DNA from: a virus
Lineage: Duplodnaviria; Caudoviricetes
IMG/VR virus record: IMGVR_UViG_3300028048_000086
Location: 32,001 to 96,000 of that record
DNA: 64,000 bases
Direction: 5' to 3' (one strand)
Positions within the stretch are counted from its first letter, which is position 1. Each line of letters begins with the position of its first letter. This document shows, in pieces, positions 1 to 64,000 of the stretch. The notes beneath the pieces are model-generated. The model saw nothing but the letters and a program-made list of their open reading frames with translations. It ran no database searches and was not told the DNA's origin. The translations under genes were made by a program, and so were the position numbers.

Positions 1-3000
1 TATAGCATTACGAAGAAAACGAGCACCGAAACCAGCAGCAATTTTCCCAACCGCACTTTCGGCTAATCGTTCCCCGGCTTTTTTGCCGGCCCATTTGGCA
101 CCGGCATCAACGTACTTTATCGGATTCGCTGACTTAACCGCTGAACCTGCCGCGCTCGCCGCTTTTCCTCCCATCTCTACGGCTTTCGTAGCCATCTTGC
201 TTTTTGCCGTGAGATTCTTCATAGCTTCTAGTCCGCGTTCAGGATAGAGAGCCTGCTTTAACTTAGAAGCCGCGTCAACAACGGGAGAGCTTCCGAAGAG
301 TCCCATCGCCGAAGCAAATTTCGCGACGGCTAATAAATGGACGGTAGCAAAACCAGCCGTCATATTAAACCAGGAAGCGATGATTTGCTCAAAGCGATCG
401 TCGACCGCGCAGATTAAATCAGGAGATACCGTAGTCGTGAATCCGTTTTCTACGGACATAGAATGAACAACTTCTTTTGCCGTACATTGGCCCGAGATGC
501 CTTCATACTCATCGCTGATATACATACGGTCATGTGGCTTTATCGTCGGATCTCCGAGGAGAACCATATCGCCGGCATACATCTCTTTCATGGAATCTTT
601 GAGAGCGGAAGCTGTCATACGCCAAGCGATAGACTTGTTGTTCATGTTATGACCGCCGGTAAGAGCTCCGTCTTCATCGTTGCCGACGATAGCATCTACT
701 GTCTCGAAAGACGTAAAGAAGTTTAATCCGGCGGCACCGACGAATGGAACGCCCTTGCCCAACAGCTGCGTATCCACAACCATAGATTTCTGGTCTTCTG
801 GATAGATATCATAGTCGGCATAAAGCGGGCCAACTGTATGCTGCTCTTTCGTATTCGCTGTCGCACAAACCTGATACAATCCAGTGGCTACGGTCTTCAT
901 CTTTTGAGAAGTTGCCGTGATGCCATTCGCGATAATATCAGATCCAGAAGTATAAATATGATATTGTTGAAATGGTTTGCGCTTTTCGAGAATTGCCCCG
1001 TTTGAATTTATGTAGGAATAAGCATAATAGAAACGAGGAGCGCCGATGAAGAGCGTAGACCGGAAATCGAACGGAGCTACTGCGCAGATGAAGTCAGGCA
1101 TAACACTCTTACAGATATTCGCGATATCCCAGACAGTCTTGCCGAAAACATCGAACGTAATTGATGGAGCCTTATCGATGCCTAACACGTTCGTGACATT
1201 ATCATCGCCCCAATTTGGACTAGCCCAAGCTTCAAAGATGTTCTGCATAGGTTCAGATGACTTTGAACTTGAACCAGAGCCAGAAATATCAGCCGAGGAT
1301 GCCATTGAGAAATCTTTATTTCCAAAATGATAGATACCATAAGGATTATCTCCGAGAATATCCGGGCGATCAAAACCGAATGGAAGATTCTTGAGAACGG
1401 TCGCGATCGCGCCGCCATTCGTCGTCAAGATATCATTCATAATCTGCTTCGGAGTCTCGCCGTTTGATAGCCAACCGCCACTCGAAGTAAGAGAGTGGGC
1501 TTCTTTCTTCTCTAAAATCGGATTCATGAGCTCGACACCATCGCCTTGGGCCACGATTTCAACGGTATCTTCCGCCGTAACTTCGGCGATAGAACCATTA
1601 AAGATAATCGGAAGCATCACGGCATTCGAACCATATCCAGCTCTTAAATGAATGCGGGCTCCGGCGCGAAGACGAAGTTTATCTGGCGGTGAAGCATTCT
1701 GGCGTTTCTTTTCCTGTTGCTCAGCATAGCTACTGGAGTCCTTCGCAAAATGATTATGCCACCCAGGGAAAAATACAGAATCAAACGTATCTCCGAGAGA
1801 GGCTTCTGATTTACGTAGGCGATCAATTCCTTCCGTCGCGTATGATTGGAAGTAATTCGTCAACGTAATCGTAGCCGTATCAGCCGGATTTTTACGATCT
1901 TTTACAACCGTAAACTTTAAGATATTCATGGAGTTATAGAAGTTATCGTGAAGTTTATAAGAACCGACATCTCTGCCTTCATCAACGAAAATCAGATAAT
2001 ACGTTGGGAATGCTCGGAGCATACGCCCACGAGCATCATGAACAATCATATCGTGGCAGGAATGAACCATAAACTTCTTCGGATCATCTGCTGCTTTAAT
2101 GTATAACTGTTCCGTTTCATTACGAGCATGCTGCACAGCCGGATCATTTTGCGAAACGCCGATCGTATCTTTGTTGTCGATATGACCAAGGCCAGTCATA
2201 GCCATCGTCATCTTGCGTAAGGCCATTGTCGGCTTGTCACCGGTAGAAATCTGGGAAGACGGAACCGCCGCGCCGCGAGAATATTCTTGAAGACCACGAT
2301 AATCACGATTGTCGATACGGTCAAGTATCATTTGGTTTCCGTCGCTTGAAGCTAGCACACTTGCTGTCCAAATTTTACCGGAATCCATCGTATCCGTATT
2401 CCGAGAGAAGAATTTGATGTGCTCTACTAGCTGAGCTTCTTTCTCTCCGACACGAAGTTTATTCGCTTCTTCTGTATTCGAAACCCCCTGCTGGGCTTTC
2501 GATGCTTTTCTCAAAATATCCGTTTTGATCGTAGGAATCGCGTGGCGATCAATTAGAACTTTGATCCAGTAAAGACAATTGCGTAAATAAGCATGCGTAC
2601 AGAATAGCGGATCACGAATGCATGCTAGTTTGTATGCAACGATCGTATCGACAGGCTGATAGCGATAGTAACGATCGAGAAGATAATAATTTGTGTTAAT
2701 GCGGGTAAGGTCATCATTCTTCTCCTTTTCTGTCCAAACATCACTCGGATTTTCTCCGGTCATTTTCATGAACTCGCTACGGGAATATTGCTTAATTTTG
2801 AAGCAGCCAAATTCCGTAGCATAAAAAGCACCGGCATCTGGAAGGTCTTCGTCCATCGTCGTCTCTGCTCTTGTCGTACCAGGAACATAACCGACGAAGC
2901 CCGGGGATGCCATCCAGTTCGTAGATTTTTTCTTACTGGAATATTCTTTTTCTCCCGTCGCGGCGCAGGCGGCGGAATAAACGATGTCTTTGACGGTTTT

Positions 3001-6000
3001 CAAGAAATTCGCGTTAACATCGATATTTATCAGATCCATGATCTGATGCACTTCAGATATATTGAAAAACTGCTCAACGCCGTTATAAATAGCGGTCTTG
3101 ACTAAGTCAAAGCACTTTTTGGTGTCTCCACCGTTCTTTTTCGCTGCCAGATATTGATTGCGGATAGCGTTATTGCTACTCCACATATCTACGACGATTG
3201 GTTCAGTTTTTAGATACGTCTCTATTTCACTAGAGGCTTCTCTCGCGTTTTCCAGTTGATCATGAACCCAAGCGCCTTCCGTAATCTTTTCTTGCGTTGA
3301 TTGCTGGCTATCATCAGTTGAAGAATCATCTGTGGCTTGCTTGGTATCCTGTTGTTGGGTGTTAGATTCGGCACCTTGCTGAACAGCATTCTGAATTGCT
3401 CTTTTTCTCTCATTCGCTTCGTACGCTTTGATTTCTTTCGTGTAATTAGGTTCGAGAAACATCGCCTTTACATCATTGCTAATTTCCCATCCTTCATACT
3501 CTTCAACAGCATTATAATTGCTATCTTTCTTTAGATTCTCGAGCGTCTTCTTAGCGTTGACAGTGTATTTAGCATTTTCACTGTTCTTCGCCATCTTTTC
3601 CTGATTTTTGGCAGCATCATTCATCGCTACGGCTTCATAGCCTTTTTGTTCCTGAGCTGTGAGTTTGTATTTAGCTCCCGTGGAATCCTTATAAGTTTTC
3701 GTACCGTCAATGCCGGCTTCGATAGATTCCATAATCGTATCGCGAAGAATCTGACTAGAAAGGCGTGCTAAATATACGAAGTAAAAATCAGGATCAACGT
3801 AGACACGGTTGTCTTGGAACTTATATCTGAGATAGGAATACCCGAGGGAGTTCATATCCTCCAAAGTTGGAAGTTCCAAATCAGGATACAGTTCTGCGTG
3901 AGCAAGAGTATTTTCAACTTCGAAGAAAGACTTCAATGTCTTCTCTTCAAAGTTACTATCCTTACGATCTCCGTTATTCCTAGCTTGAAGCATGGCCGTA
4001 GCTTCTCTTTGACGAAGCGTACGATCCATGGAACGCATGGAGAACGAAATATTATAAACGCCTGGCTGGCCCGGAATCGTATCTATTTGGACATCTGTAA
4101 TTGATACTTCTGTCGTACCGAAGAATCTCGTAAATTCAGAATCGACTTTGATAGGATAGCATGGAATTACCTGACGATATTGACGCATCATCAATGCTGA
4201 TAGCTTCGGCAAATTGCTGATAATACCGGCTGCTTTTTTACTCGACGTCATAATGCTGACATTGAAAACTGTGTCTTCGCCGCCGAGATATTGCGGAGCA
4301 CATCCTTTTGAATCCTGAAGAGAAATTGGATGACCATTTGCAGATGACATGTGGTTCATGATCTGTGCTGAATAATCCGTTATGTAAAAGACTCCAGCAT
4401 CGATAGGAATAAACGACATATTGTCCAGCTGGTCAATATTCGCTACTTTTCTCCATTGACTATTGCCAGAGTCATTGCCTTTGATTGAGTTGTTGTCATA
4501 TTTGTCTTTTGCATATGACAACAACTTCATATCATCTGTATCAGCTATCGGAGTAAAACTAGTTCCGGATCCATCCGCCGCGATAGAAATGCGCATCGGT
4601 ATAAAGATACGGCCATCTTTGTAAGTAGCTCCTTCCGTGCCACCAATAAATGCCGTAGCATTTTTCTGTACATCTTTAATAGCGTCTTCCGTAAGCGCAT
4701 GACCATCATCGTCATTGAAAGCTACGCAAGCGCCAATTTCAAAATACTTGTTTTGGCTATCATATCTTTCATATCCGCGCACGTTAGCATCCGGACACTG
4801 TTCTTTAATCGATGCTTTTAACGTAGATAGAGCTTCATCTACTTCATCGTGAACATCGTTGCCATCTGCATCACGGAGATCTCGCCATGAAGACATTCCA
4901 TGGTCTAAAAACGTCGTGGCATTTGTGTTTGCTTGCGGAGAAACTGGAATATAGTGAATGCCTCTACCGTCGAGTTTCTTGATCGCATTCTGAAAATCGT
5001 CACTGTTAATTGCAGCCTCGATTCCCTTGGCATTCTTACCGATAGTATTCATCGCTTTCGCGCCATCTTCGGAGTAATTAATGCCAAGCTGCTGCTCCTG
5101 CATCTTTTCTCTCTTAGCTTTGAGCATCTTATCAAGATATACAGGGTCAGCGACGTAGAACTTCATAGTGCTGTCTTTAAGAGGCATTGGCTGAAGCATT
5201 GTACGGTTTTCGAGAGTCTTTTTGAGATAACCCTTCGAATTAATTTCCAGTCCAGAATTCAGCAAGGCGTTGCCATTAATCAGTGCTCTCTGATAATAGT
5301 AACGCATAACCGGCCAGTTGAATGCCGCCGAGAATCCATTTATTTTCTTTCCTGTTTGAAGCTTGAAGAGAGCACAATCAGGGATATAGACGGCATAATC
5401 AAATTCCGTCATTGTGAGAGTTGCTTCGATTAATTGTGGGCCATTCGACGACACATTCTTGATAGCGATGGAATTCATAACAACGGCTTCAATTCCAAGC
5501 GTATCATTCAAATAATCGTTTTCGATCGGCAGAAATGGCGTGAACTTAAATTCCGAAACGAGAGCGCGAAGGCCATCCATATAGTAGACCATCTTTTTCC
5601 CGTTCGGAGCCTGTGCTTTATATTCCCAACCATTGATACCTTTATCTCCGCAAAAATAAATATGCATGGAAATTTCGCGCTCGATATTGCGGCCGCCCTT
5701 CGCCATCGTGCCACGAGCGCGGAGCATAGAGACACGTTCTTCTGATGTATGCGTCGTAACAGAAATCGACGTAGGAGGAACTAAGAAAGTAACATCACCG
5801 ATTGTTACCGTCCAATTTGTCAGTTCTGCCCAGTCTTTGCCGAAGATAGATTCCTGGATTTTCTTGCGATCATCCAGCTCTGAAGCCATAGAAAAATAAG
5901 CGTCAGCAAAAACCTGCTGGTCAGGATCATATTCTGTTTTGAAAGCTTCATTATTTCCGATATTTGAGTTATCCGGCTGCGCATGCGTTTCCGTATCCGC

Positions 6001-7182
6001 GATAAGGGCTTTCGCTAAGTTTACGAACTTGCCATCAACTTTTACGAAGGCTTGCCCGGAAACTCTACCGAGGACATCTTCTTTCGCGAGGCACCAGCCA
6101 TTATTCGCGCCATAAAGATCATTTCCCGCCCAATTCTTTAGTGTGCTGATTGCTTTTTGATCATCGGCAATATACTGGAAATTGTTGATACCACCAATGC
6201 CGGTTTTATTATCAATCGTAACGTAAATCGGACCATGATCTTTGATGAGATTTTTTAGTCTCATCGACGCTTTTTCAGCATCTTCTTTACTGCCGTTAGC
6301 CGGGCATACGAGCCATTTGAATGAGATTTTCTCGTCAGAATCATTCGTCCGTTCAATCTGATACCAGCGTTCTCCAAGATGAACGAACTCTGCTGAATTT
6401 TCTCCGTCTAAGAACTCTTGCGTACAGGTATAAGAACTCGGATAATTCTTGGCATCTGTTGGCGAGAAAGACCGAATTTCTACCTGATCAGCGGGAATGT
6501 TCTTTTCAAAGGCATAGCGATCTGGGTACACGGCGTCAATACCGTATAAAGATAGCTGTATGCAATCAGAATCATCGAGCCCGCCGAAATTCGGATCATT
6601 TCCACTGACAGACTGGCGGAAAGTCTTCGCTGCGCCATCCGTCATCCCATTCGCATCAGAATGGAGTTCGCTGAGCCCGACACGTAGAACGTTACCATTT
6701 AGCCAATCACCTTCATAATCGTGAGATGAAGGTGTAGCGTAAAACATCGTAGACTGAGTCTTTTCATCGTAACCGAACTCTTTGCTTGGTGGATTTTCGG
6801 TATAGAATGCCGCTCTCTTTCCTTTTTCTTCGTCTCCAGGTTTGAAAGCATCGTCCGTCTTGTTTACCATATCATCGAGTTTTCGAAGATAAACATCGTC
6901 GACGGCGCCGAGATAAAAATCTCCCATTTCAGGAGTCTCAAAAGTATTTACCTGCGTAACATTTCCATTCTCGTCAGTAACTGTTTCGGAGAACGGATTA
7001 TAGTCTTGGCCTTCGTATCTCTTACGATATTCTGCGGCCTGCTTCGCTGCAGAAGCCAGATTTGCTTGTGCATTTGGATCCATCTTCTGAGCAACAGGAT
7101 TGCTCAGTCCAGGAGTCGCGGTAGCTACCTGCTGAACTTCTTCCATTGATGGCTTTTCAGTTGTGTTATTCTCGTCAGCCAA
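1..7182 (-). CDS. Giant virion structural protein (>2390 aa, runs off the left edge); degenerate SNase-like domain near the N-terminus, baseplate-hub-like region further on
   Basis: Absent from the ORF track because it has no stop in the window. TTG at 7182 follows a GGAGG RBS (MADENNTTEKPS...). Frame open wherever spot-checked (e.g. FNWPVMRYYYQRAL near 5300). LYGIDAVYP...DVLGRV...VDGKFVNL resembles SNase; RIHLRAGYGS...IFNGSIAEV...VAQGDG resembles hub proteins. Confidence 0.75.
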   Translation of the reverse strand, partial: MADENNTTEKPSMEEVQQVATATPGLSNPVAQKMDPNAQANLASAAKQAAEYRKRYEGQDYNPFSETVTDENGNVTQVNTFETPEMGDFYLGAVDDVYLRKLDDMVNKTDDAFKPGDEEKGKRAAFYTENPPSKEFGYDEKTQSTMFYATPSSHDYEGDWLNGNVLRVGLSELHSDANGMTDGAAKTFRQSVSGNDPNFGGLDDSDCIQLSLYGIDAVYPDRYAFEKNIPADQVEIRSFSPTDAKNYPSSYTCTQEFLDGENSAEFVHLGERWYQIERTNDSDEKISFKWLVCPANGSKEDAEKASMRLKNLIKDHGPIYVTIDNKTGIGGINNFQYIADDQKAISTLKNWAGNDLYGANNGWCLAKEDVLGRVSGQAFVKVDGKFVNLAKALIADTETHAQPDNSNIGNNEAFKTEYDPDQQVFADAYFSMASELDDRKKIQESIFGKDWAELTNWTVTIGDVTFLVPPTSISVTTHTSEERVSMLRARGTMAKGGRNIEREISMHIYFCGDKGINGWEYKAQAPNGKKMVYYMDGLRALVSEFKFTPFLPIENDYLNDTLGIEAVVMNSIAIKNVSSNGPQLIEATLTMTEFDYAVYIPDCALFKLQTGKKINGFSAAFNWPVMRYYYQRALINGNALLNSGLEINSKGYLKKTLENRTMLQPMPLKDSTMKFYVADPVYLDKMLKAKREKMQEQQLGINYSEDGAKAMNTIGKNAKGIEAAINSDDFQNAIKKLDGRGIHYIPVSPQANTNATTFLDHGMSSWRDLRDADGNDVHDEVDEALSTLKASIKEQCPDANVRGYERYDSQNKYFEIGACVAFNDDDGHALTEDAIKDVQKNATAFIGGTEGATYKDGRIFIPMRISIAADGSGTSFTPIADTDDMKLLSYAKDKYDNNSIKGNDSGNSQWRKVANIDQLDNMSFIPIDAGVFYITDYSAQIMNHMSSANGHPISLQDSKGCAPQYLGGEDTVFNVSIMTSSKKAAGIISNLPKLSALMMRQYRQVIPCYPIKVDSEFTRFFGTTEVSITDVQIDTIPGQPGVYNISFSMRSMDRTLRQREATAMLQARNNGDRKDSNFEEKTLKSFFEVENTLAHAELYPDLELPTLEDMNSLGYSYLRYKFQDNRVYVDPDFYFVYLARLSSQILRDTIMESIEAGIDGTKTYKDSTGAKYKLTAQEQKGYEAVAMNDAAKNQEKMAKNSENAKYTVNAKKTLENLKKDSNYNAVEEYEGWEISNDVKAMFLEPNYTKEIKAYEANERKRAIQNAVQQGAESNTQQQDTKQATDDSSTDDSQQSTQEKITEGAWVHDQLENAREASSEIETYLKTEPIVVDMWSSNNAIRNQYLAAKKNGGDTKKCFDLVKTAIYNGVEQFFNISEVHQIMDLINIDVNANFLKTVKDIVYSAACAATGEKEYSSKKKSTNWMASPGFVGYVPGTTRAETTMDEDLPDAGAFYATEFGCFKIKQYSRSEFMKMTGENPSDVWTEKEKNDDLTRINTNYYLLDRYYRYQPVDTIVAYKLACIRDPLFCTHAYLRNCLYWIKVLIDRHAIPTIKTDILRKASKAQQGVSNTEEANKLRVGEKEAQLVEHIKFFSRNTDTMDSGKIWTASVLASSDGNQMILDRIDNRDYRGLQEYSRGAAVPSSQISTGDKPTMALRKMTMAMTGLGHIDNKDTIGVSQNDPAVQHARNETEQLYIKAADDPKKFMVHSCHDMIVHDARGRMLRAFPTYYLIFVDEGRDVGSYKLHDNFYNSMNILKFTVVKDRKNPADTATITLTNYFQSYATEGIDRLRKSEASLGDTFDSVFFPGWHNHFAKDSSSYAEQQEKKRQNASPPDKLRLRAGARIHLRAGYGSNAVMLPIIFNGSIAEVTAEDTVEIVAQGDGVELMNPILEKKEAHSLTSSGGWLSNGETPKQIMNDILTTNGGAIATVLKNLPFGFDRPDILGDNPYGIYHFGNKDFSMASSADISGSGSSSKSSEPMQNIFEAWASPNWGDDNVTNVLGIDKAPSITFDVFGKTVWDIANICKSVMPDFICAVAPFDFRSTLFIGAPRFYYAYSYINSNGAILEKRKPFQQYHIYTSGSDIIANGITATSQKMKTVATGLYQVCATANTKEQHTVGPLYADYDIYPEDQKSMVVDTQLLGKGVPFVGAAGLNFFTSFETVDAIVGNDEDGALTGGHNMNNKSIAWRMTASALKDSMKEMYAGDMVLLGDPTIKPHDRMYISDEYEGISGQCTAKEVVHSMSVENGFTTTVSPDLICAVDDRFEQIIASWFNMTAGFATVHLLAVAKFASAMGLFGSSPVVDAASKLKQALYPERGLEAMKNLTAKSKMATKAVEMGGKAASAAGSAVKSANPIKYVDAGAKWAGKKAGERLAESAVGKIAAGFGARFLRNAI

Positions 7183-7285
7183 GTTTTCGTTCCTCCTAAA
7201 TACTGTCGTCACTTTATTGCTAACCGTATATTACGGTTTTGACGAGCCGATATGAATTTGTCTAACGGTTAGACTTTTTCAATTC

Positions 7286-7314
7286 ATAAAAAATAGAGCC
7301 GATCTCTCGGCTCT
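7286..7314 (-). terminator. Rho-independent terminator after the 3006-aa gene
   Basis: AGAGCCGA-tctc-TCGGCTCT hairpin; the A-run on the + strand gives a U-tail on the - strand. Confidence 0.75.
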
Positions 7315-7318
7315 TAAG

Positions 7319-10300
7319 TCAGCTCGACATCCCGATGGCATTCGACACCATACGATTAATATGATATTGGCTGGCAGTAGATCCAATCGTACTGCTCATC
7401 GTGATATTTACTGATCCATTCTGCGGCGTCATTCCGGAAGCGGCATTCTGAATAGCTTCTACGGCTTTTTGCTGTCCCTGCGGAGAAGTAGCGTTGACAT
7501 TGATGACGTAACCACTATTCGGGCCTCCACGCATGACATTCAAGTTCGCATCAGAGAGCGATGGAGCCTGCTGCATCTGTGCTACTTGGCTTTCATCAGA
7601 CTGACCACTTTGAGCTTGATCTGCCGGGCCATGATCCGATGTAGAATTCATCGGACCAGAAACATATCCGGAAGTAAGCAATCCGCCGGCGATGCCGATT
7701 GCTCCGGCGAGAATCGGATTTCCGACATGTTCTGTCATTCCGGCAATGCCTTTGATAGCCTTCGCCACTCTATGAGTAGAAGCTCTAACGGCAGCTTCTT
7801 CGATTTCTTCTCTGCGTTTTAAAGCATTGTCTGAATTCTGACGAATGACATCGGCAGCTTCTCTTGCTTTTTCTGTACGAATATCGGCGGCGCTACTACG
7901 ATTTTGAGGAGCTAGTGCATCTTCGTAGATTTTAGAATCAACCCCCATGCTTTTCGCTTGTTGATTGACCATTTCTTCTGTGCTCGTTATGAGCGATTCA
8001 GAAGATCCGCCTTCAATTTTGTACTGGTCATAATCTGGGTTGAGACCATTCTTGGAGATACCGACACGCATTGCCGCACGGAAATTAGCGCTGTTCGGAG
8101 AAGTCATTGTCTCTACAGCGTCATGAACGAGCTGGGCGCCCATCGCGGCTTTCATGCCATTCGTAATTTCTCCACGATTAACGGAAGCAATTTCTTCGGC
8201 GTTCGCGGCGGCATCCTGTCCAAGTTTCCAGAGATAGAAGTCTTTTGCTTTCTCATATATCGGCGTATCCTTATCGAGAACGTTGGACGGTAAACGAGCA
8301 AGTTCTTTTCCGGTACGAGTACTTAAGAGATTATAGTACATCTCGCGAGCTTCATTCGCGACATCACTGACTTCTTCGCCTCTACCGCGTCTATTCATAA
8401 CACCGTAGATACGGCTATTCAATTTCGACAGCTCTTCACTTCGAGTCAAATCACCATGTTTCTCACTCTTACCCGTTAAGGTAGCTTCCTGAATCGCGGC
8501 TACAGTTGTCGTCGCGAGATTTAAGTAACCATGCGTATCTCGATTGCCTTCGAGATTTGCCATGGTGCGCATCCATTCAAAGATCGAAGTATTCAAGCTG
8601 CCAGCTGCTAGTTTCGAAGCATCTGCCTCGATCTTCTGATTAATCAGAGCAGAAGTCTTCGCATAATGCATGGACTCCAGCAAATCTTTCTGCGTGTCTT
8701 CCGTATACTTTCCGCTCGTCCGTACATAGTCGCTCATCGCTCTTAAGTAATCTGTGGATCCTTTTTCAAGACCTTTTTCTTCGGCGATAGGCGCGAAAGC
8801 TTCATTTAGTTTTTCATTTAACTTGGAATATTTCTTTTCTTCTTCAGGAGTGTAGACTCTGTCGAAATCAACGGAATGGCGACCATCATACGTGGCATCC
8901 CGAACAGAGTGCGTATCAAGATCATCCATACGAGGAGAAGCATCGCGGCGATCATCAAACTGGTTGAACGTAGCTGCTGTATGGATCGTAGAACCGATGG
9001 CGTCGCGGAAAGCCTTTCCTCCGTCATCGAGCTCGACAGATACGCCTTCCATTTTCTTGAGAGCTTTGTATCCGGCATAGTCAAGAGAATCCGTGTGGAT
9101 TTTCTTTTCTCCGATATTAATCGTAGCTCCGGAACGAACGACGAGAGCGTCGCCTTTATCGGAGTCAAAGTCACCTTTCTTTTGCATCCAGCCCCTGACA
9201 CCGACAAGAAGCTCATCATCTCCGACTGTATCATTGACGTATAAAGCACTCGCGGCGATAGAAGTATTCTGCTGAGCTGGTTGACGAAGAATATCGGAAA
9301 GAGTACCCGTCGTTTTAACTTCTTCCAGCGTAGCCTTCTTCAACTTCGTAGCCAAATCGGCATTGCCGCCGGTCAGTTCCATGAAGTAGTCGTCGTTGTA
9401 AATAGCCTTCGCAGCATTGTTACCAACGACAGCGTAAGAAAAGTTTAAAGCCTTAGAAGCATCTTTTCTTCCAACATCTGCCATTTTCGACAGGTTGACA
9501 CCTTGCCATTCCAGCTGCGAGAAGTTGCCATCCAGAGAACGCCATTCTCCATTTTCGGTAACGCCGCCAGCGAAATCATGTCCCTGAGCAGTCGCACGAA
9601 TAACGCCATCTTGGAAGTAAGCATTCGACGCTTTCTTGACAACGCCATCTTTGCCTGTCGTCAGCTGCGAGACATGTCCGACAAACTGGTCAATACTTTC
9701 CTGAATTTTTCCGAGAGCTTTTTCACGAGCGCCTTTGACGTCAGCATTTTGCTCGTAGTTATCACTATAATCACGATATTGACGCAAGAGACTAGCAATG
9801 TCACCTGTAAGAATGCCAGGACTCAGTGTGCCATCTTCTCTTTCGAAGATATCTTTCGTAAACGGAAGAGCTAAGTAGCGATTGCTTCTCTTGCCGTAGA
9901 TCTGAGCCTCTTCAGGAAGTTTGTCATCATGAAGATCGATCAGAAGAGGTCTGCCATAGAGCTGATTCGTAAACTCTTCCATACCAGAAGCTCTTGCCTG
10001 AGTATTCAAGTCTTTCAATGAAACGACATTGAATCCGAACTTCTGCATGTCATCGACGGTCAGAGTATTCTTTTTCTGATTAAACTTGCGAGCGACGGAG
10101 AAAGAAAACGCCATATTTTGCGCCAAGACTTTATCAGCCGTGATCTTTGTTGCGCCGGCTTTTTTCATGGTGCCAATGACAGAATCAATCTGTTCTCCTG
10201 TCATGCCTTCGTCAACTAACCTTTGGCGAGCTTTCTGAGACTCTTCTGTCAGCTGTTTATACTGAGGAGCAAATTCTTCTTTGCGTTCTTCCAGCGTCTT

Positions 10301-13300
10301 ATCATAGATACGATCTTCTCCATCCGTATAGAACTGATGAGCTTTAATCGTATCAACCAGAGATTGATCGATATTATCTCCGGCTTTTGTGCCTTTGACA
10401 AATCTCTCGTATAGTTCGTTACCTTTTTCTTCTCCGAGAGAATGAACAAGGCGTTGCTGAATCGTATTTACATAGTCTTCGTTGATTCTATTCGCGAAGA
10501 CGTTTGTCATAATACGCTCGTCAAGTTTCTCAGGCTTCTTGTTCTGACGAGCTGTATCCTTCGTCGTAATACGAAGCATATCTAGATTCTGGAGCTGCCC
10601 GCCACGAGACAATGCCGTATTCGAATATAGATATCTCTGACCGTATTTCTTGGCTTCTTCGTCATTCAGCCTCTGAACTTTTTCGAAAGAGTGAATCTCT
10701 CTTGCGTAGTCGTCTTTTCCTAAGAGCTCGTCTACGGTTTTTCCAGTACTAACTTCCTTTCCTTCCATATCGAATTTGCGATAATATCCGTTATCTAATT
10801 GCTCGATATAGCCGGTGACTTTCTTGCCGCCCTTTGATAGCTCGAAATACTTTTCAGGGCCTTCGCTCTTAAAGTATTTGTGAGCTATCTCATCGTACGC
10901 ATCCCAATCAATAGAACCGTGAGATAACGTAAACGTACCGGTTTTTTCATCAAGTTCAAGATCTGGGCGAACCTTCTTCATTTCACGAAGAATCTCTTGG
11001 TTCGACATGCCACGATCTTTCATAGCATAAAACATGCTTGAAAATGCGGTAGGATCTCCGTGCTTGATCTGTCCGGAGTAGTTGTTCATGACGCCCCAGA
11101 TATGCTGTCCTTCTTGCAGGGCACCGCTGGCCGTCATAACACGTTCGAGCAAGTCTGTCGCTCCATGCCGCTCCGTCATCATGGCATTCGCGAATTCTTC
11201 TATGCTGGAGAATGTTTTTCCAATCGTTTCCCGGATTCTCTTATCGTTCCAGCCACCATCAGTCATCGCATTGAGAGCGATACCGAACTTCGTCTTCGAG
11301 AGATCCTTCGGTGGATTCATCAGTTCCGTAATAAAGTCTGCCGTAACTTCTCTGCCAATTAGGTTCGTTGCCTTAAATTCCGTAAGGACTTTAGCGACTT
11401 TCCGATCTTTCTGCCCGAGACCGTTCATGATAACACGGCCCATCGTCTTCTCGTTATTATCCGAGACTTTGATGTTACCGGACATGTCCATGTCTTCGAG
11501 GAAGTAACGTGCTTTATATGTGTTGTTCGAATTGAAGAGATTCCAGACTCTTTCCTGCCAGCCTTCGCGGCTCGTATCAATCTTATCGAGATTCTCATTG
11601 ATGATTTCGCTGACTCGTTCATCCGACAGGCGCATACGATCCTGGAAGATTCCGAGGCGCAAGAATCCATTTGATTTTGCTAGAACAGGTTTTTCGCCTT
11701 CGTCGTAAGCGCCGAGAACGCTGAACAACTTTTCATCTTTTTTACGGAAGACACCGTTGTTAGAATGGAAATGAACGTTGCCTTCGCTATCAAGTTCGAG
11801 TTCCGGAGTAGCATCGCCGAGATTCGAGCGTTTCATAACAACGTCACGAGCATTGCTTTCAACGGCACGAACTTTATCGACATCTACCTGTTGCTCGTAA
11901 TAGCGATAGGATAGCATCGCATCAGCTGCACGAGAAGTAATTGCGCCAGCGCCTTCATCCGTCATAATTGAGGAAATGCGAGTAAATTCAGCGCTTTCTC
12001 TCGCTGATAGAGATAGAGCTAGAGCATTCGCGCCTTTATCGACGAGAATTTGAAAATCTCTCGTACTCGTAGAAAGACGCCTGCCGATAAACGAGTTTTC
12101 TACTTTATAGCCAATGCTTTTGCCAATTTCTTCGTTACGAGCAGACTCACCGACGGTGCGAATAAGATCTCCGGCCATGCCACCGATTGAATCAAGATAT
12201 TTCAGAGTATCTTCTGAAGCCCTGAAATAAGAAGCTCTCGCTTTCTTGTATTCGATGCCATTCGCACCAACATGGGCATTCTCACCGACATTCTGATTCT
12301 CTTGATAGATACGGTAGAAGCCCTTCGAAGAATGCGTTCCTAGATGACGAGTAAATCCGCGAATCTTGGAATAAACATCGGCATTCGGGCTGCCGTTATT
12401 AATAACTTCCTGTATTGCGTCTTCGAAGAGAGAACCGTGCTCTTGAATAGCAACGACCTGTGCCATCGTAAGATCGCTCAGACGTTTGCCGTCATAAAGC
12501 TCTGTTCCGTCTTTCATGTAAGCTTCATGGGATTTATCCATGAGCTCTTTCAGGATATTATCAGTATCTGAGCCAGTACCTTCGAATTCTTGGAAAGCCT
12601 TGGTATTTGAAAGTTCTCCCAGCTTCTGTACAATATCTCCTGCATAGAAAGATTGCGAAGTCAGGCGATCCTGCTTATTCTTGTCCAAGCTCGTAGAGAA
12701 ATCTCTCCACGTAGCGTTGAACTTGCTGAGAATATAATTGACACCGCCAAGAAGTTCGTTCTCGCCAGCTTTCCTTTCAAGAAAGTCTGTATGGAGAGAG
12801 GCCCCGACATTTCCGGCGGCCTTGCCCCATAATGAATTAACTTGGAGCTTCTTTTCACGGCTTCCTCTGTCGTAGAGGTTAAATAAACCGATAGGGTCTA
12901 CGCGACGAGTATTATTCTTGCCTTGGCGAATAAAGAACGCCCCGTCTTCATAGCGCTCCTTGGTGAAGAATAGCTCTTGAGACTTGCCAGCTTTAAAATC
13001 ATTGATACTGTTGTAGCCCCAGATTTTGCCAGTTTCTTCGTTGTAGCCGATGGCGCCGCCATTTTCATAGATTCCACGAACAAGATCGTGGACGACTTCG
13101 CGAGTATTTGCTCTCTTGATCTGTTGTCCTCTCTGCATGAGTTCAGCGCTCTCTTTCGAGTAGCCCTGAGCCATGAGATTCTTTACGAAGTCCTCGGAAT
13201 CTTCATGAGCGAACCCTGTATTGAATAGAATCTTATCTACGATATTATCGGCGATTTTATTCGTCGCGTTCTCGAATTTCTGCTTCGCAAGTTTCGGATT

Positions 13301-16300
13301 ATCTTTACTATACGAGAATGGGATGATTCCTAGCTTGTTTTTGCCGATACGATCAAGAGTCTCTTCAATCGTTTTCTTCGAGAGTCCTTGGTTTTTCTCC
13401 TTCGAATTTACGACATCATAAGTGCCGATAGGAGACAAGAAGCCTTTCGTCGGGTCTTTCTCACGAGCTTGTTCGAAGCCATGGAGAATCTTGCTCGTGG
13501 CAATATCCGTACTATCATTTGCCAAATCAACGGCATAGTCTTTATCTTCTTCAATGACATGCTTATCAACGAGAAACTTCTGGAAATCGCCGAGAATCTT
13601 GACTTGATTTTCCGGCGTGAAACTCTGAATCTGACGATCGTCGTAGCCCATCTCTTTTAAGAGAGTAGTGGCCATGCCCCATTCGCCACCATGAAGCTTA
13701 AAGGCTTTGATTCTACCTTCCGGAGCTTTGATGCCATTGAATCCGTTAAGATCAACTTCGAAGATATTCTCCATTTCGGAGGCAACACGATATCCTCTGC
13801 GCCACCCAATCGGAGCATTATTCAGTTTTGATAGCTTCGTTACACCTTCATTTGCCTGAAGAACTGCTTGTTCTTGAAGAGCTTGACGAGCATAGCGATA
13901 GTAAATCTTGAAGCTCTTGTCGCGAGTATTGTCTGTGCCGGACTGCTTCTTAGCGAAATCGAGTGCAGCCTGAATCAGACCGAAGTTACGACGGCCATAA
14001 TCTTCTAGCTGTGTCATGTTACTCGCAGTGTTCGAGTACATGTGCATGATGCCGTCGGATTCCCAACCGAAATATTTATAGAGAGTATCCTCAAAAGACT
14101 TCGCCGAAGGTTTATATTTCGGATTATTCGCGATTTCCGTCGCCGTACGTATCGTGCGATCCATCATCTCTTGAGTATATTTGCGACGATATACTTCAAG
14201 ATCAGAACCGGCGGCAGCTACCATATGAGGAGTATCTTCTGGCAGCCCCTGAATCGGACCATAGACTTTCGGGATTTCCTCATCCATATCGGAGATATAA
14301 CGAAGCAACCCGGCGTCTTTCGTGGCGTCGAGTTCTCTCGCTGCTCTAGCGGCCGCATCGTTATCAAACGCCAGCGTGCTTTGAGCTTTTAAGCCCTCAG
14401 CCGTAGGATCGATAATTTCGACTTTTCCCTTGGAATCTGTAGAGTAAAGTCGAAGAGCATTTCTCTCTTCTTTTTTCAAGTCATTAATAACATATTCGCC
14501 ATTCTCGTTGATATGGCCAGCGTATGACATATGACTCAGGCTGAGTCCGATATTATGCGGAGTACCGAATTTCCAAACATCGCTATTGGCGCCAATGGTT
14601 TCAGAATCAGAATATGGAGTTAAATGGATAAAATCTAGAGAACCGAAATCTAATTCAGGATGTGCTTCTATGATGGATTGATATAGTGGATTATCTCTAT
14701 CAATCCTGCCATTGCCCTGAAGAATGTAAAGACCGCGACGACGCTCGCCAGTTTGCTGGAAAAGTTCTTCTTTCGCTCCAGTTCCCGTGATAGAGACAGC
14801 ATCCGATGTACGGATAGTGCCATTCATTGGATCTCCGACGAATGTCAAAATGCCATCTTGGCGATAGCCAGAACGATTTGCGTAAAATACTTCCGTGCCA
14901 TTTGCGCTAAGTCGATCGGCGTCTTTCGGCAACTGATTGATAAGCGAATTCGGGTCATTCGGATTGAATAATCCAGTTCTATAAACCAGCGTCGCTGTTC
15001 CGATGGCGTCTTCTTTCGCGTTATGGGCACCGTTCTGAACTTTCGAGCCATTGATAAGTTCGAAAGCGTGAAGAAGAGCTTCCTGTGTCAGAGGCGTCTT
15101 GCCGGCTTCGCGCATCCATTTCATTTGCTGCGGAAGGAGGTCTTCGTGTCCTTTAAAAAGGTTCCGATAAAATTCAGAGCTATTTCCGACAGCTGCTCTT
15201 TCGACATGGAGATCGTCGAAAACATGATTGAACTTAATAGCGGAGCCGCCGAAGAGCTGATTGACTTCTTCTTTAGCTTTGTCGCTCATATAAGGCGACG
15301 TAGCAAAATAGCTTAAGTTGCGAATATCGAAGACTTCGGTGTTGTGGCCAATTGCTGTTAAGTCATTATCTACGATTGTATGAAGACCGGAAAGAAGTTC
15401 TTTTTCCCATCCACGAACACCGTCAACAGCCGTAGCTTCCTGCTGACGATAGATATCCGTATAAAGTTTGAGACCTTTTTCGACTTCTTCCTTCGAAAAA
15501 CGTATGTCTTCCTGCTCCGCGAAATTATCGAACGTGAAGATGCCTTCACTTGCTCTAGAAGTATTTAATTTCGTCTTCTCATTTCCAGCAAGAGCGAGAC
15601 GGTTCAGCGTAACCTTTTCATCGTTCGTGATTTCCTGACCGGAAAAATAGCGGCGCGAAATATCTTCGATACGCTTCCGCATATCATCGTTGATACCGAT
15701 GATAGAGCCATAAGTATGCTTGATTCCCGTAGAAGCATCGAAAGCGTTATTGGCGATGTCTCCTTGAACATGAGAGAAAGAAAACTCCGTGATGAACTGG
15801 CCTAGTTTTCTTCCGCCCTCATCGTAAGTAGCGCCAAGAGTTTCCAGATCCCATAAGACACTTTCACCGTTATGCTTCAAGATATTAGCGATACCTTGAT
15901 AAGCGGTCGCCGGTGTTTGTGCGACGTTATTCAAGATCCTCTGATAGAAGAGTCTCGGCGTCTGGTTCTTCGGTGATGTTACTGCTTCGATAAATGTATC
16001 TGGCGTGAGCTTCCCGTAAGCATTCTTGACAACTTGAGAAATCAGAGCTTTATCTGAGCTAGTAAGAGCCTGAATAGGTACTCCGATATGGCCGCCTTCA
16101 CCATATTTCGAGACAGTCTGAATTCTACCGGTAAAAATAGGCGCAATACGAGTGGAGAGAGCGTCAGAATCCATCTTGCGCAGATAATCATCAATGAGAG
16201 CGTTCTTTTCTTCCGCGCTCAAACTGTCAATATCATTGACTTCTCTCGTTACTTGCTGGTGTACTCTCCTATTTTTCTCTCTAATCTCTGCTTGTCCACG

Positions 16301-16339
16301 GACGTACGCAGCTACGCTGTCTCCTTCGTATATGCTCAT
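7319..16339 (-). CDS. 3006-aa candidate virion-packaged single-chain RNA polymerase with N-terminal DEDDh exonuclease domain
   Basis: Exonuclease: VLWDLETLG / IGHNTEVFDI / AHNAKED. Beta-like: MTDEGAGAIT and GNIKVSDNNEKTMG. Beta'-like: ILRQPAQ...KGDFDSD (DxDxD near 9158-9172). Located among tail genes. Confidence 0.7.
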   Translation of the reverse strand: MSIYEGDSVAAYVRGQAEIREKNRRVHQQVTREVNDIDSLSAEEKNALIDDYLRKMDSDALSTRIAPIFTGRIQTVSKYGEGGHIGVPIQALTSSDKALISQVVKNAYGKLTPDTFIEAVTSPKNQTPRLFYQRILNNVAQTPATAYQGIANILKHNGESVLWDLETLGATYDEGGRKLGQFITEFSFSHVQGDIANNAFDASTGIKHTYGSIIGINDDMRKRIEDISRRYFSGQEITNDEKVTLNRLALAGNEKTKLNTSRASEGIFTFDNFAEQEDIRFSKEEVEKGLKLYTDIYRQQEATAVDGVRGWEKELLSGLHTIVDNDLTAIGHNTEVFDIRNLSYFATSPYMSDKAKEEVNQLFGGSAIKFNHVFDDLHVERAAVGNSSEFYRNLFKGHEDLLPQQMKWMREAGKTPLTQEALLHAFELINGSKVQNGAHNAKEDAIGTATLVYRTGLFNPNDPNSLINQLPKDADRLSANGTEVFYANRSGYRQDGILTFVGDPMNGTIRTSDAVSITGTGAKEELFQQTGERRRGLYILQGNGRIDRDNPLYQSIIEAHPELDFGSLDFIHLTPYSDSETIGANSDVWKFGTPHNIGLSLSHMSYAGHINENGEYVINDLKKEERNALRLYSTDSKGKVEIIDPTAEGLKAQSTLAFDNDAAARAARELDATKDAGLLRYISDMDEEIPKVYGPIQGLPEDTPHMVAAAGSDLEVYRRKYTQEMMDRTIRTATEIANNPKYKPSAKSFEDTLYKYFGWESDGIMHMYSNTASNMTQLEDYGRRNFGLIQAALDFAKKQSGTDNTRDKSFKIYYRYARQALQEQAVLQANEGVTKLSKLNNAPIGWRRGYRVASEMENIFEVDLNGFNGIKAPEGRIKAFKLHGGEWGMATTLLKEMGYDDRQIQSFTPENQVKILGDFQKFLVDKHVIEEDKDYAVDLANDSTDIATSKILHGFEQAREKDPTKGFLSPIGTYDVVNSKEKNQGLSKKTIEETLDRIGKNKLGIIPFSYSKDNPKLAKQKFENATNKIADNIVDKILFNTGFAHEDSEDFVKNLMAQGYSKESAELMQRGQQIKRANTREVVHDLVRGIYENGGAIGYNEETGKIWGYNSINDFKAGKSQELFFTKERYEDGAFFIRQGKNNTRRVDPIGLFNLYDRGSREKKLQVNSLWGKAAGNVGASLHTDFLERKAGENELLGGVNYILSKFNATWRDFSTSLDKNKQDRLTSQSFYAGDIVQKLGELSNTKAFQEFEGTGSDTDNILKELMDKSHEAYMKDGTELYDGKRLSDLTMAQVVAIQEHGSLFEDAIQEVINNGSPNADVYSKIRGFTRHLGTHSSKGFYRIYQENQNVGENAHVGANGIEYKKARASYFRASEDTLKYLDSIGGMAGDLIRTVGESARNEEIGKSIGYKVENSFIGRRLSTSTRDFQILVDKGANALALSLSARESAEFTRISSIMTDEGAGAITSRAADAMLSYRYYEQQVDVDKVRAVESNARDVVMKRSNLGDATPELELDSEGNVHFHSNNGVFRKKDEKLFSVLGAYDEGEKPVLAKSNGFLRLGIFQDRMRLSDERVSEIINENLDKIDTSREGWQERVWNLFNSNNTYKARYFLEDMDMSGNIKVSDNNEKTMGRVIMNGLGQKDRKVAKVLTEFKATNLIGREVTADFITELMNPPKDLSKTKFGIALNAMTDGGWNDKRIRETIGKTFSSIEEFANAMMTERHGATDLLERVMTASGALQEGQHIWGVMNNYSGQIKHGDPTAFSSMFYAMKDRGMSNQEILREMKKVRPDLELDEKTGTFTLSHGSIDWDAYDEIAHKYFKSEGPEKYFELSKGGKKVTGYIEQLDNGYYRKFDMEGKEVSTGKTVDELLGKDDYAREIHSFEKVQRLNDEEAKKYGQRYLYSNTALSRGGQLQNLDMLRITTKDTARQNKKPEKLDERIMTNVFANRINEDYVNTIQQRLVHSLGEEKGNELYERFVKGTKAGDNIDQSLVDTIKAHQFYTDGEDRIYDKTLEERKEEFAPQYKQLTEESQKARQRLVDEGMTGEQIDSVIGTMKKAGATKITADKVLAQNMAFSFSVARKFNQKKNTLTVDDMQKFGFNVVSLKDLNTQARASGMEEFTNQLYGRPLLIDLHDDKLPEEAQIYGKRSNRYLALPFTKDIFEREDGTLSPGILTGDIASLLRQYRDYSDNYEQNADVKGAREKALGKIQESIDQFVGHVSQLTTGKDGVVKKASNAYFQDGVIRATAQGHDFAGGVTENGEWRSLDGNFSQLEWQGVNLSKMADVGRKDASKALNFSYAVVGNNAAKAIYNDDYFMELTGGNADLATKLKKATLEEVKTTGTLSDILRQPAQQNTSIAASALYVNDTVGDDELLVGVRGWMQKKGDFDSDKGDALVVRSGATINIGEKKIHTDSLDYAGYKALKKMEGVSVELDDGGKAFRDAIGSTIHTAATFNQFDDRRDASPRMDDLDTHSVRDATYDGRHSVDFDRVYTPEEEKKYSKLNEKLNEAFAPIAEEKGLEKGSTDYLRAMSDYVRTSGKYTEDTQKDLLESMHYAKTSALINQKIEADASKLAAGSLNTSIFEWMRTMANLEGNRDTHGYLNLATTTVAAIQEATLTGKSEKHGDLTRSEELSKLNSRIYGVMNRRGRGEEVSDVANEAREMYYNLLSTRTGKELARLPSNVLDKDTPIYEKAKDFYLWKLGQDAAANAEEIASVNRGEITNGMKAAMGAQLVHDAVETMTSPNSANFRAAMRVGISKNGLNPDYDQYKIEGGSSESLITSTEEMVNQQAKSMGVDSKIYEDALAPQNRSSAADIRTEKAREAADVIRQNSDNALKRREEIEEAAVRASTHRVAKAIKGIAGMTEHVGNPILAGAIGIAGGLLTSGYVSGPMNSTSDHGPADQAQSGQSDESQVAQMQQAPSLSDANLNVMRGGPNSGYVINVNATSPQGQQKAVEAIQNAASGMTPQNGSVNITMSSTIGSTASQYHINRMVSNAIGMSS

Positions 16340-16420
16340 GGAATAAACTCCTTATCTATATAAATGAAAAAGTCTAACCGTTACACTTTTTCGAAATGAC
16401 TTCTACTACGTAGATTACCC

Positions 16421-16451
16421 GAAAAAATTTCCCGCTTAAATAAAGCGGGAA
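16421..16451 (-). terminator. Rho-independent terminator after the 2190-aa gene
   Basis: TTCCCGCTT-aaata-AAGCGGGAA hairpin with a U-rich tail on the - strand. Confidence 0.65.
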
Positions 16452-16459
16452 GCACGAAC

Positions 16460-19400
16460 TTAATTCGCTTGCATCTGAAGACTTTGATTAACACGTTCCT
16501 GGACATCTTTCATTCCGAGCATCGTCTTAATCGATGCTTTTATCGAAGTAGCTCCGCCGGATTGGCCGGCCTCGACGGAGATATCAACGTTCTTCAAGCC
16601 TTGTCCTTTTAGTATCTTTTCGATACGGTTTTTGACGGTCGTAGAATTATGATCTTGCTTATGTATATCCTGAATCCGAGGAGCATTCGCTACTTCCGGT
16701 TTATCCAGCTCAGATTCATAGAATCCGAAATCGCCTAATTGCAGTCCTTGATTCACAACACTCTGGACTTCAGAATTCTTCAGGTCATACTGCGGAGCCC
16801 ATCCAGCCCAGTTTTCCTGTGGAAGAGCATGCTTCTTGAAATATGTTTCGTTATCTACTTGCTTATCTTCTTTCATGCCCCAAGCCATTTTGAGGGCCCG
16901 ATTCAAGAACGGAGATACTTTATTCAGGATTTCCTCTCGACGAGATTTATTACGCTCCTTGACAAATTCCATGAAATACTCGCGGTCTGTCTGCGGAAGT
17001 GCCGTGATAATCTGTGACCACGTAGCATCTTCTTTTAAGCCGTACATCGTATTTTCTGCCGCTTGCTTATAAAGCAGGGCAGTACGTGTCCATTTACCAC
17101 CTGGAACAACGAGTTTTTCTCCTTCGAGGTCGTTGATACGGCTCGTGAGCATACTCGTCAGACGATCTCTTTCTTCACTTTCAGGAGCAGAACGAACAAG
17201 ATCTTTTTTAAGAGACTGGAAGTGTTTAATCGCGAGACGATTCTGTTTGGTCGCTTCTTCTCGACGTTCGATGACATCTTCGATATCGACGTCTTCTTCA
17301 TCTTTCGCTTTTTTGGCGGCTTTCTTGTAGAGCCCCATGAACTTGAGATATGTCAGGCGATCATAGTAATCCTGCATCTCCCATTTCTTTTTCGTTCTTT
17401 GAGGTACCCATTCGCCGTTTGGATTCGTAGCCGTACGATATAATGCGCCTACGGCAGCACCTATCAAAGCACCCTTGCCTCGGCTCTTCTTAAAGAAACG
17501 AGCAACTTCTTGCCCGACATTCGCCGCAGAAAGTGTTTCATCGGCGTAACTATTGCCTCCTGTAAGAGCGTGGCCTAACGTAGAAATCGCACTTCCATGA
17601 CGAGCCCATTCCATGGCTTTCTTGGAGTTACCGAGATACAGTAGCTGAGATAAAGCCGCTCCGATAAATGCACCTCGATCAGAAAGAAGATAAGCCGCTC
17701 CGATTCCGTGACGCATGCCAGGAGATAACCCTTCAATTTCTTCTGAAATACGATAAGCTCCACCGATCAATCCCGTAAAAGCTGAGCGATCATGGAAAGA
17801 ACGCTCCAATGCAGGACGCAAGAACGTCTCAATTGGATGAGACCAAGTCTGATAAGGAGTGCCGTAAACTTGCTCTGCTTCATAAGATTCTAGCGGAGAA
17901 CGAACTCTCAAGAACTGGTCAGAGATCCACGGGAGATCCAGGTGAGCGATAAATTCAGAAGCGTAGGCTACACCTTTTTGAACGACGCCCATATCGCCAA
18001 GAACTGCCGGGGTGCTATTATCGCTTTTACGAATCGCGGCATCGCCGGCGGAAATCATCTGCTTTCCGACATTTTGTCCGTCGATGTAAACAGCTGCGTT
18101 GATACTACCGATAGAATCATTGTTCGTCTGATTATCCGAATCTTCGTCAACGGCAACAGTAACTGTTTGACCAACGTGAATATATCTACCGAGAACATCC
18201 TTCATGGATTCATTCGGATTTCCTCGGACACTCGCACCGGCAATCTTGAAGATAGAGTTGCCACTACGGAACTTGCCGTATCCAAGAACTTCAGAAACGA
18301 CGACATTCTTATACTGTAATCCGTGTCCTACGACTTTATAATCGTAGAAATCATGTTGCTTGCCTTGCTGGTTAACTCTCTGACGAATCTCGCTCATCTC
18401 ATCGATGAGTTCAGGATCCGTAACAGTCTTCTTAGCGATGTCTCTCCACATCTTATATTCAGGAGAAAAAGGAGCGATATCCGCTAGAATTTTCATTCTA
18501 TCAAAAGCACCGTATTTTCCTCCGAATTGATCAGGGTGCAGTTGATTCAGACTTTCGTATCCTTTACCAGGTAAACGCATTTCTCCTTTCGGCACGGCCG
18601 TAAACGGATCACCATAGCGGAAACGATCTGGGAGCCAATCAGGCATCTCATTCATGAGAGGATTGATACGAGTATTACGTCGATAATCAGGAATAAAACG
18701 ACGCATGATTTCTGCGGCTGGGCCGCCGAGACCGCCGAGATTCTCATCCCAAAAAGTACGGCTAAATGAAGTGATGTCTTGTCCCGTCGCGATACGTTTC
18801 TTATTATCGACACCGAACCCGGTAGCCTCGCCGACACCATAACCGTAAATACCAGCTATTAAGCGCCAAGAAACTGCCGCATTCTGAACGAACGAAGAAC
18901 CTTTACCTTGATTAATCAGATCCGTAACAGTATCAGGATCATTTAATAAGTTCATGGCGTCGACTGGACGATAGTTTTTGAGTTTCAGCCCCTGAGCCAT
19001 TCCTTCTTCCGCATCGATTTCGTCCTGAGACATCGTGCGAACGTTCTTTCCGGCCTTCGCTTTCGTAGCATCATTCATTTGACGAAGCCAATTTGCCGGA
19101 TTATGATCTCTCAGTATATTTTCGAGGTCTTCTTTAATACCGAGAGTATCGCCTTTCGTTAAACGATTAATCTCTAGACGATCTGCGTCATATAGATGTC
19201 GAGCATTTTTATTTACCGGTTGCCCATCTTTATCAGCGACGTAAGAATCTTTCCCGTCAGCTTTCTGAACGACGTAATTCTGTTGGTTCGGGACTGGGCC
19301 TCCGAAAACAGCGTAATCAATCGCTTCTTTCCAACCGATATGATTATTCTGGTTAACCGTTTCAAGAGCATCAGCAGCTGATTTTCCTCCCGTGAGAGAA

Positions 19401-22400
19401 ATGCCGCCTATCGTTCCTCCCGCTCCGGAACCAGAACCTAAGCCGAAACCGCCTTCTCCGTTCGGCGCTCCAGTAGCCCCGATATTCGGTCCGCCATTTC
19501 CATAACGAGTGCCAAGTAATTGGCCATTCTTAAATTGGACCGAAAGAACGTTTGTGTCATCCGTAGGATGATCATAAGGAACGAAGTTAATCGGGTCGAA
19601 GTTGCTTCCACCGATCTGGATATAATTTTCTCCGGCGAGATCTCTTGCTTTCTGCTTCGTATATTCATTGATTCCATGAAGCAGTGAAAGAGGATCGATG
19701 CCATTGACATTTCGATAGTCAATATCCGTAAACGGAATCGTATGAAGACTCTTTTGAGGTTTTATCAGCTCTCCGATCGTAGGATTCAGTATCGCGCCCC
19801 ACGGAGTACCATCGGCGAACATATGACCCGTTAATTCGTACGGGCGGTCGTCTTTATGTTTTTCTTCTAACCAATAAGGATCTAGGATTCCGAGAATCGG
19901 AGAAAATGGATTCGTCGGAGTAGGCAAGAGTGAATGTGACCACTTATCAAAGTATCCATCATAAAGAGATTTATCTTCGTAGTCTGATTGAATACGACGA
20001 ACGAAAGTGGGCTCGAAATACTGGATCGCGCCGCCACGAGCTTCATTGACGCCGCCAAATGTCCACCAAGCGCCCTTGCGAACCGGCGTATATCCTGACT
20101 CGTACCATTTACGGCGCTCATCCGCGCTCTGGAATTCATCATGATCTCCCCAGTACTGCATAATCGGATTAATCGATTTTTCACCTTTCATCCAATCCGT
20201 AATACCGAAGGTATCCATCAATTTACGTGAAGCAATATCGACGTTCGCTACACCTTGAGCGGCAGCGCCGGTAATCGACATTCCGGTAACTTCCTGAGAA
20301 GTATCATCTGCCCATTCATAATACGTAGCGGCAACGCCGATCGGGATCACACGCTTCAGCATAATAGCCGATGCTAGATCGGCGGTAGACCCCATATTAT
20401 CTTTCGAAAAGCCTAAACCGACTTTATTCATTTCATCGGAGAGGCGAGAAAGCATAAAGTATGGAATCTGCGTATATTCCGATACGCTTTCCATGCTATC
20501 GCGGCCTGCGTAGAACTGTTTGAAAAACTGTTTGACGTTCGCTTTCGTTTTCGTCCAGCTATTAAGGTCGTTCAGCATATCTAGCGGGCCCATCGCGTCA
20601 CGCATTGTGACCCATGAGTTATATCCGATAGGATTGCCGATTTCGTCCGGCTTTTCGTAGACCGTATCCGTAAAATGGGAATTCTCTTTTCTCATGTTAC
20701 GGACTTCGCTGCGAAGTGTACTAGTTAGCTCATCATCTCCTACGAAGATATCATGAGCTCTTTCGACTGCTTGCCAACCTTCGCCGATACTATTAGAACC
20801 ATCATCTTCGCCGATATCGCGGCCGAGATTCACCATATCATCGAAATATGATGTCATTGCTGAACGCTTTGCATTAATTTCTTCTACGCCACTGAGATCA
20901 GCTTTTTTAATTAAATCCAGCGCTTGCTGAAAATCTGGCAAATCCGTATCAGGAACTCTGGAAGCACTCTCTTTCGCGAAAGCTTCACGAGTTAGCACGG
21001 TACGAAGATATTCATCGACTGTTTCGGTAGCGTTCCCGGTATCTGTACCGACGATATCATTGATAGAAGAACCGACCCTCGTATTTGAGCGAGAGTTCTT
21101 TTGTTTGACGATCTCGAAAACAGAACGAGGATTCGTCTGAAGACGGTTCGACACATCTTTCAGTTCTGAATCAGAAATATAATCGAGATCCGCGTTCTTT
21201 ATGAAATCGATAAGCTCTTCATGATTTGCCGACTGTAATGCTTCGAAAATCCTTTTCGCGTCTTTATTCTCGGCAGCTGCCGCGAGTTTGCCGGCAGATT
21301 CTCTCGTAACTCCATACGTATTATCATGCATGAAATCACGAATCGTTTTGACTTTGAAGAGCTCTCCGAGACGAGTCTCTCGTTGCTCTGCTGTTTCTCT
21401 TTGATAGCTTCCTCCAAAAGCATCGATGGTATCATGAAGGGTATTCAGCTCTTCATTCGTGGCATCAGTATATGAATCGATAATATTGCCGAAGTAATCC
21501 TCAGAATCGTATTTATTGGCCATTGCCTTGATACGTTCCAAGGAAGAATTCATACCGGAGAATTCATCGCGGTCTTGTCCGATATCGAAGAATCGTAAAA
21601 TACGATTATCGTTTCGTTTATATCGGACATCGCCTGCCATCTGCTTCAAGATATTCTTGCGGGCTCCGTATTCGCCGGAAGCCATATGCGTTCGGATACC
21701 GCGAAGTTCTTCTATTTCTTCTAGGCCGTTCTCGGTAAATCTGAAATAACGAGAACTGGTATGAAAAATCGTAGAATCTAGCTGTGAACTACCGTGATTT
21801 TCTTTATTGTTCGTCAAAGCGGCGAGGACTGGGTCATAGGAGCCTTTGAATTCTAGAGAAAACTTCGGAGCAAAGCGAGCGTATTCAAAATCTCTCGCTT
21901 TCAAAACTTTGCCGGGGAGGGTGTCGGCAACACCTTTTATTAGCGAGTCAACGAATTTACGAGAGCCTTCTTTGGAATAGATATTTCCGTTCGCGTCTTT
22001 TCCGAGGCCACCGACATCCGCCGTGATATTTAAGAAGCGCTCTTCGAAATTCGTTCCTTTCTGAGCATCGATGCGGGCATAGAATTTCCGCATATCTTCC
22101 ATATCTTGAATCGGATCGAATTTCTTTGCCGCGTGATGCGCTCCGCCAGTTTTGTACGTCGATACTTCGATTTTATCTTTATTTTTTAGGAGGTCTCTGA
22201 CCGTGACTTCGTTCTGCCCTTGGATGAGGTCAACGAGTTTCCCGAAAGCGCCTTTCTTTCTCGTCGCTGTTCCGAAGATCTCTTCCATTTCGTCAAGAGA
22301 AGCCATTTCTTTCATCAGAAATTTATTCTGGCGTCTCCAATCAAGCATGAAAGGCGTACGATGTTCTTTTGAGTACGCCTTCATATCGTTTACGAGCATC

Positions 22401-23032
22401 TGGGCAAAGTCTTTCTGAGTCCCCGTAAAGCCAGCTCGTTTTATTTGCTCATTTACGATGTTTTCTTTGTGAACACCTGAAGCAACATTGCTGATAAAAG
22501 AACGAAATCTCTGCGCTTCGTTCGCATCCATCCTGGAAGCCTGAACGCCAGCTTCGAGATTTTCTGCCGCATGATTAATTAGTCTCTGCGTCCATGCACT
22601 CCCGGCATCGGAAATACCTTCTGTATTCCGCATCGTGCGTATCTGACGCAAATGACTAAAGAGAGAACGAGATTCTTCAGGGTTCAAGCGAACTTTGCCA
22701 CGCGCTGTTTCAGCCGCTTCTTTATATGCTGCTTCCGCTGTTTTACGTAGTCCTCTTACGTCGTCAATCGTCCAGTCTTCCATGGCTTTTGAAAAACTGG
22801 AATTCGTCGCCATTCGACGAGCGAACGTCGCACCAAAATTAAGCCCCCGTTCAGCAACGGAGGCTAATCCAGTACGTCTAGCGAGCATCTTACCTGTCTT
22901 CCAAGCAATCGCGGCTCCAACGCTTTTACCTAGGAAACTCAGATATGGATTCTCTCCACTCTGACGTTCGTTCATTTCTCTTTGACGGCGGCGCTGCTCT
23001 TCAGCGGCTAATTGTTTATCTTCGTCTGCCAA
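16460..23032 (-). CDS. 2190-aa virion protein in the tape-measure position, with a degenerate SNase-like domain
   Basis: Follows two tail-chaperone-like genes; helical, with Gly/Ala hydrophobic stretches; VSEVLG...KIAG...AAVYIDGQNVGKQMISAGDA resembles thermonuclease. Confidence 0.6.
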   Translation of the reverse strand: MADEDKQLAAEEQRRRQREMNERQSGENPYLSFLGKSVGAAIAWKTGKMLARRTGLASVAERGLNFGATFARRMATNSSFSKAMEDWTIDDVRGLRKTAEAAYKEAAETARGKVRLNPEESRSLFSHLRQIRTMRNTEGISDAGSAWTQRLINHAAENLEAGVQASRMDANEAQRFRSFISNVASGVHKENIVNEQIKRAGFTGTQKDFAQMLVNDMKAYSKEHRTPFMLDWRRQNKFLMKEMASLDEMEEIFGTATRKKGAFGKLVDLIQGQNEVTVRDLLKNKDKIEVSTYKTGGAHHAAKKFDPIQDMEDMRKFYARIDAQKGTNFEERFLNITADVGGLGKDANGNIYSKEGSRKFVDSLIKGVADTLPGKVLKARDFEYARFAPKFSLEFKGSYDPVLAALTNNKENHGSSQLDSTIFHTSSRYFRFTENGLEEIEELRGIRTHMASGEYGARKNILKQMAGDVRYKRNDNRILRFFDIGQDRDEFSGMNSSLERIKAMANKYDSEDYFGNIIDSYTDATNEELNTLHDTIDAFGGSYQRETAEQRETRLGELFKVKTIRDFMHDNTYGVTRESAGKLAAAAENKDAKRIFEALQSANHEELIDFIKNADLDYISDSELKDVSNRLQTNPRSVFEIVKQKNSRSNTRVGSSINDIVGTDTGNATETVDEYLRTVLTREAFAKESASRVPDTDLPDFQQALDLIKKADLSGVEEINAKRSAMTSYFDDMVNLGRDIGEDDGSNSIGEGWQAVERAHDIFVGDDELTSTLRSEVRNMRKENSHFTDTVYEKPDEIGNPIGYNSWVTMRDAMGPLDMLNDLNSWTKTKANVKQFFKQFYAGRDSMESVSEYTQIPYFMLSRLSDEMNKVGLGFSKDNMGSTADLASAIMLKRVIPIGVAATYYEWADDTSQEVTGMSITGAAAQGVANVDIASRKLMDTFGITDWMKGEKSINPIMQYWGDHDEFQSADERRKWYESGYTPVRKGAWWTFGGVNEARGGAIQYFEPTFVRRIQSDYEDKSLYDGYFDKWSHSLLPTPTNPFSPILGILDPYWLEEKHKDDRPYELTGHMFADGTPWGAILNPTIGELIKPQKSLHTIPFTDIDYRNVNGIDPLSLLHGINEYTKQKARDLAGENYIQIGGSNFDPINFVPYDHPTDDTNVLSVQFKNGQLLGTRYGNGGPNIGATGAPNGEGGFGLGSGSGAGGTIGGISLTGGKSAADALETVNQNNHIGWKEAIDYAVFGGPVPNQQNYVVQKADGKDSYVADKDGQPVNKNARHLYDADRLEINRLTKGDTLGIKEDLENILRDHNPANWLRQMNDATKAKAGKNVRTMSQDEIDAEEGMAQGLKLKNYRPVDAMNLLNDPDTVTDLINQGKGSSFVQNAAVSWRLIAGIYGYGVGEATGFGVDNKKRIATGQDITSFSRTFWDENLGGLGGPAAEIMRRFIPDYRRNTRINPLMNEMPDWLPDRFRYGDPFTAVPKGEMRLPGKGYESLNQLHPDQFGGKYGAFDRMKILADIAPFSPEYKMWRDIAKKTVTDPELIDEMSEIRQRVNQQGKQHDFYDYKVVGHGLQYKNVVVSEVLGYGKFRSGNSIFKIAGASVRGNPNESMKDVLGRYIHVGQTVTVAVDEDSDNQTNNDSIGSINAAVYIDGQNVGKQMISAGDAAIRKSDNSTPAVLGDMGVVQKGVAYASEFIAHLDLPWISDQFLRVRSPLESYEAEQVYGTPYQTWSHPIETFLRPALERSFHDRSAFTGLIGGAYRISEEIEGLSPGMRHGIGAAYLLSDRGAFIGAALSQLLYLGNSKKAMEWARHGSAISTLGHALTGGNSYADETLSAANVGQEVARFFKKSRGKGALIGAAVGALYRTATNPNGEWVPQRTKKKWEMQDYYDRLTYLKFMGLYKKAAKKAKDEEDVDIEDVIERREEATKQNRLAIKHFQSLKKDLVRSAPESEERDRLTSMLTSRINDLEGEKLVVPGGKWTRTALLYKQAAENTMYGLKEDATWSQIITALPQTDREYFMEFVKERNKSRREEILNKVSPFLNRALKMAWGMKEDKQVDNETYFKKHALPQENWAGWAPQYDLKNSEVQSVVNQGLQLGDFGFYESELDKPEVANAPRIQDIHKQDHNSTTVKNRIEKILKGQGLKNVDISVEAGQSGGATSIKASIKTMLGMKDVQERVNQSLQMQAN

Positions 23033-23054
23033 GGAAGTGCCACCTTTCTATTTT

Positions 23055-23879
23055 TTAATACCAGCCTGGACGCAGTGCTGGCGGACGATCATCAACATCA
23101 TCCTGCGCAAGTCCGTCGATGCCATGTTCCATAACATCATCGTGAGCGAATTCCGGGAACTTCTTCAAGAATTCCTCACGCTCTTTCATTTTGTCGAGAG
23201 TAAGCTTGGCCCCTTTGTCTCTCTTGTTGTCCCGAGAAACTGTTCCATCGTCAGCCTTCTTGTCAGCTTTCTTTGATCGATTCCGAACTTCGGAACGCTC
23301 AGCTTCTTTTTCTTCGAGGTTTTCTTCGCCATAGAACTGTCCTTCCGGCTCCTTGAATTCTAGCCCATGCAGATTATGAAGTTTCCATTCCGCACGAGAT
23401 AGATACTTCGTTGTCTTCTCGACATCCCATTTTTCGATTTCTTCGATATCATAGTTCGGGAATGCCTCGTTAATAATGCAAGTGATCTGATTGTCGAGAT
23501 CATACATTTCTGAACGATAATAGTCATGGAGACTGCGGCGACGGGCCAGGTCATCTAAGAAAGAGTCCTTCAGAATTTCCTGTTTTAGCTGAGAGGGAAG
23601 ACCAGCTTCCTTATCATCCCAATCATATTCATCCGGATCCGGGTAGAGCATGCACTGAGAACACATGAGCTCTTCTTTCTGATAATCGTTGAAACGAGAA
23701 TCTTGAAGAATCTCCCGAAACTCGGCGCGGCCAAGTGCTCGGTAGATAAATGTTTGACCATCAATTTCTGTGACGAAAACATTGCGATATTTCTGGCTAA
23801 ACTCGATGAATAGCTTGGTGATATCTACTGGCTCTTTTGCTTCTTCGACAGCTTTTTTGATTTGAATCTTATTCCTCAT
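23055..23879 (-). CDS. Tail assembly chaperone-like protein (paralog of the upstream gene)
   Basis: FIYRALGRAEF...CMLYP...AGLPSQL aligns with IIYRPIRRSEY...AVLYP...AGLADNL of 23889-24251. Confidence 0.6.
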   Translation of the reverse strand: MRNKIQIKKAVEEAKEPVDITKLFIEFSQKYRNVFVTEIDGQTFIYRALGRAEFREILQDSRFNDYQKEELMCSQCMLYPDPDEYDWDDKEAGLPSQLKQEILKDSFLDDLARRRSLHDYYRSEMYDLDNQITCIINEAFPNYDIEEIEKWDVEKTTKYLSRAEWKLHNLHGLEFKEPEGQFYGEENLEEKEAERSEVRNRSKKADKKADDGTVSRDNKRDKGAKLTLDKMKEREEFLKKFPEFAHDDVMEHGIDGLAQDDVDDRPPALRPGWY

Positions 23880-23888
23880 AAGACATCA

Positions 23889-24251
23889 TCAGAGTTCCTT
23901 TGTTCTCTTAAGAGCACCGAAGCCAGAATGCGACATAATCTCTTCCGAGAGATTGTCGGCAAGGCCGGCAGCTGCTTCAAGTTCATCATCGATGTTTTCC
24001 GGATACAGAACTGCCGCACGGCAAATTTCCGTCTGACGATCCATGAGACGCTTTGCCCTCTTCGCGTCATCCTGCTCGTCTTCACGAGGAATTTCGGTAT
24101 CAATCATAATCTTCGAATATTCACTACGACGAATCGGACGATAGATAATTACGGTATCGCCATAACCCGTCTGATAGACATGTTTGAATTCATCCTTCCA
24201 GGAAGCGATGGTCTCTTCCGTAAGAAGCGTGCTCTCCAGTTTCTTGTTCAT
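23889..24251 (-). CDS. Tail assembly chaperone-like protein
   Basis: 120 aa, acidic, GGAGG RBS, between the tube genes and the giant tail proteins. Confidence 0.6.
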   Translation of the reverse strand: MNKKLESTLLTEETIASWKDEFKHVYQTGYGDTVIIYRPIRRSEYSKIMIDTEIPREDEQDDAKRAKRLMDRQTEICRAAVLYPENIDDELEAAAGLADNLSEEIMSHSGFGALKRTKEL

Positions 24252-24306
24252 GTAAATATATCCTCCTCTAGGAATGAGTAATTAGTTGTTTTTTACACTA
24301 TAAACA

Positions 24307-24966
24307 TTACGTATCGGACGCAGCTTTCGCATCCAGAGTTTTCATGTCGTTAGCTACGAATTGATACATTTCTGTTGTCGGCGTCGGATCGGAGACGCTG
24401 GCACCGTTCGTACATGATAAGATGTGAACACCTTCTAAGATAACATGAACTTCACGATTTCCTCTCTCAGGATGCCCGTAAATCACATCGATATCGAAGG
24501 TTTGCGGCCAAAGATATCCATGATTATCTTGAGAAACTGAGCCTTTTACCTTTGCATCCCCAGCGCCATGAACTTCTCCTAAAATGCGATCATGTACAGG
24601 GACAACATAATCCTTCATGTTATAAATAGCATTCTGTTTCTCAGCCGAAGCTAGTAGTCTAAATAGATAGTTCGGAGACGTAAAGCGAATAGAGAACTGT
24701 CCGTTGATAATACGACTGCCAATCGCGATTTCGTCGAAGGTATAGCTGTTAAAACCATAGATTGGTAGGCTCCTCTGCTGTACCGTCCATTGAATATCAC
24801 TAACATCCTCTACGTAATAATTTCCGAAATAGATTTCGGCATCAATCGAAGAATAATATCGCTTGATATACTGCTTCGATATTTCTTGCACGCCATTCTC
24901 GGTTTTTACTCGATCATAGCTAGCAACGAATGGAGTATAAACTGGCGTCTGATTCTGATTAGCCAT
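24307..24966 (-). CDS. Tail tube-like protein (paralog 3)
   Basis: YYSSIDAEIYFG...IQWTVQQRSLPIYG...GSRIINGQF...FDIDVIYG aligns with the tube protein. Confidence 0.65.
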   Translation of the reverse strand: MANQNQTPVYTPFVASYDRVKTENGVQEISKQYIKRYYSSIDAEIYFGNYYVEDVSDIQWTVQQRSLPIYGFNSYTFDEIAIGSRIINGQFSIRFTSPNYLFRLLASAEKQNAIYNMKDYVVPVHDRILGEVHGAGDAKVKGSVSQDNHGYLWPQTFDIDVIYGHPERGNREVHVILEGVHILSCTNGASVSDPTPTTEMYQFVANDMKTLDAKAASDT

Positions 24967-26719
24967 CGTAGATGTTCACCTCCATATCCAGCTGGTCGCG
25001 ATAGCACGATGCATCGCCAATATTATTGAATGCCGCGAAACCTGAACGATGATAGTCATTCAAGCTAATCGCTAGAACAACGCAAAGGGCATCTTGTGCT
25101 ACATTTACCGTTACGGCATGTCTGTAATCATCAGAGCGATAGAATCTCTTCGTCACCGTTCTCGATGATGTGTCGTACTTAATAGCGCATATCTCGTATG
25201 GAACGTCTTGGTCGTAGAACGCGACTTCGCCCTCGGAGTATTTTAGTATCGGCATTTTGTCGAAGAACTGACGAGTATAATTGAACTGTTTCATCCACTG
25301 ATCGTGAATAAAGAAGATTGTGTTGTCGATGTCATTCGACAGTTCTTGGTGCTGAAGAATCTCGAAAATGGCCTTGTCTCGAATATCTTGCATCGTAAGA
25401 TCATAGTCATGAGACAAGTTGGTGATGATATCTGAAACGGTATTGTATAGATTTCCCGCGCCGAATACCCGCTGGAAGCTCTGAAGAAAGCTCTTTGCGT
25501 AAGATAGATTCTCTACCAATTGGCGCTTCTTTCGATAATCGTCGATATCTCCCCGGATATCGAAACGAGCAAATTTCGATATAATCTTGCCATCAGCATC
25601 TTTGATATATAACAAGATTTCGTCATCGATAAAGTCTGAACGAGTATCGATCGTCATAACTCTCTTGTTGATCTTATAGCGGCAATCGTACGTAACGTTC
25701 TCGAAGAGATCTGTCTCGCAAAGCGCCAGATAAAAGTCTTTTCTCGAACTAGCGAAGAAATCATAATCTGGAATCGTAACATGAATCACGCGGTCGTCCA
25801 GATTGTCTCTCTTCACCGTGACACGATCTATGATATAATCTACCGGCTCTTTCTGTGTTTCAATGACGATGCGGGACTTGTCATCCTGTGTCAATTCAAT
25901 ATCCAAGTACGATAGCTCCGTATCATCGATAGAGTTTTCAATTTCAATATCGCGAGAAAGCCCTGAATAGGATTCCCATAGGAATTTGGATCCTTCCTCA
26001 TCCATTTGATAATGGATAAGTTCGAGAGCCATTTCCCCCTGAATGTAGAAATCCAGCAGATAGTATGTGTCTGGCGTCAAGCTCGGATAGAAGTCTTCAT
26101 CAATTCCTCTCGTAGTTACATATACTTTTTCTCCGTCTTCGATTTTGAAGACATTTACGCTCGTAAAACCGGAAAACGGAGTTATGCTGAAACGTGCCGC
26201 ATAATGAATAGAAACATCCGGGCAGTTTCTTTTATTGCATGACATCGATACAATATTTTCGTACTGCTCCGATGCTAGAATCAGTTGATAGAAGCTTTTT
26301 CTTTCGAACTCCTGAATATTTTTCACTTCATGAAAAGCTTTTACCAGTGAGTAAGTATATCCATCATTCGCATCTCGAATTTCGGCGATTACTTTCTTCA
26401 TGTAATCTTCGTCGATAGGGGAGACGATGCGAGAATATATTTTCTCGTAAGTTTCGCTGTCTTTCTCAAGAGAAACATATGCTTCAATTTTTGCGGAACT
26501 GCCTTCTCCTGATGTCATCCAGAAAGAATAGAATCCTGCTCCTTCTGGAAAGCTTCTTATAATTGTTCGGTTCGACGCTACAGCAGCGGCATGAATCTCG
26601 TCATTGCCATTCTTCTGATACATAACAGAATTATATCCGACGTCCCATCCGTCTGTCCGGAAGCATAAGCCTCTTTCTCTCTGCCATAAAAGCGCTAGCG
26701 GCGCGTAAGATCTTCTCAT
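24959..26719 (-). CDS. Hypothetical protein in the tail cluster (586 aa)
   Basis: Long ORF overlapping both neighbours; no recognised motif. Confidence 0.6.
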   Translation of the reverse strand: MRRSYAPLALLWQRERGLCFRTDGWDVGYNSVMYQKNGNDEIHAAAVASNRTIIRSFPEGAGFYSFWMTSGEGSSAKIEAYVSLEKDSETYEKIYSRIVSPIDEDYMKKVIAEIRDANDGYTYSLVKAFHEVKNIQEFERKSFYQLILASEQYENIVSMSCNKRNCPDVSIHYAARFSITPFSGFTSVNVFKIEDGEKVYVTTRGIDEDFYPSLTPDTYYLLDFYIQGEMALELIHYQMDEEGSKFLWESYSGLSRDIEIENSIDDTELSYLDIELTQDDKSRIVIETQKEPVDYIIDRVTVKRDNLDDRVIHVTIPDYDFFASSRKDFYLALCETDLFENVTYDCRYKINKRVMTIDTRSDFIDDEILLYIKDADGKIISKFARFDIRGDIDDYRKKRQLVENLSYAKSFLQSFQRVFGAGNLYNTVSDIITNLSHDYDLTMQDIRDKAIFEILQHQELSNDIDNTIFFIHDQWMKQFNYTRQFFDKMPILKYSEGEVAFYDQDVPYEICAIKYDTSSRTVTKRFYRSDDYRHAVTVNVAQDALCVVLAISLNDYHRSGFAAFNNIGDASCYRDQLDMEVNIYDG

Positions 26720-27774
26720 TCTTTCTTTTCACGCTCTCTTTCATCATAGTATTCTCGAGTCTTTGAGAAAGCGTAGTTGTAAGCTGCTCTGATCTTTTCT
26801 TTTCTATGCTCGTATCTATCTTTCTGTATCAGGCCGCTCTTATAATCTTTTTCGTTCTCATTGTCAAACCAAGCTTTTTTATCGCTGAGCTTTTTATTGA
26901 AATCTTCCCGAGTCGAATCCTGTAGTTCTCTTACGTCTAACGGAAAATCGGAAACGTATGGATTCGAGCTATCATACTCTTTAGAAATTCCCGTGATAGA
27001 TAAGTTGTAGTCATCATCGCTTGATTTTACCTCACCACTATCTTTTTTTACTGGGTTATCAATGGGAGTATTATCGTTAACGTTATTGTTTACAGGGATA
27101 TCGTTTATGGATAGCGGGCGATTGACACCAGCGCGATTTCCGTCCGTGACATTCGACAAATAATCTACATCCTTCGCGAAGAACTCAAACGTATTTTCAG
27201 TGTACATGTCCTGCACACTCATAACCTGTCCTTCTGATACAAAAGAAACACCGTAGATTGCCAAGCGAGAGCTACTGCCGTATTCGTTGCTCATTGAAAT
27301 CGTAACATTAATCGGCGGAATCTCGTCTATCAAAACATGAGATTTATTGCTAACAGCATTCAGGTATTCGTCCATCATAGACTGAGCCCAGTGACGATCG
27401 AATACCGTAAAAATCATTTTACCGGCAACCATGCGATTGCTGAAGACATAACTCTTGTAATTCATGTCTCCGAGAACGCGAACTGGCATTTTCTGGTTAT
27501 ACAAGGAATATGATATCGTCTGCATCTCTCCGACGACCTTCGTAATGCTCTTTCCGCTCACCAACGGAAGTTCGAAGATGCAGATCATATCGTTGCCAGA
27601 GTAGCTCGTATAAGTACGAGTATACGCAGAAGCTACTGTTCCACCATATCCTTGAGATTTTGCCGATACTCCGCTCGTGTATGCTTTTTTATTTTCTTGA
27701 GCCGTATAAGCAGGAGAATCCACTTTCGGCTTGTCTACTATATTCAATGGAGAATCCCTCCGTTTTATACGCAC
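26716..27774 (-). CDS. Tail tube-like protein (paralog 2) with C-terminal extension
   Basis: YTRTYTSYSG.D...GEMQTISY...VAGKMIFTVFDR...DEIPPINVTISMSNEYG closely parallels the spliced tube protein; true start may be TTG at about 27747. Confidence 0.7.
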   Translation of the reverse strand: MRIKRRDSPLNIVDKPKVDSPAYTAQENKKAYTSGVSAKSQGYGGTVASAYTRTYTSYSGNDMICIFELPLVSGKSITKVVGEMQTISYSLYNQKMPVRVLGDMNYKSYVFSNRMVAGKMIFTVFDRHWAQSMMDEYLNAVSNKSHVLIDEIPPINVTISMSNEYGSSSRLAIYGVSFVSEGQVMSVQDMYTENTFEFFAKDVDYLSNVTDGNRAGVNRPLSINDIPVNNNVNDNTPIDNPVKKDSGEVKSSDDDYNLSITGISKEYDSSNPYVSDFPLDVRELQDSTREDFNKKLSDKKAWFDNENEKDYKSGLIQKDRYEHRKEKIRAAYNYAFSKTREYYDEREREKKE

Positions 27775-27775
27775 G

Positions 27776-27814
27776 AAAAAAGAGAGTGAGTTAATTTTTT
27801 AATTCACTCTCTTT
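27776..27814 (-). terminator. Terminator after the tail tube gene
   Basis: AAAGAGAGTGA...TCACTCTCTTT inverted repeat with flanking A-run. Confidence 0.6.
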
Positions 27815-27841
27815 ATTACCGATTGTAGATATAAATATATC

Positions 27842-29936
27842 TTACTGGACGGCGCTCTCGCGCTCGATCGGCTTCATGTACTCGACGCGACGAGCAACGA
27901 ACGTGCAGGCTTTCTCCGAGATGACATTGTCGATAGAAAAACCGCTCTGCTCGTTCAGGATTTCAACAGCGTAAAGAACGATTGAAGCCTTCTGGCCATA
28001 TTCATTCGCGAACGAGATCGTGATATCGAACGGCGGAATTTCATCGGCGTACTTCGGCATAGCGACACTCGAGATATTTTTCGCACGCGTCTCGGCTGCC
28101 TTCTGCATACCAGCATCCGTATTCGTATCGTTAGAACCGACGCCATTATTCGCGATACTCGTCATGTTCTTATCCCATTCATCGATGGAGAGACGAGCAT
28201 ACTCGTTAGCATTTTCGTTATCTCCGCCGATACGATGGAACGACTTTTCTTTTCTGACGTGATCAGCTAGACCAGCGACAAGAGCATCACGGTCGAAAAT
28301 TGTGAACACAAGAGAGCCCGCGACGCCACGTTTGCCACGAGAGAACGAACGAGGCTCTGCACTACCCATAGTATAGCATTTATTGGACTATGCCTTTGGC
28401 AGCTCAAAGAGCTGCGTGTCTCGCATATTAGCAATAAAATCAGAATCTTTTATATGCAGTCGATAATACTTATGTGTTCCTTTATTGTGAAAAACAGGTG
28501 TCGAATTAACATCAAGAAGATGCTGAATTCGTTTACACCACGCAAGTGTTCGATTGCTATCAGCTATTGGCATGATTTCATTTCTTTCATCGAGAACGGT
28601 ATGCGAAACATATAGAAGTTCTTGATCTTGATTGTCAAATGTGTTATTATCGAGAACATATTTTTTATATAGCTCATGCTTTCTGGATAAGCAACAGTCG
28701 TCTATGTCTCCATGATATAGCCACCAAATAATCAATCTTGCGAGATTTCCTTCCCACAGAATTTCCCAGACATTATTTTGTGGTACCCATCTTGGCGCTT
28801 TTGGAGGAAGCATAAGAGTGTCAACAAGCGTATCACATACCCAATCAGTGATCTCTTTCTTCTCGTCTATAAAACCAAATCTTACCGCGTTTCTTGAAGC
28901 ACGATATGAAATGGTGCCATCGCCATCGACACATCCACGAATAAAATCTCGTTCATAGCCTTTTATCGCTTCTACAGGAACTCTTTCTTTGATATCTGAA
29001 AATTCATCGATAATGTCCCTGCGATCGTAAACACGAATTTTGGGTTGTGGAGATTTATACTCGGAATAATCATGAACAACGGCTTTAATTCCGAGAATTG
29101 CTTTTACCTTATGCATCAATTCCCTGTCAGCGTATTTACAGATAAACTGCATATGCGTTTCATCACCTTTTCCTCGATATGAAGGATGTGTAATGGCGCC
29201 ATCTGACAGAAGATAACCTAAAAACCATGCCATTTTGCTATTCAATTTTGATTTCTCCTTTATATCCACCTATAGGGGATTGGAATATTGCTAGGACCTC
29301 TTCAGGTCGAGTCTCTACGGGCTTTGATACTTTATGTATCTTACCCTCGGCGTTGGGTGCTAACCGTTCACCGATTTGAGCGAGATTTTATGCCAGCCTA
29401 CACTTATTAGGCAACCGGCGCTTTTTCCTTTTCTTTTAGATAGTTCGTTAAGCTATCTACTGCATCATATGCAGCTCGAGATTTCAATCTCGATGAGGAG
29501 ACTATTTCTTCACCATGCCGCTTACGCGGTTTAGGGCGACCCATTTCGAAAGCACTTGCTTTCTATGGCTATTTCAAGCCTTAGTCGTTTGACCTTCCTG
29601 TTTCCAGGCTTGGCGACCAAACATCCCTTGTTAGCAGCTTTTAGACTTGCGTCATGAGCTATCTTCATCGTTGTTTCTGGATTTCTCCACCATCAACAAG
29701 GTTTCTATCTATCCTTGTTTGTGGTGATGAAGCTCTTAAGGAGTTACTGGTTTTAAGGTCGTGTCCCTGCACGGTTTCCCGTACAGCGGAGAATAAAATG
29801 CTTTTTATAGCGTTTCTCTTTGAACGTGATAGGTAATAGCTTGCAGCTCTCCGATGACGGTATCACCGAAAGTAGCTACGATGTCGCATCCTGAAAACGA
29901 CGTATAAGTACGCGTGTAGCTAGAAGATATTGACAT
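27842..29936 (-). CDS. Major tail tube protein, three exons: 29936-~29816, ~29426-29414, 28376-27842 (222 aa after splicing)
   Basis: ATG 29936 with AGGAGG RBS directly after the sheath gene. Joined exons read MSISSSYTRTYTSFSGCD...ELQAITYHVQRE-KAPV-YTMGSAEPRSFSRGKRG; 669 nt, in frame, collinear with paralog 26716-27774. Confidence 0.85.
28377..29413 (-). mobile_element. Group I intron 2 in the tail tube gene (1037 nt), carrying a homing endonuclease
   Basis: 5' exon GCCGGU pairs with IGS GCUGGC (U-G at the splice site); IGS GUGUAG pairs with 3' exon CUAUAC (P10); R-like GUAGAGACU and S-like AAGGCAUAGUCC; terminal G at 28377. Confidence 0.88.
28388..29269 (-). CDS. Intron-encoded double-motif LAGLIDADG homing endonuclease
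   Basis: WFLGYLLSDG and FIRGCVDGDG motifs; AT-rich; likely start is TTG at 29245 after AAGGAG. Confidence 0.85.
   Translation of the reverse strand: MDIKEKSKLNSKMAWFLGYLLSDGAITHPSYRGKGDETHMQFICKYADRELMHKVKAILGIKAVVHDYSEYKSPQPKIRVYDRRDIIDEFSDIKERVPVEAIKGYERDFIRGCVDGDGTISYRASRNAVRFGFIDEKKEITDWVCDTLVDTLMLPPKAPRWVPQNNVWEILWEGNLARLIIWWLYHGDIDDCCLSRKHELYKKYVLDNNTFDNQDQELLYVSHTVLDERNEIMPIADSNRTLAWCKRIQHLLDVNSTPVFHNKGTHKYYRLHIKDSDFIANMRDTQLFELPKA
29427..29815 (-). ncRNA. Group I intron 1 in the tail tube gene (~389 nt, no ORF); boundaries uncertain by a few nt
   Basis: R element GAAGGUCAAACGACUA and S element GAAGAAAUAGUCU (P7 GACUA/UAGUC); P3 CGACC/GGUCG; several P9 hairpins; interrupts the QRE|KAP motif. 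Confidence 0.85.
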
Positions 29937-30017
29937 GTTTTCCTCCTTGGTCTGATTATAAATTCAGGCGAGGGCGACGGCCCCCGCCCAAATATACTTT
30001 TCTTATATTTTCTCGAA

Positions 30018-32954
30018 TCAGCTATTCGTCGTAATGGTGTCAACCATCTTGATCGAGTTGCTGACCTCGCGAATTTCATAGATCGGGATGATCTGATAGT
30101 CGATCTCGATACGGTTGAACTTCATGAGGCTCGGATCCGTATTCATCGTGAAGTCGTACTTCTCGATGAGCTTGTTGACGATCTTATCAAGTTCGGACTT
30201 GATCGCCGTATTAAGAGCATTACGGTTCGCCTGATGATTTTCCTTACCGATGAACGGCTCAGCAGCAGCACGAATGAGCTCTTCAACTGCACCGACGATA
30301 CGGCTCGTGGAAAGGCGACGGTAAATCGACTCTGCCGGAGCCATCGTGATACCATCCGTAACGACGATACCCTTCGTGAACGAGTTCTTGAAGGTGACTG
30401 CACCGTAAGACGTGAGGCGACCAAGCTGAGTATTCGTCAGCGTGTAGCTCGGCGTCGGAATAGAAATCGTCTGGCCCGTGGAGCTCTGATCAAGCGGAAG
30501 CGTTGAAACCATCGCGGCATAACCAGCGGCACCGTTGGAGATGTACTGATAGTTCGTGCTGCCAACCGTGATCGGATACTGACCGAAGACAAGAGAAACG
30601 TTCTTGCCAATCGGATACGGCATCGAGTTTGAATCCAGCATGTTGTGGCCGACGCTCGTCTTCGCGTAGAGATCAAAATCACGATCAACGATCGAAGAAA
30701 CCTTCTTCGCGACAGAAGCGAGGCCGAGATTCGAAAGCGTTTTAACACCGATCACACCATGCGTCGGAGCCGTTTTGATTTCCGTATACGTGCAGTGCTG
30801 TGCAAGCTGACGAACAAAGTTGTCGCTCGTACGATACGGAATATAACGAGAGTAATCATACGTGAGCTGACGATCTTCGAGAGAAACAACCTCTGCCGGA
30901 GTTCCCGGGGTCGTCGTGCTCGGACCGCCACCGACACCCGGAACCGTCGTGCCCGGAGTAGCGAATGCCTTCTTCGCGTTCTCAGCTTCCTCGACAAAAT
31001 CATCTTTTTCGAGAGAGCCGTCATCCGTAAGAGACGTGATGAACAGGCGGCTGAAAACTGTATCCGCATTAAGATCTTCTGCGATTTCATCAACCGTAGA
31101 CGTGTCAAAGATGTTCGAACGAACGATGACATGATTGAGAACTCCGCCGAGGTTCGTAGCTGCGACTGTAAGAATATCAGAAGTATCCGTAGCAGACAGC
31201 TTCGAGAACTCGCCCTGCGGAACCATCGAACCGCTTTCTTCTTTATATACGAAAACCATGCTCATGTCATCACCAAGAGCGTACTCCTTGCCAGCAGAAA
31301 GCGTATCGGCAATAAGAGCACCCGTTGCGTCAGCTTTCATGAGCTTAGCATCGCCTGTCGCGTCGATGACGATATATTTCGTTCCATCAGCAACCGTGCC
31401 GGAAACATCATCAATCGACTTATCGCCAACGCGCTTCAGCTTTCCGCCGACACTGATAAGCGTACCGTTATCGTAATCATCGACTTCAGGATCTGACGGG
31501 AGTTCAGCGATGATCTTGCGGATATCATCCGTATCGACCTTATCCATCTTATCAGCGATGGAGTCTGCATCCGTGATCTTCTCGAACTTGATATCAAACT
31601 TGCGAGCAGCCTTCAGATCAGACTGAGCAACGTTTGCTTTGACGCGGATATCGCCGCCAAGGACGATTGCATCATTCGCGGCTGCAACGCGGAACGAATT
31701 TGCTCTCGGAAGTTTGCCGTTGATGCTTTCATCCGCACTAGCGCAGGTAAGAACGCGATACTTTGCATTCGAGTCCTGAATGACCGAATAAATGCCATCC
31801 GTGATAGCAACAACATGATTCGAATCATCAGCTTCAGATTCCTTGATGCGCGGACGGAGCTCTTTGCCTTCGCTATCAACACGGCGAATCGCATGAGCCG
31901 TAATAGCGTAGCCCATGCCGAGACGCTGGTAAATATCGAACGGCGTCATGCTCGTTTCCTCGTAGTCAATGTCGTCCTTCGTGAAGACACGATCCGTGAG
32001 ATCTGCCGTCTCGAGGAAATCCCAATCGTCAACCATGAGAACTCCGGCTTCACGAAGATCCTTACGCAGATCCGACATCTTATTGTCATAAATCGGGTAG
32101 GGGAGCGTGATATCCGTATTCTTAACGAGCTTGCGATAATACTTGTCATCGAAAGACGTATACGGCTTCATATCATCGTTGGCGATATAGACGAACTTCG
32201 TCTTCGTCATGATGTTAGCCTTCGAGTTCGTGCTCGAACGGCCGATGAAGTAAGCGCCCGGATACATTGCGCCGATAGAAAGCTCGTAAGCTTCCGGCGT
32301 ATTCGTAACGTCATTGCCATCCTTATCAACAATCAAGAGCTTCAGGACATTGTTGAAAGCATGATTGTTGAAAGCATTGACAAGATCGACGAGGCGGTCA
32401 TTACGGGAGAGGCCGTTATCGAGAGCGAGCTTGATCGTATTCTTGATAACCGTCTTGTTGCCCGTAGCGACGCCGCGCTTTTTCTCGGCAATCGTTGCGC
32501 GTTCGATCGGCTTATAGAAAGAAATCTCTTCTAGGCCAGCGCGATCGTCATAGCGCATATAGCATTCCTTGCCGATGTTCGTAGGGAACATCGAGGAAAG
32601 ACGGAGCTTGTACTTAGAATCAACTTTTAGATTGAAATCCTTGTACATGTCGATGCCGCCGATACGGCAAGCATAAATCGTGCGGCAGCCGCGATCCCAT
32701 GCATCCTGGATGCCCGCGACCAGCGTGACTTCTTGGCGCTTCTTGCTGTCATACGGCTGACCGAACATATAGATAGCATGCTCGACGCTATAGACAGGAG
32801 TAAGCACGCCAACAGGGCCGTTGAACGCGGTTCCGATGATGATCTCAGAGTCGGTCGTGCCGAAGAGACTGGTGTCGTAACCGAAAGAGTAATCGGCTTC
32901 GACATGAGTAATTACACCCGGGAGTGTAATATCATCCTCGAAAATGTTACTCAT
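30018..32954 (-). CDS. Tail sheath protein (978 aa, with inserted domains)
   Basis: N-terminal LPGV...IIIGTAFNGP; C-terminal VVTDGITMA...YRRLSTSRIV...IRAAAEPFIG...IIPIYEIREV typical of sheath proteins. Confidence 0.88.
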   Translation of the reverse strand: MSNIFEDDITLPGVITHVEADYSFGYDTSLFGTTDSEIIIGTAFNGPVGVLTPVYSVEHAIYMFGQPYDSKKRQEVTLVAGIQDAWDRGCRTIYACRIGGIDMYKDFNLKVDSKYKLRLSSMFPTNIGKECYMRYDDRAGLEEISFYKPIERATIAEKKRGVATGNKTVIKNTIKLALDNGLSRNDRLVDLVNAFNNHAFNNVLKLLIVDKDGNDVTNTPEAYELSIGAMYPGAYFIGRSSTNSKANIMTKTKFVYIANDDMKPYTSFDDKYYRKLVKNTDITLPYPIYDNKMSDLRKDLREAGVLMVDDWDFLETADLTDRVFTKDDIDYEETSMTPFDIYQRLGMGYAITAHAIRRVDSEGKELRPRIKESEADDSNHVVAITDGIYSVIQDSNAKYRVLTCASADESINGKLPRANSFRVAAANDAIVLGGDIRVKANVAQSDLKAARKFDIKFEKITDADSIADKMDKVDTDDIRKIIAELPSDPEVDDYDNGTLISVGGKLKRVGDKSIDDVSGTVADGTKYIVIDATGDAKLMKADATGALIADTLSAGKEYALGDDMSMVFVYKEESGSMVPQGEFSKLSATDTSDILTVAATNLGGVLNHVIVRSNIFDTSTVDEIAEDLNADTVFSRLFITSLTDDGSLEKDDFVEEAENAKKAFATPGTTVPGVGGGPSTTTPGTPAEVVSLEDRQLTYDYSRYIPYRTSDNFVRQLAQHCTYTEIKTAPTHGVIGVKTLSNLGLASVAKKVSSIVDRDFDLYAKTSVGHNMLDSNSMPYPIGKNVSLVFGQYPITVGSTNYQYISNGAAGYAAMVSTLPLDQSSTGQTISIPTPSYTLTNTQLGRLTSYGAVTFKNSFTKGIVVTDGITMAPAESIYRRLSTSRIVGAVEELIRAAAEPFIGKENHQANRNALNTAIKSELDKIVNKLIEKYDFTMNTDPSLMKFNRIEIDYQIIPIYEIREVSNSIKMVDTITTNS

Positions 32955-32985
32955 GTAAATTTTTCCTCCTCTAAATTTTTCTTAT

Positions 32986-33693
32986 TTAGCGAATGGCCAT
33001 GTCTCCGATCTTAGCGTTGAATCTCGTAAACAGCTTTTCGATAGACAAGGCATATTGGAGACTCCGGATGGAGCATTTCTGTCGATACATGTCTAGGTTG
33101 CTGTCGGTAATCCTCCGAGAAAAACGGATTTCCTTTACCCCATTTCGCTTAAAATAAGCGGTATAGCTGAAAATGATGTCTTCAAACTTCTTCATTACCT
33201 CGGTTACGGATTCATAACCTTCGGCAAAGATATCAAACTGAACGATGCAGTCAAAAACTTGCCCCCACACTTCATGGGGACCAGTTAAGGCTTCAGATTC
33301 GTCTTCCACCGTCGCAGAAACGTCATCTTGACGGATGCGAGGTTTTAGCTCTTTTGAAGGGTGGCTATCAAGAAGTTTGAAGAATATATATGGATGATCG
33401 ATCTTCTCTACCTGATCAGCAGAATAGCGAATACCTTCATCTGGCTTGAATTCCACCTTCTGCTTTTTCATTACCTTAGAACAAATCTTTGACAACATCG
33501 AAATAAAATCATCAAAATCTGCACTACGTTCTGCAACAAAGCGCTCAGGAAGGTCTTTTTCAGGCAGGCTCGTTGCAATATTCTCTTTTAGCTGCCGCTT
33601 TTTCTCTAAGAATTCAGCCAAAACAGAATCCGTAGAAATTGACGTTGACATTATACTTTCGCCTCCACGCTGAGAGAGCAAAGATCCAAGCAA
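32986..33693 (-). CDS. Tail completion/terminator-like protein
   Basis: Directly upstream of the sheath; WGQVFDCIVQFDIFA pattern; start may be the ATG at 33651. Confidence 0.55.
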   Translation of the reverse strand: MLGSLLSQRGGESIMSTSISTDSVLAEFLEKKRQLKENIATSLPEKDLPERFVAERSADFDDFISMLSKICSKVMKKQKVEFKPDEGIRYSADQVEKIDHPYIFFKLLDSHPSKELKPRIRQDDVSATVEDESEALTGPHEVWGQVFDCIVQFDIFAEGYESVTEVMKKFEDIIFSYTAYFKRNGVKEIRFSRRITDSNLDMYRQKCSIRSLQYALSIEKLFTRFNAKIGDMAIR

Positions 33694-34664
33694 TTCGCCG
33701 GCTGAACTCTTAAGCGAGCTAGCATAACAACTGTGCCGGGAACATCTCGATAAGTTTCGATACTGTCTATCAGATATTGCTTGATGATTTTTCTCTCTTT
33801 GATCTTATCAAGATACTTTACAAGAGCTTGATTGAAGAGCATCTTCTGATAAGATGAATACATGCGCCCGCGAAATTGCTCGAACGACATACCTCTCTTG
33901 AGATATTTCATGATGCGGTCAATAAAAACGACTTTCTCGGGGCTCCATTCTCTCTCGCAATTCAATAGATTTTCAACGGTCGTTTCTCTTGTCGGTTCTG
34001 AACGATAATACGCCATATCAAAATCACAATCCCAGCGATCTATACGAAAAATAGATTTCCCATATAGTTTCGATACTGGATACTCGTTGATTTCAGAAAC
34101 GCAGAGCATCGCCGCCAAAGGAATATTTGCCATGAGGTGATCTTTTAGATTGTTCGCTACGAAGATCAGATTTCTCAAGTTCGCTCTTTCTGAGCAGCAT
34201 TCCTTGAACTTCGTAACGATCTTCCTCATATCTTTCAAAAAAGAATCTACGTCTTCATAGAGAGAAGCGTGCTTATCCGTTACGACAATCGTAGAGTCGC
34301 TGTCACGGCCAATGCTTCCCAAGATATAAGCAAAAAAATTATGTTCCTGACCGCCATCCCGGATATTCTGGAATGTATCAGATAAGAGAAGAGAAGCGAA
34401 GACGATATAACTGAAATCATTCTGCTGGATAACATCAAAGATTTCTAAATAATCTTGACTATCTTGAAGATTCATCAAGAAAATATACGGGGCCCCGAAA
34501 TCCTGAGCTTCTTTGAAAGCTCTTGTCAGATCTGAGTCACCATATTGTTTTAGAACTTCATCATAGTCCTCGGAATATACGATTTCTTTCCGGGCAAAAT
34601 TCGAGGCGGCGCGGCCGATAATCAGCATATTTCTGTTTTTATCAACATACAGTTCATCAGCCAT
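33651..34664 (-). CDS. Short sheath-related structural protein
   Basis: LIIGRA...VLKQYG.SDLTRAFKEAQDFGA resembles the sheath N-terminus; the C-terminus resembles the sheath end. Confidence 0.5.
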   Translation of the reverse strand: MADELYVDKNRNMLIIGRAASNFARKEIVYSEDYDEVLKQYGDSDLTRAFKEAQDFGAPYIFLMNLQDSQDYLEIFDVIQQNDFSYIVFASLLLSDTFQNIRDGGQEHNFFAYILGSIGRDSDSTIVVTDKHASLYEDVDSFLKDMRKIVTKFKECCSERANLRNLIFVANNLKDHLMANIPLAAMLCVSEINEYPVSKLYGKSIFRIDRWDCDFDMAYYRSEPTRETTVENLLNCEREWSPEKVVFIDRIMKYLKRGMSFEQFRGRMYSSYQKMLFNQALVKYLDKIKERKIIKQYLIDSIETYRDVPGTVVMLARLRVQPANCLDLCSLSVEAKV

Positions 34665-35121
34665 TATATCCCGCCTTCTCCAGAACTTTGATCATAAGCT
34701 TCTTCAACAAGTTCGTGTCATACTTATATGGAACAGTCTCAATGCGATAATATACCGATGACTGGCTGTCACTATGCTCGTAGTAGACATCTTTTACGAC
34801 ATCGAAGTCTTCTCCGTCGTTGATAATATCTCCGACTTTGATTCCTGTATCTGTATTCGTATAATAAACATTTACGATGTCGATTTCAGAAAAGCCCATG
34901 CCAGTACCGCGCATGGAAATACGATTATTCTGATGCGCGGCGTTTACTCGGTTCAGCGTGATGCGGTATCCCGTACCAAAGCAAATCGGACAGTTTTTAT
35001 CTGCTTGCTTCGATATTTCTTTCCGACATGGGCACTCGTAAGATAAGTCTCTTACGATGAACCAGACAGGATGAGAAAACAAGTCTACGACTTTCCTTAC
35101 GGCATTGTCTAAGTTCTTCAT
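34657..35121 (-). CDS. Neck/head-closure protein with Zn-finger
   Basis: CPC...CPICFGTGY motif; neck position. Confidence 0.6.
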   Translation of the reverse strand: MKNLDNAVRKVVDLFSHPVWFIVRDLSYECPCRKEISKQADKNCPICFGTGYRITLNRVNAAHQNNRISMRGTGMGFSEIDIVNVYYTNTDTGIKVGDIINDGEDFDVVKDVYYEHSDSQSSVYYRIETVPYKYDTNLLKKLMIKVLEKAGYNG

Positions 35122-35127
35122 ACGTTA

Positions 35128-35781
35128 TCAGCTCCACTGCGGCATGCCGCGACTGATATCCTGGAGGATCGTATCCACCGTCGTCCAAGCAACCTCGGAA
35201 TTCTGACTGCTCTTGAGGCCCATACGCGTAGCTTTTGGCTTGACGCGCCCTTCGTTGAAATAGCCGCGAATCGCATCTTGCCATTTCTGAAGAGCTTTTC
35301 CGAGTCGATTCAAGAGCTCCTTGAATGCCGTGCTATTGAGAGAATCCTGATAGGTAGCTGTATCCAACGTATACGTAGAACCGCCGCCACTATAAGCACG
35401 ATCCATGAACGCTCTCGTTAGACAATCATACGTAGCCTTCGTTCTCACGAATTCCTGTGTTGCGTAATCGTCAGCTTTCGCTGTACCTCCAGCGATATAA
35501 TCAGCTTCTCTTGAAGCCTGCCGTATATACATCAAGAGGTTCTCATCAGGAATTCCGAAAGTATCTACGACAAGTCTCAGAGATTCCAGCGTACAGTACA
35601 TCGGAGAATACGGCGTTTGATAAGATACCGTAACCGGCGGCATTTCCACGCCAGTAGAATCTTTTAGCCCAGATACTGTCACCGTATAAAGATAGTTGTC
35701 TTTGATCTCCTTCGGAGTAATTGTCAGTGTTTTGCTGTCTTCACTTAGCTCGAAAGTTGATTCAATTGTTTCTGTCATCAA
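35128..35781 (-). CDS. Head-tail connector-like protein with N-terminal Ig-like segment
   Basis: LTITP...YTVTVSGLKD (Ig-like), then PMYCT...YIRQASREAD; position after the capsid genes. Confidence 0.55.
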   Translation of the reverse strand: MMTETIESTFELSEDSKTLTITPKEIKDNYLYTVTVSGLKDSTGVEMPPVTVSYQTPYSPMYCTLESLRLVVDTFGIPDENLLMYIRQASREADYIAGGTAKADDYATQEFVRTKATYDCLTRAFMDRAYSGGGSTYTLDTATYQDSLNSTAFKELLNRLGKALQKWQDAIRGYFNEGRVKPKATRMGLKSSQNSEVAWTTVDTILQDISRGMPQWS

Positions 35782-36623
35782 ATCGCCTTCCTTTTTACGG
35801 TTACGACAGCATCGGTAATATCGATTGGCTGATCAAACTCTAACGTGAATACAGTAGGAGTTTCTTCTTCGTACTTAATATAGGATTCTCCCGTATATTG
35901 TGGGAGTGTCGATGGAGTCGGATCCGTTGCTTCAGGCTCTTCTGGCTTTGATACATGATCGATAATCGTAGGTTCCGGGTCTGGCTGCGGATTCGGGACT
36001 TTCTTATCCGCTTCCGGATCTTTATAAGTAAAAGTAGCTGTTCTTGACCATGAACCGTTATCTTCGCTGCTAATTGCACGAATACGAATATAGTACTGGC
36101 CATAATCTTTAAGAGCGGGAACTTTATACTGCGCAATTTCATTCGTACTCGGAACTGTTGCGTGATATACGATATTTCCGAATGCATTATCTCCGGCGAT
36201 TTCTAGCTCATACATGTGTTCCAGCTTTTCACCGGATTCATGCCAGCGGATAAAAATATCACCATCGACAACTTCGAAATCCTTCGGTGATACAATCTCG
36301 ACATCAGACACGACACTTCCGTTGAAAGTAACCGTAAGCCCTTTTACCGGCTCAAATGGCTCATCCGTAATCGTCTTGAGTTCATTCGTGATATTGAGAT
36401 AGTATTTTTCGTTTGGACGAATATCTGATTTTATCGTAACGATGATTTTCTTTTCGTCTACTTCATAAGATAACGGTACAATGCCTTGTGTCTTATGATG
36501 AAGAAGATAAATCGTATCACCATTTACGGTATCTTCATCGACATCGAGAGAGAAAGAAAGCTCGATAGACTTCTTTTTTAGATCTGAAACAGCTGATAAA
36601 AGCTGTGCTACATATTCAGCCAT
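35778..36623 (-). CDS. Structural protein with Ig-like and FN3-like domains
   Basis: IELSFS.DVD..TV...YYLNIT.ELK (Ig-like); YELEIA...YYIRIRAI...GSWS (FN3-like). Confidence 0.65.
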   Translation of the reverse strand: MAEYVAQLLSAVSDLKKKSIELSFSLDVDEDTVNGDTIYLLHHKTQGIVPLSYEVDEKKIIVTIKSDIRPNEKYYLNITNELKTITDEPFEPVKGLTVTFNGSVVSDVEIVSPKDFEVVDGDIFIRWHESGEKLEHMYELEIAGDNAFGNIVYHATVPSTNEIAQYKVPALKDYGQYYIRIRAISSEDNGSWSRTATFTYKDPEADKKVPNPQPDPEPTIIDHVSKPEEPEATDPTPSTLPQYTGESYIKYEEETPTVFTLEFDQPIDITDAVVTVKRKAI

Positions 36624-36639
36624 TCTAGATTATCCTCTC

Positions 36640-37200
36640 TTACTTGGAGTTTTTACGGGGGCGGCCGCGACGCTTTTTCCCCGGCTGAGCGTCAGCGTTG
36701 TCATCAGATTCTTCCGCGTCATCATTGGATTCTTCCTCAGATTCTTCCTCAGAAGACTCTTCAGACTTTGCCTCTTCTGCCGGAGCTTCTTCAGCTTTTT
36801 CTTCTTCGACAAAAGCCTCTTCTTTTTCAGGTTCTTCTGCCTTAATTTCTTCAGCCTTCGGTTCTTCCTTCAGTTCTTCCGGTTTTTCTTCAGCATTCTT
36901 GACTGGAATGCTGATAGCTTCTGCGTAGACAGGCTTCATTTCCTCAGCGGCATTGCTCATGACACGATATGTGCCATCGCCTTTCGGGACAAGTTTCAGA
37001 GGCGGAACGTCAGCACCGAGCGTACCTTCTTCCAGGCGAATAACACCAGCCTTCACGTTGCGACGAAGGGATGCACAGTTTGTGCCAGCATAAATCGTAG
37101 CCTTCGGACGACCGACCGTCAGATGAACACGAGAAAGAGGGTCATAAAAACCGGCACGACCCGGAGCGAGTCTAACAGTAGCAATAGCTTTTCTTTCCAT
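36640..37200 (-). CDS. Hypothetical head-associated protein with acidic tail and terminal RGRPRK
   Basis: ORF after the capsid gene, GAAGGAG RBS. Confidence 0.6.
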   Translation of the reverse strand: MERKAIATVRLAPGRAGFYDPLSRVHLTVGRPKATIYAGTNCASLRRNVKAGVIRLEEGTLGADVPPLKLVPKGDGTYRVMSNAAEEMKPVYAEAISIPVKNAEEKPEELKEEPKAEEIKAEEPEKEEAFVEEEKAEEAPAEEAKSEESSEEESEEESNDDAEESDDNADAQPGKKRRGRPRKNSK

Positions 37201-37235
37201 GATTTAAAGTCTCCTTCTTGAAGAGTATACACGAT

Positions 37236-37279
37236 AAAAATAGAGGCAGCCTCTATATAGAAGCCGCCTCTACTATTTT
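37236..37279 (-). terminator. Terminator after the major capsid gene
   Basis: TAGAGGC...GCCTCTA inverted repeat with U-tail on the - strand. Confidence 0.65.
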
Positions 37280-37282
37280 CTA

Positions 37283-38539
37283 TCAGGGTTTCTCGACTGC
37301 GGCGCTGAGGTTCGTATCCACCGTAACTTTCGGGGGAACCGGATACGTCGGAGCAACCGCGATATTGCGTGCGACCGTGATGCCGCGACCATTATCGAGA
37401 ATGCCGACGCCGTATCTCTCCTTGCACTTGAGGAGACGCAGGTCGCGTTCCGGATCCTGCCAATTATCCGTCGTAAGAGCTTCCTTCTCAGCGATAACGC
37501 CGACGTTCTCACGATTCAGGCAGTACATATCAAAACGCTTCTGCTGCTTGTCGAAACGGACGAACGGGGAGAAGTTCACAGTGAGCGGCATCGGGAGACG
37601 ACCCTGCACCTGCTCCGGGCGCATGATGAACTTCTGTGGGCCTTCCTCGGAAGAGAGACCAGCAAAGCCCGGCGTACCCTGCGTAGCACCCCACGGATGA
37701 ACCTGCGAGCCGCCGAAAGCGCCATACGTAAGACCGTTACCGATCATGCTATTACGAGCGAAGATAACCCACGTGAGCGGATGCATGATGATATCCGTCG
37801 GCGTCTGATCATTCGCCATGAGAGCAAGAACGAGATCGAGGAAATCTTCAACGCTGAGCGTATCATTGAAGTTGCCATGTTCATCGCGGCCTGTCGTGCC
37901 GGATTCAGGAAGCTGTGCGCGCGTAGCGTTATCGAAAACGATCGTGCCATGCTTCGAGAACGTGTTAAAGCACCATTCTTCTTTATAACGAGCCATTGCG
38001 CGGCCCATCTTACGAACGTTGATGCCGAAGATATCCCAAGAAGAGTCCGTGATCGCTTCTTCCGTGATCTTGACCTTCATGCCGATCTTCTTAACACGAA
38101 TCTCGAGCTGACCGTTCTCGACCGTGTTGAAGTCGACATAATCTTCGTTGTAACGTCCGCCTTCGGAAACTTCACTTGCATGGAGTTCGCCAACAACCGG
38201 AATGACGTAAGTGACGGAAGCACCGCCGTCGACATGGACGATATTCATGAAGCGCGTAGCCAGATACTCCGGCTCAGCAGCTTCGCGGAGCTCGCCTTCG
38301 ATGACCTTCGGGATCATCTGAATCACGTCCGTAGACGTGAGAGCTTCCTGAACCGTTGAGCGGCCCTTCGAATAGTCGCCTTCAATATTCAGGACCATCT
38401 TTTCCATTAGGTCGAACGTCTTCGAATCCACGTTCGGAGCCTGCTTGGAACGGCCCTCCTTGAAATCGAGCTCTGCCTTTTTGGCCTTCTGACGGAGGCT
38501 GTCGATACTTTGCAGAGTCTCTGCCAATCTAATAGACAT
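37283..38539 (-). CDS. Major capsid protein
   Basis: 418 aa, strongly biased codons; IPKVI...EAAEP, VKKIG.KV.ITEEAI.DS.WD, DIIMHPL.W, KERYG.G; follows protease and decoration genes. Confidence 0.88.
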   Translation of the reverse strand: MSIRLAETLQSIDSLRQKAKKAELDFKEGRSKQAPNVDSKTFDLMEKMVLNIEGDYSKGRSTVQEALTSTDVIQMIPKVIEGELREAAEPEYLATRFMNIVHVDGGASVTYVIPVVGELHASEVSEGGRYNEDYVDFNTVENGQLEIRVKKIGMKVKITEEAITDSSWDIFGINVRKMGRAMARYKEEWCFNTFSKHGTIVFDNATRAQLPESGTTGRDEHGNFNDTLSVEDFLDLVLALMANDQTPTDIIMHPLTWVIFARNSMIGNGLTYGAFGGSQVHPWGATQGTPGFAGLSSEEGPQKFIMRPEQVQGRLPMPLTVNFSPFVRFDKQQKRFDMYCLNRENVGVIAEKEALTTDNWQDPERDLRLLKCKERYGVGILDNGRGITVARNIAVAPTYPVPPKVTVDTNLSAAVEKP

Positions 38540-38575
38540 CTATGAGTGTCCTCCCTTATATCGATTTATACTCTC

Positions 38576-40225
38576 TTACTTGTTCAGCAGGATCTTGACC
38601 GAGCCGACGCAGCCGTCCCAATCCATGAACGTCGGAACGCCGCTCATGCCGCGCTTTGCGTAACTGAGAACGACTTCGACGCCATCCGTCTTATCTTTCA
38701 GGAGAGCATCAGCCTTTGCCTTATCAGCAACTTCGATCGTGATGATGCCCTGCTCCGGAGAAGCATACGTGACCTTGAAAGTGCCATCGTTGAGAAGGGC
38801 ACCCTGCACGCAGTTCGTCTTTGCCACACCATCGATTGAGATCTGGAGATCTTCGACGTTGACTTCGAGATTACGAAAGTACATCGGGACATAGTCCTTA
38901 CCGCCAGCATAATGAATCTTGCCAGCCTTGAAGTCCGGCTTCTGAACCTTGACAGCGTTATAACCATCCGTGAGGCCCGGGATGCCGAGATCGTTATACT
39001 GGAATTCCGGATTCATACGCGGATCATACGTATCGAGACGAGACGTCGATGCGAGCATATGGAGATCGTGGTTGAGGTAGTTCTTGTCATACGGATAGCC
39101 CGGATACTCGCCCGAGGAATTGAACGGGGAAGTATTGACGGCATCTTCACCGTGACGATTCGTCTTCGCATAGACTGCCGGATTGAATTCATCGCTCTTG
39201 AGACGATCTTCGAGAGCCCAAGTAGCCCACTTTGCAGCGCCTTCCGGAACGAGGTTGTGATTCACACTGTAAATCTGGCCGATTTCCTGCTGACGCTCAA
39301 GCTCATACTCAGCGAGGCTCATCGTAGCGACAATTTTCGGGAACGAGAGCGGGGAGAGCGTGATACGACCATTTTCATCGGACTTGACGCGAGCACCCGG
39401 GAAGAGAGCACCGTAAGCGCTACCCCAGAGGTTCTTCTCAGCCTTATCCTTAAAAGCGAACCAAGGCATCTCGACGAGAGCATCTGTGAGGAACGGGCCA
39501 GGCATGATGCCGTTGTAAGCATCCTCGTCACGCGTATACTCATTGCGCTCTAGCATGCCAATCGGATGGTTGCCTGCGCGAACTGCGTTCGTTTCAACGC
39601 CATCCTTGTCAACGATTTTGCCCGTCGTAGCGCTGATCGTGTAACCAGCATCAGCAAGCTGATCTGCCGGAGCCTTGAACGCAACCGTAGCACCGCCGGA
39701 AGCGCCCGCAGCTGCCTCGGCGAACGGACGATAGCACGTATCAGAATAAGCGCTAGCGAGACCAGCAAGCGGCGTCCACTCTTTGCCGACGTGATTTGCC
39801 TGCTGATCCTGAGCCTCTGCCGAAACAATCGCATCAGCTTTACCAGCGAAGTTCGGATACTTGTCGCCCGTCTGGCGGAGGCGAACCGGAACGCCGCCAT
39901 TTGCGAGCGTCACCGTGTTGAACTGTTTATCGCTTTCGAAATCGACGAGATCCATGTTCGGATCTGTCGCGACGATACGGCCTTTCGGAATAACGACTTG
40001 GTTGAAGCCGTGAGCGAAACCGTACTTGAAGAGCGTCGGAAGACGATAGTCGAACAGATACTTGATGTTCGGGACATCATGCTCCGACGTATTCAGAAAG
40101 TTGTTCGTGCGATTGACGCGATCAGCGTCATCGCGGTAGCCAGGGAGATTTGCCTGGAAAACTTCACCACGCGCACCCGGCTGCAGGCGCTCATTCGTAG
40201 TGTAATCATTAGGTTGCAAAGCCAT
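38576..40225 (-). CDS. Abundant head structural/decoration protein
   Basis: Between protease and MCP, same high-expression codon bias; VVIPKGRIVA motif. Confidence 0.6.
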   Translation of the reverse strand: MALQPNDYTTNERLQPGARGEVFQANLPGYRDDADRVNRTNNFLNTSEHDVPNIKYLFDYRLPTLFKYGFAHGFNQVVIPKGRIVATDPNMDLVDFESDKQFNTVTLANGGVPVRLRQTGDKYPNFAGKADAIVSAEAQDQQANHVGKEWTPLAGLASAYSDTCYRPFAEAAAGASGGATVAFKAPADQLADAGYTISATTGKIVDKDGVETNAVRAGNHPIGMLERNEYTRDEDAYNGIMPGPFLTDALVEMPWFAFKDKAEKNLWGSAYGALFPGARVKSDENGRITLSPLSFPKIVATMSLAEYELERQQEIGQIYSVNHNLVPEGAAKWATWALEDRLKSDEFNPAVYAKTNRHGEDAVNTSPFNSSGEYPGYPYDKNYLNHDLHMLASTSRLDTYDPRMNPEFQYNDLGIPGLTDGYNAVKVQKPDFKAGKIHYAGGKDYVPMYFRNLEVNVEDLQISIDGVAKTNCVQGALLNDGTFKVTYASPEQGIITIEVADKAKADALLKDKTDGVEVVLSYAKRGMSGVPTFMDWDGCVGSVKILLNK

Positions 40226-40242
40226 GAAATAATTTCCTCCTC

Positions 40243-41562
40243 TTAAGCTCTTCTAGCCGACACGACGTCACTGAAGATGCGGCGAAGATCTGCTCTGAGA
40301 TCAATCGGCTCTTCGTTCTTCGCGGATTCCGTGACTTCGACATCTTCCGCGATGGACGGGTCTTTCACTGAGCCGGCTTCAATCTTCTTATCAGCCTTCT
40401 CCTCTTTAGACTCTTTCGTGTCGATGCCTGTAACCGTCTTGCTGGCCAGAGACTCTTTCATATCGCAAATGGAATCCTTGAGAGAATCCATCGAACGCTT
40501 TTTGATTGCTTCGACGTCAGCTTTGTCTGCGCCGAGAGCCTCGCGGAGAATCATATAGGTTTCTGCCATACTCTCCTTGAGAGCGGCCTTTGAATCCGCG
40601 ATTTCTTTTTCCATGGACTCTTTCAGCTCTGCCGATTCTTTTTCGGACGCCTCAAGCTTTTCCTTGGACTCCTTGAGCTCGGTATTTTCAGCTTCGAGAG
40701 CCTTCTTAGCTTCCGTGAGTTCAGCAATCGTCTTTTCAGACGTTTCCTTGGCTTCCGTAAGCTCAGTGACTTTGGCTGAAAGCTCTTCAATCTTAGCTTT
40801 TGCCTCGTCGAGCTCCGTCGGCTTGACTGCTTCTGCCATTTCTTTTGCTCCTTTACTCGGTATATAGCTTTCTTGTGTTTGCATACTCTGTTTCGAGCTG
40901 TTCGCCGTTGCGGGGTATACATCCACTTTCTGGGAATACATGTCGCTAGGAACGACGACGAAGCTCAGTTCTTTGCCTTCCATTTCATGGACATCCCAGT
41001 AGCAAACTTCTTTTTTGCCGTTGTCATCATAAACTCTCCCGCGTTCATGCCCATTCGGACATCCTTCTTGAGAGTTCGTAATATATTCACCACAGATCGA
41101 GCATCTGACATCGTGAGCAGTGGCTCCGATAGACGTTGTAGCGAGAAGGCCATTTTTTACGTCCTTCTTCGCTTGCTCATCTGGGACATTTACCGTAAAT
41201 CGAATCGCCGGAGTTCCTGAGAGCGTTCCGTGATCAACGTATTTTGCGTCGATGATGCGCCCGATGATATCTCCGTTTGATTCATTGTGATGTTTGATCA
41301 GCGGGCGATTATATGGCTTCGTCCAGCTCGCGATCGATTCTTTTAAGCATTTCGGCGTATATCTCGTGAAATTTCTCGTCGCGAATGGCGCGGCGTGAAT
41401 TCCTTCGATCTCCACCATCAAAGAATCAGGGTCAATCGTATCCACCGAAGTTGAATGTTTTTCAGCTTCCGAAACTTCTATGGTTTTCGTTTCTCCAGAG
41501 GCATCTTGAACGAAAGAAGCATCTACGTATTCTCGAATCATTAATGCCATATCACTTTTCAC
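40243..41562 (-). CDS. Prohead protease with C-terminal coiled-coil scaffold
   Basis: PLIKHH...IGRI...TTSIG...CSICG...ELSFVVVPSD, then an E/K-rich coiled coil. Confidence 0.8.
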   Translation of the reverse strand: MKSDMALMIREYVDASFVQDASGETKTIEVSEAEKHSTSVDTIDPDSLMVEIEGIHAAPFATRNFTRYTPKCLKESIASWTKPYNRPLIKHHNESNGDIIGRIIDAKYVDHGTLSGTPAIRFTVNVPDEQAKKDVKNGLLATTSIGATAHDVRCSICGEYITNSQEGCPNGHERGRVYDDNGKKEVCYWDVHEMEGKELSFVVVPSDMYSQKVDVYPATANSSKQSMQTQESYIPSKGAKEMAEAVKPTELDEAKAKIEELSAKVTELTEAKETSEKTIAELTEAKKALEAENTELKESKEKLEASEKESAELKESMEKEIADSKAALKESMAETYMILREALGADKADVEAIKKRSMDSLKDSICDMKESLASKTVTGIDTKESKEEKADKKIEAGSVKDPSIAEDVEVTESAKNEEPIDLRADLRRIFSDVVSARRA

Positions 41563-43660
41563 CTGCCTTTTTTAGCTCCAACGAACATCTACAATAGGGA
41601 TGAAACGCCGGAATATCATCCAGGCTGAAATGATCGGTATGGATAATCCGATTATGTTCTTTCTTGTCGGAAGAACCTTCGTTGAAATCTACGTACACCT
41701 GACGGATTTTTAGCGCGGCACATGTTTTCACGTACGCGTACCAGTAAGCTTTCGAAGCTACTTGCTCCGACAGGAAACGAAGTCGATATTCAGAAGAATT
41801 GAAAGCGGCTTCGCGGTCGTCTCGGCTCTTAGCCCGTTTCAGTTTTCGATGAATATCTTTAAACATTTCAGTAAGATGCTTGTCTACTTTATCATCTAAG
41901 AGAGCGGATATAATACGCGGTTCAATATTCGGCTGCTTCTTCGCTTCTTTTATTGCCGCGTCGTATCCTTTGACAGCTTCGGACGATATATATCGTTTCA
42001 AACTCTTGCCAATTTCATCTCTTACGAGTGGTAGAGATAAGAAGTCTTTACCGGAGCCATCTTCACATAAATCATTACGCACGGCATTATACCTTTTATA
42101 AATTGAAGTGAATTTTTTGCGATAGTCCTCTTTGTTTGCTTTCGTTATTTCTTCGCGGCTCTTTTCAGATTCCGTGACATTTACGTTCTCTTTCACCTTC
42201 GCGCTAGACGTTCCATGCTGGTTTTGTGGAGACATCGTATTTTTCGCCTGACCAGATGTCTTCTGTTGTTTATCCGGTCCAGATGTTCCGGCATTTGCCG
42301 TCGTGTTTCCTTCGCCGCCTGTTTTCGCGTTAACCAATTCAAGGGCATTTTTCTGCTGAACCATATTCGCGTAGAGACGAGATTCATCCACCGTATCGCT
42401 GCGAAGGCCGAGATTCGTGCGCATTTCCTCGAACGGGATCGCGTTGCCTTGGAACATATTCATCGCGTGCGTCTGCATCTTGACCTTCGTATCAAGATCA
42501 ATTTCCTCGAAGCGGAAATAAACTTTATCCTGAACGTTGGTAATTGGATCATATCCGCCTTCGAGAAGAAGCTCGTTAATCATTCCGTTCTCGATGAACG
42601 TTTCAATTGTTCTCTGGAAGAACTTAACAGCATCATGCACCTGTTCATCCATAGAATCGGCATCTTGCTTCGCACCGCCACGGCCGGCCTGCGCCGTAGA
42701 AAGACAGAGAGCAGAGAAAACGCGGGCCTCGAAATATTTCAGGTAATTTGCCAAGTCCATGACGGAGCCTTCGGCACCGACAACATTGAACTCAGTGCGC
42801 TCATTTGTGATAAGAACGCCATCATCAGCGACTTTTTCGATTTCAGACTGAGCTTCCTTGATTTCCTGACTCGTCGCCATCATTCCTTCTTGAGGAATGC
42901 CGACTTTCATCTGGAGCAGAGGAGAAGCATGACGATAAACGAGACGAAGAGCGCTGCCTTCAATTTTGCGGAGCATTTTTACATCTTCAAGAGCGGCTTC
43001 AATACGCGGAGTACCAAATGCCGCGCCGCCCTTCTTGTCGATGTAGAAATGGATAACATCCGTGTTTTTAAAAGACTTCTTGTTATTACCGACCTGCTGC
43101 TGATACTGCTTAATCGTACCAGCATTATCACGTTTGATCTGGATCGTCGTAGGATCGACGCGGAAATAACCGCCGACAGGTTTCGTATCAAGAACTCCTT
43201 TCGCCTGAAGACCGCCGACATTCAAGTTATCGGCGCGGCTTTTAACGAGAAAGGCATTCGAGTAGGAAATCAAATCTTCAGCGATGCCCTGAAACAGAAT
43301 ATCCATCGGGGTGCTCGTCATAAAACTCATCAGATTAAATCTCTGCTGAATATATTCTGCGGCCGCATCGTTGTCCGATACAATAGAATATCCAGCCTTG
43401 AAAACAAGCTGAGAGTATTTGGTGATCGCGAGTTTAATATACGAATCCGCTGAGATGGCGTCGCGAATTTCTCCGAGATCTGATTCTGGAGAAGCGAAGT
43501 CGCCATTCGAGGAATCTTCGATTTGTCCGACGGCTTTGACGACGAAATTCTTTACGTTCTGAGGCGTAATCGTCATTCCGCCGGCTTCTTTCGTTTGAAC
43601 TCTAGAAGGAGGGGAGATGAATTCCCGAATCCTGTCTTTTGCTAAGTTTATAAAATTCAT
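41552..43660 (-). CDS. Portal protein with C-terminal head-morphogenesis-like extension
   Basis: SNAFLVK, DVIHF...FGTP, position before the protease; C-terminal PAFHPYCRC resembles the SPP1 gp7/MuF-type motif. Confidence 0.82.
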   Translation of the reverse strand: MNFINLAKDRIREFISPPSRVQTKEAGGMTITPQNVKNFVVKAVGQIEDSSNGDFASPESDLGEIRDAISADSYIKLAITKYSQLVFKAGYSIVSDNDAAAEYIQQRFNLMSFMTSTPMDILFQGIAEDLISYSNAFLVKSRADNLNVGGLQAKGVLDTKPVGGYFRVDPTTIQIKRDNAGTIKQYQQQVGNNKKSFKNTDVIHFYIDKKGGAAFGTPRIEAALEDVKMLRKIEGSALRLVYRHASPLLQMKVGIPQEGMMATSQEIKEAQSEIEKVADDGVLITNERTEFNVVGAEGSVMDLANYLKYFEARVFSALCLSTAQAGRGGAKQDADSMDEQVHDAVKFFQRTIETFIENGMINELLLEGGYDPITNVQDKVYFRFEEIDLDTKVKMQTHAMNMFQGNAIPFEEMRTNLGLRSDTVDESRLYANMVQQKNALELVNAKTGGEGNTTANAGTSGPDKQQKTSGQAKNTMSPQNQHGTSSAKVKENVNVTESEKSREEITKANKEDYRKKFTSIYKRYNAVRNDLCEDGSGKDFLSLPLVRDEIGKSLKRYISSEAVKGYDAAIKEAKKQPNIEPRIISALLDDKVDKHLTEMFKDIHRKLKRAKSRDDREAAFNSSEYRLRFLSEQVASKAYWYAYVKTCAALKIRQVYVDFNEGSSDKKEHNRIIHTDHFSLDDIPAFHPYCRCSLELKKAGEK

Positions 43661-43689
43661 CTTACGTGAGCGATGCTCACGACACCTCC

Positions 43690-46600
43690 TTAATAATGGA
43701 CAGTCATGAAGCGAGTATATGTAAACTTATTTCCGTACTTGCTTGCGATACCTTTTTCTCGTTCCATATACTTCGTAGCGGCCTGTTCTCTTTCTTGTTC
43801 GTATGCCTGATAATAAACTTTTTCCGTCTCATCATAATCACGGAACTGAGTAGCTCTAAAACTCGTATATTTTTCAAGGATACTGACATTCGGCTCTTTC
43901 AGGTTAATCATCGTCGGTCGCCACGTCATACCCTTGCAACGAGGATCTTTAACATTTTTCTGCGCTTCTGCCACAATTTTATTCTGATAATTTCTTTTCA
44001 GCTCTTTCGCATGCAGATACAACTGGTAATGCCTCAGATTCTTTACTTCGTTCTCGTATTGATCGCAATTCGCATCGATTTCTTTTACAAAATTACGATA
44101 TTGCTCATCATCGTTGCTCTTCTGGCTTGCGGCTTCCTGTTTTACTTTCCTCTGGTCTTCCGTCATCGCCGGATAGTCATTTTCTTTTACTTCTTTGAAC
44201 TTAAACGGTTTATTGTCCGCTTCCGAGGAAGATGGCGTACTCGTCGTTGATGAAGAGGACGATGTTGAGCTGCTCTTTGCCGAGCTTGATCCGCTTGAAG
44301 AAGATTGGGTCGAAGAAGATGACGAGCTCTTGCCTTTGTTCTTATCGTTGTCTTTACTAGAGTTCCTTTTCGGTTCTTCAGCTTTATATTTATCCGCCGT
44401 CTTGAGGTATTCGACGGCGCTCTCTTCACTATACCCCTGTTTAATCAGATAGTTAATGTCATTCCACTGGATATGGCGACCATTTGGAGCCTTATAATGC
44501 GAATACTTGGAGCTATGATTCTTGACCTGCGGAGTTTTATATGTATCTTGTGTATTGAGGAAGTCAACGGCATCTTTCGTCGAATATCCCTGTTTGATGA
44601 GGTAGTCGATATCATTCTGTTTGATGTATTTCCCGTTCGGAGATACGTAATCGGAATCGCCTTTCTTGCGCTTCGCCGTAGCCTTATATTCGCTCTTCGC
44701 GGAGTATTTGTCACAGGTACCAAGATAAGCCACTGCATCCGATTCGCTATATCCTTGTTTGATAAGGTAGTCGATATCATTCTGCTTGATCTTCAAGCCA
44801 TTCGGAGCCGTATACTTCGAATTTCCGGTAAATGGTGATCCGGACGAAGCCTGCTTCGTGATATCCTGGAGAATTGCACCACGTTTTTTCTTGTCGAAGA
44901 CGCCCGTGATAACATCCGTAGCAAGATTGACATAATCTTCGTCAGACATGTTACCTTTGCTGATATTCTTCACGCCGCTGACGATATCGCCGACGGAAGC
45001 GCCGCCGATCTGGATACCGCTAACGACATTCTCCAAGAAGCTGCCGCCTTCGTGATTTCCTGTTTGACCGGTCGCGGCGTTGAGGGCTGCTCTTCCGATA
45101 TTCCCGACAATTCCTCCACCGAGATGTTTCGATAACTGATCTGTACCCATCTTAAGAAGAGCATCTCCGATGTCTTTTCCGCTATCGCCGGTGATGCCTC
45201 CGCCGAAACCACCACCGATGCCGTGGGATACAGTATCGAGGGCTTGCTGAGCGAGATCTTTTCCGCTGCCGCCTCCGATAGCGCCGCTAATTTTATCGAG
45301 AAGATTTCCGCTCTTTTTCGACGAATCATCGCTCTTCGACGTATCTTTCGCGTAAGAGTATGTTCCATCATCGTTCTTGTCGACTTTCTTCGAATACTTG
45401 TCAACTTTATTGAGCTCGTTGATAGCGTCTTGCTCGGAATAGCCTTGCCCTTTGAGATAATCAAGATCGTTCTTCGAGAAGTGCGTACCATTCGCGGCTT
45501 CGATGTCGCTATCGCCGTCTTTGAACTTCTCACTTTTACCTGAATCACTCGAGGAATCAGCCGTAGAACCAGATGCATCCGTTGTTTTACCGCTGTCACT
45601 GCTGGTCGTTTGCGTGTTGTAGGCATCTGCGCCATTAATAACTTCAGCGCTGCCAGAGCCATCGCCGATCTGTCCAGCATCATTCATTGCCTTCTCAATT
45701 TCCTGATCCTGAAGGTTTCTAGCGTAGATATCAACGCCATTTTTCATAAGTTCGGCTTTCGCTTGAGCTTCTTTAACTGTTGCGTTTAAAATATCGCTCG
45801 TAAGTATCGTAGAAGAGTTGAGATACTTGAACATGTCATAGAATGCCGAGGAATAAGCCGCGTTATAGCTTGAACGAGACTCTCTCAAAAGAGAATTGCT
45901 ATGGGAATCGCAGTAAGATGTCGAATCCTTATATTTTTCTCCGTAATAGCGTTCTCTTTGAAGCTCTGCCGCATGCCAAGAGCGTAAATGCATCATCGTT
46001 CTATCGACTGAGTGTGTCTTTTTGAAAAGGCGAGACATTTGGTCACGAGAGATTTGTGAACGCACGATATAATCTCTTAAATGTTCCAGCCCTTGCCCTT
46101 CAGGAACTTTGACTTCATCGCCTTCGAAATTCTCGGTTAAATCTTCGATATACATCGCACCAGCATCCGCGACGATTGTTAGCATCTGCTGGAAATATTT
46201 CTGCATAATGATCTGGAGCTGCTGGAGATAATATGTTTCCAACTCCACCTGATCTTTCGCGTACGTTTCCTTTACGATATCGACGAGCGTCTTTGGTGTC
46301 TCCAACGCGATGACGACATTCGCTGGCTTCGGGAAAAGATCTGGCAACTTCGTCAAATATGGGTTGTTCTTCTGCGGAACATGGTCGATATAGTCAATTT
46401 CGTCCGGGATTTCTCCCCCCGGGATATATTCCTTTGGCGTTTCTTCTTCATATGTTCCATTTGGCCATTGAACATCGATTCTCGTGATAATTCTTTCTAT
46501 CGTCGGAACCAAAAATTGAAGCTCGCTCGGAAGCAGAGGGATTAGATTCTTTATCTCGTCATATTGCTGTTTTAGCTGTTCCGGAACTGTCGTAGTCGTA

Positions 46601-46860
46601 GTCGTAGTCGTAGGAGTTCCGGTACGACTTCTGCCAGTATTTTTTTCTTCCTCTTCCGAAGTTTCTTTGATAGGGTTATTTTTTAAACCTTTTTCGTGTT
46701 CTTCTTCCTCTTCTTCCGGCTCTTCGATATCCGGAGTATTTTCATCAGGAATCGGAACGTTAGGAACTTTCGTTCTCTGGAAAACATCGTCAGATAGATA
46801 ATGACGCTCTGGCTCTAAATCCGGACGATATAGTATTTGGTCTTTCTTTTCGTCTGCCAT
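43690..46860 (-). CDS. 1056-aa hypothetical protein with four internal repeats and S/G/T-rich linkers
   Basis: Repeat (A/S)PNGxxIKQNDIDYLIKQGYSxxDAVxYL...DKY three times plus one diverged copy. Confidence 0.7.
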   Translation of the reverse strand: MADEKKDQILYRPDLEPERHYLSDDVFQRTKVPNVPIPDENTPDIEEPEEEEEEHEKGLKNNPIKETSEEEEKNTGRSRTGTPTTTTTTTTVPEQLKQQYDEIKNLIPLLPSELQFLVPTIERIITRIDVQWPNGTYEEETPKEYIPGGEIPDEIDYIDHVPQKNNPYLTKLPDLFPKPANVVIALETPKTLVDIVKETYAKDQVELETYYLQQLQIIMQKYFQQMLTIVADAGAMYIEDLTENFEGDEVKVPEGQGLEHLRDYIVRSQISRDQMSRLFKKTHSVDRTMMHLRSWHAAELQRERYYGEKYKDSTSYCDSHSNSLLRESRSSYNAAYSSAFYDMFKYLNSSTILTSDILNATVKEAQAKAELMKNGVDIYARNLQDQEIEKAMNDAGQIGDGSGSAEVINGADAYNTQTTSSDSGKTTDASGSTADSSSDSGKSEKFKDGDSDIEAANGTHFSKNDLDYLKGQGYSEQDAINELNKVDKYSKKVDKNDDGTYSYAKDTSKSDDSSKKSGNLLDKISGAIGGGSGKDLAQQALDTVSHGIGGGFGGGITGDSGKDIGDALLKMGTDQLSKHLGGGIVGNIGRAALNAATGQTGNHEGGSFLENVVSGIQIGGASVGDIVSGVKNISKGNMSDEDYVNLATDVITGVFDKKKRGAILQDITKQASSGSPFTGNSKYTAPNGLKIKQNDIDYLIKQGYSESDAVAYLGTCDKYSAKSEYKATAKRKKGDSDYVSPNGKYIKQNDIDYLIKQGYSTKDAVDFLNTQDTYKTPQVKNHSSKYSHYKAPNGRHIQWNDINYLIKQGYSEESAVEYLKTADKYKAEEPKRNSSKDNDKNKGKSSSSSSTQSSSSGSSSAKSSSTSSSSSTTSTPSSSEADNKPFKFKEVKENDYPAMTEDQRKVKQEAASQKSNDDEQYRNFVKEIDANCDQYENEVKNLRHYQLYLHAKELKRNYQNKIVAEAQKNVKDPRCKGMTWRPTMINLKEPNVSILEKYTSFRATQFRDYDETEKVYYQAYEQEREQAATKYMEREKGIASKYGNKFTYTRFMTVHY

Positions 46861-46898
46861 CCTTTTCTCCTTTCTCTCCTAATCCTTTTCTCAAAAAA

Positions 46899-46914
46899 TG
46901 TTCCACATGGAACA
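46899..46914. promoter_or_regulatory. parS-like palindrome (Spo0J/ParB site)
   Basis: TGTTCCACATGGAACA versus consensus TGTTNCACGTGAAACA; intergenic. Confidence 0.55.
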
Positions 46915-46926
46915 TTTTCGTATAGC

Positions 46927-46957
46927 AAAAAGCGCCGTGTCAGGGGCACACGGCGCT
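46927..46957 (-). terminator. Terminator after terL
   Basis: AGCGCCGTGT-cagggc-ACACGGCGCT-type hairpin with U5 tail on the - strand. Confidence 0.75.
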
Positions 46958-47007
46958 CGAAGAGAAAGGGATATATATAATAACGGGGCAGGAGAGGAGC
47001 CCCGATA

Positions 47008-50000
47008 TTACCACATCGTTCGACCGCCGCCAGAGTTTCGTCCTCCTGAACGACTTCCCCACGAAGAATGATAAGATCTTCCTCCGCCAGAAGTCAGAGG
47101 GACATGAACCCATTTCTGGTAGTCTCCGGGAAGCTCGCCAGGATCTTTCCCGATTTGTTTCACTCTAGTAGTATTTTTCCATGGGTTGATAGAATTATCC
47201 AAGTCACGTAGCACGGCATTTGCCTGCCGATTCAATGGATCTACGTGAACCTGCTGGATCCTTGTCTCCGTTTTCATCGTCTTAATCGCACCCGTAAGAT
47301 CGGGGAATTTCAAGACGAACGCCAAGTGGGCCAGTCCAAGAGCATCAACGAAGTGTTCGTTCTTGCTCGTATAAACCGGGACGCCCGCCTGCGAGATATG
47401 ATCTACTTCATAATCAACTAATTGCTTATGAAGTACTTCATCGAATGGAGACAAGATAATTCTGCCGCGCTCGAAATTCAGCTTTAGCTGATTCACCATG
47501 AACTGCTTCATGGGCTCCTTTGTTTTTCTTCTCGTAATCGGATCTAGAATATCCAAGGTCTGTTTGAACTGATATCCGATAACTTTGGATTTCAAGCCTG
47601 ATTCAGGATGTTGATCGCCATAGATATGCAGTCTCTCTAGCTGATAATCTCCGTATCCACGGTCACAAAAGATCCATGATGGGCGATATATCTGATTCAG
47701 TTTTACCGTCATCTGGACGGCTTTATCTAAAGAATACTCGCTTCGCGGCACCTCTATCCTTTTCATTACCATGAACTTTTTTCTATGCACATCGAAGTCT
47801 AAGACGAGTAGAGAGCTACCGGCCTGGTAGGCATCCCAGTCAATGCCGATGCACCTAAATGGATTGTATGGTGCCAGATTTTCTTCGTCATACATGATTT
47901 CGATCGGCGGCTGCTGCCCGTTTAAGTTTCTTTTCTGAGTGTCTGTTAGAGGAGCGTACGTATAATACACCTGATGCATTGCTTCATCGAGCTTATTCTT
48001 ATCGAAGACGCCGGCTTCTTCGGTACCGAAAATCGCTAGAATTTCATGGTCATACTGAGAAGCCGTTAATTCAGCTCGATACTGATCTTCTAGCTGCTGG
48101 CTCCAATTCGGATTATCCATCGAAGGATGATAATGCTCCGAATACCCCATACCATTCGGCCTCTTATCCGTACACATCTGATAAAAAACGCCTCGTTTAC
48201 CAGTAGGGGTAGAGGAACAAGTCATTCCGATATCTGGGCGCTCACCGGCGATCATGGCTACCGTGGAGTAATCGTTAGTTCCCATGTAGTCAATTTCATC
48301 AAGAAATAGCCAATCAGCCCTCTGTCCGCGCACAGACGCTGCGCCCTGGCCCGATGAAGCGCCGGTCGTAAAACCGAGAATCGTCGAGCCGTTTTTGAAC
48401 TCTACCGTATAAGGAGAACTCTTAATCCTCGTGATTTCATTCTTTAAGAGAGGAGACTCCGCGATCAACTCTCTCATACGCATAAATAAGAGATTTACCT
48501 GATTCTCGTACGGAGTAACGTAGAGGACACGATAATTTCGGCCTTTCGGAGCTGTCATCGCTCTCCATAAGCCTTCTATAATCATCGTCTCCGACTTCCC
48601 GCAATTATGCGTATAGATATCATTTACAACAAAATTATTGTTTTCAGGAACCATGACGCTATATGTCATAAATTTTCCAAGATGCTCGATGCTCTTAACA
48701 GGATCCCATTCGATGTCTCCATCGCACAATTTCACGATTTCTCTCAAACCAAGATATTTTGATAATATTCGTGCTTTCCATTTTTGAAGTTTGTAGCTTT
48801 TCAAACGCAACCTTTCATTTAATGGATCGCTTGGCCATAACTTTACTAAATTTGTAAGTTTCAAGCCCTTACGTGAAATCTCCTCTTGAATTACCGGATT
48901 AATCTCTTTCGGCATAAAGAGGTCTTGCTCTTTTCCTTGCGTGATAATGTCAAAACACTTGCTTACAGCTTCTTCCTTGCCGTAAATTCCAATTTCTTCC
49001 TTGAAAATCATAAAAGAGATACGATCGCAGATGCAAAGAATCCACGCTTTTTTCTTTTTACGTATATGTGTTCTTATTCCAAAACGCAAGAGTAAATGAG
49101 CTAATTCTCTGATCAATCGCTCGGAATTCGAGCAATATCCTATCTCAGTTCTTGTTTTTTTGCCAGACGAACATGCCCAGCCATCAGTAGAGAATAAACG
49201 AGAAATGAATAAAGCAATTTGTCTTCTTGAACTCTTAAATATTTCTTTCGGAATAAACTTGTCATCTGCTCCATGCCCAAATACGCCATATTTTATCAAA
49301 AGCTCTTTTGCTTCATTCTTATATGTCTTGCTCAGCCGATGCTCTTTTTTTCTGATGCTGTAGTCGTAAGGATTTCCAGAGCATTCATAATGATGAAGTT
49401 CGCATCCGTACTGGGAGACAATTTGCTTCATTTCTTCAAGTTGTTTTCCTGGCGCTTGAGTAAAGCGAATTGTCTTTCTCGTACAATTTCCATCGCCAAT
49501 CATGTAAGCAAGAAATTTAGCATCATTGTCGTCAATTTCTTGATTTCCAAAAAAATTTAGCGCTAGAGGAGTACCGACAGAATCTCCTACATTTAATTCT
49601 TCGATATTTTTCCATCCAAAGGCTGTTAACAGAGGATGATCTGCCGTAGCGTCGATAACTTTTCCGCTTTCAAGAGTTACTCTTAGAACTTCTCGCTCTC
49701 CATTTTCATTTATAATACTATTTTGCTTCGCGGTAGCTTGATATTCATCATTCAGAGAAACTACGCCAAAAGGTTTTTCTTTTTCGAATAATTCTTTTGC
49801 TGTAGAGAGCTCTCCAGTAATTGGATCAAAAATGTTTACCCATCCTGGGACACAGCGTCTTCCAAGGCGATACACTTTACGCAGACTAAAATCGCGAAGC
49901 ATTTCTTCCTGATAGGAACGTGCCGTCCACGGGCCATGTTTCTTGGTCCCTGCGTCATACGTCCGTACGAAAGCTTTAGCCCATAGAACAGGGTCAGCGA

Positions 50001-50046
50001 AGATTTTCTTCAACTTCGCCTGCTCTACGGGCGACAATCTAGCCAT
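47008..50046 (-). CDS. terL: Terminase large subunit, intein-containing
   Basis: Extein Walker A GRR|CGKS, Walker B LFLDEID, SSTPTG coupling motif, nuclease IGIDW and HFVDA. Confidence 0.93.
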   Translation of the reverse strand: MARLSPVEQAKLKKIFADPVLWAKAFVRTYDAGTKKHGPWTARSYQEEMLRDFSLRKVYRLGRRCVPGWVNIFDPITGELSTAKELFEKEKPFGVVSLNDEYQATAKQNSIINENGEREVLRVTLESGKVIDATADHPLLTAFGWKNIEELNVGDSVGTPLALNFFGNQEIDDNDAKFLAYMIGDGNCTRKTIRFTQAPGKQLEEMKQIVSQYGCELHHYECSGNPYDYSIRKKEHRLSKTYKNEAKELLIKYGVFGHGADDKFIPKEIFKSSRRQIALFISRLFSTDGWACSSGKKTRTEIGYCSNSERLIRELAHLLLRFGIRTHIRKKKKAWILCICDRISFMIFKEEIGIYGKEEAVSKCFDIITQGKEQDLFMPKEINPVIQEEISRKGLKLTNLVKLWPSDPLNERLRLKSYKLQKWKARILSKYLGLREIVKLCDGDIEWDPVKSIEHLGKFMTYSVMVPENNNFVVNDIYTHNCGKSETMIIEGLWRAMTAPKGRNYRVLYVTPYENQVNLLFMRMRELIAESPLLKNEITRIKSSPYTVEFKNGSTILGFTTGASSGQGAASVRGQRADWLFLDEIDYMGTNDYSTVAMIAGERPDIGMTCSSTPTGKRGVFYQMCTDKRPNGMGYSEHYHPSMDNPNWSQQLEDQYRAELTASQYDHEILAIFGTEEAGVFDKNKLDEAMHQVYYTYAPLTDTQKRNLNGQQPPIEIMYDEENLAPYNPFRCIGIDWDAYQAGSSLLVLDFDVHRKKFMVMKRIEVPRSEYSLDKAVQMTVKLNQIYRPSWIFCDRGYGDYQLERLHIYGDQHPESGLKSKVIGYQFKQTLDILDPITRRKTKEPMKQFMVNQLKLNFERGRIILSPFDEVLHKQLVDYEVDHISQAGVPVYTSKNEHFVDALGLAHLAFVLKFPDLTGAIKTMKTETRIQQVHVDPLNRQANAVLRDLDNSINPWKNTTRVKQIGKDPGELPGDYQKWVHVPLTSGGGRSYHSSWGSRSGGRNSGGGRTMW
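48604..49854 (-). mobile_element. Intein (417 aa) with LAGLIDADG endonuclease, inserted in the terminase Walker A
   Basis: Starts CVPGW, block B ATADHPLL, FLAYMIGDG / FISRLFSTDG, ends YTHN followed by C; AT-rich. Confidence 0.92.
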
Positions 50047-50052
50047 ATAAAA

Positions 50053-51264
50053 TCAGCTCCTTTTCGTTTTCTCGAGGATATGAGCATAGCGGCGATAAAT
50101 TTCGCTGTTCGTATCCATTTTCATCTCTTTCTCTTCTTCTGTCTTCTTCCACTTGCCTTCGTGCTTCTCGATAATTCCCGAAATAATGGGATCGAGATGT
50201 TCTGGATGAAGACTCTGAATCTGAAGGCAGAGAGAATATATAGAATCAGCGATACCGCCATTCCGGAATACACGATTTAAATAAGCTCCCGTATGGCATT
50301 CTTCCGGCTGGACGATAACGCGAAGAATCGCTTTGAAAATGGCGACTTTATAGTTTTTTCGAACGATATACGTCACGAAACTCTCGTCAGCGCCGAGTCG
50401 CCGCATATAGTCCATCAAAACTTCCCACGAAGGAGTGTCATCTTGATCGATTGCCTTGACATTCGGCTTCTCGAAGAACATCGGGCGCTCCTTCGTCGGC
50501 ATAATCGAGATGTCGAAGTTATATCCGTCGATTCTCTTGCTGCCGGCGGCCGTCGTCGAGGAAAAATCAGTGACACGAATCTGAGAATAAACGTTTTTAT
50601 TGATATCTTGAATCGCTCGTTTCAAGACTCTTTCCTGATAATTTCCTTTCGTCATGTGAGTCGCCGGAGGAACGATCTTCACGATATCGTCATAAGATAC
50701 ATGAATCAGATATTTAGAACCGTACTCGTTATTCTGCTGACGCATTTCGTAGATCGTAGCTACGATCCAGTTCGTTAGGGAGTAAGAATACTGAGATTTC
50801 GAATTCAGATAAAATTCAGCCGGTATTTGAAGATCAGGGGAGGACGCGACGAAATTTCGATAATATTCTTCGTATCGAGGATTTACTTCGATATGGATTA
50901 CGCCGTCATCATTGATACGGATATAGCTATACATCGCGAATGCGCCGACAGTCGTTAGTTCTCCTTCTCGATAGCCGACGATTTTCTGAGCGAAATAGTT
51001 ATCTGAAAGAGTTTTGACGGCTTCCGCGCACTGCTTGACAACATCCCGTGGGCGCTTGCCGCGAAGATGTGCGATGGTCGCTGTATCGATATCGAGAGAT
51101 AGATTATGCTCGTCTCGCTTGACAGCTTCTTGAATACTCTGCTGAATGCAGACGATGATATACATCTCACCTTTATTCAGAGATCTATTGGGAATTGACT
51201 TTGCGAGGGGAGTATCGTACCACAAAGAAAGCTGTTCCGTTCTTGCCGCTACCTCTTTTGCCAT
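50053..51264 (-). CDS. Plasmid-type replication initiator (Rep_3/RepB-like), 403 aa
   Basis: KSQYSYSL...VSYDDI...YQERVLKRAIQDIN...GSKRIDGYNFDI fits the Rep_3 winged-helix pattern; ATG 51264 has a GAAGGAGGT RBS (better than the track's TTG at 51324); iterons adjacent. Confidence 0.8.
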   Translation of the reverse strand: MAKEVAARTEQLSLWYDTPLAKSIPNRSLNKGEMYIIVCIQQSIQEAVKRDEHNLSLDIDTATIAHLRGKRPRDVVKQCAEAVKTLSDNYFAQKIVGYREGELTTVGAFAMYSYIRINDDGVIHIEVNPRYEEYYRNFVASSPDLQIPAEFYLNSKSQYSYSLTNWIVATIYEMRQQNNEYGSKYLIHVSYDDIVKIVPPATHMTKGNYQERVLKRAIQDINKNVYSQIRVTDFSSTTAAGSKRIDGYNFDISIMPTKERPMFFEKPNVKAIDQDDTPSWEVLMDYMRRLGADESFVTYIVRKNYKVAIFKAILRVIVQPEECHTGAYLNRVFRNGGIADSIYSLCLQIQSLHPEHLDPIISGIIEKHEGKWKKTEEEKEMKMDTNSEIYRRYAHILEKTKRS

Positions 51265-51295
51265 CTTTCTCAGACCTCCTTCTATCTCGGATACT

Positions 51296-51324
51296 AGCGT
51301 ATCATTCGATGAAGGATTCGTCAA
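51296..51324 (-). promoter_or_regulatory. SigmaA-type promoter for rep
   Basis: TTGACG-17 nt-TACGCT with TG extension; an iteron copy lies immediately upstream (51328-51339). Confidence 0.6.
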
Positions 51325-51327
51325 CGC

Positions 51328-51672
51328 GCGAAAAATGTATAAATAGAAAAATACGCCGAAGCATCTACTTACGTATCTAGTATAGAATCGTATCTTACTA
51401 ATTTATCAGGAGTGAGCTATTAGAATAGAGTCGGCCGAGCGCTCCGCGAAGCCGCGCCAGCTCTAGCTCCGTCTTTTACATTTTTCGCCTTGATTTACAT
51501 TTTTCGCGGCGTATTCTACATTTTTCGTCGGTATTTATACATTTCTCGCGTCTCGATAGAGTTATTTTTACGTTTTTCGCGTTACCTGTGGATAAGTAAG
51601 TGGATAACGTGGATGAAACGGCGAAAATACTGTGGATAACTGCGTTCTTTCTTCTAGAACACGAAAAATGTA
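51328..51672. repeat. Iteron-type replication origin with DnaA boxes
   Basis: TACATTTTTCGC-like repeats at 51477, 51496, 51517, 51538, 51569; inverted copies at 51328 and 51661; DnaA boxes TGTGGATAA at 51587 and 51631, one-mismatch box at 51599. Confidence 0.85.
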
Positions 51673-51693
51673 TAAATAGGTCAAAAATATTTT

Positions 51694-52647
51694 TTAGAAC
51701 GGGTTCGAGTAGAGGTCTTCGTTCGATTGTTGCCCTCTCGAACTAGCCATTCCTAGTACGCTAGCTCCGATTGTACCGGCGGCAACTAACTGCGGCCCAT
51801 GATATCCGTTGAAATAATCCTGCATTCCTGGGCCTTTCTTTGCTTGTTTTTGAAGAGTATCTTGAATCGCATCCATCGTATTCTGGTTTTCACCGACCTC
51901 GACGCCATGATCTTTTAGAACTTTATCGTATTCTTCCTGATTCTTGGCTCCGCGAAGGTCACCGAGAATCTCATCACCTTTCGCGGTAAGACGTTTGCCC
52001 ATAGCTTTCTCGGCACGTTTCTCGCCGATTTCCCCGATATTAAAGCTACCACCCGATTGTTTTTGCCAGTCTTCGATTGCCTGATCTGTCTGCTGTTGAA
52101 ATTCATTCGGTTTATCTCTCCAGCGGCTGAAGAATCCGCCATTTTTCTTTTCTTCTTTCGGCGTTTCTCCCGTAGGTTTTTCTTCTCTCGGAACCGTATT
52201 TTCAGAAGCAGCTTTTTTCTCTCCGCCCATAGGGGCATAATCTATATCTTCATAACCAGATGACTTCGCTCCAGTAAGTGGATCTCTTTCGTCTCCCGTT
52301 ACGCCTTTGGCCGGAGTAGCCGTCGGAGTTTCTCTCGGTGGTTTTTCTCCTCGCGTTCTAGCTTCAGTAACTTGATCCGTCATGTCTCCGTTTCGAGATA
52401 TCGCCGGAGTAGGTTCTTGAGGAACAGTAGTTTTTGAACCTTCTGTTTTAGGCGGACGAGGAGGTTCGATACTAGGTGCTGAAGAAGTTTTTTCTTCTTC
52501 TATCTCTTCGATAAGTCGAATGAGTTTTTCTTTGTCTTCTTCGAGTTCTTTGAATTCTCCTAGCGTACTTCCTTTCGGAATTACTTTTTTAGTACCGATT
52601 CCGACAGCTTTTTTAGCACCTTTTAACAGCTCGCCAATTGCGGCCAT
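51694..52647 (-). CDS. Hypothetical protein (317 aa), disordered, hydrophobic C-terminal segment
   Basis: GAGGTG RBS; in the leftward operon. Confidence 0.6.
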   Translation of the reverse strand: MAAIGELLKGAKKAVGIGTKKVIPKGSTLGEFKELEEDKEKLIRLIEEIEEEKTSSAPSIEPPRPPKTEGSKTTVPQEPTPAISRNGDMTDQVTEARTRGEKPPRETPTATPAKGVTGDERDPLTGAKSSGYEDIDYAPMGGEKKAASENTVPREEKPTGETPKEEKKNGGFFSRWRDKPNEFQQQTDQAIEDWQKQSGGSFNIGEIGEKRAEKAMGKRLTAKGDEILGDLRGAKNQEEYDKVLKDHGVEVGENQNTMDAIQDTLQKQAKKGPGMQDYFNGYHGPQLVAAGTIGASVLGMASSRGQQSNEDLYSNPF

Positions 52648-52657
52648 TCAATTCACC

Positions 52658-53083
52658 TCACTTCATCATGTATTTAGCTTCATTCCCTAGCAAAGCTTGC
52701 TGCGTATTATACTGAGATCTCTTCGCGATCTCCATTCCCCGTTGACGCATCGTGTATGTCTGTTGCGTATCGTTGAAATGAGCATTCGAGAAAGCCATAT
52801 TCGATTGCTCCATCGCGACCTGGCGACGTTTTTGATGCAGGGCCTCGCCGCCACTGATAAGTAGCTGGGGAACTTCTTTCACGGCTTCGACCGCCATATA
52901 AGCGGGAAAGGAAAGAAGCATCGGGAGAGCTGCCTCAACCGCCGCTCCGGCCACTGCGCCCGCTTTCGATGATCCTTCCTGTCTCGCCTGTTGATAAGCA
53001 TCGACGCCAGAATAAGCACCGAGACCGACATTAAAAGCCGTTCCTTTATGTTTCCAGAGAGCTGACGCTATCGCTTTGATCAT
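52658..53083 (-). CDS. Hypothetical Gly/Ala-rich protein (141 aa)
   Basis: Operonic ORF with a hydrophobic middle segment. Confidence 0.6.
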   Translation of the reverse strand: MIKAIASALWKHKGTAFNVGLGAYSGVDAYQQARQEGSSKAGAVAGAAVEAALPMLLSFPAYMAVEAVKEVPQLLISGGEALHQKRRQVAMEQSNMAFSNAHFNDTQQTYTMRQRGMEIAKRSQYNTQQALLGNEAKYMMK

Positions 53084-53105
53084 TCGTATTCATCTCTTTT
53101 CTGTT

Positions 53106-53711
53106 TTATCCATGACGATTCGCGTGGAGAGCGAAAACCAGGTCTCCCGTCGCGCCGCCATTATTCAAAGTACCGTAGGTTTCCTTCTGCATTGAAGGCG
53201 TCGCGGTCACTACGCCGCCGGACATCGTACCCATCTGACGTTTATCCATAGCGTCTACGCCTTCCATGGTAGATACGATAGCGCCGGGAACGATTAATCC
53301 GGCAAGCATCTTCTTCGAAGCCGAAAAATGAGCGTCGGTATGATGAACTTTACCCGTGTCTTTATCGTACTTGCTTGTCGCGTATTTCCATTCGCCCGTG
53401 CCTTTGATGCCGTTTTTTACGTTCGCGGCCATTCGCCCGACGAGGTTATGAGATGCTCTAGGATCCGACATTCCGGCTCTGGCATCCTTCACTAAGAACT
53501 TACCGGCTTTATAAGCTAATTCGGCTCCTTTTACTCCCAGAGCTGCGCCTGTCTTGGTAGCTTCCACGGCCATTTTCCCGGTTTTTATTTCGGCTCGACC
53601 CATCGCGCCTAATCCAGCCATCGTAGCTTTCCCTACTCCGTGAGCTACCGTAGCTGCTCCGGCTTTCGCCATATTGCCGGCAATATTCTTGATAATAGAG
53701 AGTCTAGACAT
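53106..53711 (-). CDS. Hypothetical Gly/Ala-rich protein (201 aa)
   Basis: Operonic ORF ending GATGDLVFALH. Confidence 0.6.
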   Translation of the reverse strand: MSRLSIIKNIAGNMAKAGAATVAHGVGKATMAGLGAMGRAEIKTGKMAVEATKTGAALGVKGAELAYKAGKFLVKDARAGMSDPRASHNLVGRMAANVKNGIKGTGEWKYATSKYDKDTGKVHHTDAHFSASKKMLAGLIVPGAIVSTMEGVDAMDKRQMGTMSGGVVTATPSMQKETYGTLNNGGATGDLVFALHANRHG

Positions 53712-53727
53712 CTAATTCCTTCTCTCG

Positions 53728-54132
53728 TTAGATAAACGGAATACCGATTAAATCGAAATTACCGTCGCTATCGCGGTAGAGACCTCCGCCCGACGCGACA
53801 CGGCCAGCCGCTGAAACACCCATATAGCCACCGGCGATGGTACCTCCGATCGCCGTCTTGTTCCATGACCCATCATCATTCTTATACATGGCTTTTAGAC
53901 GATCTGTATTCGAGATCTTAGCTTGATTACCATTTTTATCCAACAGTTTTTTCTCTGGTCCCGTTCCTTCGACTTTATACCCGAGCTTGTCGGCGATCTT
54001 CGTATTCCCGAGAATACGCTCGTCCATCTGGCTCTTCCATGTATCTTTTACTGCCGTTCTAAGGTTGTTAATTGGCTGATTTGAATGAAGTACCGTAGAA
54101 CCTACGTTCTTCATTAGTCCGAACATGCCCAT
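53728..54132 (-). CDS. Hypothetical Gly-rich protein (134 aa)
   Basis: AGGAGG RBS; C-terminal GGGLYRD..GNFDLIGIPFI. Confidence 0.6.
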   Translation of the reverse strand: MGMFGLMKNVGSTVLHSNQPINNLRTAVKDTWKSQMDERILGNTKIADKLGYKVEGTGPEKKLLDKNGNQAKISNTDRLKAMYKNDDGSWNKTAIGGTIAGGYMGVSAAGRVASGGGLYRDSDGNFDLIGIPFI

Positions 54133-54231
54133 CCTTCTTAGTCCTCCTTATATATTTTTATTGAATATAGAGCTTATATTAACGAACTTATAATAAGATC
54201 TACCCGGCGAATTTTTCTATCCGAAAAAGCG

Positions 54232-54981
54232 TTATTCTTCGGGAGTCACCGAGATGGTATCGAGAGCGTCGTATAGAGCCTTGGATACCGAGGAACCTTC
54301 CTCGTCCTCGTCCTTGCTCTTCGACTTATCTTTACGGGTCATCATCAGTAACTGATATGTCTGGTCTCTCTTCTTGGAAATCTTCTCGTAAGCTTCCCAC
54401 GCCTTCGAGACGGCCGGCTGGCGAATCTCATTACCTTCACTATCTACGCCGATTGCCATGTCGATAACGGGAGTACCGTCTTTCGCCATTAACGCCTTAC
54501 AGCGCTCCAGCATGACATCCAGCATAATCAGTTCACTTAATAGATTCTTATCGGTGAACGACGCCGTATCGAAATCAATATCTTTGGCGTAGCCATTGGC
54601 TCTCAAGTCAATCTGAGCGATTTCTACGGCGCAGTATTCTCCGATCGGAGCCATATCGTAGGGGAGGAGAGGGCATTGATCAGAATAAGGGCACCCTTCT
54701 CCTTTACATACGAGCGGCACGCGAGCATGCATGCCATTCTTGGTAGATAAAGCCGCCATCGCCAGCTTCACCGATTGCTGTGCCCGCGACGTAATTCCCC
54801 AGGGATTATTTCTCTCTTTCACCTCGGCAACGAGAGTCTTCGTCTTACTCTTGATATCTTCCTCGGTATCTCCCAAGAGATATTCTTCTTCTTCATCTTC
54901 TTTTTCTACTTCAAGATTCTCCCATGGGCCTTTCTTTTTCTTTTCTTCAGTCTTCTTGGTAGAAGTCTTCCTTTTGGCCAC
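54232..54981 (-). CDS. Cys-cluster protein, possible terminase small subunit
   Basis: CKGEGCPYSDQCP...YC, helical C-terminal half ending LLMMTRKDK; near the start of the packaging operon. The TerS role is inference only. Confidence 0.45.
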   Translation of the reverse strand: MAKRKTSTKKTEEKKKKGPWENLEVEKEDEEEEYLLGDTEEDIKSKTKTLVAEVKERNNPWGITSRAQQSVKLAMAALSTKNGMHARVPLVCKGEGCPYSDQCPLLPYDMAPIGEYCAVEIAQIDLRANGYAKDIDFDTASFTDKNLLSELIMLDVMLERCKALMAKDGTPVIDMAIGVDSEGNEIRQPAVSKAWEAYEKISKKRDQTYQLLMMTRKDKSKSKDEDEEGSSVSKALYDALDTISVTPEE

Positions 54982-55264
54982 TGATCTTCACCTCCTCGAA
55001 TTTGCTATCCATACCGTAGCTCTTCGCCGTGAAATAATACGCGATCGTATCTTCCTCTGATCCGAACTTACATTGATAGACATGGATCCCCTTTAATAGA
55101 TATCTTTCATTCTCAAGCGATTCCAGCGGGCTTAAATAACCAGCCTCGGTCGTCAGTATCCCTGATATCTCGCTCAACGGCTGATCCTCTCCTCGATCGA
55201 TAATCAGGTCGAACGTAAATTCTCCATCGATCACTACCGCGTTATTCACCAATATCTTAGACAT
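54947..55264 (-). CDS. Hypothetical protein (105 aa), first gene of the leftward module
   Basis: ORF with RBS, overlaps the next gene. Confidence 0.55.
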   Translation of the reverse strand: MSKILVNNAVVIDGEFTFDLIIDRGEDQPLSEISGILTTEAGYLSPLESLENERYLLKGIHVYQCKFGSEEDTIAYYFTAKSYGMDSKFEEVKISGQKEDFYQED

Positions 55265-55515
55265 TCTTCAAATCATCCCTTTCTCTTATATACTTATTTC
55301 TCTCTTCTACCAATTACCATTACCCCTCTAAAAACTTATCCTTTCCACCCTCATCTACGAAATGTAAAAAGCCTATAGAGAAGCGAAAAATGTAAAAATT
55401 CTCCTCGAGTACTAGGTAAGTATGAGGAAATCTTTGAACGAGAATTCGAGCCCCCGGGTAAGGTTCTCGCCGAAATTACCTCGTGCCAATGGCATTCAGT
55501 GCCATTTTTTCAATG

Positions 55516-55548
55516 AAAAAGAGACCGTCTCGCACACGGTCTCTTTTT
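55516..55548. terminator. Bidirectional terminator-like hairpin
   Basis: AAAAAGAGACCGT-ctcgcac-ACGGTCTCTTTTT. Confidence 0.6.
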
Positions 55549-55577
55549 ATGTCAACCATCGTAGGAGGATGATTGCT

Positions 55578-55766
55578 ATGTTTAACTATGTCAACAACTA
55601 CACTGCCGCTGATTTCGATGACCTCCGCCTTATGAAACTCAAGGAGCTCATCGAAAGTTCCGAAGCAAAAGGCTGGAACGTCTTCGTCAAGAAGACGTCG
55701 ACGCAGCTTCAGTGGTGGCGCCGCAAGGGCCACCTCGTTCAGATGCTCTGGAAGGAAAATCGCTGA
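55578..55766 (+). CDS. Small hypothetical early protein (62 aa)
   Basis: AGGAGG at 55563-55568 then ATG 55578 (MFNYVNN...); 3' part of track ORF 55422-55766. Confidence 0.6.
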   Translation: MFNYVNNYTAADFDDLRLMKLKELIESSEAKGWNVFVKKTSTQLQWWRRKGHLVQMLWKENR

Positions 55767-55934
55767 CGGTAGAGCACGAGGGCATATACTTGGTGTTTAC
55801 TAGGTATATGCCCTCTGCTGTGTCGTCAGACACATGGTTGAAACACCTAAAGAATGCTCGAATCGTCACGGAGTGTCTCTCCCGCTCTTGGCTACTCTCC
55901 ACCCTCTATCTTGAATAGAAGGGAGGTACGAACC

Positions 55935-56112
55935 ATGATGAAGAAGTACAAAGTCTCCGGGATCATTCTTGACAAAAAATGACTTCGGAAGAAGGTTCGA
56001 GCGTGTCGTCTTTGCCAGTAACCGCGAGGAAGCTGGCAAGGCCGCGATGAGAACGTTGCGTCTCTATCGTGGAGACATTGTCCGTGACGTTCAAATCACC
56101 GAGATCCAGTAA
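55935..56112 (+). pseudogene. Small ORF (58 aa) frameshifted in an A6 run
   Basis: GGGAGG RBS, MMKKYKVSGIILDK then TGA; removing one A from 55974-55979 gives NDFGRRFERVVFASNREEAG...ITEIQ*. Confidence 0.55.
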
Positions 56113-56184
56113 CGTGGATCGCTTGAGGTGATTTCAACGTCATGTGCAGATACCGGATGACCCAACGCTCGGTATCTGCTTTAT

Positions 56185-56213
56185 ATAATAAATCGGCTTG
56201 GCTACGAGGTCAA
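56185..56213 (-). promoter_or_regulatory. SigmaA-type promoter antisense to the rightward operon
   Basis: TTGACC-17 nt-TATTAT on the - strand. Confidence 0.55.
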
Positions 56214-56287
56214 GTCTTTTTATATTTTTGTTTATTTATTTGATGCCGCCTATCTCGGCGGGGTAGAAATAGAATAGGAGGATTATC

Positions 56288-56578
56288 ATGTTCACACTTA
56301 TCTCTGCTATCGTTGCTGTTGTTCTCTATGTCGTTATCAACCATGATAACGATAATGTAGCTACTGCTGAGATGACAGTCGCTAATAAGCCGGAGAAAGA
56401 TCTCTCTGGAGAAGTCGCTCTTAAACTGATGCGCAAGGATGCTCATCGCATCTGGAATGCGTACCAGAAAGGCATTCTTGACGAATCTAGCAACGAGTTC
56501 GCTGCTATGATTCGTTTCCATCAGGCATGCCGCACGTGCCGCACGGCTCGCGTTATCGCGTACTGCGTGGCACACTAA
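56288..56578 (+). CDS. Hypothetical protein with N-terminal hydrophobic helix
   Basis: AGGAGG RBS; MFTLISAIVAVVLYVVI. Confidence 0.6.
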   Translation: MFTLISAIVAVVLYVVINHDNDNVATAEMTVANKPEKDLSGEVALKLMRKDAHRIWNAYQKGILDESSNEFAAMIRFHQACRTCRTARVIAYCVAH

Positions 56579-56632
56579 TCGTCATTTCGTAAAGCTGTCC
56601 TAGCCGGCTATACGGGGATATAGGGGGATATC

Positions 56633-57163
56633 ATGAAAAACTATCTTGTTTTTATTCTGTTATGGATTTTTTCTAAAATCGACAAACTTCTTGCTTCTAA
56701 AGAAGAAAAGAAACTTTTTCGCAAATGCACTCTTCGCGTCAATGCTTATATTGACGAAGAGTGCAAAAAACTCCATATCAAAAAGCCTCTCGTCGTAATC
56801 GGACTCATTAGCAATCCGACGACGAGAGGCGAATGCATTCGCGAAGGCCATGTTATCCGTATCGATCCGTTGAAAGGAGATGAGTATCTTACTACTTTAA
56901 GACACGAGCTTCGTCATGTGTGGCAATGGACATACCGTGAAGATATTATCCGTTGGACGCATGAAAATATCGAGAGGAATGACGATGACAGCTATCGTTA
57001 CAATCCTGTCGAGATTGACGCTCGTCATTATGCCGAGTTTCATGATGATAATGGCATAATGGATATTCCCGTCGCTGTCCTGGAGAAAATGAACGAGAAT
57101 GGCAAGCTTACTCAAAAGCTGAAAGCTTTGCTTACCGTTTCTCTTGATAATAGCGACGTCTAA
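56633..57163 (+). CDS. HExxH zinc metallopeptidase-like protein
   Basis: LRHELRHVWQ plus Y..NPVEIDARHYA. Confidence 0.7.
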   Translation: MKNYLVFILLWIFSKIDKLLASKEEKKLFRKCTLRVNAYIDEECKKLHIKKPLVVIGLISNPTTRGECIREGHVIRIDPLKGDEYLTTLRHELRHVWQWTYREDIIRWTHENIERNDDDSYRYNPVEIDARHYAEFHDDNGIMDIPVAVLEKMNENGKLTQKLKALLTVSLDNSDV

Positions 57164-57323
57164 AGCGATTGTTTTCTATCCATTTTTGACGATTTTTCAG
57201 TATTTCGTCCATCGTGTCGCCAACGAAATCGACCTCGGCATTTTTTTCGAGTTGGAATTCAATATATTCGTTGATCATGTGATAGAAATCTATAATCCAT
57301 TCTTTTAAAGTCATTTTGTTCAC
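57132..57323 (-). CDS. Small counter-oriented hypothetical protein (63 aa)
   Basis: AT-rich ORF filling an intergenic gap, directly downstream of a sigmaA-type promoter. Confidence 0.5.
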   Translation of the reverse strand: MNKMTLKEWIIDFYHMINEYIEFQLEKNAEVDFVGDTMDEILKNRQKWIENNRFRRRYYQEKR

Positions 57324-57332
57324 CTCGCCTCT

Positions 57333-57361
57333 ATTTTACTTCTTTTGAATAGGGGCGTCAA
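57333..57361 (-). promoter_or_regulatory. SigmaA-type promoter (leftward)
   Basis: TTGACG-17 nt-TAAAAT on the - strand. Confidence 0.65.
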
Positions 57362-57451
57362 TTGTCTTCGCTCTCCTTGGGGGAGGCCAGACGTTAAAGA
57401 GGCCGTTGAAGTGTTTTTGTATAGACATGAATTCTAAAGGAGGAATATATC

Positions 57452-59611
57452 ATGTCGAACATCAATGAAATCGCCGATGTCCAGGAATCGGCCTACCGCG
57501 TTGTTGCGTGGGAGGCGAAGAAGTTCAACAATCCGTCCATCGAGGCGGATTATGAGAAGCTTGCAAAGATGCGCGGCAAGCTCGCTCCAACCACGACGCT
57601 CGTCACGAGTGATCAGGTAGAGGAGCTTATTACTCCGTACCTGCTCGCTAACCGTGTCTCCGTGGATACGGATGACGAAGGGCGTGAAATCGTCTCCGAT
57701 GATGCATCGGATGACGATGCCAAGGCTACGGGCCAGCTCGTAGCCACGAAGCTGTACCTGGATAAAGATGCCCATGTCCAGCGTACGCTGGCTCCTATCC
57801 CGTATAACCGTGTATCCCGCTATCTTCCGAAAGAAGAAGCGACGGTTCATACGGGAACAGGCGAGTTCGTTACGCGTGTAAGCAATTACACGCAGTTCTA
57901 CCTGGTCTTCCAGCTTACGGGAGCTGATGATCAGTATGTGCTCGACCGCGAGATCTACCGTAAGGTAGGCACGGACGAATTCTATTGGGAGAACGAGTTC
58001 GATCAGCTCGTTAATATCGTCACGGGGGAGCTCGCGACGATTGACGAGCTGGGAGAATGCCTCGTGTATAACTCCCGTAAGATGCCTGGTCAGGAAAATC
58101 TGACGGCAGGCGAGAAGAAGAGCTACACGATTCAGTTCGTGTGCTCGAACTTCGGAAACATCAATGTCCGTGCGTTGAAATACGTGCTGACGTACGGTGC
58201 ATCCGAGCTTCTGGCCGCGACGCCGAAGACGAGCCAGAAGGATCTGGCTCAGAAGAGCAACCGTTTGGCGCAGTACATGGCTCCGAATACTTCGGGGACA
58301 TTCTTGCATAACGTTTGCTTTTTCATGGGCAAGATCAAGGACGATGACGGCAACGAGTACCGTGACGGCTTCGCTTTCGTCTTGGACGAAGCGGTGCGCC
58401 ATTGCTTCGTTGTCTTGAGCAAGGGCATGTTCGCGATCTCTAAGAAAGCTTGCCAGGGCCTGGCCATCCAGATGCGTCCGTGGCTCTGCAAGCTGGAGAG
58501 CGAGTCGGTATCCGAGGGATACATGGCTCGCTTCCTGGAACTGCGTCATGCTCTCGAAAATGCCGTGTTCGTGTACAGGGACGCGGTGACGGAAGAACAG
58601 CAGGAAGCGTTCAACGAGGCTCTTGAAAGCAAGGGCAAGAAGGGCGCTTTCGCCGGCAAGTTCGTTTTCATCGCTGATCATGAAGGTGATTGGGATGAGA
58701 ACGAAGTTCCAGAGTTCTTCACGGATATCAATGGCCTGAAGGCAGAGTTCGATCTGAAGATGGGATCTACCTTCAATATCTTGTCGATGAGTCATCATAA
58801 GTCGCACAAGAACGGTGCTCACTTGAGCACGCAGCTTGTGCAGTCGATGATGATCTTCGATTACGAAGCCACGAAGAAAGTCGTCGCTCGTCATATGGAG
58901 GCGTACGTCGCCGACAAGTTTGGCGAGCTGATGAACGGCACGGGCAAGACGCCGACCGTTCAGGATGTCGAGGGTTCGCTGAAGGGACAGCTTCTCGCGA
59001 AGCTCTGCCCGGCGGTAACGACAAAGTACTATTTCCCGCTTCTCCGTTCAATTTCGAACAAGACGATGGAGGGAATGGTGCGTGTCGCCAATAACCTGAG
59101 CATCCCGACTGAGGGGGCGTACCAGAAGCTCATGGTGGATCCCGCCATGGACTTCGGCGTACGCATCTTGAACGTCACGAAAGACGCGACGAGCAATGGC
59201 ATCCTCGAGGTGCTGGCTCCGACCGTCGAAGTGACGTGCCGCGGCATTATCGTTAAGTATCCGAAGCAGCACTTCGGAGAATACGGTAAATGCCATGTCG
59301 TCTCCGTCGCTGATTATATCGCTCGTGTCAAAGCGTGCGATGAACTCAGCGAAAATGACAAAGCACTCCTCATCGAGAAGGTTCGTCGCCTCTCGAAGGG
59401 AGTGCTTTGCGTGCCGGCAGTCGCCGAAGTCAAAAACATGCTTGCGGGCATGGATTTTGACGGTGACGCGGTCATCCTGTTCCTTGATAGCGGTGTCGTT
59501 GCCGTGATGTGGAAAGGCGTTCCCATCGCTGTCTGCATCGACGAGAACGACGCTGGCATGCTCTCGGAAGAAGAGTATGCTGCTTATAAGGAGCAGATCT
59601 CGAAGAAGTAA
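57452..59611 (+). CDS. YonO/RdRP-like two-barrel RNA polymerase, N-terminal catalytic part
   Basis: RDGFAFV, IQMRPWLCK, LSTQLVQSM, VKYP, LAGMDFDGDAV (DFDGD at 59453-59467) in the order expected for YonO/QDE-1-like enzymes. Confidence 0.8.
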   Translation: MSNINEIADVQESAYRVVAWEAKKFNNPSIEADYEKLAKMRGKLAPTTTLVTSDQVEELITPYLLANRVSVDTDDEGREIVSDDASDDDAKATGQLVATKLYLDKDAHVQRTLAPIPYNRVSRYLPKEEATVHTGTGEFVTRVSNYTQFYLVFQLTGADDQYVLDREIYRKVGTDEFYWENEFDQLVNIVTGELATIDELGECLVYNSRKMPGQENLTAGEKKSYTIQFVCSNFGNINVRALKYVLTYGASELLAATPKTSQKDLAQKSNRLAQYMAPNTSGTFLHNVCFFMGKIKDDDGNEYRDGFAFVLDEAVRHCFVVLSKGMFAISKKACQGLAIQMRPWLCKLESESVSEGYMARFLELRHALENAVFVYRDAVTEEQQEAFNEALESKGKKGAFAGKFVFIADHEGDWDENEVPEFFTDINGLKAEFDLKMGSTFNILSMSHHKSHKNGAHLSTQLVQSMMIFDYEATKKVVARHMEAYVADKFGELMNGTGKTPTVQDVEGSLKGQLLAKLCPAVTTKYYFPLLRSISNKTMEGMVRVANNLSIPTEGAYQKLMVDPAMDFGVRILNVTKDATSNGILEVLAPTVEVTCRGIIVKYPKQHFGEYGKCHVVSVADYIARVKACDELSENDKALLIEKVRRLSKGVLCVPAVAEVKNMLAGMDFDGDAVILFLDSGVVAVMWKGVPIAVCIDENDAGMLSEEEYAAYKEQISKK

Positions 59612-59692
59612 TTCTATCGAGATACTGATATGTTAACACTGTTAAGGGGGGGCGTCAAGCCCCCCTATCCATGTTATAAGGAGGAATTTATC

Positions 59693-61606
59693 ATGGATAA
59701 CGAAAACAAAGAGCTGCTCGGTCTCAACCTCGGTCACGATGACTTCATCAATGCGTTGGTGAATAAAAATCCTGGTCCTGGCCAGGTCATCAATGCTCAT
59801 CGCATTTTCGCGGCTATTTACGCGATGGCTGACGAGGAACCCAAAGCTGCTAAAATGGCGCTGGATAAGATCTTCGGCATCGGGAAGCGCGGTGAGCATT
59901 ACGTCTCGCCGATTCCACCGATGGTCGTGCGCGAGAATCTCACGATCAAGAACGTGAGTTTCTCGATGGTCCACGAGGCCGTCGAATCGGCACGCAAGGC
60001 TGAATTCTCCTCCGTGGAAGAGATGAAGTCTTGCGCCGATGACTTCACGACATTCGCGAGAATGTTCAGTGAAGCAGTCATTGATGCTGCTAAGAAAGGT
60101 GGCATCGTGCCAATCGAGTACATCGATGCGCTCCGTTCAGCTGTCAAGCCGGAAAGCCTTCTTCATACGGAGAAGTCTTTCAATGCCGAGATCAACTGGA
60201 TGACGGATAAACCCGCTCGTAAGGGCTGGGTCCGTCATCAGGATTCGAAAGCGAAGGGTGCGGTTGATGTCCTCTGCCAGCAGAAAGGTAAGAATCCTTA
60301 CCGTTTCGTCGCCAAGGAAAACAGCACACAGCTCGTGCTCGAAGATCCTTGGCATGAGCTTAGCGTCGATTGCTTGAATAAGGCAGTTGATGGTTACGCG
60401 GCGAAAGTTACGGAACTGGAGCCGCATCTGTTCTCGTATTTCGTAAAGGCGGTCGCTGATCGTCGTGCGGAAGATATGAACTTCGATGCTGTCTGTGTCA
60501 TCGCGTCCAAGCTCTGGGCACAGATGAACCGCACGATCACGTCCAGCATGACGGCAGAGAAATCCGCCATCGAGACGACGGACAAGGATCAGAAACGCGC
60601 CGAGGAACGTGCGATCACGGCTCGCTATCGTGAGACGTATAACGCTCTCGGCAACGAGATTCGCCGTCAGTTCGGCCTTTTGAAGTCGAATGATATGACG
60701 GAAATGGCTATGGTTAACGCCGTAGTTAACGCCGCGTATCATGACGAGGAAGGTAAGCTCCTCGACGATGTTTCCGCAACCAACTTCGCGGATAACGTCA
60801 TCGGCGAAGAGTTCTTCTCCTGGCTGAAGAAGCACCTTCTTCATAAAAAGGAGAATGTCACTGAGGAGGCTGTCGAGCCGCTGATCGGCTGTGACTTCGA
60901 AGAAGGATCCGAGATCGTATTCAAAGATTCTTTCGCGGAGAAAGACGGTCATTACGCCATGGCGGAACGTCCGAACGTCAATGGCTCGTATGTCATCAAG
61001 AAAGTTGGTGGCAAATGGGCGGCTACGAAGAAGATCGATGATATCGTCGAGTCATCGATTGACTTCGTAGAGAATCAGGTCATGTTCATGACCTCTTCTA
61101 CGTCGGAAACGGAAGAACGTCTCGTCGCGATGGCGAAGGCGGCTTCCGTGAAAGGCGCGAAAGTCACCTTGGTTCACAATACTAAGGTGAATGGCGTCCG
61201 TCAGGCTATCTTCGTTGATGGCAAAGCGTATGGCCGTTATGCCAATGCTTACGCTGATCTTTCCAAGAAGAAGGATCGTGAAGCAGCGAAGAAGCTCGGT
61301 CTCGTCATGGACAATGTCTACGATCTCGTTCAGGGTGACCTGAAGGATATCAAGATGATGTCCTATCCGGACGAACATGGCCGTAAGCATGCGAAAGCCG
61401 TCGTCGTTCTCGAGAACGTGACGAAGATTGCGTGGAACAAGGTTCCGAAGTTCAATGGTTGGGTTCCGGTCGAAAAGAAAGTAGTTAAAACGGCGAAAAC
61501 CGTTAAGACGAATTTCTTCGCGGCTAAGAAGCCGGTCGTAAAAGAAGAGCCGAAGAAAGCTGCTAAGAGCGATAAGCTCGTCAGCTTCTTCGCCAAGTAT
61601 CACTAA
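59693..61606 (+). CDS. YonO/RdRP-like RNA polymerase, C-terminal part
   Basis: Own AAGGAGG RBS and ATG 59693; PGQVIN and FSEAVIDAAKKG correspond to the post-catalytic IG..xN and AVDxxKtG motifs. Confidence 0.7.
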   Translation: MDNENKELLGLNLGHDDFINALVNKNPGPGQVINAHRIFAAIYAMADEEPKAAKMALDKIFGIGKRGEHYVSPIPPMVVRENLTIKNVSFSMVHEAVESARKAEFSSVEEMKSCADDFTTFARMFSEAVIDAAKKGGIVPIEYIDALRSAVKPESLLHTEKSFNAEINWMTDKPARKGWVRHQDSKAKGAVDVLCQQKGKNPYRFVAKENSTQLVLEDPWHELSVDCLNKAVDGYAAKVTELEPHLFSYFVKAVADRRAEDMNFDAVCVIASKLWAQMNRTITSSMTAEKSAIETTDKDQKRAEERAITARYRETYNALGNEIRRQFGLLKSNDMTEMAMVNAVVNAAYHDEEGKLLDDVSATNFADNVIGEEFFSWLKKHLLHKKENVTEEAVEPLIGCDFEEGSEIVFKDSFAEKDGHYAMAERPNVNGSYVIKKVGGKWAATKKIDDIVESSIDFVENQVMFMTSSTSETEERLVAMAKAASVKGAKVTLVHNTKVNGVRQAIFVDGKAYGRYANAYADLSKKKDREAAKKLGLVMDNVYDLVQGDLKDIKMMSYPDEHGRKHAKAVVVLENVTKIAWNKVPKFNGWVPVEKKVVKTAKTVKTNFFAAKKPVVKEEPKKAAKSDKLVSFFAKYH

Positions 61607-61652
61607 GTATTATTATCTCAAGGATGAGAGGGGAAGGGTGCATGGATGCACC

Positions 61653-61709
61653 CGTACTAATGCAGCCATCGGCGGTCCAAAGCCCGCGTGAGAAATGCAG
61701 ATGGGTACG
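61653..61709 (+). ncRNA. Twister ribozyme (type P1)
   Basis: CGUAC-UAA-UGC-AGC-CAUC-G-GCGG-UCCAAAGC-CCGC-...-GCA-GAUGG-GUACG: P1 CGUAC/GUACG, P2 UGC/GCA, P4 GCGG/CCGC with the characteristic loop; intergenic. Confidence 0.82.
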
Positions 61710-61744
61710 TTTATTTTCTACCGTTAAAGAGAGGAATGGTAAAA

Positions 61745-62257
61745 ATGTCGAACAGAAAATATGATCTCAAAGCGCTTGCCGCGCTGAAGTATGCGGCGTT
61801 CAAAATCGGGCGCAAGATGGAACCCGTCGAAATTCTTCGGGCATTGATTGCGCCGACCGATCTTCCGTCGGGTGATATTGCGGAAGTTGTCCTGGCGTAC
61901 ATGCTGGGATATCTCACGAAGGTTGTTCGTGGCCTTTACGTCGATATGTCAGCGTATGCGGACATGAAAGGAGTTGACTTTGTGCTCACGCGCTTCGGCT
62001 ATGAGCACAAACTCCAGCTGAAATTCAATAGAAAGGACCGGCGTGATTACGGCGAAGATATCGTCGTATTCTATGCCGGTCCTTCTAGCAAGTTCATCGG
62101 AACTAAGTATTTGGAAGAAGATCGCGGAGATAATATTCTTCTCAATATTCTTCTTAGCATGGATGTTTATGACTTCGATGAAGCCTGCGACATCATCGAT
62201 GACCATCGCGGACTCAAAGAAGCCTGCATTCGTGCATGGGAGATCATCAAGAATTGA
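61745..62257 (+). CDS. Hypothetical protein, possible PD-(D/E)xK nuclease fold
   Basis: D..GVDFVL...LQLK; start placed at ATG 61745 (or 61736) after GAGAGG, downstream of the ribozyme. Confidence 0.5.
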   Translation: MSNRKYDLKALAALKYAAFKIGRKMEPVEILRALIAPTDLPSGDIAEVVLAYMLGYLTKVVRGLYVDMSAYADMKGVDFVLTRFGYEHKLQLKFNRKDRRDYGEDIVVFYAGPSSKFIGTKYLEEDRGDNILLNILLSMDVYDFDEACDIIDDHRGLKEACIRAWEIIKN

Positions 62258-62510
62258 GAATCTCTCGGCACCAATCTTCGGAAAGGAAGTGATCCTCGTT
62301 TTCTTCAATATAGTTTATGCGGTTAGGCTTGCCGGTAATCTCGGTAAAAGCTTCTTCAGCTTCTGATTCAGCCGCGAGCATGGCCGCATAAGCTTTTTGG
62401 AACTTGGCACTAAAAAAACTATCTAGCTGTAAATTGCGAACGTCGTTACTTGTTTTCATGACTTCGCGAGCTTTCATTTTAAAGCTTTGAATTTGCTCTT
62501 CCGTAACCAT
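62247..62510 (-). CDS. Small counter-oriented hypothetical protein (87 aa)
   Basis: AAAGGA RBS and a strong upstream promoter. Confidence 0.55.
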   Translation of the reverse strand: MVTEEQIQSFKMKAREVMKTSNDVRNLQLDSFFSAKFQKAYAAMLAAESEAEEAFTEITGKPNRINYIEENEDHFLSEDWCREILNS

Positions 62511-62550
62511 CTATATCATCCTTTCCGTGCTACCTCTTTCTACATAATGT

Positions 62551-62579
62551 AGAATAGCACGAAAAGGTCAAAATGTCAA
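62551..62579 (-). promoter_or_regulatory. SigmaA-type promoter (leftward)
   Basis: TTGACA-17 nt-TATTCT with TG extension on the - strand. Confidence 0.7.
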
Positions 62580-62601
62580 TCATATCAGGAGGAATTTAAT
62601 C

Positions 62602-64000
62602 ATGAAAAACATCAACCTTAACGCAGATCAGAAGAACGCTCTCTCTATCGCTATCGAGGCTCTCTCGAAGGGCGAGCCGGCGGCAATCATCGGTGCTGCT
62701 GGCACCGGCAAGAGCACCATGGCAGCAGAAGTCGCCCGTGTGGCAGTGAAAGAATGCGGCATCGCCGATGTCGTGTATATGGCACCGACCAACAAGGCGG
62801 CGTTGGTGCTTCAGGAGAAGTGCGGTTCCGGCTACACGATCCACTCCAGCATCTACAAGTATGATGACGAAGGCAATCACTTCGTCAATTACGATAAGGA
62901 TGCTATCAAAAATAGCCTCCTTATCGTGGACGAGGCATCTATGGTAGGGGAGAAACTCCTCGCCGATCTCCGCAAGTTCGCGGAGTATAATAACGATCGC
63001 CTTCTCTTCTTGGGAGACCCCTTCCAGCTTCCGCCGGTCAAGGACGGAGAGGCCGAGATCTTCAACCTCGAATGCCAGGCACATCTCAACCAGATCATGC
63101 GTCAGGCGAAAGGGAGCAAAATTCTCGACTACGCTACGTGCCTCCGTAGTGTGAAGAAGCCGTTTATGCCGAAAGACACGAACGGTGACGTCGAAGTTAT
63201 CGGGGGCAAGGAAGTCTTCCATCGTTACGTTGACGATGTGAAGGCCGGCAAGAACGCCGTTCTCGTCGTCTGGACGAACCCGACGCGTGTTAAGACGAAC
63301 GGTCTCATTCGTCGTGCTCTTGAATATAAGGATGTCGTCGTCAATGGTGACATTCTTATCAGCATCAGCAATAACAACGCCTGCGCGAACGGCGAGACCT
63401 TTGTCGTCGATGGCGTTGAGCATGCGCAGACGATCGAAACCGCCGATGGTAAAGTCGTCACGTTCGAGACGGTGGTTAATGGCAAACGCCGTCCGGTCGC
63501 GTTGTATCCGTTCACGACGAAAGCGAGCATTCCGAATTTCAAAGTGAACGCTCGCTCGTTCCCGGAAAACTTCCAGGATCGTAACCGTAAGGACAAGAAA
63601 ATCGTCCTTTCGAATGATGTCGTCATCGCGACTTACGGTTACGCTATTACGGCTCACAAGAGCCAGGGTAGCCAGTGGGATACGGTGTATATCGGCGAAG
63701 TTCAGAAAGCTTTCAAAGAAATCACCGAAGAGAACTGCGCTCGTTGGATCTACACGGCCGTGACGCGCGCAGCCAAGAAAGTCGTTCTTTCTTCTGATCT
63801 GAAGCTTCAGAAGAAGGTGTGGAAAGTTATCGATGACGAGGCTGCTAAGTACGTCGTCGATGCTCCGGTCGGGGAAGAGCCGGTCGAAGAGAAACCGTCC
63901 TTCGAGGATGTCTTCGGCGATGATACCGAAGTCTTCGAGCAAGCCATCGAAGAACTTCCGGATGAGGAGCCAAAACAGGATAAGGATGAATATACTATTC
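62602..64000 (+). CDS. SF1B helicase, Dda/RecD-like (runs off the right edge)
   Basis: AGGAGG RBS; GAAGTGKST, APTNKAA, IVDEASM, GDPFQLPPV, YAITAHKSQGS, YTAVTRA; absent from the ORF track because no stop is in the window. Confidence 0.92.
   Translation, partial: MKNINLNADQKNALSIAIEALSKGEPAAIIGAAGTGKSTMAAEVARVAVKECGIADVVYMAPTNKAALVLQEKCGSGYTIHSSIYKYDDEGNHFVNYDKDAIKNSLLIVDEASMVGEKLLADLRKFAEYNNDRLLFLGDPFQLPPVKDGEAEIFNLECQAHLNQIMRQAKGSKILDYATCLRSVKKPFMPKDTNGDVEVIGGKEVFHRYVDDVKAGKNAVLVVWTNPTRVKTNGLIRRALEYKDVVVNGDILISISNNNACANGETFVVDGVEHAQTIETADGKVVTFETVVNGKRRPVALYPFTTKASIPNFKVNARSFPENFQDRNRKDKKIVLSNDVVIATYGYAITAHKSQGSQWDTVYIGEVQKAFKEITEENCARWIYTAVTRAAKKVVLSSDLKLQKKVWKVIDDEAAKYVVDAPVGEEPVEEKPSFEDVFGDDTEVFEQAIEELPDEEPKQDKDEYTI

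Follow-up and report, generated by a model that had tools for sequence, protein, structure and literature searches.

A split two-barrel RNA polymerase, an iteron-type replicon and a giant tape-measure-slot protein in a jumbo myovirus of the 0305phi8-36/pBtic235 lineage

The closest published precedents for the locus described here are phage P23-45, gp99 of phage 0305phi8-36 and the prophage pBtic235. P23-45, the nearest of them and missing from the precedents of the preliminary description of this DNA, has a virion RNA polymerase (RNAP), gp96, which is part of the tape measure and works with gp64, a second, non-virion two-barrel RNAP; the gp96 polymerase was found solely via its DFDGD motif, the rest being unlike known RNAPs (PMC10770324). 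In 0305phi8-36, gp99 is a putative RNAP of the RdRP family (PMC2147016, PMC7824862), and 14 phage-specific promoters have been associated with orf99 (PMC2147016). 0305phi8-36 is lytic (PMC3357382) and has terminal repeats, and the jumbo prophage pBtic235 is circular (PMC9700832). In addition, YonO of SPbeta is a single-subunit-type two-barrel enzyme and the late-gene RNAP of a temperate Bacillota phage (PMC5467207).

The window, meaning the whole 64,000-nucleotide stretch that was analysed, lies in a viral contig of 117,973 bp. The preliminary description had treated it as one genome and raised the matter of circularity. This was corrected, as the contig is a linear fragment, about 46% complete by CheckV, and covers roughly half of an uncultured jumbo myovirus genome from the livestock gut. 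All three sets of ORFs and the origin proved to lie at the positions given in the preliminary description. The window comprises the structural arm, a control region and the start of the replication arm, which includes a Dda-like SF1 helicase (62602–64000, plus strand; 631 aa in the full contig; Pfam AAA_30 and UvrD_C_2; phrog_325, E 3e-78). The tail sheath gene (30018–32954, minus strand; phrog_16991, E 2e-57) identifies the phage as a myovirus. The major capsid protein (37283–38539, minus strand; Pfam Phage_capsid_4) was 49% identical to that of Moorella phage MTATph1, 37–41% to those of the 0305phi8-36 group and 38–44% to most of the 20 circular plasmids that share the gene. The phage belongs to the 0305phi8-36/pBtic235 lineage, and it matches 0305phi8-36 by capsid, sheath, gp145 and hub. 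Many members are circular plasmids of 185–260 kb; related capsid genes occur in pBtic235 and in plasmid prophages of Bacillus, Paenibacillus and Clostridium baratii.

Two ORFs at 57452–59611 and 59630–61606, both on the plus strand, were confirmed by structure prediction and profile analysis as collinear halves of one bona fide QDE-1/YonO-type two-barrel RNA polymerase. The N-terminal half (p719, 719 aa) holds both barrels, the basic residues R342 and K347 and the metal triad D668, D670 and D672. Its AF2 model (pLDDT 89, pTM 0.87; alignment of 74 sequences) matched QDE-1 (E 5.9e-11) and phi14:2 gp66 (E 3e-6) in Foldseek. VIA returned QDE-1 (Z 17.3), P23-45 gp96 (Z 12.6), gp62, a homologue of P23-45 gp64 (Z 11.8), and the Rpb1 barrel (Z 9.5); RDR2 was also among the structural matches from these two programs. 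ESM atlas neighbours of p719 carry PF05183 (score 0.96). The C-terminal half (658 aa) bears the conserved motif RMxxExxIDAAKxG, and BLASTP aligned it with the C-terminal halves of single-chain relatives of 1100–1500 aa, for example residues 727–1341 of P0019 (E 2e-21). Against an HMM of 62 fused forms, p719 covered positions 87–689 (E 1e-145) and the 658-aa half positions 701–1234 (E 4e-66). The claim of a split YonO-like RNAP separate from the tail genes was thus borne out in full by AF2, Foldseek, VIA and the fused-form HMM.

The split is old and conserved. It falls after the catalytic DxDGD loop, and the polymerase of the syntenic relative G001 is divided at the identical point (680+728 aa). 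A profile search recovered 365 polymerase relatives, split and fused alike. Single-chain homologues were found in 0305phi8-36, where the profile match is an unsplit 1246-aa ORF that is probably gp99, and in four of the five related plasmids tested (ORFs of 1282–1409 aa). YonO is a single chain of 839 aa, whereas the two chains of the window enzyme add up to 1377 aa, and its structure is closer to those of QDE-1 and RDR2. In HMM searches YonO matched the fused family weakly and collinearly, and hhalign gave E 1.2e-3; the sequence similarity of the window polymerase to YonO was not significant on its own. The fold of p719 is common to N. crassa QDE-1 and the virion RNAP gp66 of crAss-like phi14:2; however, gp66 is a 2180-aa virion protein, and the window enzyme is encoded in an opposite-strand, non-structural module.

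The tail block contains a 3006-aa protein (7319–16339, minus strand), which occupies the tape-measure slot by synteny with gp145-gp146-gp147 of 0305phi8-36. On one side lies a 2190-aa virion protein (16460–23032, minus strand) homologous to gp145, with tblastn matches in eight records at 27–31% identity (E down to 8e-74); the record of gp145 states that mass spectrometry detected it in virions. On the other side lies a baseplate hub/tail lysin giant (1–7212, minus strand; truncated at the edge of the window, 2840 aa long in the complete contig; phrog_20474, E 2.6e-181), which corresponds in position to gp147 and in annotation to MTATph1 CDS0032. The 3006-aa protein resembles gp146 in its C-terminal architecture, with a hydrophobic segment, a Q-rich linker and a GYxINV end in both. 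It has six relatives, all of about 3000 aa, and neither half had a tblastn homologue in the phage or plasmid collections. A 27-bp palindrome (GAAAAAGTsTAACsGTTAGAC...), not found in G001, lies upstream of the gene at 16363–16389 and again just downstream at 7257–7283; the contig has no further copy.

The 3006-aa protein had no match in Pfam, including the RNase_T model, or in PHROGs, NCBIfam, PDB sequences or the ESM atlas. It contains a DEDDh exonuclease motif segment (15008–15850, minus strand), in which all five catalytic residues in three motifs are invariant in all relatives, across four lineages at 27–38% identity. The candidate metal-binding triad D[FY]DSDK (aa 2390–2395; 9155–9172, minus strand) is likewise invariant in relatives at about 27–28% identity. 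It lies 38 residues downstream of R2352-x-P2354, and the same R-to-D spacing was counted by hand in P23-45 gp96. The invariant motifs follow in the order K2230-G2232, R2352-x-P2354, D-x-D-S-D-K and A-[IL]-Q-E-x-x-L-x-x-K, and conserved, non-helical-looking segments surround residues 2340–2415. Like P23-45, the phage has a giant with a conserved DFDxD in the tape-measure slot and a separate small two-barrel RNAP. However, the Thermus siphovirus P23-45 is lytic and has no plasmid replicon; its tape measure carries the RNAP at the N-terminus and no exonuclease domain, and its non-virion enzyme is one chain. The giant of the window is a candidate polymerase.

Iteron replicons of the P1, F and pSC101 type (Rep_3, RepA/RepE) place the initiator after direct iterons of about 20 bp, with inverted copies at the promoter and DnaA boxes. 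The window is alike: a cassette inserted immediately upstream of terL was shown to comprise a Rep_3-type initiator gene, iterons and DnaA boxes. The initiator (50053–51324, minus strand; 423 aa) lies 6 nt upstream of terL, and its Rep3_N match is borderline (E 1.5e-4; 22.6 bits against a Pfam cut-off of 22.4). In the origin-like region (51325–51693), seven copies of CGAAAAATGTA with at most one mismatch lie at 51329–51672, against 2.4 expected contig-wide; five are direct at about 20-bp spacing and two inverted, one of which abuts the rep -35. The only two perfect TTATCCACA DnaA boxes in 118 kb both lie at 51587–51639. Two further iteron copies, one exact and one degenerate, occur in the divergent control region (55352–55394, plus strand), at a distance of 3.7 kb from the origin. 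Related strains in sheep-gut and wastewater runs have kept the origin-like region, and the contig of L008, an 82% identical p719 relative, has a 406-aa ORF beside terL, where the window has rep. These counts substantiate the replicon features that had been described earlier. Unlike in the P1, F and pSC101 replicons, Rep only just reaches the Pfam threshold, its cassette is embedded in an operon for phage packaging and partition genes are not adjacent. The plasmid prophages have other replicons, as the window Rep had no tblastn relative in PLSDB; no initiator is annotated in the stretch ahead of terL in 0305phi8-36, and the cassette is absent from G001. The large terminase itself (47008–50046, minus strand; Pfam Terminase_6N) carries an intein with a LAGLIDADG endonuclease (Intein_splicing, LAGLIDADG_3); the G001 terminase, at 588 aa, has no room for one. 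Another mobile element, a homing endonuclease, lies in the tube region.

Clear host-type promoters had been proposed for rep and the leftward transcripts, and none for the rightward operon. Good leftward-pointing sigma-70-like sites were found at 57361 and 56213, and no promoter of any kind, sigma-70-type included, was found upstream of the polymerase genes at 57452. However, the rep promoter (TTGACG-17-TACGCT) has a weak -10 and was missed by the promoter scan. The motif CCCCTyATAwAACT, not found in G001, occurs at eight sites, all on the plus strand within 6.5 kb, just beyond the window; a phage-specific promoter class is also known from 0305phi8-36.

The role of the 3006-aa protein as a second, injected polymerase is unproven. 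Its slot, the P23-45 precedent, the R-x-P to D[FY]DSDK spacing of gp96 and the remaining invariant motifs, in the order expected for a beta'-like barrel and bridge helix, would suit a tape-measure-fused virion RNAP that transcribes pre-early genes, including those of the split polymerase, which would then be the non-virion RNAP. The absence of a sigma-70-type promoter before those genes fits as well, as does the divergence of both the giant and the split polymerase to 27–28% identity in G001, against 45–80% for structural neighbours. An active-looking exonuclease domain, judged from motifs, would also make the giant an enzyme and more than a ruler. However, hhalign and Smith-Waterman scores against the gp96 RNAP domain were no better than with shuffled sequence, hhalign and hmmsearch gave no link to the deep p719/fused family, the database searches gave none either, and ESM atlas features recognised p719 as a polymerase and not the giant. 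About one DxDxD is expected by chance per 3000 residues, three other large window proteins carry one, and the motifs were picked after the fact. Furthermore, gp146 (which also lacks the DEDDh motifs) and the MTATph1 counterpart lack DxDxD, yet 0305phi8-36 has a YonO-like enzyme. We consider an injected polymerase unlikely. The earlier proposal that such an enzyme serves the rightward operon gained nothing beyond motifs from profile, language-model or alignment tests, and RNAP likeness rests on these short motifs, although the ORF is real and in the tail block. 0305phi8-36 and four of the five plasmids tested have the YonO-like enzyme, and tblastn gave no homologue of either half of the 3006-aa protein in the phage or plasmid collections. 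Therefore, an injected polymerase is not required by the lineage. The opposite reading, a purely length-determining tape measure with chance or structural motifs, draws on the position and C-terminal features shared with gp146 and on the fast divergence of tape measures (PMC2147016), in keeping with 28% identity in G001, where neighbours have 47–49%. It is improbable given the invariant DEDDh residues, the conserved segments near residues 2340–2415 and the lack of such motifs in gp146.

It is also possible, if doubtful, that the phage is strictly lytic and the Rep/iteron/DnaA-box unit a lytic origin or a selfish cassette. 0305phi8-36 is such a phage, the cassette is absent from G001 and lies among other mobile elements (the terL intein and the homing endonuclease), and no recognisable repressor gene or Pfam match to ParA, ParB or a tyrosine integrase was found in 118 kb. 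The missing partition and integrase genes weigh little, because half of the genome is missing. In contrast, many relatives are circular plasmids, a Paenibacillus plasmid of the lineage has ParM, and a same-clade relative of the giant (38% identical) adjoins ParA and ParB genes in its tail block. The arrangement of inverted iterons over the rep promoter plus an extra copy farther away is typical of copy-number control, as in P1 and F, and the DnaA boxes couple initiation to the host cycle. The earlier plasmid-state reading is partly supported by the replicon and by the circular plasmid prophages of the lineage.

On balance, we think it probable that this jumbo myovirus combines a split QDE-1/YonO-class RNAP, a Rep_3 plasmid-prophage unit and a tape-measure-slot giant with exonuclease cargo. 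The host RNA polymerase would express rep, the leftward control transcripts and the polymerase genes, and the replicon would maintain the genome as a low-copy plasmid prophage, like its plasmid relatives. The split polymerase would then recognise phage-specific promoters of middle or late genes, by analogy with YonO in SPbeta and with the proposal made for gp99; the CCCCTyATAwAACT sites are candidates for such promoters. The 3006-aa protein would be first out of the tail, with a predicted active DEDDh exonuclease as its cargo. Against this combination stand the borderline Rep3_N match, the ability of an iteron origin to serve lytic replication too, the lytic habit described for 0305phi8-36, the polymerase genes without a detected promoter and the ordered, invariant motifs of the giant, which are more in line with a catalytic barrel and bridge helix than with a simple tape measure. 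How lytic induction could begin without a virion had been left open, and SPbeta offers a ready answer: there, induction of the prophage activates yonO, whose product goes on to transcribe the late operon (PMC5467207).

The source contig was a single sequence of 117,973 bp with no terminal repeat, of which the window represents bases 32001-96000. Its IMG/VR record classed it as linear and 46% complete (CheckV). The "one genome" of the preliminary description, which joined a giant RNA polymerase-like protein, a split YonO-like polymerase, and a Rep_3/iteron/DnaA-box replicon, therefore covers around half of a genome of some 250 kb; all of these modules are carried on the contig. The observation was largely real, and its interpretation as a phage-plasmid with an injected giant polymerase was half supported. 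On the contig, the two-barrel polymerase is split, iterons and DnaA boxes form a cassette, and the tape-measure slot holds a giant protein with exonuclease motifs. This system is a variant of 0305phi8-36 gp99, the pBtic235-type phage-plasmids, and the two-polymerase scheme of P23-45.

The major capsid protein (37283-38539) was 49% identical to that of Moorella phage MTATph1 and 37-41% identical to the capsid proteins of the Bacillus jumbo myovirus 0305phi8-36 group. Capsid relatives were also located on 20 circular plasmids of 185-260 kb, most of them at 38-44% identity. The hosts of these plasmids were Bacillus, Paenibacillus, Cytobacillus, and Clostridium baratii, and the set included the 235-kb pBtic235-type plasmid of B. 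thuringiensis israelensis. A crAss-like phage identity was ruled out because the capsid, the sheath, and the giant neighbours matched the 0305phi8-36 group. A sequencing-run search, which informs on habitat, detected matching DNA in gut runs of cattle, sheep, and pigs and in wastewater; the runs belonged to 13 studies, and contigs from them were compared over 46500-58000.

The minus strand encodes a myovirus morphogenesis operon. Its order starts with the large terminase containing an intein, continues with portal, protease, and capsid genes followed by sheath and tube paralogues, and ends with chaperone-like ORFs and three giant genes of 2190, 3006, and 2840 aa. The intein in the large terminase (47008-50046) carries a LAGLIDADG endonuclease, and the homologue in the syntenic IMG/VR contig G001 is 588 aa, too short for an intein. 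Between terL and the portal gene lies a 1056-aa ORF (43690-46860) whose family match was a short DUF434 only; its G001 counterpart is 759 aa. In the region 27842-29936, the ORF of the tail-tube paralogue has only 175 aa, and a 228-aa ORF is found at the same place in G001. The short tube ORF is followed by a LAGLIDADG/phrog_4645 endonuclease ORF (28388-29269) and then by a long stretch without ORFs. This arrangement is consistent with an intron-split tube gene, as previously proposed.

The separate, split YonO-like RNA polymerase was borne out by AlphaFold2, Foldseek, VIA, and HMM analyses as two collinear halves, with a two-barrel fold predicted for the first. The N-terminal half, p719 (57452-59611, plus strand), is a 719-aa product with an invariant DFDGD at residues 668-672. 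The C-terminal half, p658 (59630-61606, plus strand), is 658 aa long and starts 18 nt after the p719 ORF. Neither half was matched in Pfam, PHROGs, NCBIfam, or PDB sequence searches; for p719, the PDB sequence search was empty even with a 74-sequence profile, as was tblastn in the phage collection. Word-index protein searches returned only 4 relatives of p719, and 365 were obtained at E ≤ 1e-3 when the family profile was used in a full HMMER search. These relatives had two forms, namely proteins of 640-750 aa ending just past the motif and single chains of 1100-1500 aa. An HMM built from 62 single-chain forms matched p719 at positions 87-689 (E 1e-145) and p658 at positions 701-1234 (E 4e-66). 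Because these matches are collinear, the two ORFs represent halves of one ancestral enzyme, and p658, which directly follows p719 in HMM order, would be the post-catalytic part with the bridge-helix region.

The metal-binding triad (D668, D670, and D672) and residues Q340, R342, and K347 were each at least 90% conserved among 74-139 relatives. One barrel of p719 thus bears the DxDxD triad, and the other bears conserved basic residues. The Pfam RdRP family PF05183 gave no match over its cut-off for p719, p658, or eight fused relatives, and none in a six-frame search; among the ESM atlas neighbours of p719, it was present in only 16-50% of members. SPbeta YonO matched the fused-family HMM in three collinear weak domains (1.7e-4, 1.4e-3, and 0.067 in a 5-sequence search), and hhalign of YonO with the p719 family gave E 1.2e-3 at a probability of 19%. 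At the level of sequence, the link to SPbeta YonO is collinear and weak.

The AlphaFold2 model of p719 reached pLDDT 89 and pTM 0.87 with a 74-sequence alignment, compared to pLDDT 35 with only 5 sequences. The best-supported structural match was QDE-1 (Foldseek E 5.9e-11; VIA-align Z 17.3 over 427 residues, rmsd 4.1), followed by RDR2 (E about 1e-9; Z 16.3) and gp66 of the crAss-like phage phi14:2 (Foldseek E 3e-6). Matches to P74-26 gp62 (E 6e-3; Z 11.8) and to the P23-45 gp96 RNA polymerase (E 0.047; Z 12.6) were also obtained. Model residues 550-692 were superimposed on the catalytic barrel of cellular Rpb1 with a VIA-align Z of 9.5 and rmsd of 2.1. The modelled fold of p719 is that of two double-psi beta-barrels of the QDE-1/YonO class, and p719 and p658 together are a predicted RNA polymerase, with activity expected from fold and motifs.

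Judging from its relatives, the split is not an assembly error, because the polymerases of G001 and of others are also split. The 124.6-kb G001 contig encodes the enzyme as 680 + 728 aa, with a half that is 27% identical to p719, and is cut at the same profile position as the window. Other relatives were cut slightly differently (751 + 540 aa; 673 + 326 + 304 aa), and 58 of 148 library matches ended at most 120 residues from the motif. The split is both old, given the shared cut point at such low identity, and common. In contrast, the homologue in 0305phi8-36 is unsplit (1246 aa), as are those of related plasmids (1282-1409 aa) in four of the five tested. Orf99 of 0305phi8-36 was reported by Hardies et al. 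as an RdRP-family putative DNA-directed RNA polymerase with 14 phage-specific promoters (PMC2147016), and this polymerase was termed YonO-like by Iyer et al. (PMC7824862). YonO/RdRP-like polymerases of this lineage were therefore already described in 2007 and 2021. A natural split just after the catalytic loop appears to be undescribed in the literature consulted, as does the large size of the mostly unannotated family (365 representatives). As a natural two-piece system, the split polymerase lends itself to studying how a minimal two-barrel polymerase assembles.

The features of the Rep_3-type replicon were also recovered, with a borderline initiator adjoined by iterons and DnaA boxes. The Rep_3-like ORF (50053-51324) only just exceeded the Pfam cut-off for Rep3_N (22.6 bits versus 22.4, E 1.5e-4), and its product had no relative in PHROG, NCBIfam, PDB, or the plasmid collection. 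The 369-bp gap upstream of rep contains five direct copies of a unit of about 20 bp with the core CGAAAAATGTA and two inverted copies, one of which abuts a TTGACG-17-TACGCT promoter. These seven iterons lie within 350 bp, compared to 2.4 expected contig-wide, and the divergent control region has an extra exact copy at 55384. The gap upstream of rep also contains two perfect TTATCCACA boxes (DnaA), the only perfect ones in the contig, together with near-perfect ones. In G001, which is otherwise gene-for-gene syntenic, terL is directly joined to the homologue of ORF 51694-52647; therefore, rep and ori represent a cassette insertion. The contig of a close relative has a similar-sized ORF at the rep position, and the rep-ori region was kept in related strains from other studies, in sheep-gut and wastewater runs. 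The cassette is a putative iteron replicon for which autonomous replication is predicted.

No match to CbiA, ParB_N, or Phage_integrase (the models for ParA, ParB, and tyrosine integrase) was found in the linear, 46% complete contig. A plasmid life style is supported for the clade by the circular plasmid relatives (20 by capsid gene), by a ParM gene upstream of terL in a Paenibacillus plasmid, and by ParA/ParB genes in a relative. The latter, the contig of P0008 (ENA ERZ27256887), carries a giant-protein relative of 38% identity and has ParA (RHH_3 + CbiA) and ParB_N-like genes between its 2190-like and 3006-like giant genes. pBtic235 is a circular jumbo prophage (PMC9700832), and 0305phi8-36 itself is lytic (PMC3357382). 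Jumbo plasmid prophages of the 0305phi8-36/pBtic235 lineage are already known.

Leftward sigma-70-like sites were located at 57361 and 56213. In the proposed scheme, the host RNA polymerase would transcribe rep, the leftward control transcripts, and the split polymerase, which would in turn read phage-specific promoters. YonO transcribes the late genes of SPbeta after induction (PMC5467207), and this role answers how a lytic cycle could start from a prophage without a virion, a question raised previously. The word CCCCTyATAwAACT occurs eight times at contig positions 96568-103018 (equivalent to 64568-71018, beyond the window), always on the plus strand and preceding a small ORF that has a ribosome-binding site, and no -35 element is present. 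These sites are a candidate class of phage-polymerase promoters and were likened to the 21-bp promoter class of 0305phi8-36; G001 has no CCCCT motif and no repeated early-region word. The 1.1-kb segment 56202-57314 is skipped in the contigs of sheep-gut and wastewater relatives. Its ORFs are one of 96 aa, one of 176 aa with HExxH and a weak match to the metallopeptidase family DUF6782, and one of 63 aa that runs leftward and has a good sigma-70-like promoter; the segment is a variable module of the control region.

For the giant protein (3006 aa; 7319-16339, minus strand), six relatives were found, each about 3000 aa long and encoded between the same two giant genes. The order of chaperone-like ORFs, gp145 homologue, giant-protein gene, and hub/lysin gene is the same in 0305phi8-36, where the matching slot is occupied by gp146, the assigned tape measure (PMC2147016). 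According to Hardies et al., alignment of the BtI1 and BwK1 counterparts with gp146 is confined to the final 60 residues (PMC2147016). The giant protein resembles gp146 only in its C-terminal layout (a G/A-rich hydrophobic segment, a Q-rich linker, and GYxINV; BLAST E 2.4). BLASTP gave no match to MTATph1 CDS0027, and tblastn of both halves was empty in the phage and plasmid collections. Both the giant protein and p719 were 27-28% identical in G001, compared to 45-80% for neighbouring structural proteins. Both genes are fast-evolving and could be co-evolving.

A polymerase-like nature had been claimed for the giant protein. The ORF, its location among tail genes, and invariant motifs stood, but every objective comparison to polymerases was null. 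DEDDh motifs were found in order at residues ~150-450 (ExoI DxE, ExoII D, and ExoIII Hx4D), and the WDLET, FDI, and H-x4-D elements (D164/E166, D338, and H439/D444) are invariant across the family. There was no RNase_T or other exonuclease Pfam match, even at E 10; from its motifs, the N-terminus is a candidate DEDDh (DnaQ/RNase T-like) exonuclease. Further invariant motifs are K2230-G2232, R2352-x-P2354, D[FY]DSDK at 2390-2395, and A-[IL]-Q-E-x-x-L-x-x-K at 2615-2624. D2390, D2392, and D2394 are invariant in seven family members, and a protein of this length would be expected to contain about one DxDxD by chance. By hand count, R and D are 38 residues apart, as they are in the catalytic barrel of P23-45 gp96. 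Unlike the giant-protein family, gp146 lacks both invariant motif sets.

Pfam, PHROGs, and NCBIfam gave no match to the giant protein (a weak PAP_NTPase hit at E 0.018 was not significant), nor did PDB by sequence or by profile, and its best ESM atlas score was only 0.85, to unrelated small proteins. Comparisons with the p719 family by hhalign and hmmsearch, and with the gp96 RNA polymerase domain by hhalign and by local alignment judged against shuffles, were also without match, as were six-frame searches with PF00623, PF05183, and PF00929. These nulls are weak evidence, because p719, with its two-barrel fold, was equally invisible to PDB sequence searches. The idea has a real precedent, since the gp96 virion polymerase of P23-45 was found by a similar motif hunt in a tape measure (Chaban et al., PMC10770324). 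The full reading makes the giant protein a virion RNA polymerase in the tape-measure slot of a phage that is contractile-tailed and plasmid-forming; the protein would have its catalytic core in the C-terminal half and a DEDDh 3'-5' exonuclease at the N-terminus, and would act in a cascade with the split non-virion polymerase. We regard this reading as rather unlikely. If it is true, the P23-45 strategy would have a second, independent example, and this example would be the first to involve a nuclease partner and a temperate life style. Virion polymerases fused to a tape measure would then have arisen more than once, and they could be combined with an exonuclease and occur in phages that also have a plasmid prophage state. 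This question matters more than the confirmed part of the system, which adds little new in kind.

Both gaps bordering the giant-protein gene contain a 27-bp palindrome (GAAAAAGTsTAACsGTTAGAC...; 16363-16389 and 7257-7283), each copy directly past a terminator-like hairpin. No further copies were present in the contig and none in G001. Possible roles for the palindrome are those of an operator, of a hairpin promoter or processing site, and of a cassette boundary. In L012, another relative with a giant-protein homologue, a 526-aa staphylococcal-nuclease (SNase) gene (L012 positions 19371-20951) lies between the 3006-like and hub-like giant genes, an arrangement reminiscent of the BtI1 hub protein, which is reported to carry an SNase domain (PMC2147016).

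Follow-up and report, generated by a model that had tools for sequence, protein, structure and literature searches.

What does a giant protein do when its gene stands among the tail genes of a phage and carries the motifs of a polymerase and an exonuclease? We addressed this question in a window of 64,000 nucleotides (positions 32,001 to 96,000 of the viral record IMGVR_UViG_3300028048_000086). The available record represents about 46% of the phage genome, and the best reading of its source is an uncultivated jumbo myovirus, similar to 0305phi8-36 and ME3, from the ruminant (cattle) gut.

Gene and protein features

According to the ORF listing, a single ORF with an ATG start covers positions 7319..16339 on the minus strand, the strand of every feature given with coordinates below, and encodes the 3006-aa protein P0001. 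A ribosome-binding site, AAGGAG, was read from the sequence 8 nt 5' of the ATG (16348..16353), and is preceded by the terminator of the upstream gene (a hairpin and a T-run). The ORF listing and the motif positions confirmed this gene and every motif that an earlier note on this DNA had described in it.

P0001 contains no cysteine, versus about 27 expected over 3006 aa, and 54 of its 62 relatives are also Cys-free. These relatives, which constitute our conservation set, are metagenomic proteins of at least 2400 aa each, with an identity to P0001 down to ~19% in the polymerase region. Clustering at 50% identity divides the family into 63 clusters, nearly all with a length of 2600-3800 aa and a shared layout, on contigs of up to 355 kb; a literature search found the family in no paper.

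The middle region of the protein (aa ~499-1440, about 940 residues; 12020..14845) has columns conserved within the family and no match in Pfam, PHROGs or Atlas. Near the C-terminus, the only strongly hydrophobic segment, which is Gly-rich and family-conserved (aa 2875-2894; 7658..7717), is followed by a conserved domain (aa ~2925-3006; 7322..7567).

The exonuclease domain

Residues ~130-498 (14846..15952) are predicted to form a DEDDh 3'-5' exonuclease domain, based on an AlphaFold model (pLDDT 90.7), VIA, and a family HMM match spanning aa 130-498. The domain carries ExoI WDLET (aa 163; 15839..15853; D164 and E166), conserved in 61 of the 62 relatives, ExoII GHNTEVFD (aa 331; 15326..15349; N333 and D338), and ExoIII AHNAKED, of the 'h' type (aa 438; 15008..15028; H439 and D444). 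D164, E166, D338, and D444 are kept in 61/62 relatives and H439 in 60/62. The top Foldseek matches of the model were all DEDD exonucleases, and VIA gave Z 10.4-11.6 over 165-197 aligned residues with PolC exo, TREX2, the epsilon subunit, DinG exo, and ExoI; the alignment covers nearly all of epsilon (171/176), TREX2, and the PolC exo domain.

P0001 shares its predicted fold, as well as the ExoI, ExoII, and ExoIII (HxAxxD) residues, with the DnaQ-like DEDDh exonucleases (Pol III epsilon, PolC exo, the DinG N-terminal domain, TREX1/2, RNase T), but differs from them by a helical insert of ~110 residues between ExoI and ExoII. Pfam and PDB sequence searches did not detect the domain. Fold and conserved catalytic residues support the DEDDh exonuclease that the earlier note had proposed, and place it near epsilon, PolC, and TREX; that it proofreads, another suggestion of that note, is a guess. 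We found no described fusion of a DEDDh exonuclease and a two-barrel RNA polymerase in the literature.

The polymerase core

The beta-like barrel region (aa ~1450-1640; 11420..11992), assigned from conserved residues and alignment end-points, contains TDEG (aa 1460; 11951..11962; E1462) and the paired-lysine motif GNIKVSDNNEKTMG (aa 1621; 11438..11479; K1624 and K1631). It is followed by an inter-barrel region (aa ~1641-2220; 9680..11419), modelled with low confidence at aa ~1825-1920, whose final ~170-190 residues correspond in the alignments to the N-terminal, clamp portion of beta'. The beta'-like barrel (aa ~2228-2420; 9080..9658) carries GKDG with the switch-2-like K2230, LRQP (aa 2351; 9278..9289; R2352-Q-P2354), and GDFDSD (aa 2389; 9158..9175; D2390-F-D-S-D2394). 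Long post-barrel helices (aa ~2498-2619; 8483..8848), placed from alignment end-points only, align with a beta' stretch that ends near residue 931 (the bridge helix and the start of the trigger loop).

K1624, K1631, P2354, D2390, D2392, and D2394 are kept in 62/62 relatives, and position 1462 is E in 53 and D in 6 of the 62. Position 2393 varies (S in 40, G in 17, A in 3, and T in 2 relatives), and therefore the G-to-S change, described earlier as sparing all three Asp, is a family trait, with the canonical DFDGD present in relatives. By itself, DxDxD proves nothing, because ~1.1 occurrences are expected by chance in 3006 aa; its weight lies in its conservation in all 62 relatives, a feature that the earlier note had named as one check on its reading. 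In two-barrel polymerases, eight residues are invariant: three Asp, R-x-P, two basic residues, and one acid (PMC2919709). All eight are present and conserved in the P0001 family, in the same order as, and with a spacing similar to, the active-site residues of E. coli beta and beta' (beta ED813/814, K1065/K1073).

The AlphaFold model of this region (pLDDT 80.9, pTM 0.79) gave 183 PDB matches in Foldseek at E<=1e-3, of which the top 50 were all bacterial beta' (best E 3.9e-5). Single-chain RNA polymerases align from model residue 1-31 (aa 1430-1460) and beta' chains from model residue 620-663. A Foldseek-independent, unbiased structural search of 48,161 PDB representatives placed two-barrel RNA polymerases at all of ranks 1-11, which comprise QDE-1, Pol I, Mtb beta', P74 gp62, vaccinia, Pol II, archaeal, AR9, Pol IV, and phiKZ enzymes. 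The best match was QDE-1 (Z 8.9, 270 residues aligned, chain 690-1114 spanning both barrels), and only 5 chains reached Z>=8. On the scale of the tool, a Z of 8-9 is middling, and it is convincing only because the hits are uniform and the motifs agree. Sequence methods, including Pfam, PHROGs, and PDB sequence search, tied neither P0001 domain to a known family. Fold and conserved catalytic residues support a single-chain two-barrel core, with a beta-like acid and lysine pair followed by beta'-like GKxG, RxP, and DFDxD; the motifs of the earlier note stand in the order it gave, and the single-chain RNA polymerase that it proposed from them is supported.

DNA polymerases and primases can have the same fold as an RNA polymerase, and sequence alone does not tell them apart. 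P0001 could be a two-barrel DNA polymerase or a primase-polymerase of the PolD kind, acting in replication or repair rather than in transcription, with its DnaQ-type exonuclease as DNA proofreader, although we consider this unlikely. Its exonuclease is nearest to the proofreaders epsilon and PolC (17-21% identity), and the E. coli beta' motif NADFDGD has Asn458, an asparagine that we take to sense ribose, where P0001 has Lys2388. PolD itself belongs to the two-barrel superfamily and has a 3'-5' exonuclease partner (PMC10770324, PMC7281927). However, RNA polymerases hold ranks 1-11 of the structural matches and PolD does not appear among the top 50, which by itself does not decide the matter for PolD. 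R2352 corresponds to Rpb1-R446, a residue beside the ribose of an incoming NTP (PMC2919709), and is retained in 60 of the 62 relatives (K in the other two). Moreover, the P0001 gene lies within a late tail operon rather than among replication genes, and the record encodes a separate primase.

The rank of QDE-1 (Z 8.9-9.1), together with the match to RDR2 (Z 7.2), might instead suggest an RdRP-type enzyme, RNA-templated or template-independent, that makes or extends RNA for host takeover or counter-defence and does not transcribe phage DNA. QDE-1 and bacterial beta' (Z 8.3-8.8) are tied, however, because their Z differs by <1, and Foldseek places beta' first. The GKxG lysine K2230 is kept in 59/62 relatives and aligns with beta' K334 of switch 2 (in VIA, polymerase model residue 801 maps to beta' 334). 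Switch 2 has been linked to DNA templates and is absent from RNA-dependent enzymes (PMC2919709); the switch-2-like lysine of P0001, along with the beta'-clamp-like N-terminal part, makes an RdRP-type enzyme quite improbable.

Gene neighbourhood

The upstream neighbour (16460..23032), a Cys-free protein of 2190 aa, is an orthologue of the virion structural protein gp145 of 0305phi8-36 (tblastn E 9e-60). The downstream neighbour (1..7212), an orthologue of the baseplate hub gp147 (tblastn E 5e-74; PHROG 20474), has 2840 aa in the full record and a lysin-like domain. Genes for a tail sheath and for tube-like and chaperone-like proteins are found upstream, in agreement with the tail gene cluster first noted here, and the structural module is collinear with that of Acinetobacter phage ME3. 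The gene order around P0001 is conserved in five related loci, ME3, and 0305phi8-36. In the latter, gp146, a 'hypothetical tape measure protein', sits between gp145 and gp147; mass spectrometry detected it in virions (PMC2147016), along with the orthologues of both P0001-flanking genes.

The P0001 gene therefore occupies the tape-measure slot. The earlier note suggested that P0001 might be annotated as a tape measure protein by mistake; its position and size fit, but this was too simple, because P0001 stands in the genuine tape-measure slot and may have both functions. A classical tape measure is helical, whereas P0001 has more than 1500 globular residues. Its slot and great length, and the absence of a sequence-recognised family, would also suit a protein with an essentially structural role, as tape measure or in ejection, whose enzyme-like domains are inactive relics. 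Relics would lose catalytic residues, whereas 11 catalytic positions vary little or not at all among the 62 proteins, and both domains were modelled with high confidence; we regard this explanation as very unlikely.

An active polymerase-exonuclease could also remain outside the virion and serve middle or late transcription or RNA processing, its location among tail genes being incidental, as non-virion two-barrel polymerases exist in P23-45 and phiKZ-like phages (PMC10770324, PMC7598289). This appears improbable given the conserved order between two virion-protein orthologues, the lack of Cys shared with the gp145-like virion neighbour, and the C-terminal hydrophobic segment common to P0001 and the virion protein gp146. 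The same features, together with the membrane-like character of that segment, favour the earlier proposal of a virion RNA polymerase.

Comparison with known systems

0305phi8-36 gp146 and ME3 gp36 share the slot of P0001, between gp145-like and hub genes, and a similar C-terminal layout, with a hydrophobic segment followed by a small domain. The weak collinear resemblance between the C-termini of P0001 and gp146 (domain score 9.4 bits) is suggestive only, and any homology between the two would be indicated by position and this resemblance only. ME3_36 matches the P0001 polymerase model (BFVD E 3.1e-6) and carries REP...DHDQD; DEDDh motifs were not found in ME3_36, nor DxDxD in gp146, and the P0001 family profiles match neither protein. 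0305phi8-36 has a YonO-like polymerase in a separate gene, orf99 (PMC2147016).

The Thermus phage protein P23-45 gp96 is a tape-measure protein whose virion two-barrel RNA polymerase is active (PMC10770324; PDB 8H2N/8H2M). Like P0001, it is a giant tail-gene product in tape-measure position, with a membrane segment and a single-chain two-barrel polymerase with DFDxD (Z 6.1-6.3 with the P0001 model, 220-225 residues aligned). The two show no sequence similarity and belong to different families. The gp96 polymerase is a flat enzyme without a clamp at the N-terminus, whereas that of P0001 lies in the C-terminal half with a beta'-clamp-like part; gp96 also lacks an exonuclease and comes from a siphovirus, while the P0001 phage has a contractile tail.

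The earlier comparison with crAss-like phages holds for the type of enzyme. phi14:2 gp66 (bioRxiv 10.1101/2020.03.07.982082; PDB 6VR4) is also a large enzyme with both barrels in a single chain and a non-canonical DFDxD, is packaged, and, like P0001, is encoded beside other giant virion proteins. No relation was found by any sequence test: gp66 gave no sequence or profile match with P0001 and is absent from the top 50 structural lists. Its inter-barrel connector has ~140 residues, versus ~720 residues between the two barrels in P0001, a distance that also far exceeds that in QDE-1, and this podovirus enzyme has no exonuclease.

The best structural matches, Neurospora QDE-1 and bacterial beta/beta', share with P0001 the eight universal active-site residues in beta-then-beta' order, with 9-13% identity; most of their accessory domains are missing or replaced in P0001, whose core is one chain inside a 3006-aa predicted virion protein.

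Proposed role

We propose, with a probability of roughly 0.6, that P0001 is a tail-associated, ejected virion RNA polymerase to which an exonuclease is linked; the best reading, by analogy, is that it works like P23-45 gp96. We infer its packaging, ejection, template, timing, and nuclease role as follows. P0001 would be synthesised late, together with the tail genes, and its Cys-free chain held in or beside the tail lumen. Upon sheath contraction, it would be ejected by way of the tube, either before the DNA or together with it, and its C-terminal segment would anchor it at the envelope. The polymerase could then transcribe the first-entering (pre-)early genes without host RNA polymerase, while the linked exonuclease would act on a 3' end, our best guess being that it trims a 3' end, of DNA or RNA, on the incoming genome or on the transcript being made. 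P0001 may double as a tape measure, as P23-45 gp96 does (PMC10770324). An intact-looking 3'-5' exonuclease and a single-chain RNA polymerase core of the cellular type are combined in a protein of the tape-measure slot, and the phage therefore probably brings its own transcription enzyme into the host.

Genomic setting of the P0001 gene

P0001, a 3006-aa protein predicted to combine an exonuclease with a two-barrel RNA polymerase core, is encoded by a single ORF located at 7319-16339 on the minus strand. The ORF begins with an ATG, with a ribosome-binding site (AAGGAG, minus strand) 8 nt upstream, and is preceded by the hairpin and T-run terminator of the preceding gene. All six motif positions reported for this ORF in an earlier note, made from the sequence alone, were within a few bases of their true place in P0001. 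A near-perfect palindrome, AAAGT[C/G]TAAC[C/G]GTTAGAC, was observed at 16369-16389 and 7260-7277, ~30-45 nt upstream of the polymerase gene start and upstream of the hub gene, with each copy lying just after a hairpin and T-run terminator. These were the only two copies in the 118-kb record, versus 0.02 expected, and five related loci lacked the palindrome, whose function could be that of a late promoter or operator.

The parent record, of which the window covers bases 32001-96000, comprises 117,973 bases and was judged ~46% complete, and the phage is therefore a jumbo phage. Near-identical DNA was found in animal-gut metagenomes of 12 studies, mostly labelled bovine; no RNA run was among those listed for this stretch. 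The structural genes were collinear with those of Acinetobacter phage ME3: genes for terminase, portal, capsid and sheath come first, then tube-like and chaperone-like genes, and after these three giants. The first giant (2190 aa; 16460-23032, minus strand) matched the virion structural protein gp145 of Bacillus phage 0305phi8-36 (E 9e-60), and the third (1-7212, minus strand; 2840 aa in the full record) matched the baseplate hub gp147 of that phage (E 5e-74). With the tail chaperone genes before it and the baseplate hub gene after it, the P0001 gene occupies the slot of the tape measure. In 0305phi8-36, gp146 (2537 aa), encoded between gp145 and gp147, is described as a "hypothetical tape measure protein" and was detected in virions by mass spectrometry (PMC2147016). 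The order of the three giants was the same in five related loci, and no paralogy was found among the three neighbours. A classical tape measure is mostly an extended helical chain that determines tail length by its own length; in P0001, of which aa 120-500 and 1430-2620 were modelled, ~1550 folded residues were globular.

The last ~150 residues of P0001 exhibited a weak collinear resemblance to gp146 (9.4 bits, with high compositional bias), consisting of a hydrophobic Gly/Ala-rich segment, a polar linker and a GY-x-[IV]-N-[IV] block; we consider it a lead and not a result. No further similarity between the two proteins was detectable beyond this C-terminal stretch. Profiles of the P0001 family gave no significant match against the whole ME3 genome or against gp146 and gp147 of 0305phi8-36. 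A tblastn search of 50,697 phage records yielded no match with the whole of P0001 and only a chance-level match with its beta'-like part. The "YLDIETTGL" stretch of gp146 was considered as a possible ExoI motif and rejected: the exonuclease profile gave no support, and ~0.4 such patterns are expected by chance, as estimated from residue frequencies.

Several other features were observed in this region and its relatives. An intein containing a LAGLIDADG homing endonuclease (Intein_splicing, aa 81-481, E 5e-19; LAGLIDADG_3, E 9e-17) splits the large terminase gene (1012 aa; 47008-50046, minus strand), and the terminase N-terminal domain continues from aa 482. A weak LAGLIDADG_3 match (E 2.8e-4, below the Pfam cut-off) came from a 293-aa ORF located within the tail genes (28388-29269, minus strand), and the gp145-like gene of a relative, L005, also gave a weak LAGLIDADG match. 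The tail sheath gene (30018-32954, minus strand) is unusually long, with 978 aa, and only its last ~270 residues matched sheath families. A 234-kb relative carries an IS200/IS605 element (Y1 transposase and an OrfB/TnpB-like gene) inserted between the polymerase and hub genes (L001:19449-20961). Outside the window, we identified an archaeo-eukaryotic-type primase (DNA_primase_S and PriCT_1; L024:9536-10603, corresponding to 107535-108602 of the record), as well as a 1066-aa protein with RCC1-like and Laminin_G_3 domains (L024:15357-18557).

The predicted exonuclease domain

Pfam, PHROGs and PDB sequence searches, whether started from P0001 alone or from family profiles, recognized neither the exonuclease nor the polymerase domain. 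For aa 120-500, an AlphaFold model made using 28 family sequences had a pLDDT of 90.7 and exhibited an RNase H-like exonuclease fold. Its best Foldseek matches were all DEDD nucleases, with weak E values (~6e-3) because an insert of ~110 residues spoils the global fit. Structural re-alignment gave Z scores of 10.4-11.6 over 165-197 residues, at 17-21% identity to DnaQ-type proteins, and covered almost all of Pol III epsilon (171 of 176 residues), the Cas2-linked DnaQ domain, TREX1/2, the PolC exonuclease domain, the DinG N-terminal domain and ExoI. The ExoI (DxE), ExoII (NxxxFD) and ExoIII (HxAxxD) motifs were all intact, including the His of the "h" subtype. Since the fold matches and the three motifs are intact, aa 120-500 is predicted to be a DEDDh 3'-5' exonuclease by fold and active site, in agreement with the earlier note.

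The predicted polymerase core

The polymerase core was examined using an AlphaFold model of aa 1430-2620 (pLDDT 80.9, pTM 0.79; model residue 1 is aa 1430). Foldseek against the PDB gave 183 matches at E ≤ 1e-3, the best 50 of which were all bacterial beta' chains, with E values from 3.9e-5. In an independent search of 48,161 representative PDB chains (VIA), ranks 1-11 were all occupied by two-barrel polymerases (QDE-1, Pol I, Mtb beta', P74 gp62, vaccinia, Pol II, archaeal, AR9, Pol IV and phiKZ; Z 7.3-8.9), with RDR2 and gp96 of Thermus phage P23-45 at lower ranks. Z scores of at least 8 were reached by only five of these representatives. A Z of 8-9 is modest for a 1191-residue query, and it is the uniformity of the top matches, together with the agreeing motifs, that carries the two-barrel argument. 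These matches, with beta' and QDE-1 among the top places, support the single-chain polymerase proposed in the earlier note. Both the best 50 Foldseek matches and ranks 1-11 pointed to a beta'-like double-psi barrel with flanking clamp and bridge elements, and in the model DFDSD was located on a barrel loop that connects a helix with a strand. A search of the ESM Atlas returned no usable match for aa 2114-2620 or aa 520-1430.

DFDSD (aa 2390-2394) is the sole DxDxD of P0001. Given its length and Asp content, P0001 would contain ~1.1 motifs of this kind by chance, so that the single occurrence alone proves nothing. An Arg-x-Pro motif ~35-45 residues before DxDxD has been described as an invariant two-barrel feature (PMC2919709), and in P0001 R2352-x-P2354 stands 38 residues before D2390, versus 35 in E. 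coli beta'. The two basic residues and one acidic residue of a beta-like barrel are represented by K1624, K1631 and E1462, with 162 residues from the acid to the first Lys (142 in Rpb2) and 7 residues from K1624 to K1631 (8 in beta). When the E. coli rpoB and rpoC products were set beside P0001, five collinear correspondences were observed: NFEDS of beta with TDEG, GDK...GNKG of beta with GNIK...EKT, GKQG of beta' with GKDG, NRAP of beta' with LRQP, and DFDGD of beta' with DFDSD. Ruprich-Robert and Thuriaux described eight residues as invariant in every two-barrel polymerase (PMC2919709), and all eight have conserved counterparts in P0001.

As regards a putative second double-psi barrel facing the first, the single-chain polymerases QDE-1 (690-1114), P74 gp62, RDR2 and gp96 all aligned rigidly from model residue 1-31, where TDEG lies, to residue 1191, as judged from end-points only. 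An RdRP-like enzyme is a less likely rival reading of this core. Switch 2 is tied to DNA-templated enzymes (PMC2919709), and K2230, kept in 59 of 62 family members, stands at the switch-2 place of P0001. Since the eight residues are present together with this Lys, we read the core as a predicted DNA-dependent RNA polymerase.

For beta'-only chains, the alignment began at model residues 620-810, which align with beta' residues 1-340; model residue 801 (K2230) mapped to beta' residue 334 in one row. We also considered whether the beta-like barrel might lie at aa ~2150-2260 (TxKxG) and be joined by a short connector, like that of QDE-1. This idea was dropped because the stretch aligned with beta' 334-345, corresponding to the switch-2 GKQG region and the first half of the beta' barrel, and because the alignment of the single-chain polymerases begins at aa ~1430-1460. 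The assignment of TDEG and the paired lysines to a predicted beta-like barrel in the earlier note thus stands, and the alternative near aa 2230 was wrong. With ~720 residues between K1631 and R2352, i.e., between the two barrels, the modelled layout is closer to a beta::beta' fusion that includes a clamp-like part than to the compact QDE-1/gp66 design, in which the connector comprises ~140 residues. No second polymerase was found in the 117,973-base record, representing ~46% of the genome, either as a match to PF04997 (Rpb1 N-terminal family) or in Pfam scans of its other large ORFs.

Conservation within the family

A word-indexed search identified nine relatives of P0001, with 27-97% identity and all 2883-3082 aa long. 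A HMMER profile of aa 1430-2620 matched 63 clusters (at 50% identity) among 1.84 billion representative proteins, comprising only giants of the P0001 architecture and fragments; nearly all measured 2600-3800 aa and were matched at the same relative position. All were metagenomic, on contigs up to 355 kb, and none had a functional name, the one name on record being "hypothetical protein". Both domains were present in almost every full-length member.

Conservation was counted over the 62 members of at least 2400 aa, aligned to family HMMs, and speaks against the rival reading of the two domains as inactive relics. In the exonuclease, D164, E166, D338 and D444 were kept in 61 of 62 members and H439 in 60, and the D164/E166, N333/D338 and H439/D444 set in 59-61. 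In the polymerase, K1624, K1631, P2354, D2390, D2392 and D2394 were present in all 62, so that the three Asp of DxDxD, on whose conservation the earlier note had staked its reading, were never lost. Position 2352 was R in 60 members and K in 2, and position 1462 was Glu in 53 members and Asp in 6. At the fourth position of DFDSD, Ser was the commonest residue (40 members), followed by Gly (17), Ala (3) and Thr (2). Identity to P0001 in the polymerase region fell to ~19% within the family, and the mean column identity of a 45-sequence alignment of this region was 17%. Because they are kept despite this divergence, the handful of conserved catalytic residues is, judging from the alignments, under strong selection.

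Comparison with known polymerases

No sequence or profile homology was detected between P0001 and gp66 of crAss-like phage phi14:2, either among PDB sequences (phmmer and profiles) or among 1.84 billion proteins (profile). The gp66 structure (6VR4) was absent from the best 50 structural rows, an absence which is not evidence against kinship. Like P0001, P23-45 gp96 occupies the tape-measure slot and has a membrane or hydrophobic segment (aa 2875-2894 in P0001). However, there was no sequence match between the two, with a structural match only (Z 6.1-6.3); the gp96 polymerase is N-terminal and clamp-less, whereas that of P0001 lies in the C-terminal half, with a clamp-like part that aligns with beta' 1-340. 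Given the lack of a sequence relation, the other domain order, the clamp-like part and the added exonuclease, P0001 is, as far as sequences and models indicate, not a member of the gp96 or the crAss gp66 family.

ME3 gp36 (ME3_36, 1603 aa, annotated "hypothetical"; KU935715 33172-37983, corresponding to L020:18173-22984) is encoded in the same slot as P0001 and matched the P0001 polymerase model in BFVD (E 3.1e-6). It contains REP followed, after ~40 residues, by DHDQD, and has no Cys; DEDDh motifs were not found in it. ME3 gp36 is probably an unannotated polymerase in a cultured isolate. Other best BFVD matches of the polymerase model included a protein annotated "minor tail protein".

Possible role in the virion and significance

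P0001 contains no cysteine in 3006 residues, where ~27 would be expected because the other ORFs of the record hold 0.89% Cys. The gp145-like neighbour (2190 aa), ME3 gp35 and gp36, and 54 of the 62 family members were also Cys-free, and the hub-like giant (2840 aa) contained 22 Cys. Avoidance of cysteine may mark chains that cross an oxidising compartment unfolded. Moreover, the one strongly hydrophobic segment of P0001 (aa 2875-2894) was conserved. P0001 is probably a tail-associated virion protein that would be ejected and bring a transcriptase into the cell; an enzyme that is not packaged is a less likely rival. As an ejected protein, P0001 would work like P23-45 gp96, a tape-measure protein that carries an active two-barrel polymerase transcribing pre-early genes (PMC10770324).

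The pairing of the two domains in nearly every full-length member suggests that nuclease and polymerase act in the same early step. The nearest structural kin of the nuclease are DNA proofreaders. It is conceivable, if rather unlikely in our estimate, that both would work on the same 3' end, in which case P0001 would be the first two-barrel polymerase to have a DnaQ-type nuclease covalently attached for proofreading or for resolving backtracking, or that the pair, brought in through a contractile tail, would be the counterpart in bacterial viruses of PolD (a two-barrel DNA polymerase that has a proofreader). On the rival reading as a PolD-like DNA polymerase, PolD (DP2) was not among the best 50 structural rows, an absence that does not exclude that family.

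Full-text literature searches returned no paper on an exonuclease fused to a two-barrel polymerase, or on a polymerase in the tail slot of 0305phi8-36/ME3-like phages. To our knowledge, experiments have demonstrated delivery of a two-barrel RNA polymerase by the virion only for crAss-like phages, for phiKZ/AR9-like phages (whose enzymes are multisubunit) and for a single lineage of Thermus siphoviruses. Neither "Acinetobacter" nor "DFDSD" occurred in a text search of the PMC10770324 supplementary files, and the survey in PMC7824862 lists only a YonO-like polymerase for 0305phi8-36, the tail-slot enzyme not being among its entries.

If the proposed role is correct, this family would add a large and widespread group of jumbo contractile-tailed phages with a virion-delivered two-barrel RNA polymerase, and genes annotated "tape measure", "minor tail protein" or "hypothetical" would hide an infection-starting enzyme. 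For the nearly invariant pairing with a DEDDh exonuclease, no counterpart is described in other two-barrel polymerases; the pairing raises the biochemical question of which 3' end the nuclease trims. An experimental entry point may be provided by the cultured Acinetobacter phage ME3, whose protein in this slot is structurally similar.

Follow-up and report, generated by a model that had tools for sequence, protein, structure and literature searches.

A phage tail tube gene predicted to be split by two unrelated group I introns around a 13-nt micro-exon, and the first intron's G-C 5′ splice site

Fungal mitochondrial cox1 genes contain exons of a few to about 20 nt between group I introns with LAGLIDADG genes; these introns are organellar, often maturase-dependent, and do not belong to phages. 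In Staphylococcus phage Twort, the tail tube gene orf142 has three group I introns and an internal exon of 23 nt (PMC10136302; PMC11878797, citing Landthaler and Shub 1999). In Bastillevirinae, a small exon lies between two introns of the phiNIT1 ribonucleotide reductase gene and exon skipping is known from the SIOphi terminase; the introns are IA2- or IA3-like, many contain endonuclease ORFs, and their splicing was shown by experiment (PMC11878797). For prophages of the Bacillus cereus group, Tourasse and Kolsto (2008, PMC2504315) report group I introns in the genes for tail tube, tape measure and terminase; these are described as inserted after U, as virtually all group I introns are according to the same paper. 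In the 23S rRNA gene of Coxiella burnetii, two group I introns surround a 34-nt exon, and exon skipping was observed (cited in PMC10136302).

The tail tube gene analysed here is located in a 64,000-nt stretch of viral DNA, hereafter the window (IMG/VR record IMGVR_UViG_3300028048_000086, positions 32,001 to 96,000). The gene and all features given below are on the minus strand. Judged from the sequence, two group I introns, independent and unrelated, very probably split it at sites 13 bp from each other, and both must be removed to obtain a protein of 222 aa.

Gene layout and predicted product

The tail tube gene starts with ATG at 29936, with an AAGGAGG ribosome-binding site upstream. Exon 1 (29936-29816) starts with M1 and holds just one base of the E41 codon, the first, which is its last base G29816; its translation, MSISSSYTRTYTSFSGCDIVATFGDTVIGELQAITYHVQR(E), matches the N-termini of homologs. 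It ends with ...ITYHVQR-E, and reading on into intron A (29815-29427; 389 nt, without ORF, group I, IA-like, terminal G29427) meets an in-frame TAA three codons later. The micro-exon AAAAAGCGCCGGT (29426-29414, 13 nt) follows; as AAAAAGCGCCGGU, it encodes (E)-K-A-P-(V), i.e. the last two bases of Glu, the codons for Lys, Ala and Pro, and the first two bases of Val. Intron B spans 29413-28377 (1037 nt). It is group I and IA-like, lacks P2, has a 3′ tail that is short and a terminal G28377, and again meets an in-frame TAA, two codons inside. Exon 3 (28376-27842) contributes the third Val base and continues with YTMGSAEPR... to the TAA stop at 27842. Together the exons comprise 121 + 13 + 535 nt = 669 nt, equivalent to 222 aa plus stop, and the spliced reading across the junctions is ...HVQRE-KAPV-YTMGS.... 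The junctions of the predicted mRNA are CAAAGAG^AAAAAGCGCCGGU^CUAUACU, and the junction-spanning peptide of the predicted product is APVYTMGSAEPR. Every element lies where the initial annotation had put it, with the two intron lengths and the micro-exon at 29426-29414 that it had given. It had also stated that gene callers give only a truncated ORF of 175 aa, and this is indeed the longest uninterrupted ORF of the gene (27842-28369).

A probable intrinsic terminator was read from the sequence 3′ of the gene (27776-27812; 9-bp stem followed by a T run); chance hairpin matches from Rfam fall on the same stem. An intron was also considered as the cause of the RNA polymerase split at 57452-61606 and was rejected, the gap there being 18 nt.

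The three-part layout is not a product of chance, as judged by three observations. In PHROG 9206, exon 1 corresponds to profile positions 14-52 and exon 3 to positions from 59 on; the six-residue gap that this leaves is filled by KAPV, the four residues that exons 1 and 3 lack between them and the micro-exon provides, and YT. Alignment to intron-less homologs recovered the expected REKAPxY motif: more than 25 of them read REKAP[VI]YTMGS, and KAP[VI] is kept in all homologs. In the diverged phage L017, the same 13-mer, with 12/13 bases identical, lies between two introns (L017:2746-2758). Both introns sit in that part of the tail tube gene which is conserved best.

Against the tail tube proteins encoded by 0305phi8-36-like phages and by related viral contigs, exon 3 shows 38-72% identity; for the predicted tube protein, identity is 38-46% with gp140 of 0305phi8-36 and with the tail tube protein of KLEB27-3. 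By homology, the gene after the tail sheath gene is assigned to the tail tube of a jumbo myovirus that has a relative in Bacillus phage 0305phi8-36, because its homologs are annotated as tail tube, gp140 is so annotated and was detected in virions by mass spectrometry, and the sheath gene is directly upstream. A PDB sequence search with the tube protein gave nothing significant. The predicted structure of an intron-less homolog was of low confidence (pLDDT 55); most of the top Foldseek matches to this model were tube or Hcp proteins, though weak ones (best E 8.5e-3). A tail tube paralog is present downstream (27774-26716), and the collinearity of the 222-aa product with this paralog, as claimed before, holds and extends to the homologs.

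Two unrelated group I introns 13 bp apart

The whole window gave no Rfam match at the gathering threshold. The Infernal-type check against the group I intron model, proposed at the outset, gave 37.2 bits for the intron A ortholog of L017 (RF00028, E 6e-6); within the window, intron A matched RF00028 at only 14.4 bits (E 0.3-1.7; below the gathering score of 50 bits) and intron B had no RF00028 match at E up to 10. Other introns of the tail tube gene in relatives reach the gathering score (90.8, 87, 75.1 and 50 bits).

For intron A, the family alignment (A2) comprised 70 pairs, with 95% of cells paired and compensatory changes in 44 of the pairs, a level reached in 0/500 shuffles; in slid controls, 30-42% were paired. 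Helices P2, P3, P5 with its extensions, P7.2, P8 and P9.2 covary, and P4 and P7 (GACUA/UAGUC) are invariant. A conserved core is present: it has P3-P8 and the P3/P7 pseudoknot, P7 contains the G-C pair for guanosine binding, and J6/7 and J8/7 follow the consensus. J6/7 and the P7 5′ strand, GGUCAAACGACUA (29582-29594), hold the G of the guanosine-binding pair and are invariant in the family; this P7 strand pairs with UAGUC at 29499-29511, where J8/7 and the P7 3′ strand, GAAGAAAUAGUCU, were located by the family alignment. The extra helix P7.1/P7.2 of subgroup IA covaries (alignment columns 280-301). All family members listed end in G, as intron A does with G29427, L048 being an outlier: its site is 2 nt away in reading frame, and keeping the protein precludes an end in G. 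In five genes, the family occupies seven insertion sites or more; it occurs in genes for the tail tube, the tape measure protein and terminase, and also in major tail genes. In L045, an intron of this family occupies another site of the tail tube gene, and the contig stops within the intron.

For intron B, an alignment of three sequences gave 50 pairs, with 93.8% paired (30-42% in slid controls) and compensatory change in 14 of the pairs. In these three sequences, the P3-P8 core helices and the P7 guanosine-binding site are present, and compensatory change was found in P3 (CUCGC/GCGAG, CUUGC/GCAAG, CCUGC/GCAGG), P4, P6a, P7.1 and P8; P7.1, the extra helix of subgroup IA, covaries in alignment columns 160-173. 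The 3′ core (28385-28426) contains the P3 3′ strand GCGAG, the P8 hairpin, J8/7 and the P7 3′ strand AAAGGCAUAGUCC. The copy of intron B in L014 has no terminal G. The internal guide sequence (29392-29403) consists of GUGUAG, the 5′ half, which forms a 6-bp P10 with CUAUAC of exon 3, and directly after it GCUGGC, the 3′ half, which forms P1 with GCCGGU of the micro-exon; the splice-site U.G pair is U29414-G29397. Compensatory changes in the P1 and P10 guide pairings were found in four loci, compensatory guide versions at this site being CACCGCU/GGCGGUG in L011, CCGAU/GUCGG in L042 and CCGGU/GCCGG in L017.

The LAGLIDADG ORF reported for the second intron was confirmed as a putative homing endonuclease ORF (29245-28388; 285 aa, TTG start, AAAGGAG upstream) with two motifs in one chain, FLGYLLSDG and FIRGCVDGDG, and a match to the PHROG 4645 endonuclease (E 7e-16). 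Pfam scores were just below the cut-off for LAGLIDADG_3 (21.5 bits, cut-off 22.5) and lower for LAGLIDADG_2 (16.2, cut-off 25); a PDB sequence search gave nothing significant, the only match being a homing endonuclease (E 0.59). The protein is 55% identical to an ORF in L011 and 48% to one in L014, both at the same insertion site. The ORF sits between P7.1 and the P3 3′ strand, and its stop codon lies within J8/7, just 5′ of the P7 3′ strand. With its 858 nt, the ORF splits the intron B core.

The initial annotation had called the introns twins. This did not hold: an nhmmer profile of intron A found no second copy in the window or the 118-kb genome and no likeness to intron B. With blastn against phage records, only the exons matched, and no annotated relatives of either intron were returned. 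In relatives, site A alone is occupied in five loci (L008, L009, L053, L054, L059) and site B alone in two (L011, L042); in L017 both are occupied, by a homologous intron A and an unrelated intron at site B. It had further been suggested that one endonuclease may mobilise both introns. Co-conversion is possible; a shared endonuclease is not needed, as each intron occurs alone in relatives and the intron A copies in L008 and L053 carry a LAGLIDADG gene of their own. In relatives, the tail tube gene is cut into up to five pieces, and several intron families use the conserved hairpin of the tube protein, at six insertion sites or more. This hot spot would be a good system for the study of homing-site competition and co-conversion.

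The 5′ splice site of intron A

The initial annotation missed that no canonical U.G pair marks the 5′ splice site of intron A. The internal guide sequence UUCUCCG (29787-29793) is located immediately 5′ of P2. In P1, its bases C29789, U29790 and C29791 pair with G29818, A29817 and G29816 of the exon, and U29792 and U29793 pair first with A29815 and A29814 of the intron and then, as P10, with A29426 and A29425 of the micro-exon. The same P1 register was found in 11 family members, with covariation GAG/CUC, GGG/CCC and AGG/CUU. At the cut, G29816 is paired to C29791, and this G-C pair is invariant in the 11 members. P10 is present but short (2-5 bp), being AA/UU here, CA/UG in L047 and L051, and AAUG/CAUU in L052.

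Intron-less alleles in L061 and L064, 97-99% identical to intron-bearing copies, read GGACAGGG^CAACATT, so the insert is U...AAUG. Intron-less terminases retain GTKGQA, which fits the GGG^U junction alone. Three alternatives with canonical junctions were considered for the family, namely an exon ending in the U or A paired to position -6 of the guide, a 3′ splice site that lies 4-10 nt more downstream, and an intron end one base after the G. All were rejected because L057 would gain a stop codon or the terminase would lose an invariant Q, and because L061 and L064 fix the insert as U...G.

At the locus itself, the A-run also permits a micro-exon of 14 nt, with intron A at 29816-29428, exon 1 ending at A29817 and G29428 as the terminal G; a G precedes both junctions, and the protein and ligated mRNA would be identical. 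This reading is unlikely: in L047, L051 and L057, whose junctions are unambiguous, it is the final base of the exon that pairs with guide C(-5), and a shift of those junctions by one loses the terminal G. Family homology thus favours a cut after G29816 and a micro-exon of 13 nt.

In PMC2504315, the U.G pair is regarded as critical for selecting the 5′ splice site, and intron A can therefore not be assumed to self-splice efficiently. A search of the literature for phage group I introns with a described 5′ splice site other than U gave no relevant result. The gene could be crippled, intron A being unable to splice and the downstream paralog supplying the tube, which would agree with the non-canonical splice site and the presence of the paralog. 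We regard this as very improbable: introns of the same family also interrupt terminase, tape measure and major tail genes on many long contigs, core helices and P1 show compensatory change, both paralogs of 0305phi8-36 are virion proteins, and the micro-exon retains its frame and sequence in a phage with a tube protein of only 60% identity. We lean, by a modest degree, towards introns with a G-C 5′ splice site still being spliced accurately out of essential genes. More speculatively, the terminal G of the exon could enter the guanosine-binding site, so that the first step would need no free guanosine.

Splicing model and comparison with known systems

We infer self-splicing, the order of splicing and endonuclease activity from these features; among metagenome contigs, none had an exact match to the spliced junction (41 nt). 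The first 2-6 nt of the micro-exon would supply P10 of intron A and its last 6 nt P1 of intron B; this dual use had been proposed before, and guide pairings were found at both ends. The intron A guide would pair three exon bases, with G-C at the cut, its next base pairing initially with the first base of the intron and afterwards with that of the micro-exon (P10). It had been argued that sharing the micro-exon could force a splicing order. As P10 of intron A and P1 of intron B use separate ends, no order is forced. Intron A would be complete about 1 kb of transcription earlier than intron B and so probably splices first, which would leave intron B with an ordinary long 5′ exon. The intron B endonuclease presumably drives spread into intron-less alleles.

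Exon skipping had likewise been raised. For two introns that act as one unit, with exon 1 joined straight to exon 3, there is a precedent in Twort orf142, where closely spaced group I introns are reported to skip an exon in part of the transcripts (PMC10136302, PMC11878797). Here it is hardly credible. The skipped product CAAAGAG^CUAUAC is out of frame, KAP[VI] is retained by all homologs, introns A and B share no sequence, and the cross-pairings are weak, with -2.5 kcal/mol for exon 1 and the intron B guide and -1.2 kcal/mol for exon 3 and the intron A guide, vs -10.0 and -6.5 kcal/mol for the cognate pairings of intron B.

If both introns splice as predicted, the 13-nt micro-exon would be an RNA read by both a canonical and a non-canonical ribozyme, and would show that two ribozymes can make do with very little exon between them, some 2-6 nt pairing in P10 of intron A and 6 nt in P1 of intron B. 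If it self-splices, the intron A family, whose guide has C in place of the usual G, would provide a naturally occurring exception to U.G as the mark of the 5′ splice site. Unless gene models include introns, annotation will go wrong for tail tube, tape measure and terminase genes in this group of phages.

The arrangement is that of Twort orf142 on a smaller scale; what is unusual about it is the G-C 5′ splice site. The locus resembles Twort orf142 in that several IA-type introns are packed around a very short exon of a phage tail tube gene. In Twort, introns 2 and 3 are near-copies and skip the exon, whereas the introns here are unrelated and skipping would shift the frame; the exon has 13 nt instead of 23 nt, and a LAGLIDADG gene is present in one intron and a G-C splice site in the other. 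With the Coxiella arrangement, it shares a short exon lying between two group I introns of different subgroups; there, however, the gene is a bacterial rRNA gene, the exon is longer and skipping was seen. The 13-nt exon is shorter than both the 23-nt exon of Twort and the 34-nt exon of Coxiella. In contrast to the Bastillevirinae introns, found in genes of DNA metabolism and packaging, the introns predicted here lie in a structural gene. The introns of the Bacillus cereus group are similar in gene classes, host phylum, stop codons just inside the introns, and homing endonuclease genes in peripheral loops; unlike these, the intron A family inserts after G, and a 13-nt exon is not described in PMC2504315.

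Layout of the tail tube gene and homologs of its junction

The tail tube gene starts at ATG 29936 on the minus strand, behind an AAGGAGG site and immediately 3' of a 978-aa gene matching tail sheath (PHROG 16991, E 2e-57). The exon 1 frame reads MSISSSYTRTYTSFSGCDIVATFGDTVIGELQAITYHVQRE, followed by TAA after three codons, and the exon 3 frame, (V)YTMGSAEPRSFSRGKRGVAGSLVF..., runs from 28376 to the TAA at 27842. Between them lies the 13-mer AAAAAGCGCCGGT (29426–29414, minus strand), preceded by 389 nt without a meaningful ORF (intron A, 29815–29427) and followed by 1037 nt with a 285-aa ORF, 29245–28388 (intron B, 29413–28377). As the initial annotation had stated, gene callers see a truncated protein of 175 aa, the longest visible ORF being 27842–28369. 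Exon 1 matched positions 14–52 of PHROG 9206 and exon 3 matched from position 59, so that six residues are absent, namely KAPV from the 13-mer and YT just 5' of the internal ATG.

The protein family corresponds to the tail tube protein of 0305phi8-36-like jumbo myoviruses (0305phi8-36 being a Bacillus phage); members include the KLEB27-3 "tail tube protein" and 0305phi8-36 gp140, annotated as tail tube and identified as a virion protein by mass spectrometry. The homolog of Moorella phage MTATph1 is uninterrupted (...TVTREKAPIYTMGSPEPRSF), and when five homologs from phages were aligned together with the paralog in the window, exactly KAP[VI] was missing between exons 1 and 3. Related viral-contig loci were uninterrupted at this point in 28 of 37 cases, reading REK[AV]Px[YF]T[MLF]GS, and the related loci L007 and L010 carry the predicted junction nearly letter for letter (ITYHVQREKAP[IV]YTMGS). 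Homologs thus keep the REKAPxY motif, whose absence had been named as evidence against the double splice, and this reading was not refuted.

The downstream tube paralog (26716–27774, minus strand, 352 aa) contains no intron and has a long charged C-terminal extension absent from other paralogs. The MTATph1 record (OR602862.1; locus L004, 2351–2983) starts the tube gene at the internal ATG (CDS0020, L004:2501–2983) under the name 'major head protein'; an open frame extends a further 150 nt 5' to a GTG and includes the conserved N-terminus. The same label is found in PHROG 9206 and RefSeq NC_009760, and the GenBank record of 0305phi8-36 gives tail tube. Two adjacent ORFs at 57452–61606 (plus strand) are separated by a gap of 18 nt (59611 to 59630), hence no intron lies between them.

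Structure of the two introns and the 5' splice site of intron A

Intron B was classed as a canonical group I intron, with a homing endonuclease gene inside it. Its guide sequence (29403–29392, minus strand; 5'-GUGUAG followed by GCUGGC) forms six pairs with exon 3 (CUAUAC, duplex −6.5 kcal/mol) and six with the micro-exon end (GCCGGU, −10.0 kcal/mol), with U29414.G at the splice site; the last intron base is G28377. The junction codon varies among phages (GU, CU, AU) and the guide of the intron at this site (site B, between APx and Y) varies in step, with compensatory pairings in the related loci L011 (CACCGCU/GGCGGUG), L042 (CCGAU/GUCGG) and L017 (CCGGU/GCCGG). The window's intron was aligned with those of L011 and L014, a further related locus, in a structure of P1, P10, P3, P4, P5, P6, P6a, P7, P7.1 and P8. 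Across the three sequences 93.8% of cells were paired, versus 30–42% with partners slid, and 14 pairs showed two-sided change (0–3 in slid controls); these values were reached by 0 of 500 shuffles. P3 reads CUCGC/GCGAG, CUUGC/GCAAG and CCUGC/GCAGG. The ORF (29245–28388, minus strand) lies between P7.1 and the P3 3' strand, with its stop in J8/7, immediately before the P7 3' strand; it has a TTG start behind AAAGGAG, two LAGLIDADG motifs, a PHROG 4645 match (E 7e-16), a Pfam score just under the cut-off, and 55% and 48% identity to the same-site ORFs of L011 and L014, respectively. Rfam returned no match on intron B, as expected from a core split by 858 nt. The tape-measure gene of L071 (IMGVR_UViG_3300031867_001386, 1–1500) contains an intron with a P4–P6 region like intron B's (CGGUGAA...AACGCCGAGGGUAA), which suggests that this family also uses other genes.

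Intron A was classified as a group I intron within a wider mobile family. On RF00028 it scored only 14.4 bits and its ortholog in L017 37.2 bits (E 6e-6); other introns of the tail tube gene in relatives reach the gathering score (90.8, 87, 75.1 and 50 bits). The aligned layout comprises P2, P3, P4–P6, the J6/7-P7 element GGUCAAACGACUA, extra helices between P7 and P3', P8, the J8/7-P7 element GAAGAAAUAGUCU and P9 hairpins. Combined into a search pattern, the J6/7-P7 and J8/7-P7 elements matched 16 viral-contig loci. Nine ORF-less members from five genes aligned well; on the RNAalifold structure with P7 added, 95.1% of cells were paired versus 30–42% in slid controls. Two-sided changes with pairing kept were seen at 44 of 70 pairs versus 7–17, and 0 of 500 shuffles reached these values. 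In the related loci L008 and L053, intron A carries a different LAGLIDADG gene in the P1 loop.

The mature sequence AGA-GAA-AAA-GCG and an intron-terminal G permit only two intron A junctions, after G29816 or A29817, neither of which is U. In all family members the guide directly precedes P2 (UUCUCCG in the window, 29793–29787). In 11 members with known exons the P1 register is identical, exon −3/−2/−1 facing guide −3/−4/−5, in the versions GAG/CUC, GGG/CCC and AGG/CUU (CUG/CAG, read by hand, in the viral-contig locus L056), and exon position −1 is always G, facing C. Guide −6 (U; or G or A) pairs both with the base that opens the intron (A or U) and, as P10, with the first 3'-exon base. For members with U at +1, a canonical U.G reading would place this U opposite G as the last exon base; it was ruled out by two independent checks, both of which make the U an intron base. 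The intron-less alleles L061 and L064, 97–99% identical to the intron-bearing L047/L060 type, read GGACAGGG^CAACATT, so that the insert is U...AAUG; splicing after the U would leave one extra base, and the frame would then stop 39 codons on. In terminases without the intron the motif is GTKGQ[AS][KR]L, and the interrupted terminase genes L051 and L057 can encode GTKGQAKL only with GGG spliced to CAAGC; if the U were kept in the exon, L057 would acquire a stop codon or the invariant Q would be lost. The intron A family would therefore insert after G, with C in place of the wobble G of other group I introns. This predicted G-C 5' splice site is the more surprising result and is well supported at the DNA level; a limited literature search found no described exception of this kind (a non-U 5' exon end). 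By homology, the window's junction is placed after G29816, giving a micro-exon of 13 nt, not 14. In the tail tube gene of L048 (IMGVR_UViG_3300045988_164211) a family A intron lies 2 nt upstream in frame, between ACGAG and AAAC, where no terminal G is possible if the REK motif and the protein are kept, yet P10 is excellent, with five pairs (AGAAA/UUUCU); this copy could be an assembly error, defective or a real exception. Junction placement is also uncertain for the L046 and L049 tape-measure genes, and neither this nor the L048 copy agrees fully with the family pattern.

Intron occupancy, splicing order and mobility

Occupancy was determined by tblastn of an intron-less protein against interrupted loci, after which junctions were read. 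Site A (between RE and K) is occupied and site B empty in L008, L009, L053 and L054/L059, with no other introns listed; L011 and L042 have site B only, L042 with a further intron after SRG and probably one more downstream. L017, whose tube protein shares about 60% identity with that of the window, carries a homolog of intron A, an unrelated ORF-less site-B intron of 348 nt and a third after SRG, before K; the 13-mer AAAAAGCACCGGT lies between the first two. The orthologous gene in L014 (IMGVR_UViG_3300028591_000168, 1679–4261) has four introns, after SGCD, TYH (in place of site A), APV (site B) and KRG, with internal exons of about 57, 23 and 52 nt. In L016, L026 and L045, introns are at further sites, neither A nor B being listed. 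The conserved beta-hairpin region is a hot spot for introns, and the window's arrangement amounts to two independent insertions, not a composite element. The L014 copy of intron B has no G before its 3' exon, yet P10 (AUAU/GUAU) points to that junction. Tandem family A introns occur in L052 (~11250–11700, tape-measure gene) and L056 (~5000–5400), the intervening exons being about 41 and 52 nt long; close spacing of introns is therefore common among these phages.

The micro-exon had been proposed to serve both P10 of intron A and P1 of intron B, and both pairings were found on its bases. P10 uses A29426 and A29425 plus up to three pairs past an A.A mismatch (−2.7 kcal/mol), and P1 uses 29419–29414; one or two bases separate the helices, so that nothing in the pairing imposes the splicing order that had also been suggested. 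Simultaneous docking of two ribozyme cores on 13 nt seems sterically unlikely. Transcription would reach intron B's 3' core (28426–28377) only about 1 kb after completing intron A and the micro-exon, so intron A could finish first, leaving intron B an ordinary long 5' exon. Exon skipping, likewise raised initially, would give an out-of-frame product; the introns have no sequence in common and cross-pairings are weak, and skipping is unlikely to matter here. Read-through of unspliced RNA is precluded by in-frame TAA codons three codons into intron A and two into intron B.

The intron B enzyme is independent of intron A, since orthologs occupy the same site in L011, which lacks intron A, and in L014, whose upstream intron is a different one, 23 nt off. 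Judging from the known properties of LAGLIDADG enzymes, a recognition site of some 20 bp with the insertion point in its middle would fall nearly entirely in the micro-exon and exon 3, and alleles with and without intron A may both be targets. When such a target is repaired from this donor, intron A, 13 bp away, would be expected to be transferred as well. Mobilisation of both introns by one endonuclease is thus possible, and not required, the ORF-less intron A being found alone in L059.

Comparison with known systems

For the Twort tail tube gene orf142, PMC10136302 and PMC11878797 describe several group I introns, a 23-nt internal exon and exon skipping, the latter involving two near-identical introns (PMC10136302), whereas introns A and B share no sequence. 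Prophages of the Bacillus cereus group have introns in tail tube, tape measure and terminase genes (PMC2504315), and the phiNIT1 ribonucleotide reductase gene has a small exon between two introns (PMC11878797). The basic arrangement, a short exon between close group I introns, is therefore already known; the window's 13 nt, against 23 nt in Twort, is the shortest found in the limited literature consulted, and the micro-exon arrangement recurs in two diverged phages, the window's and L017.
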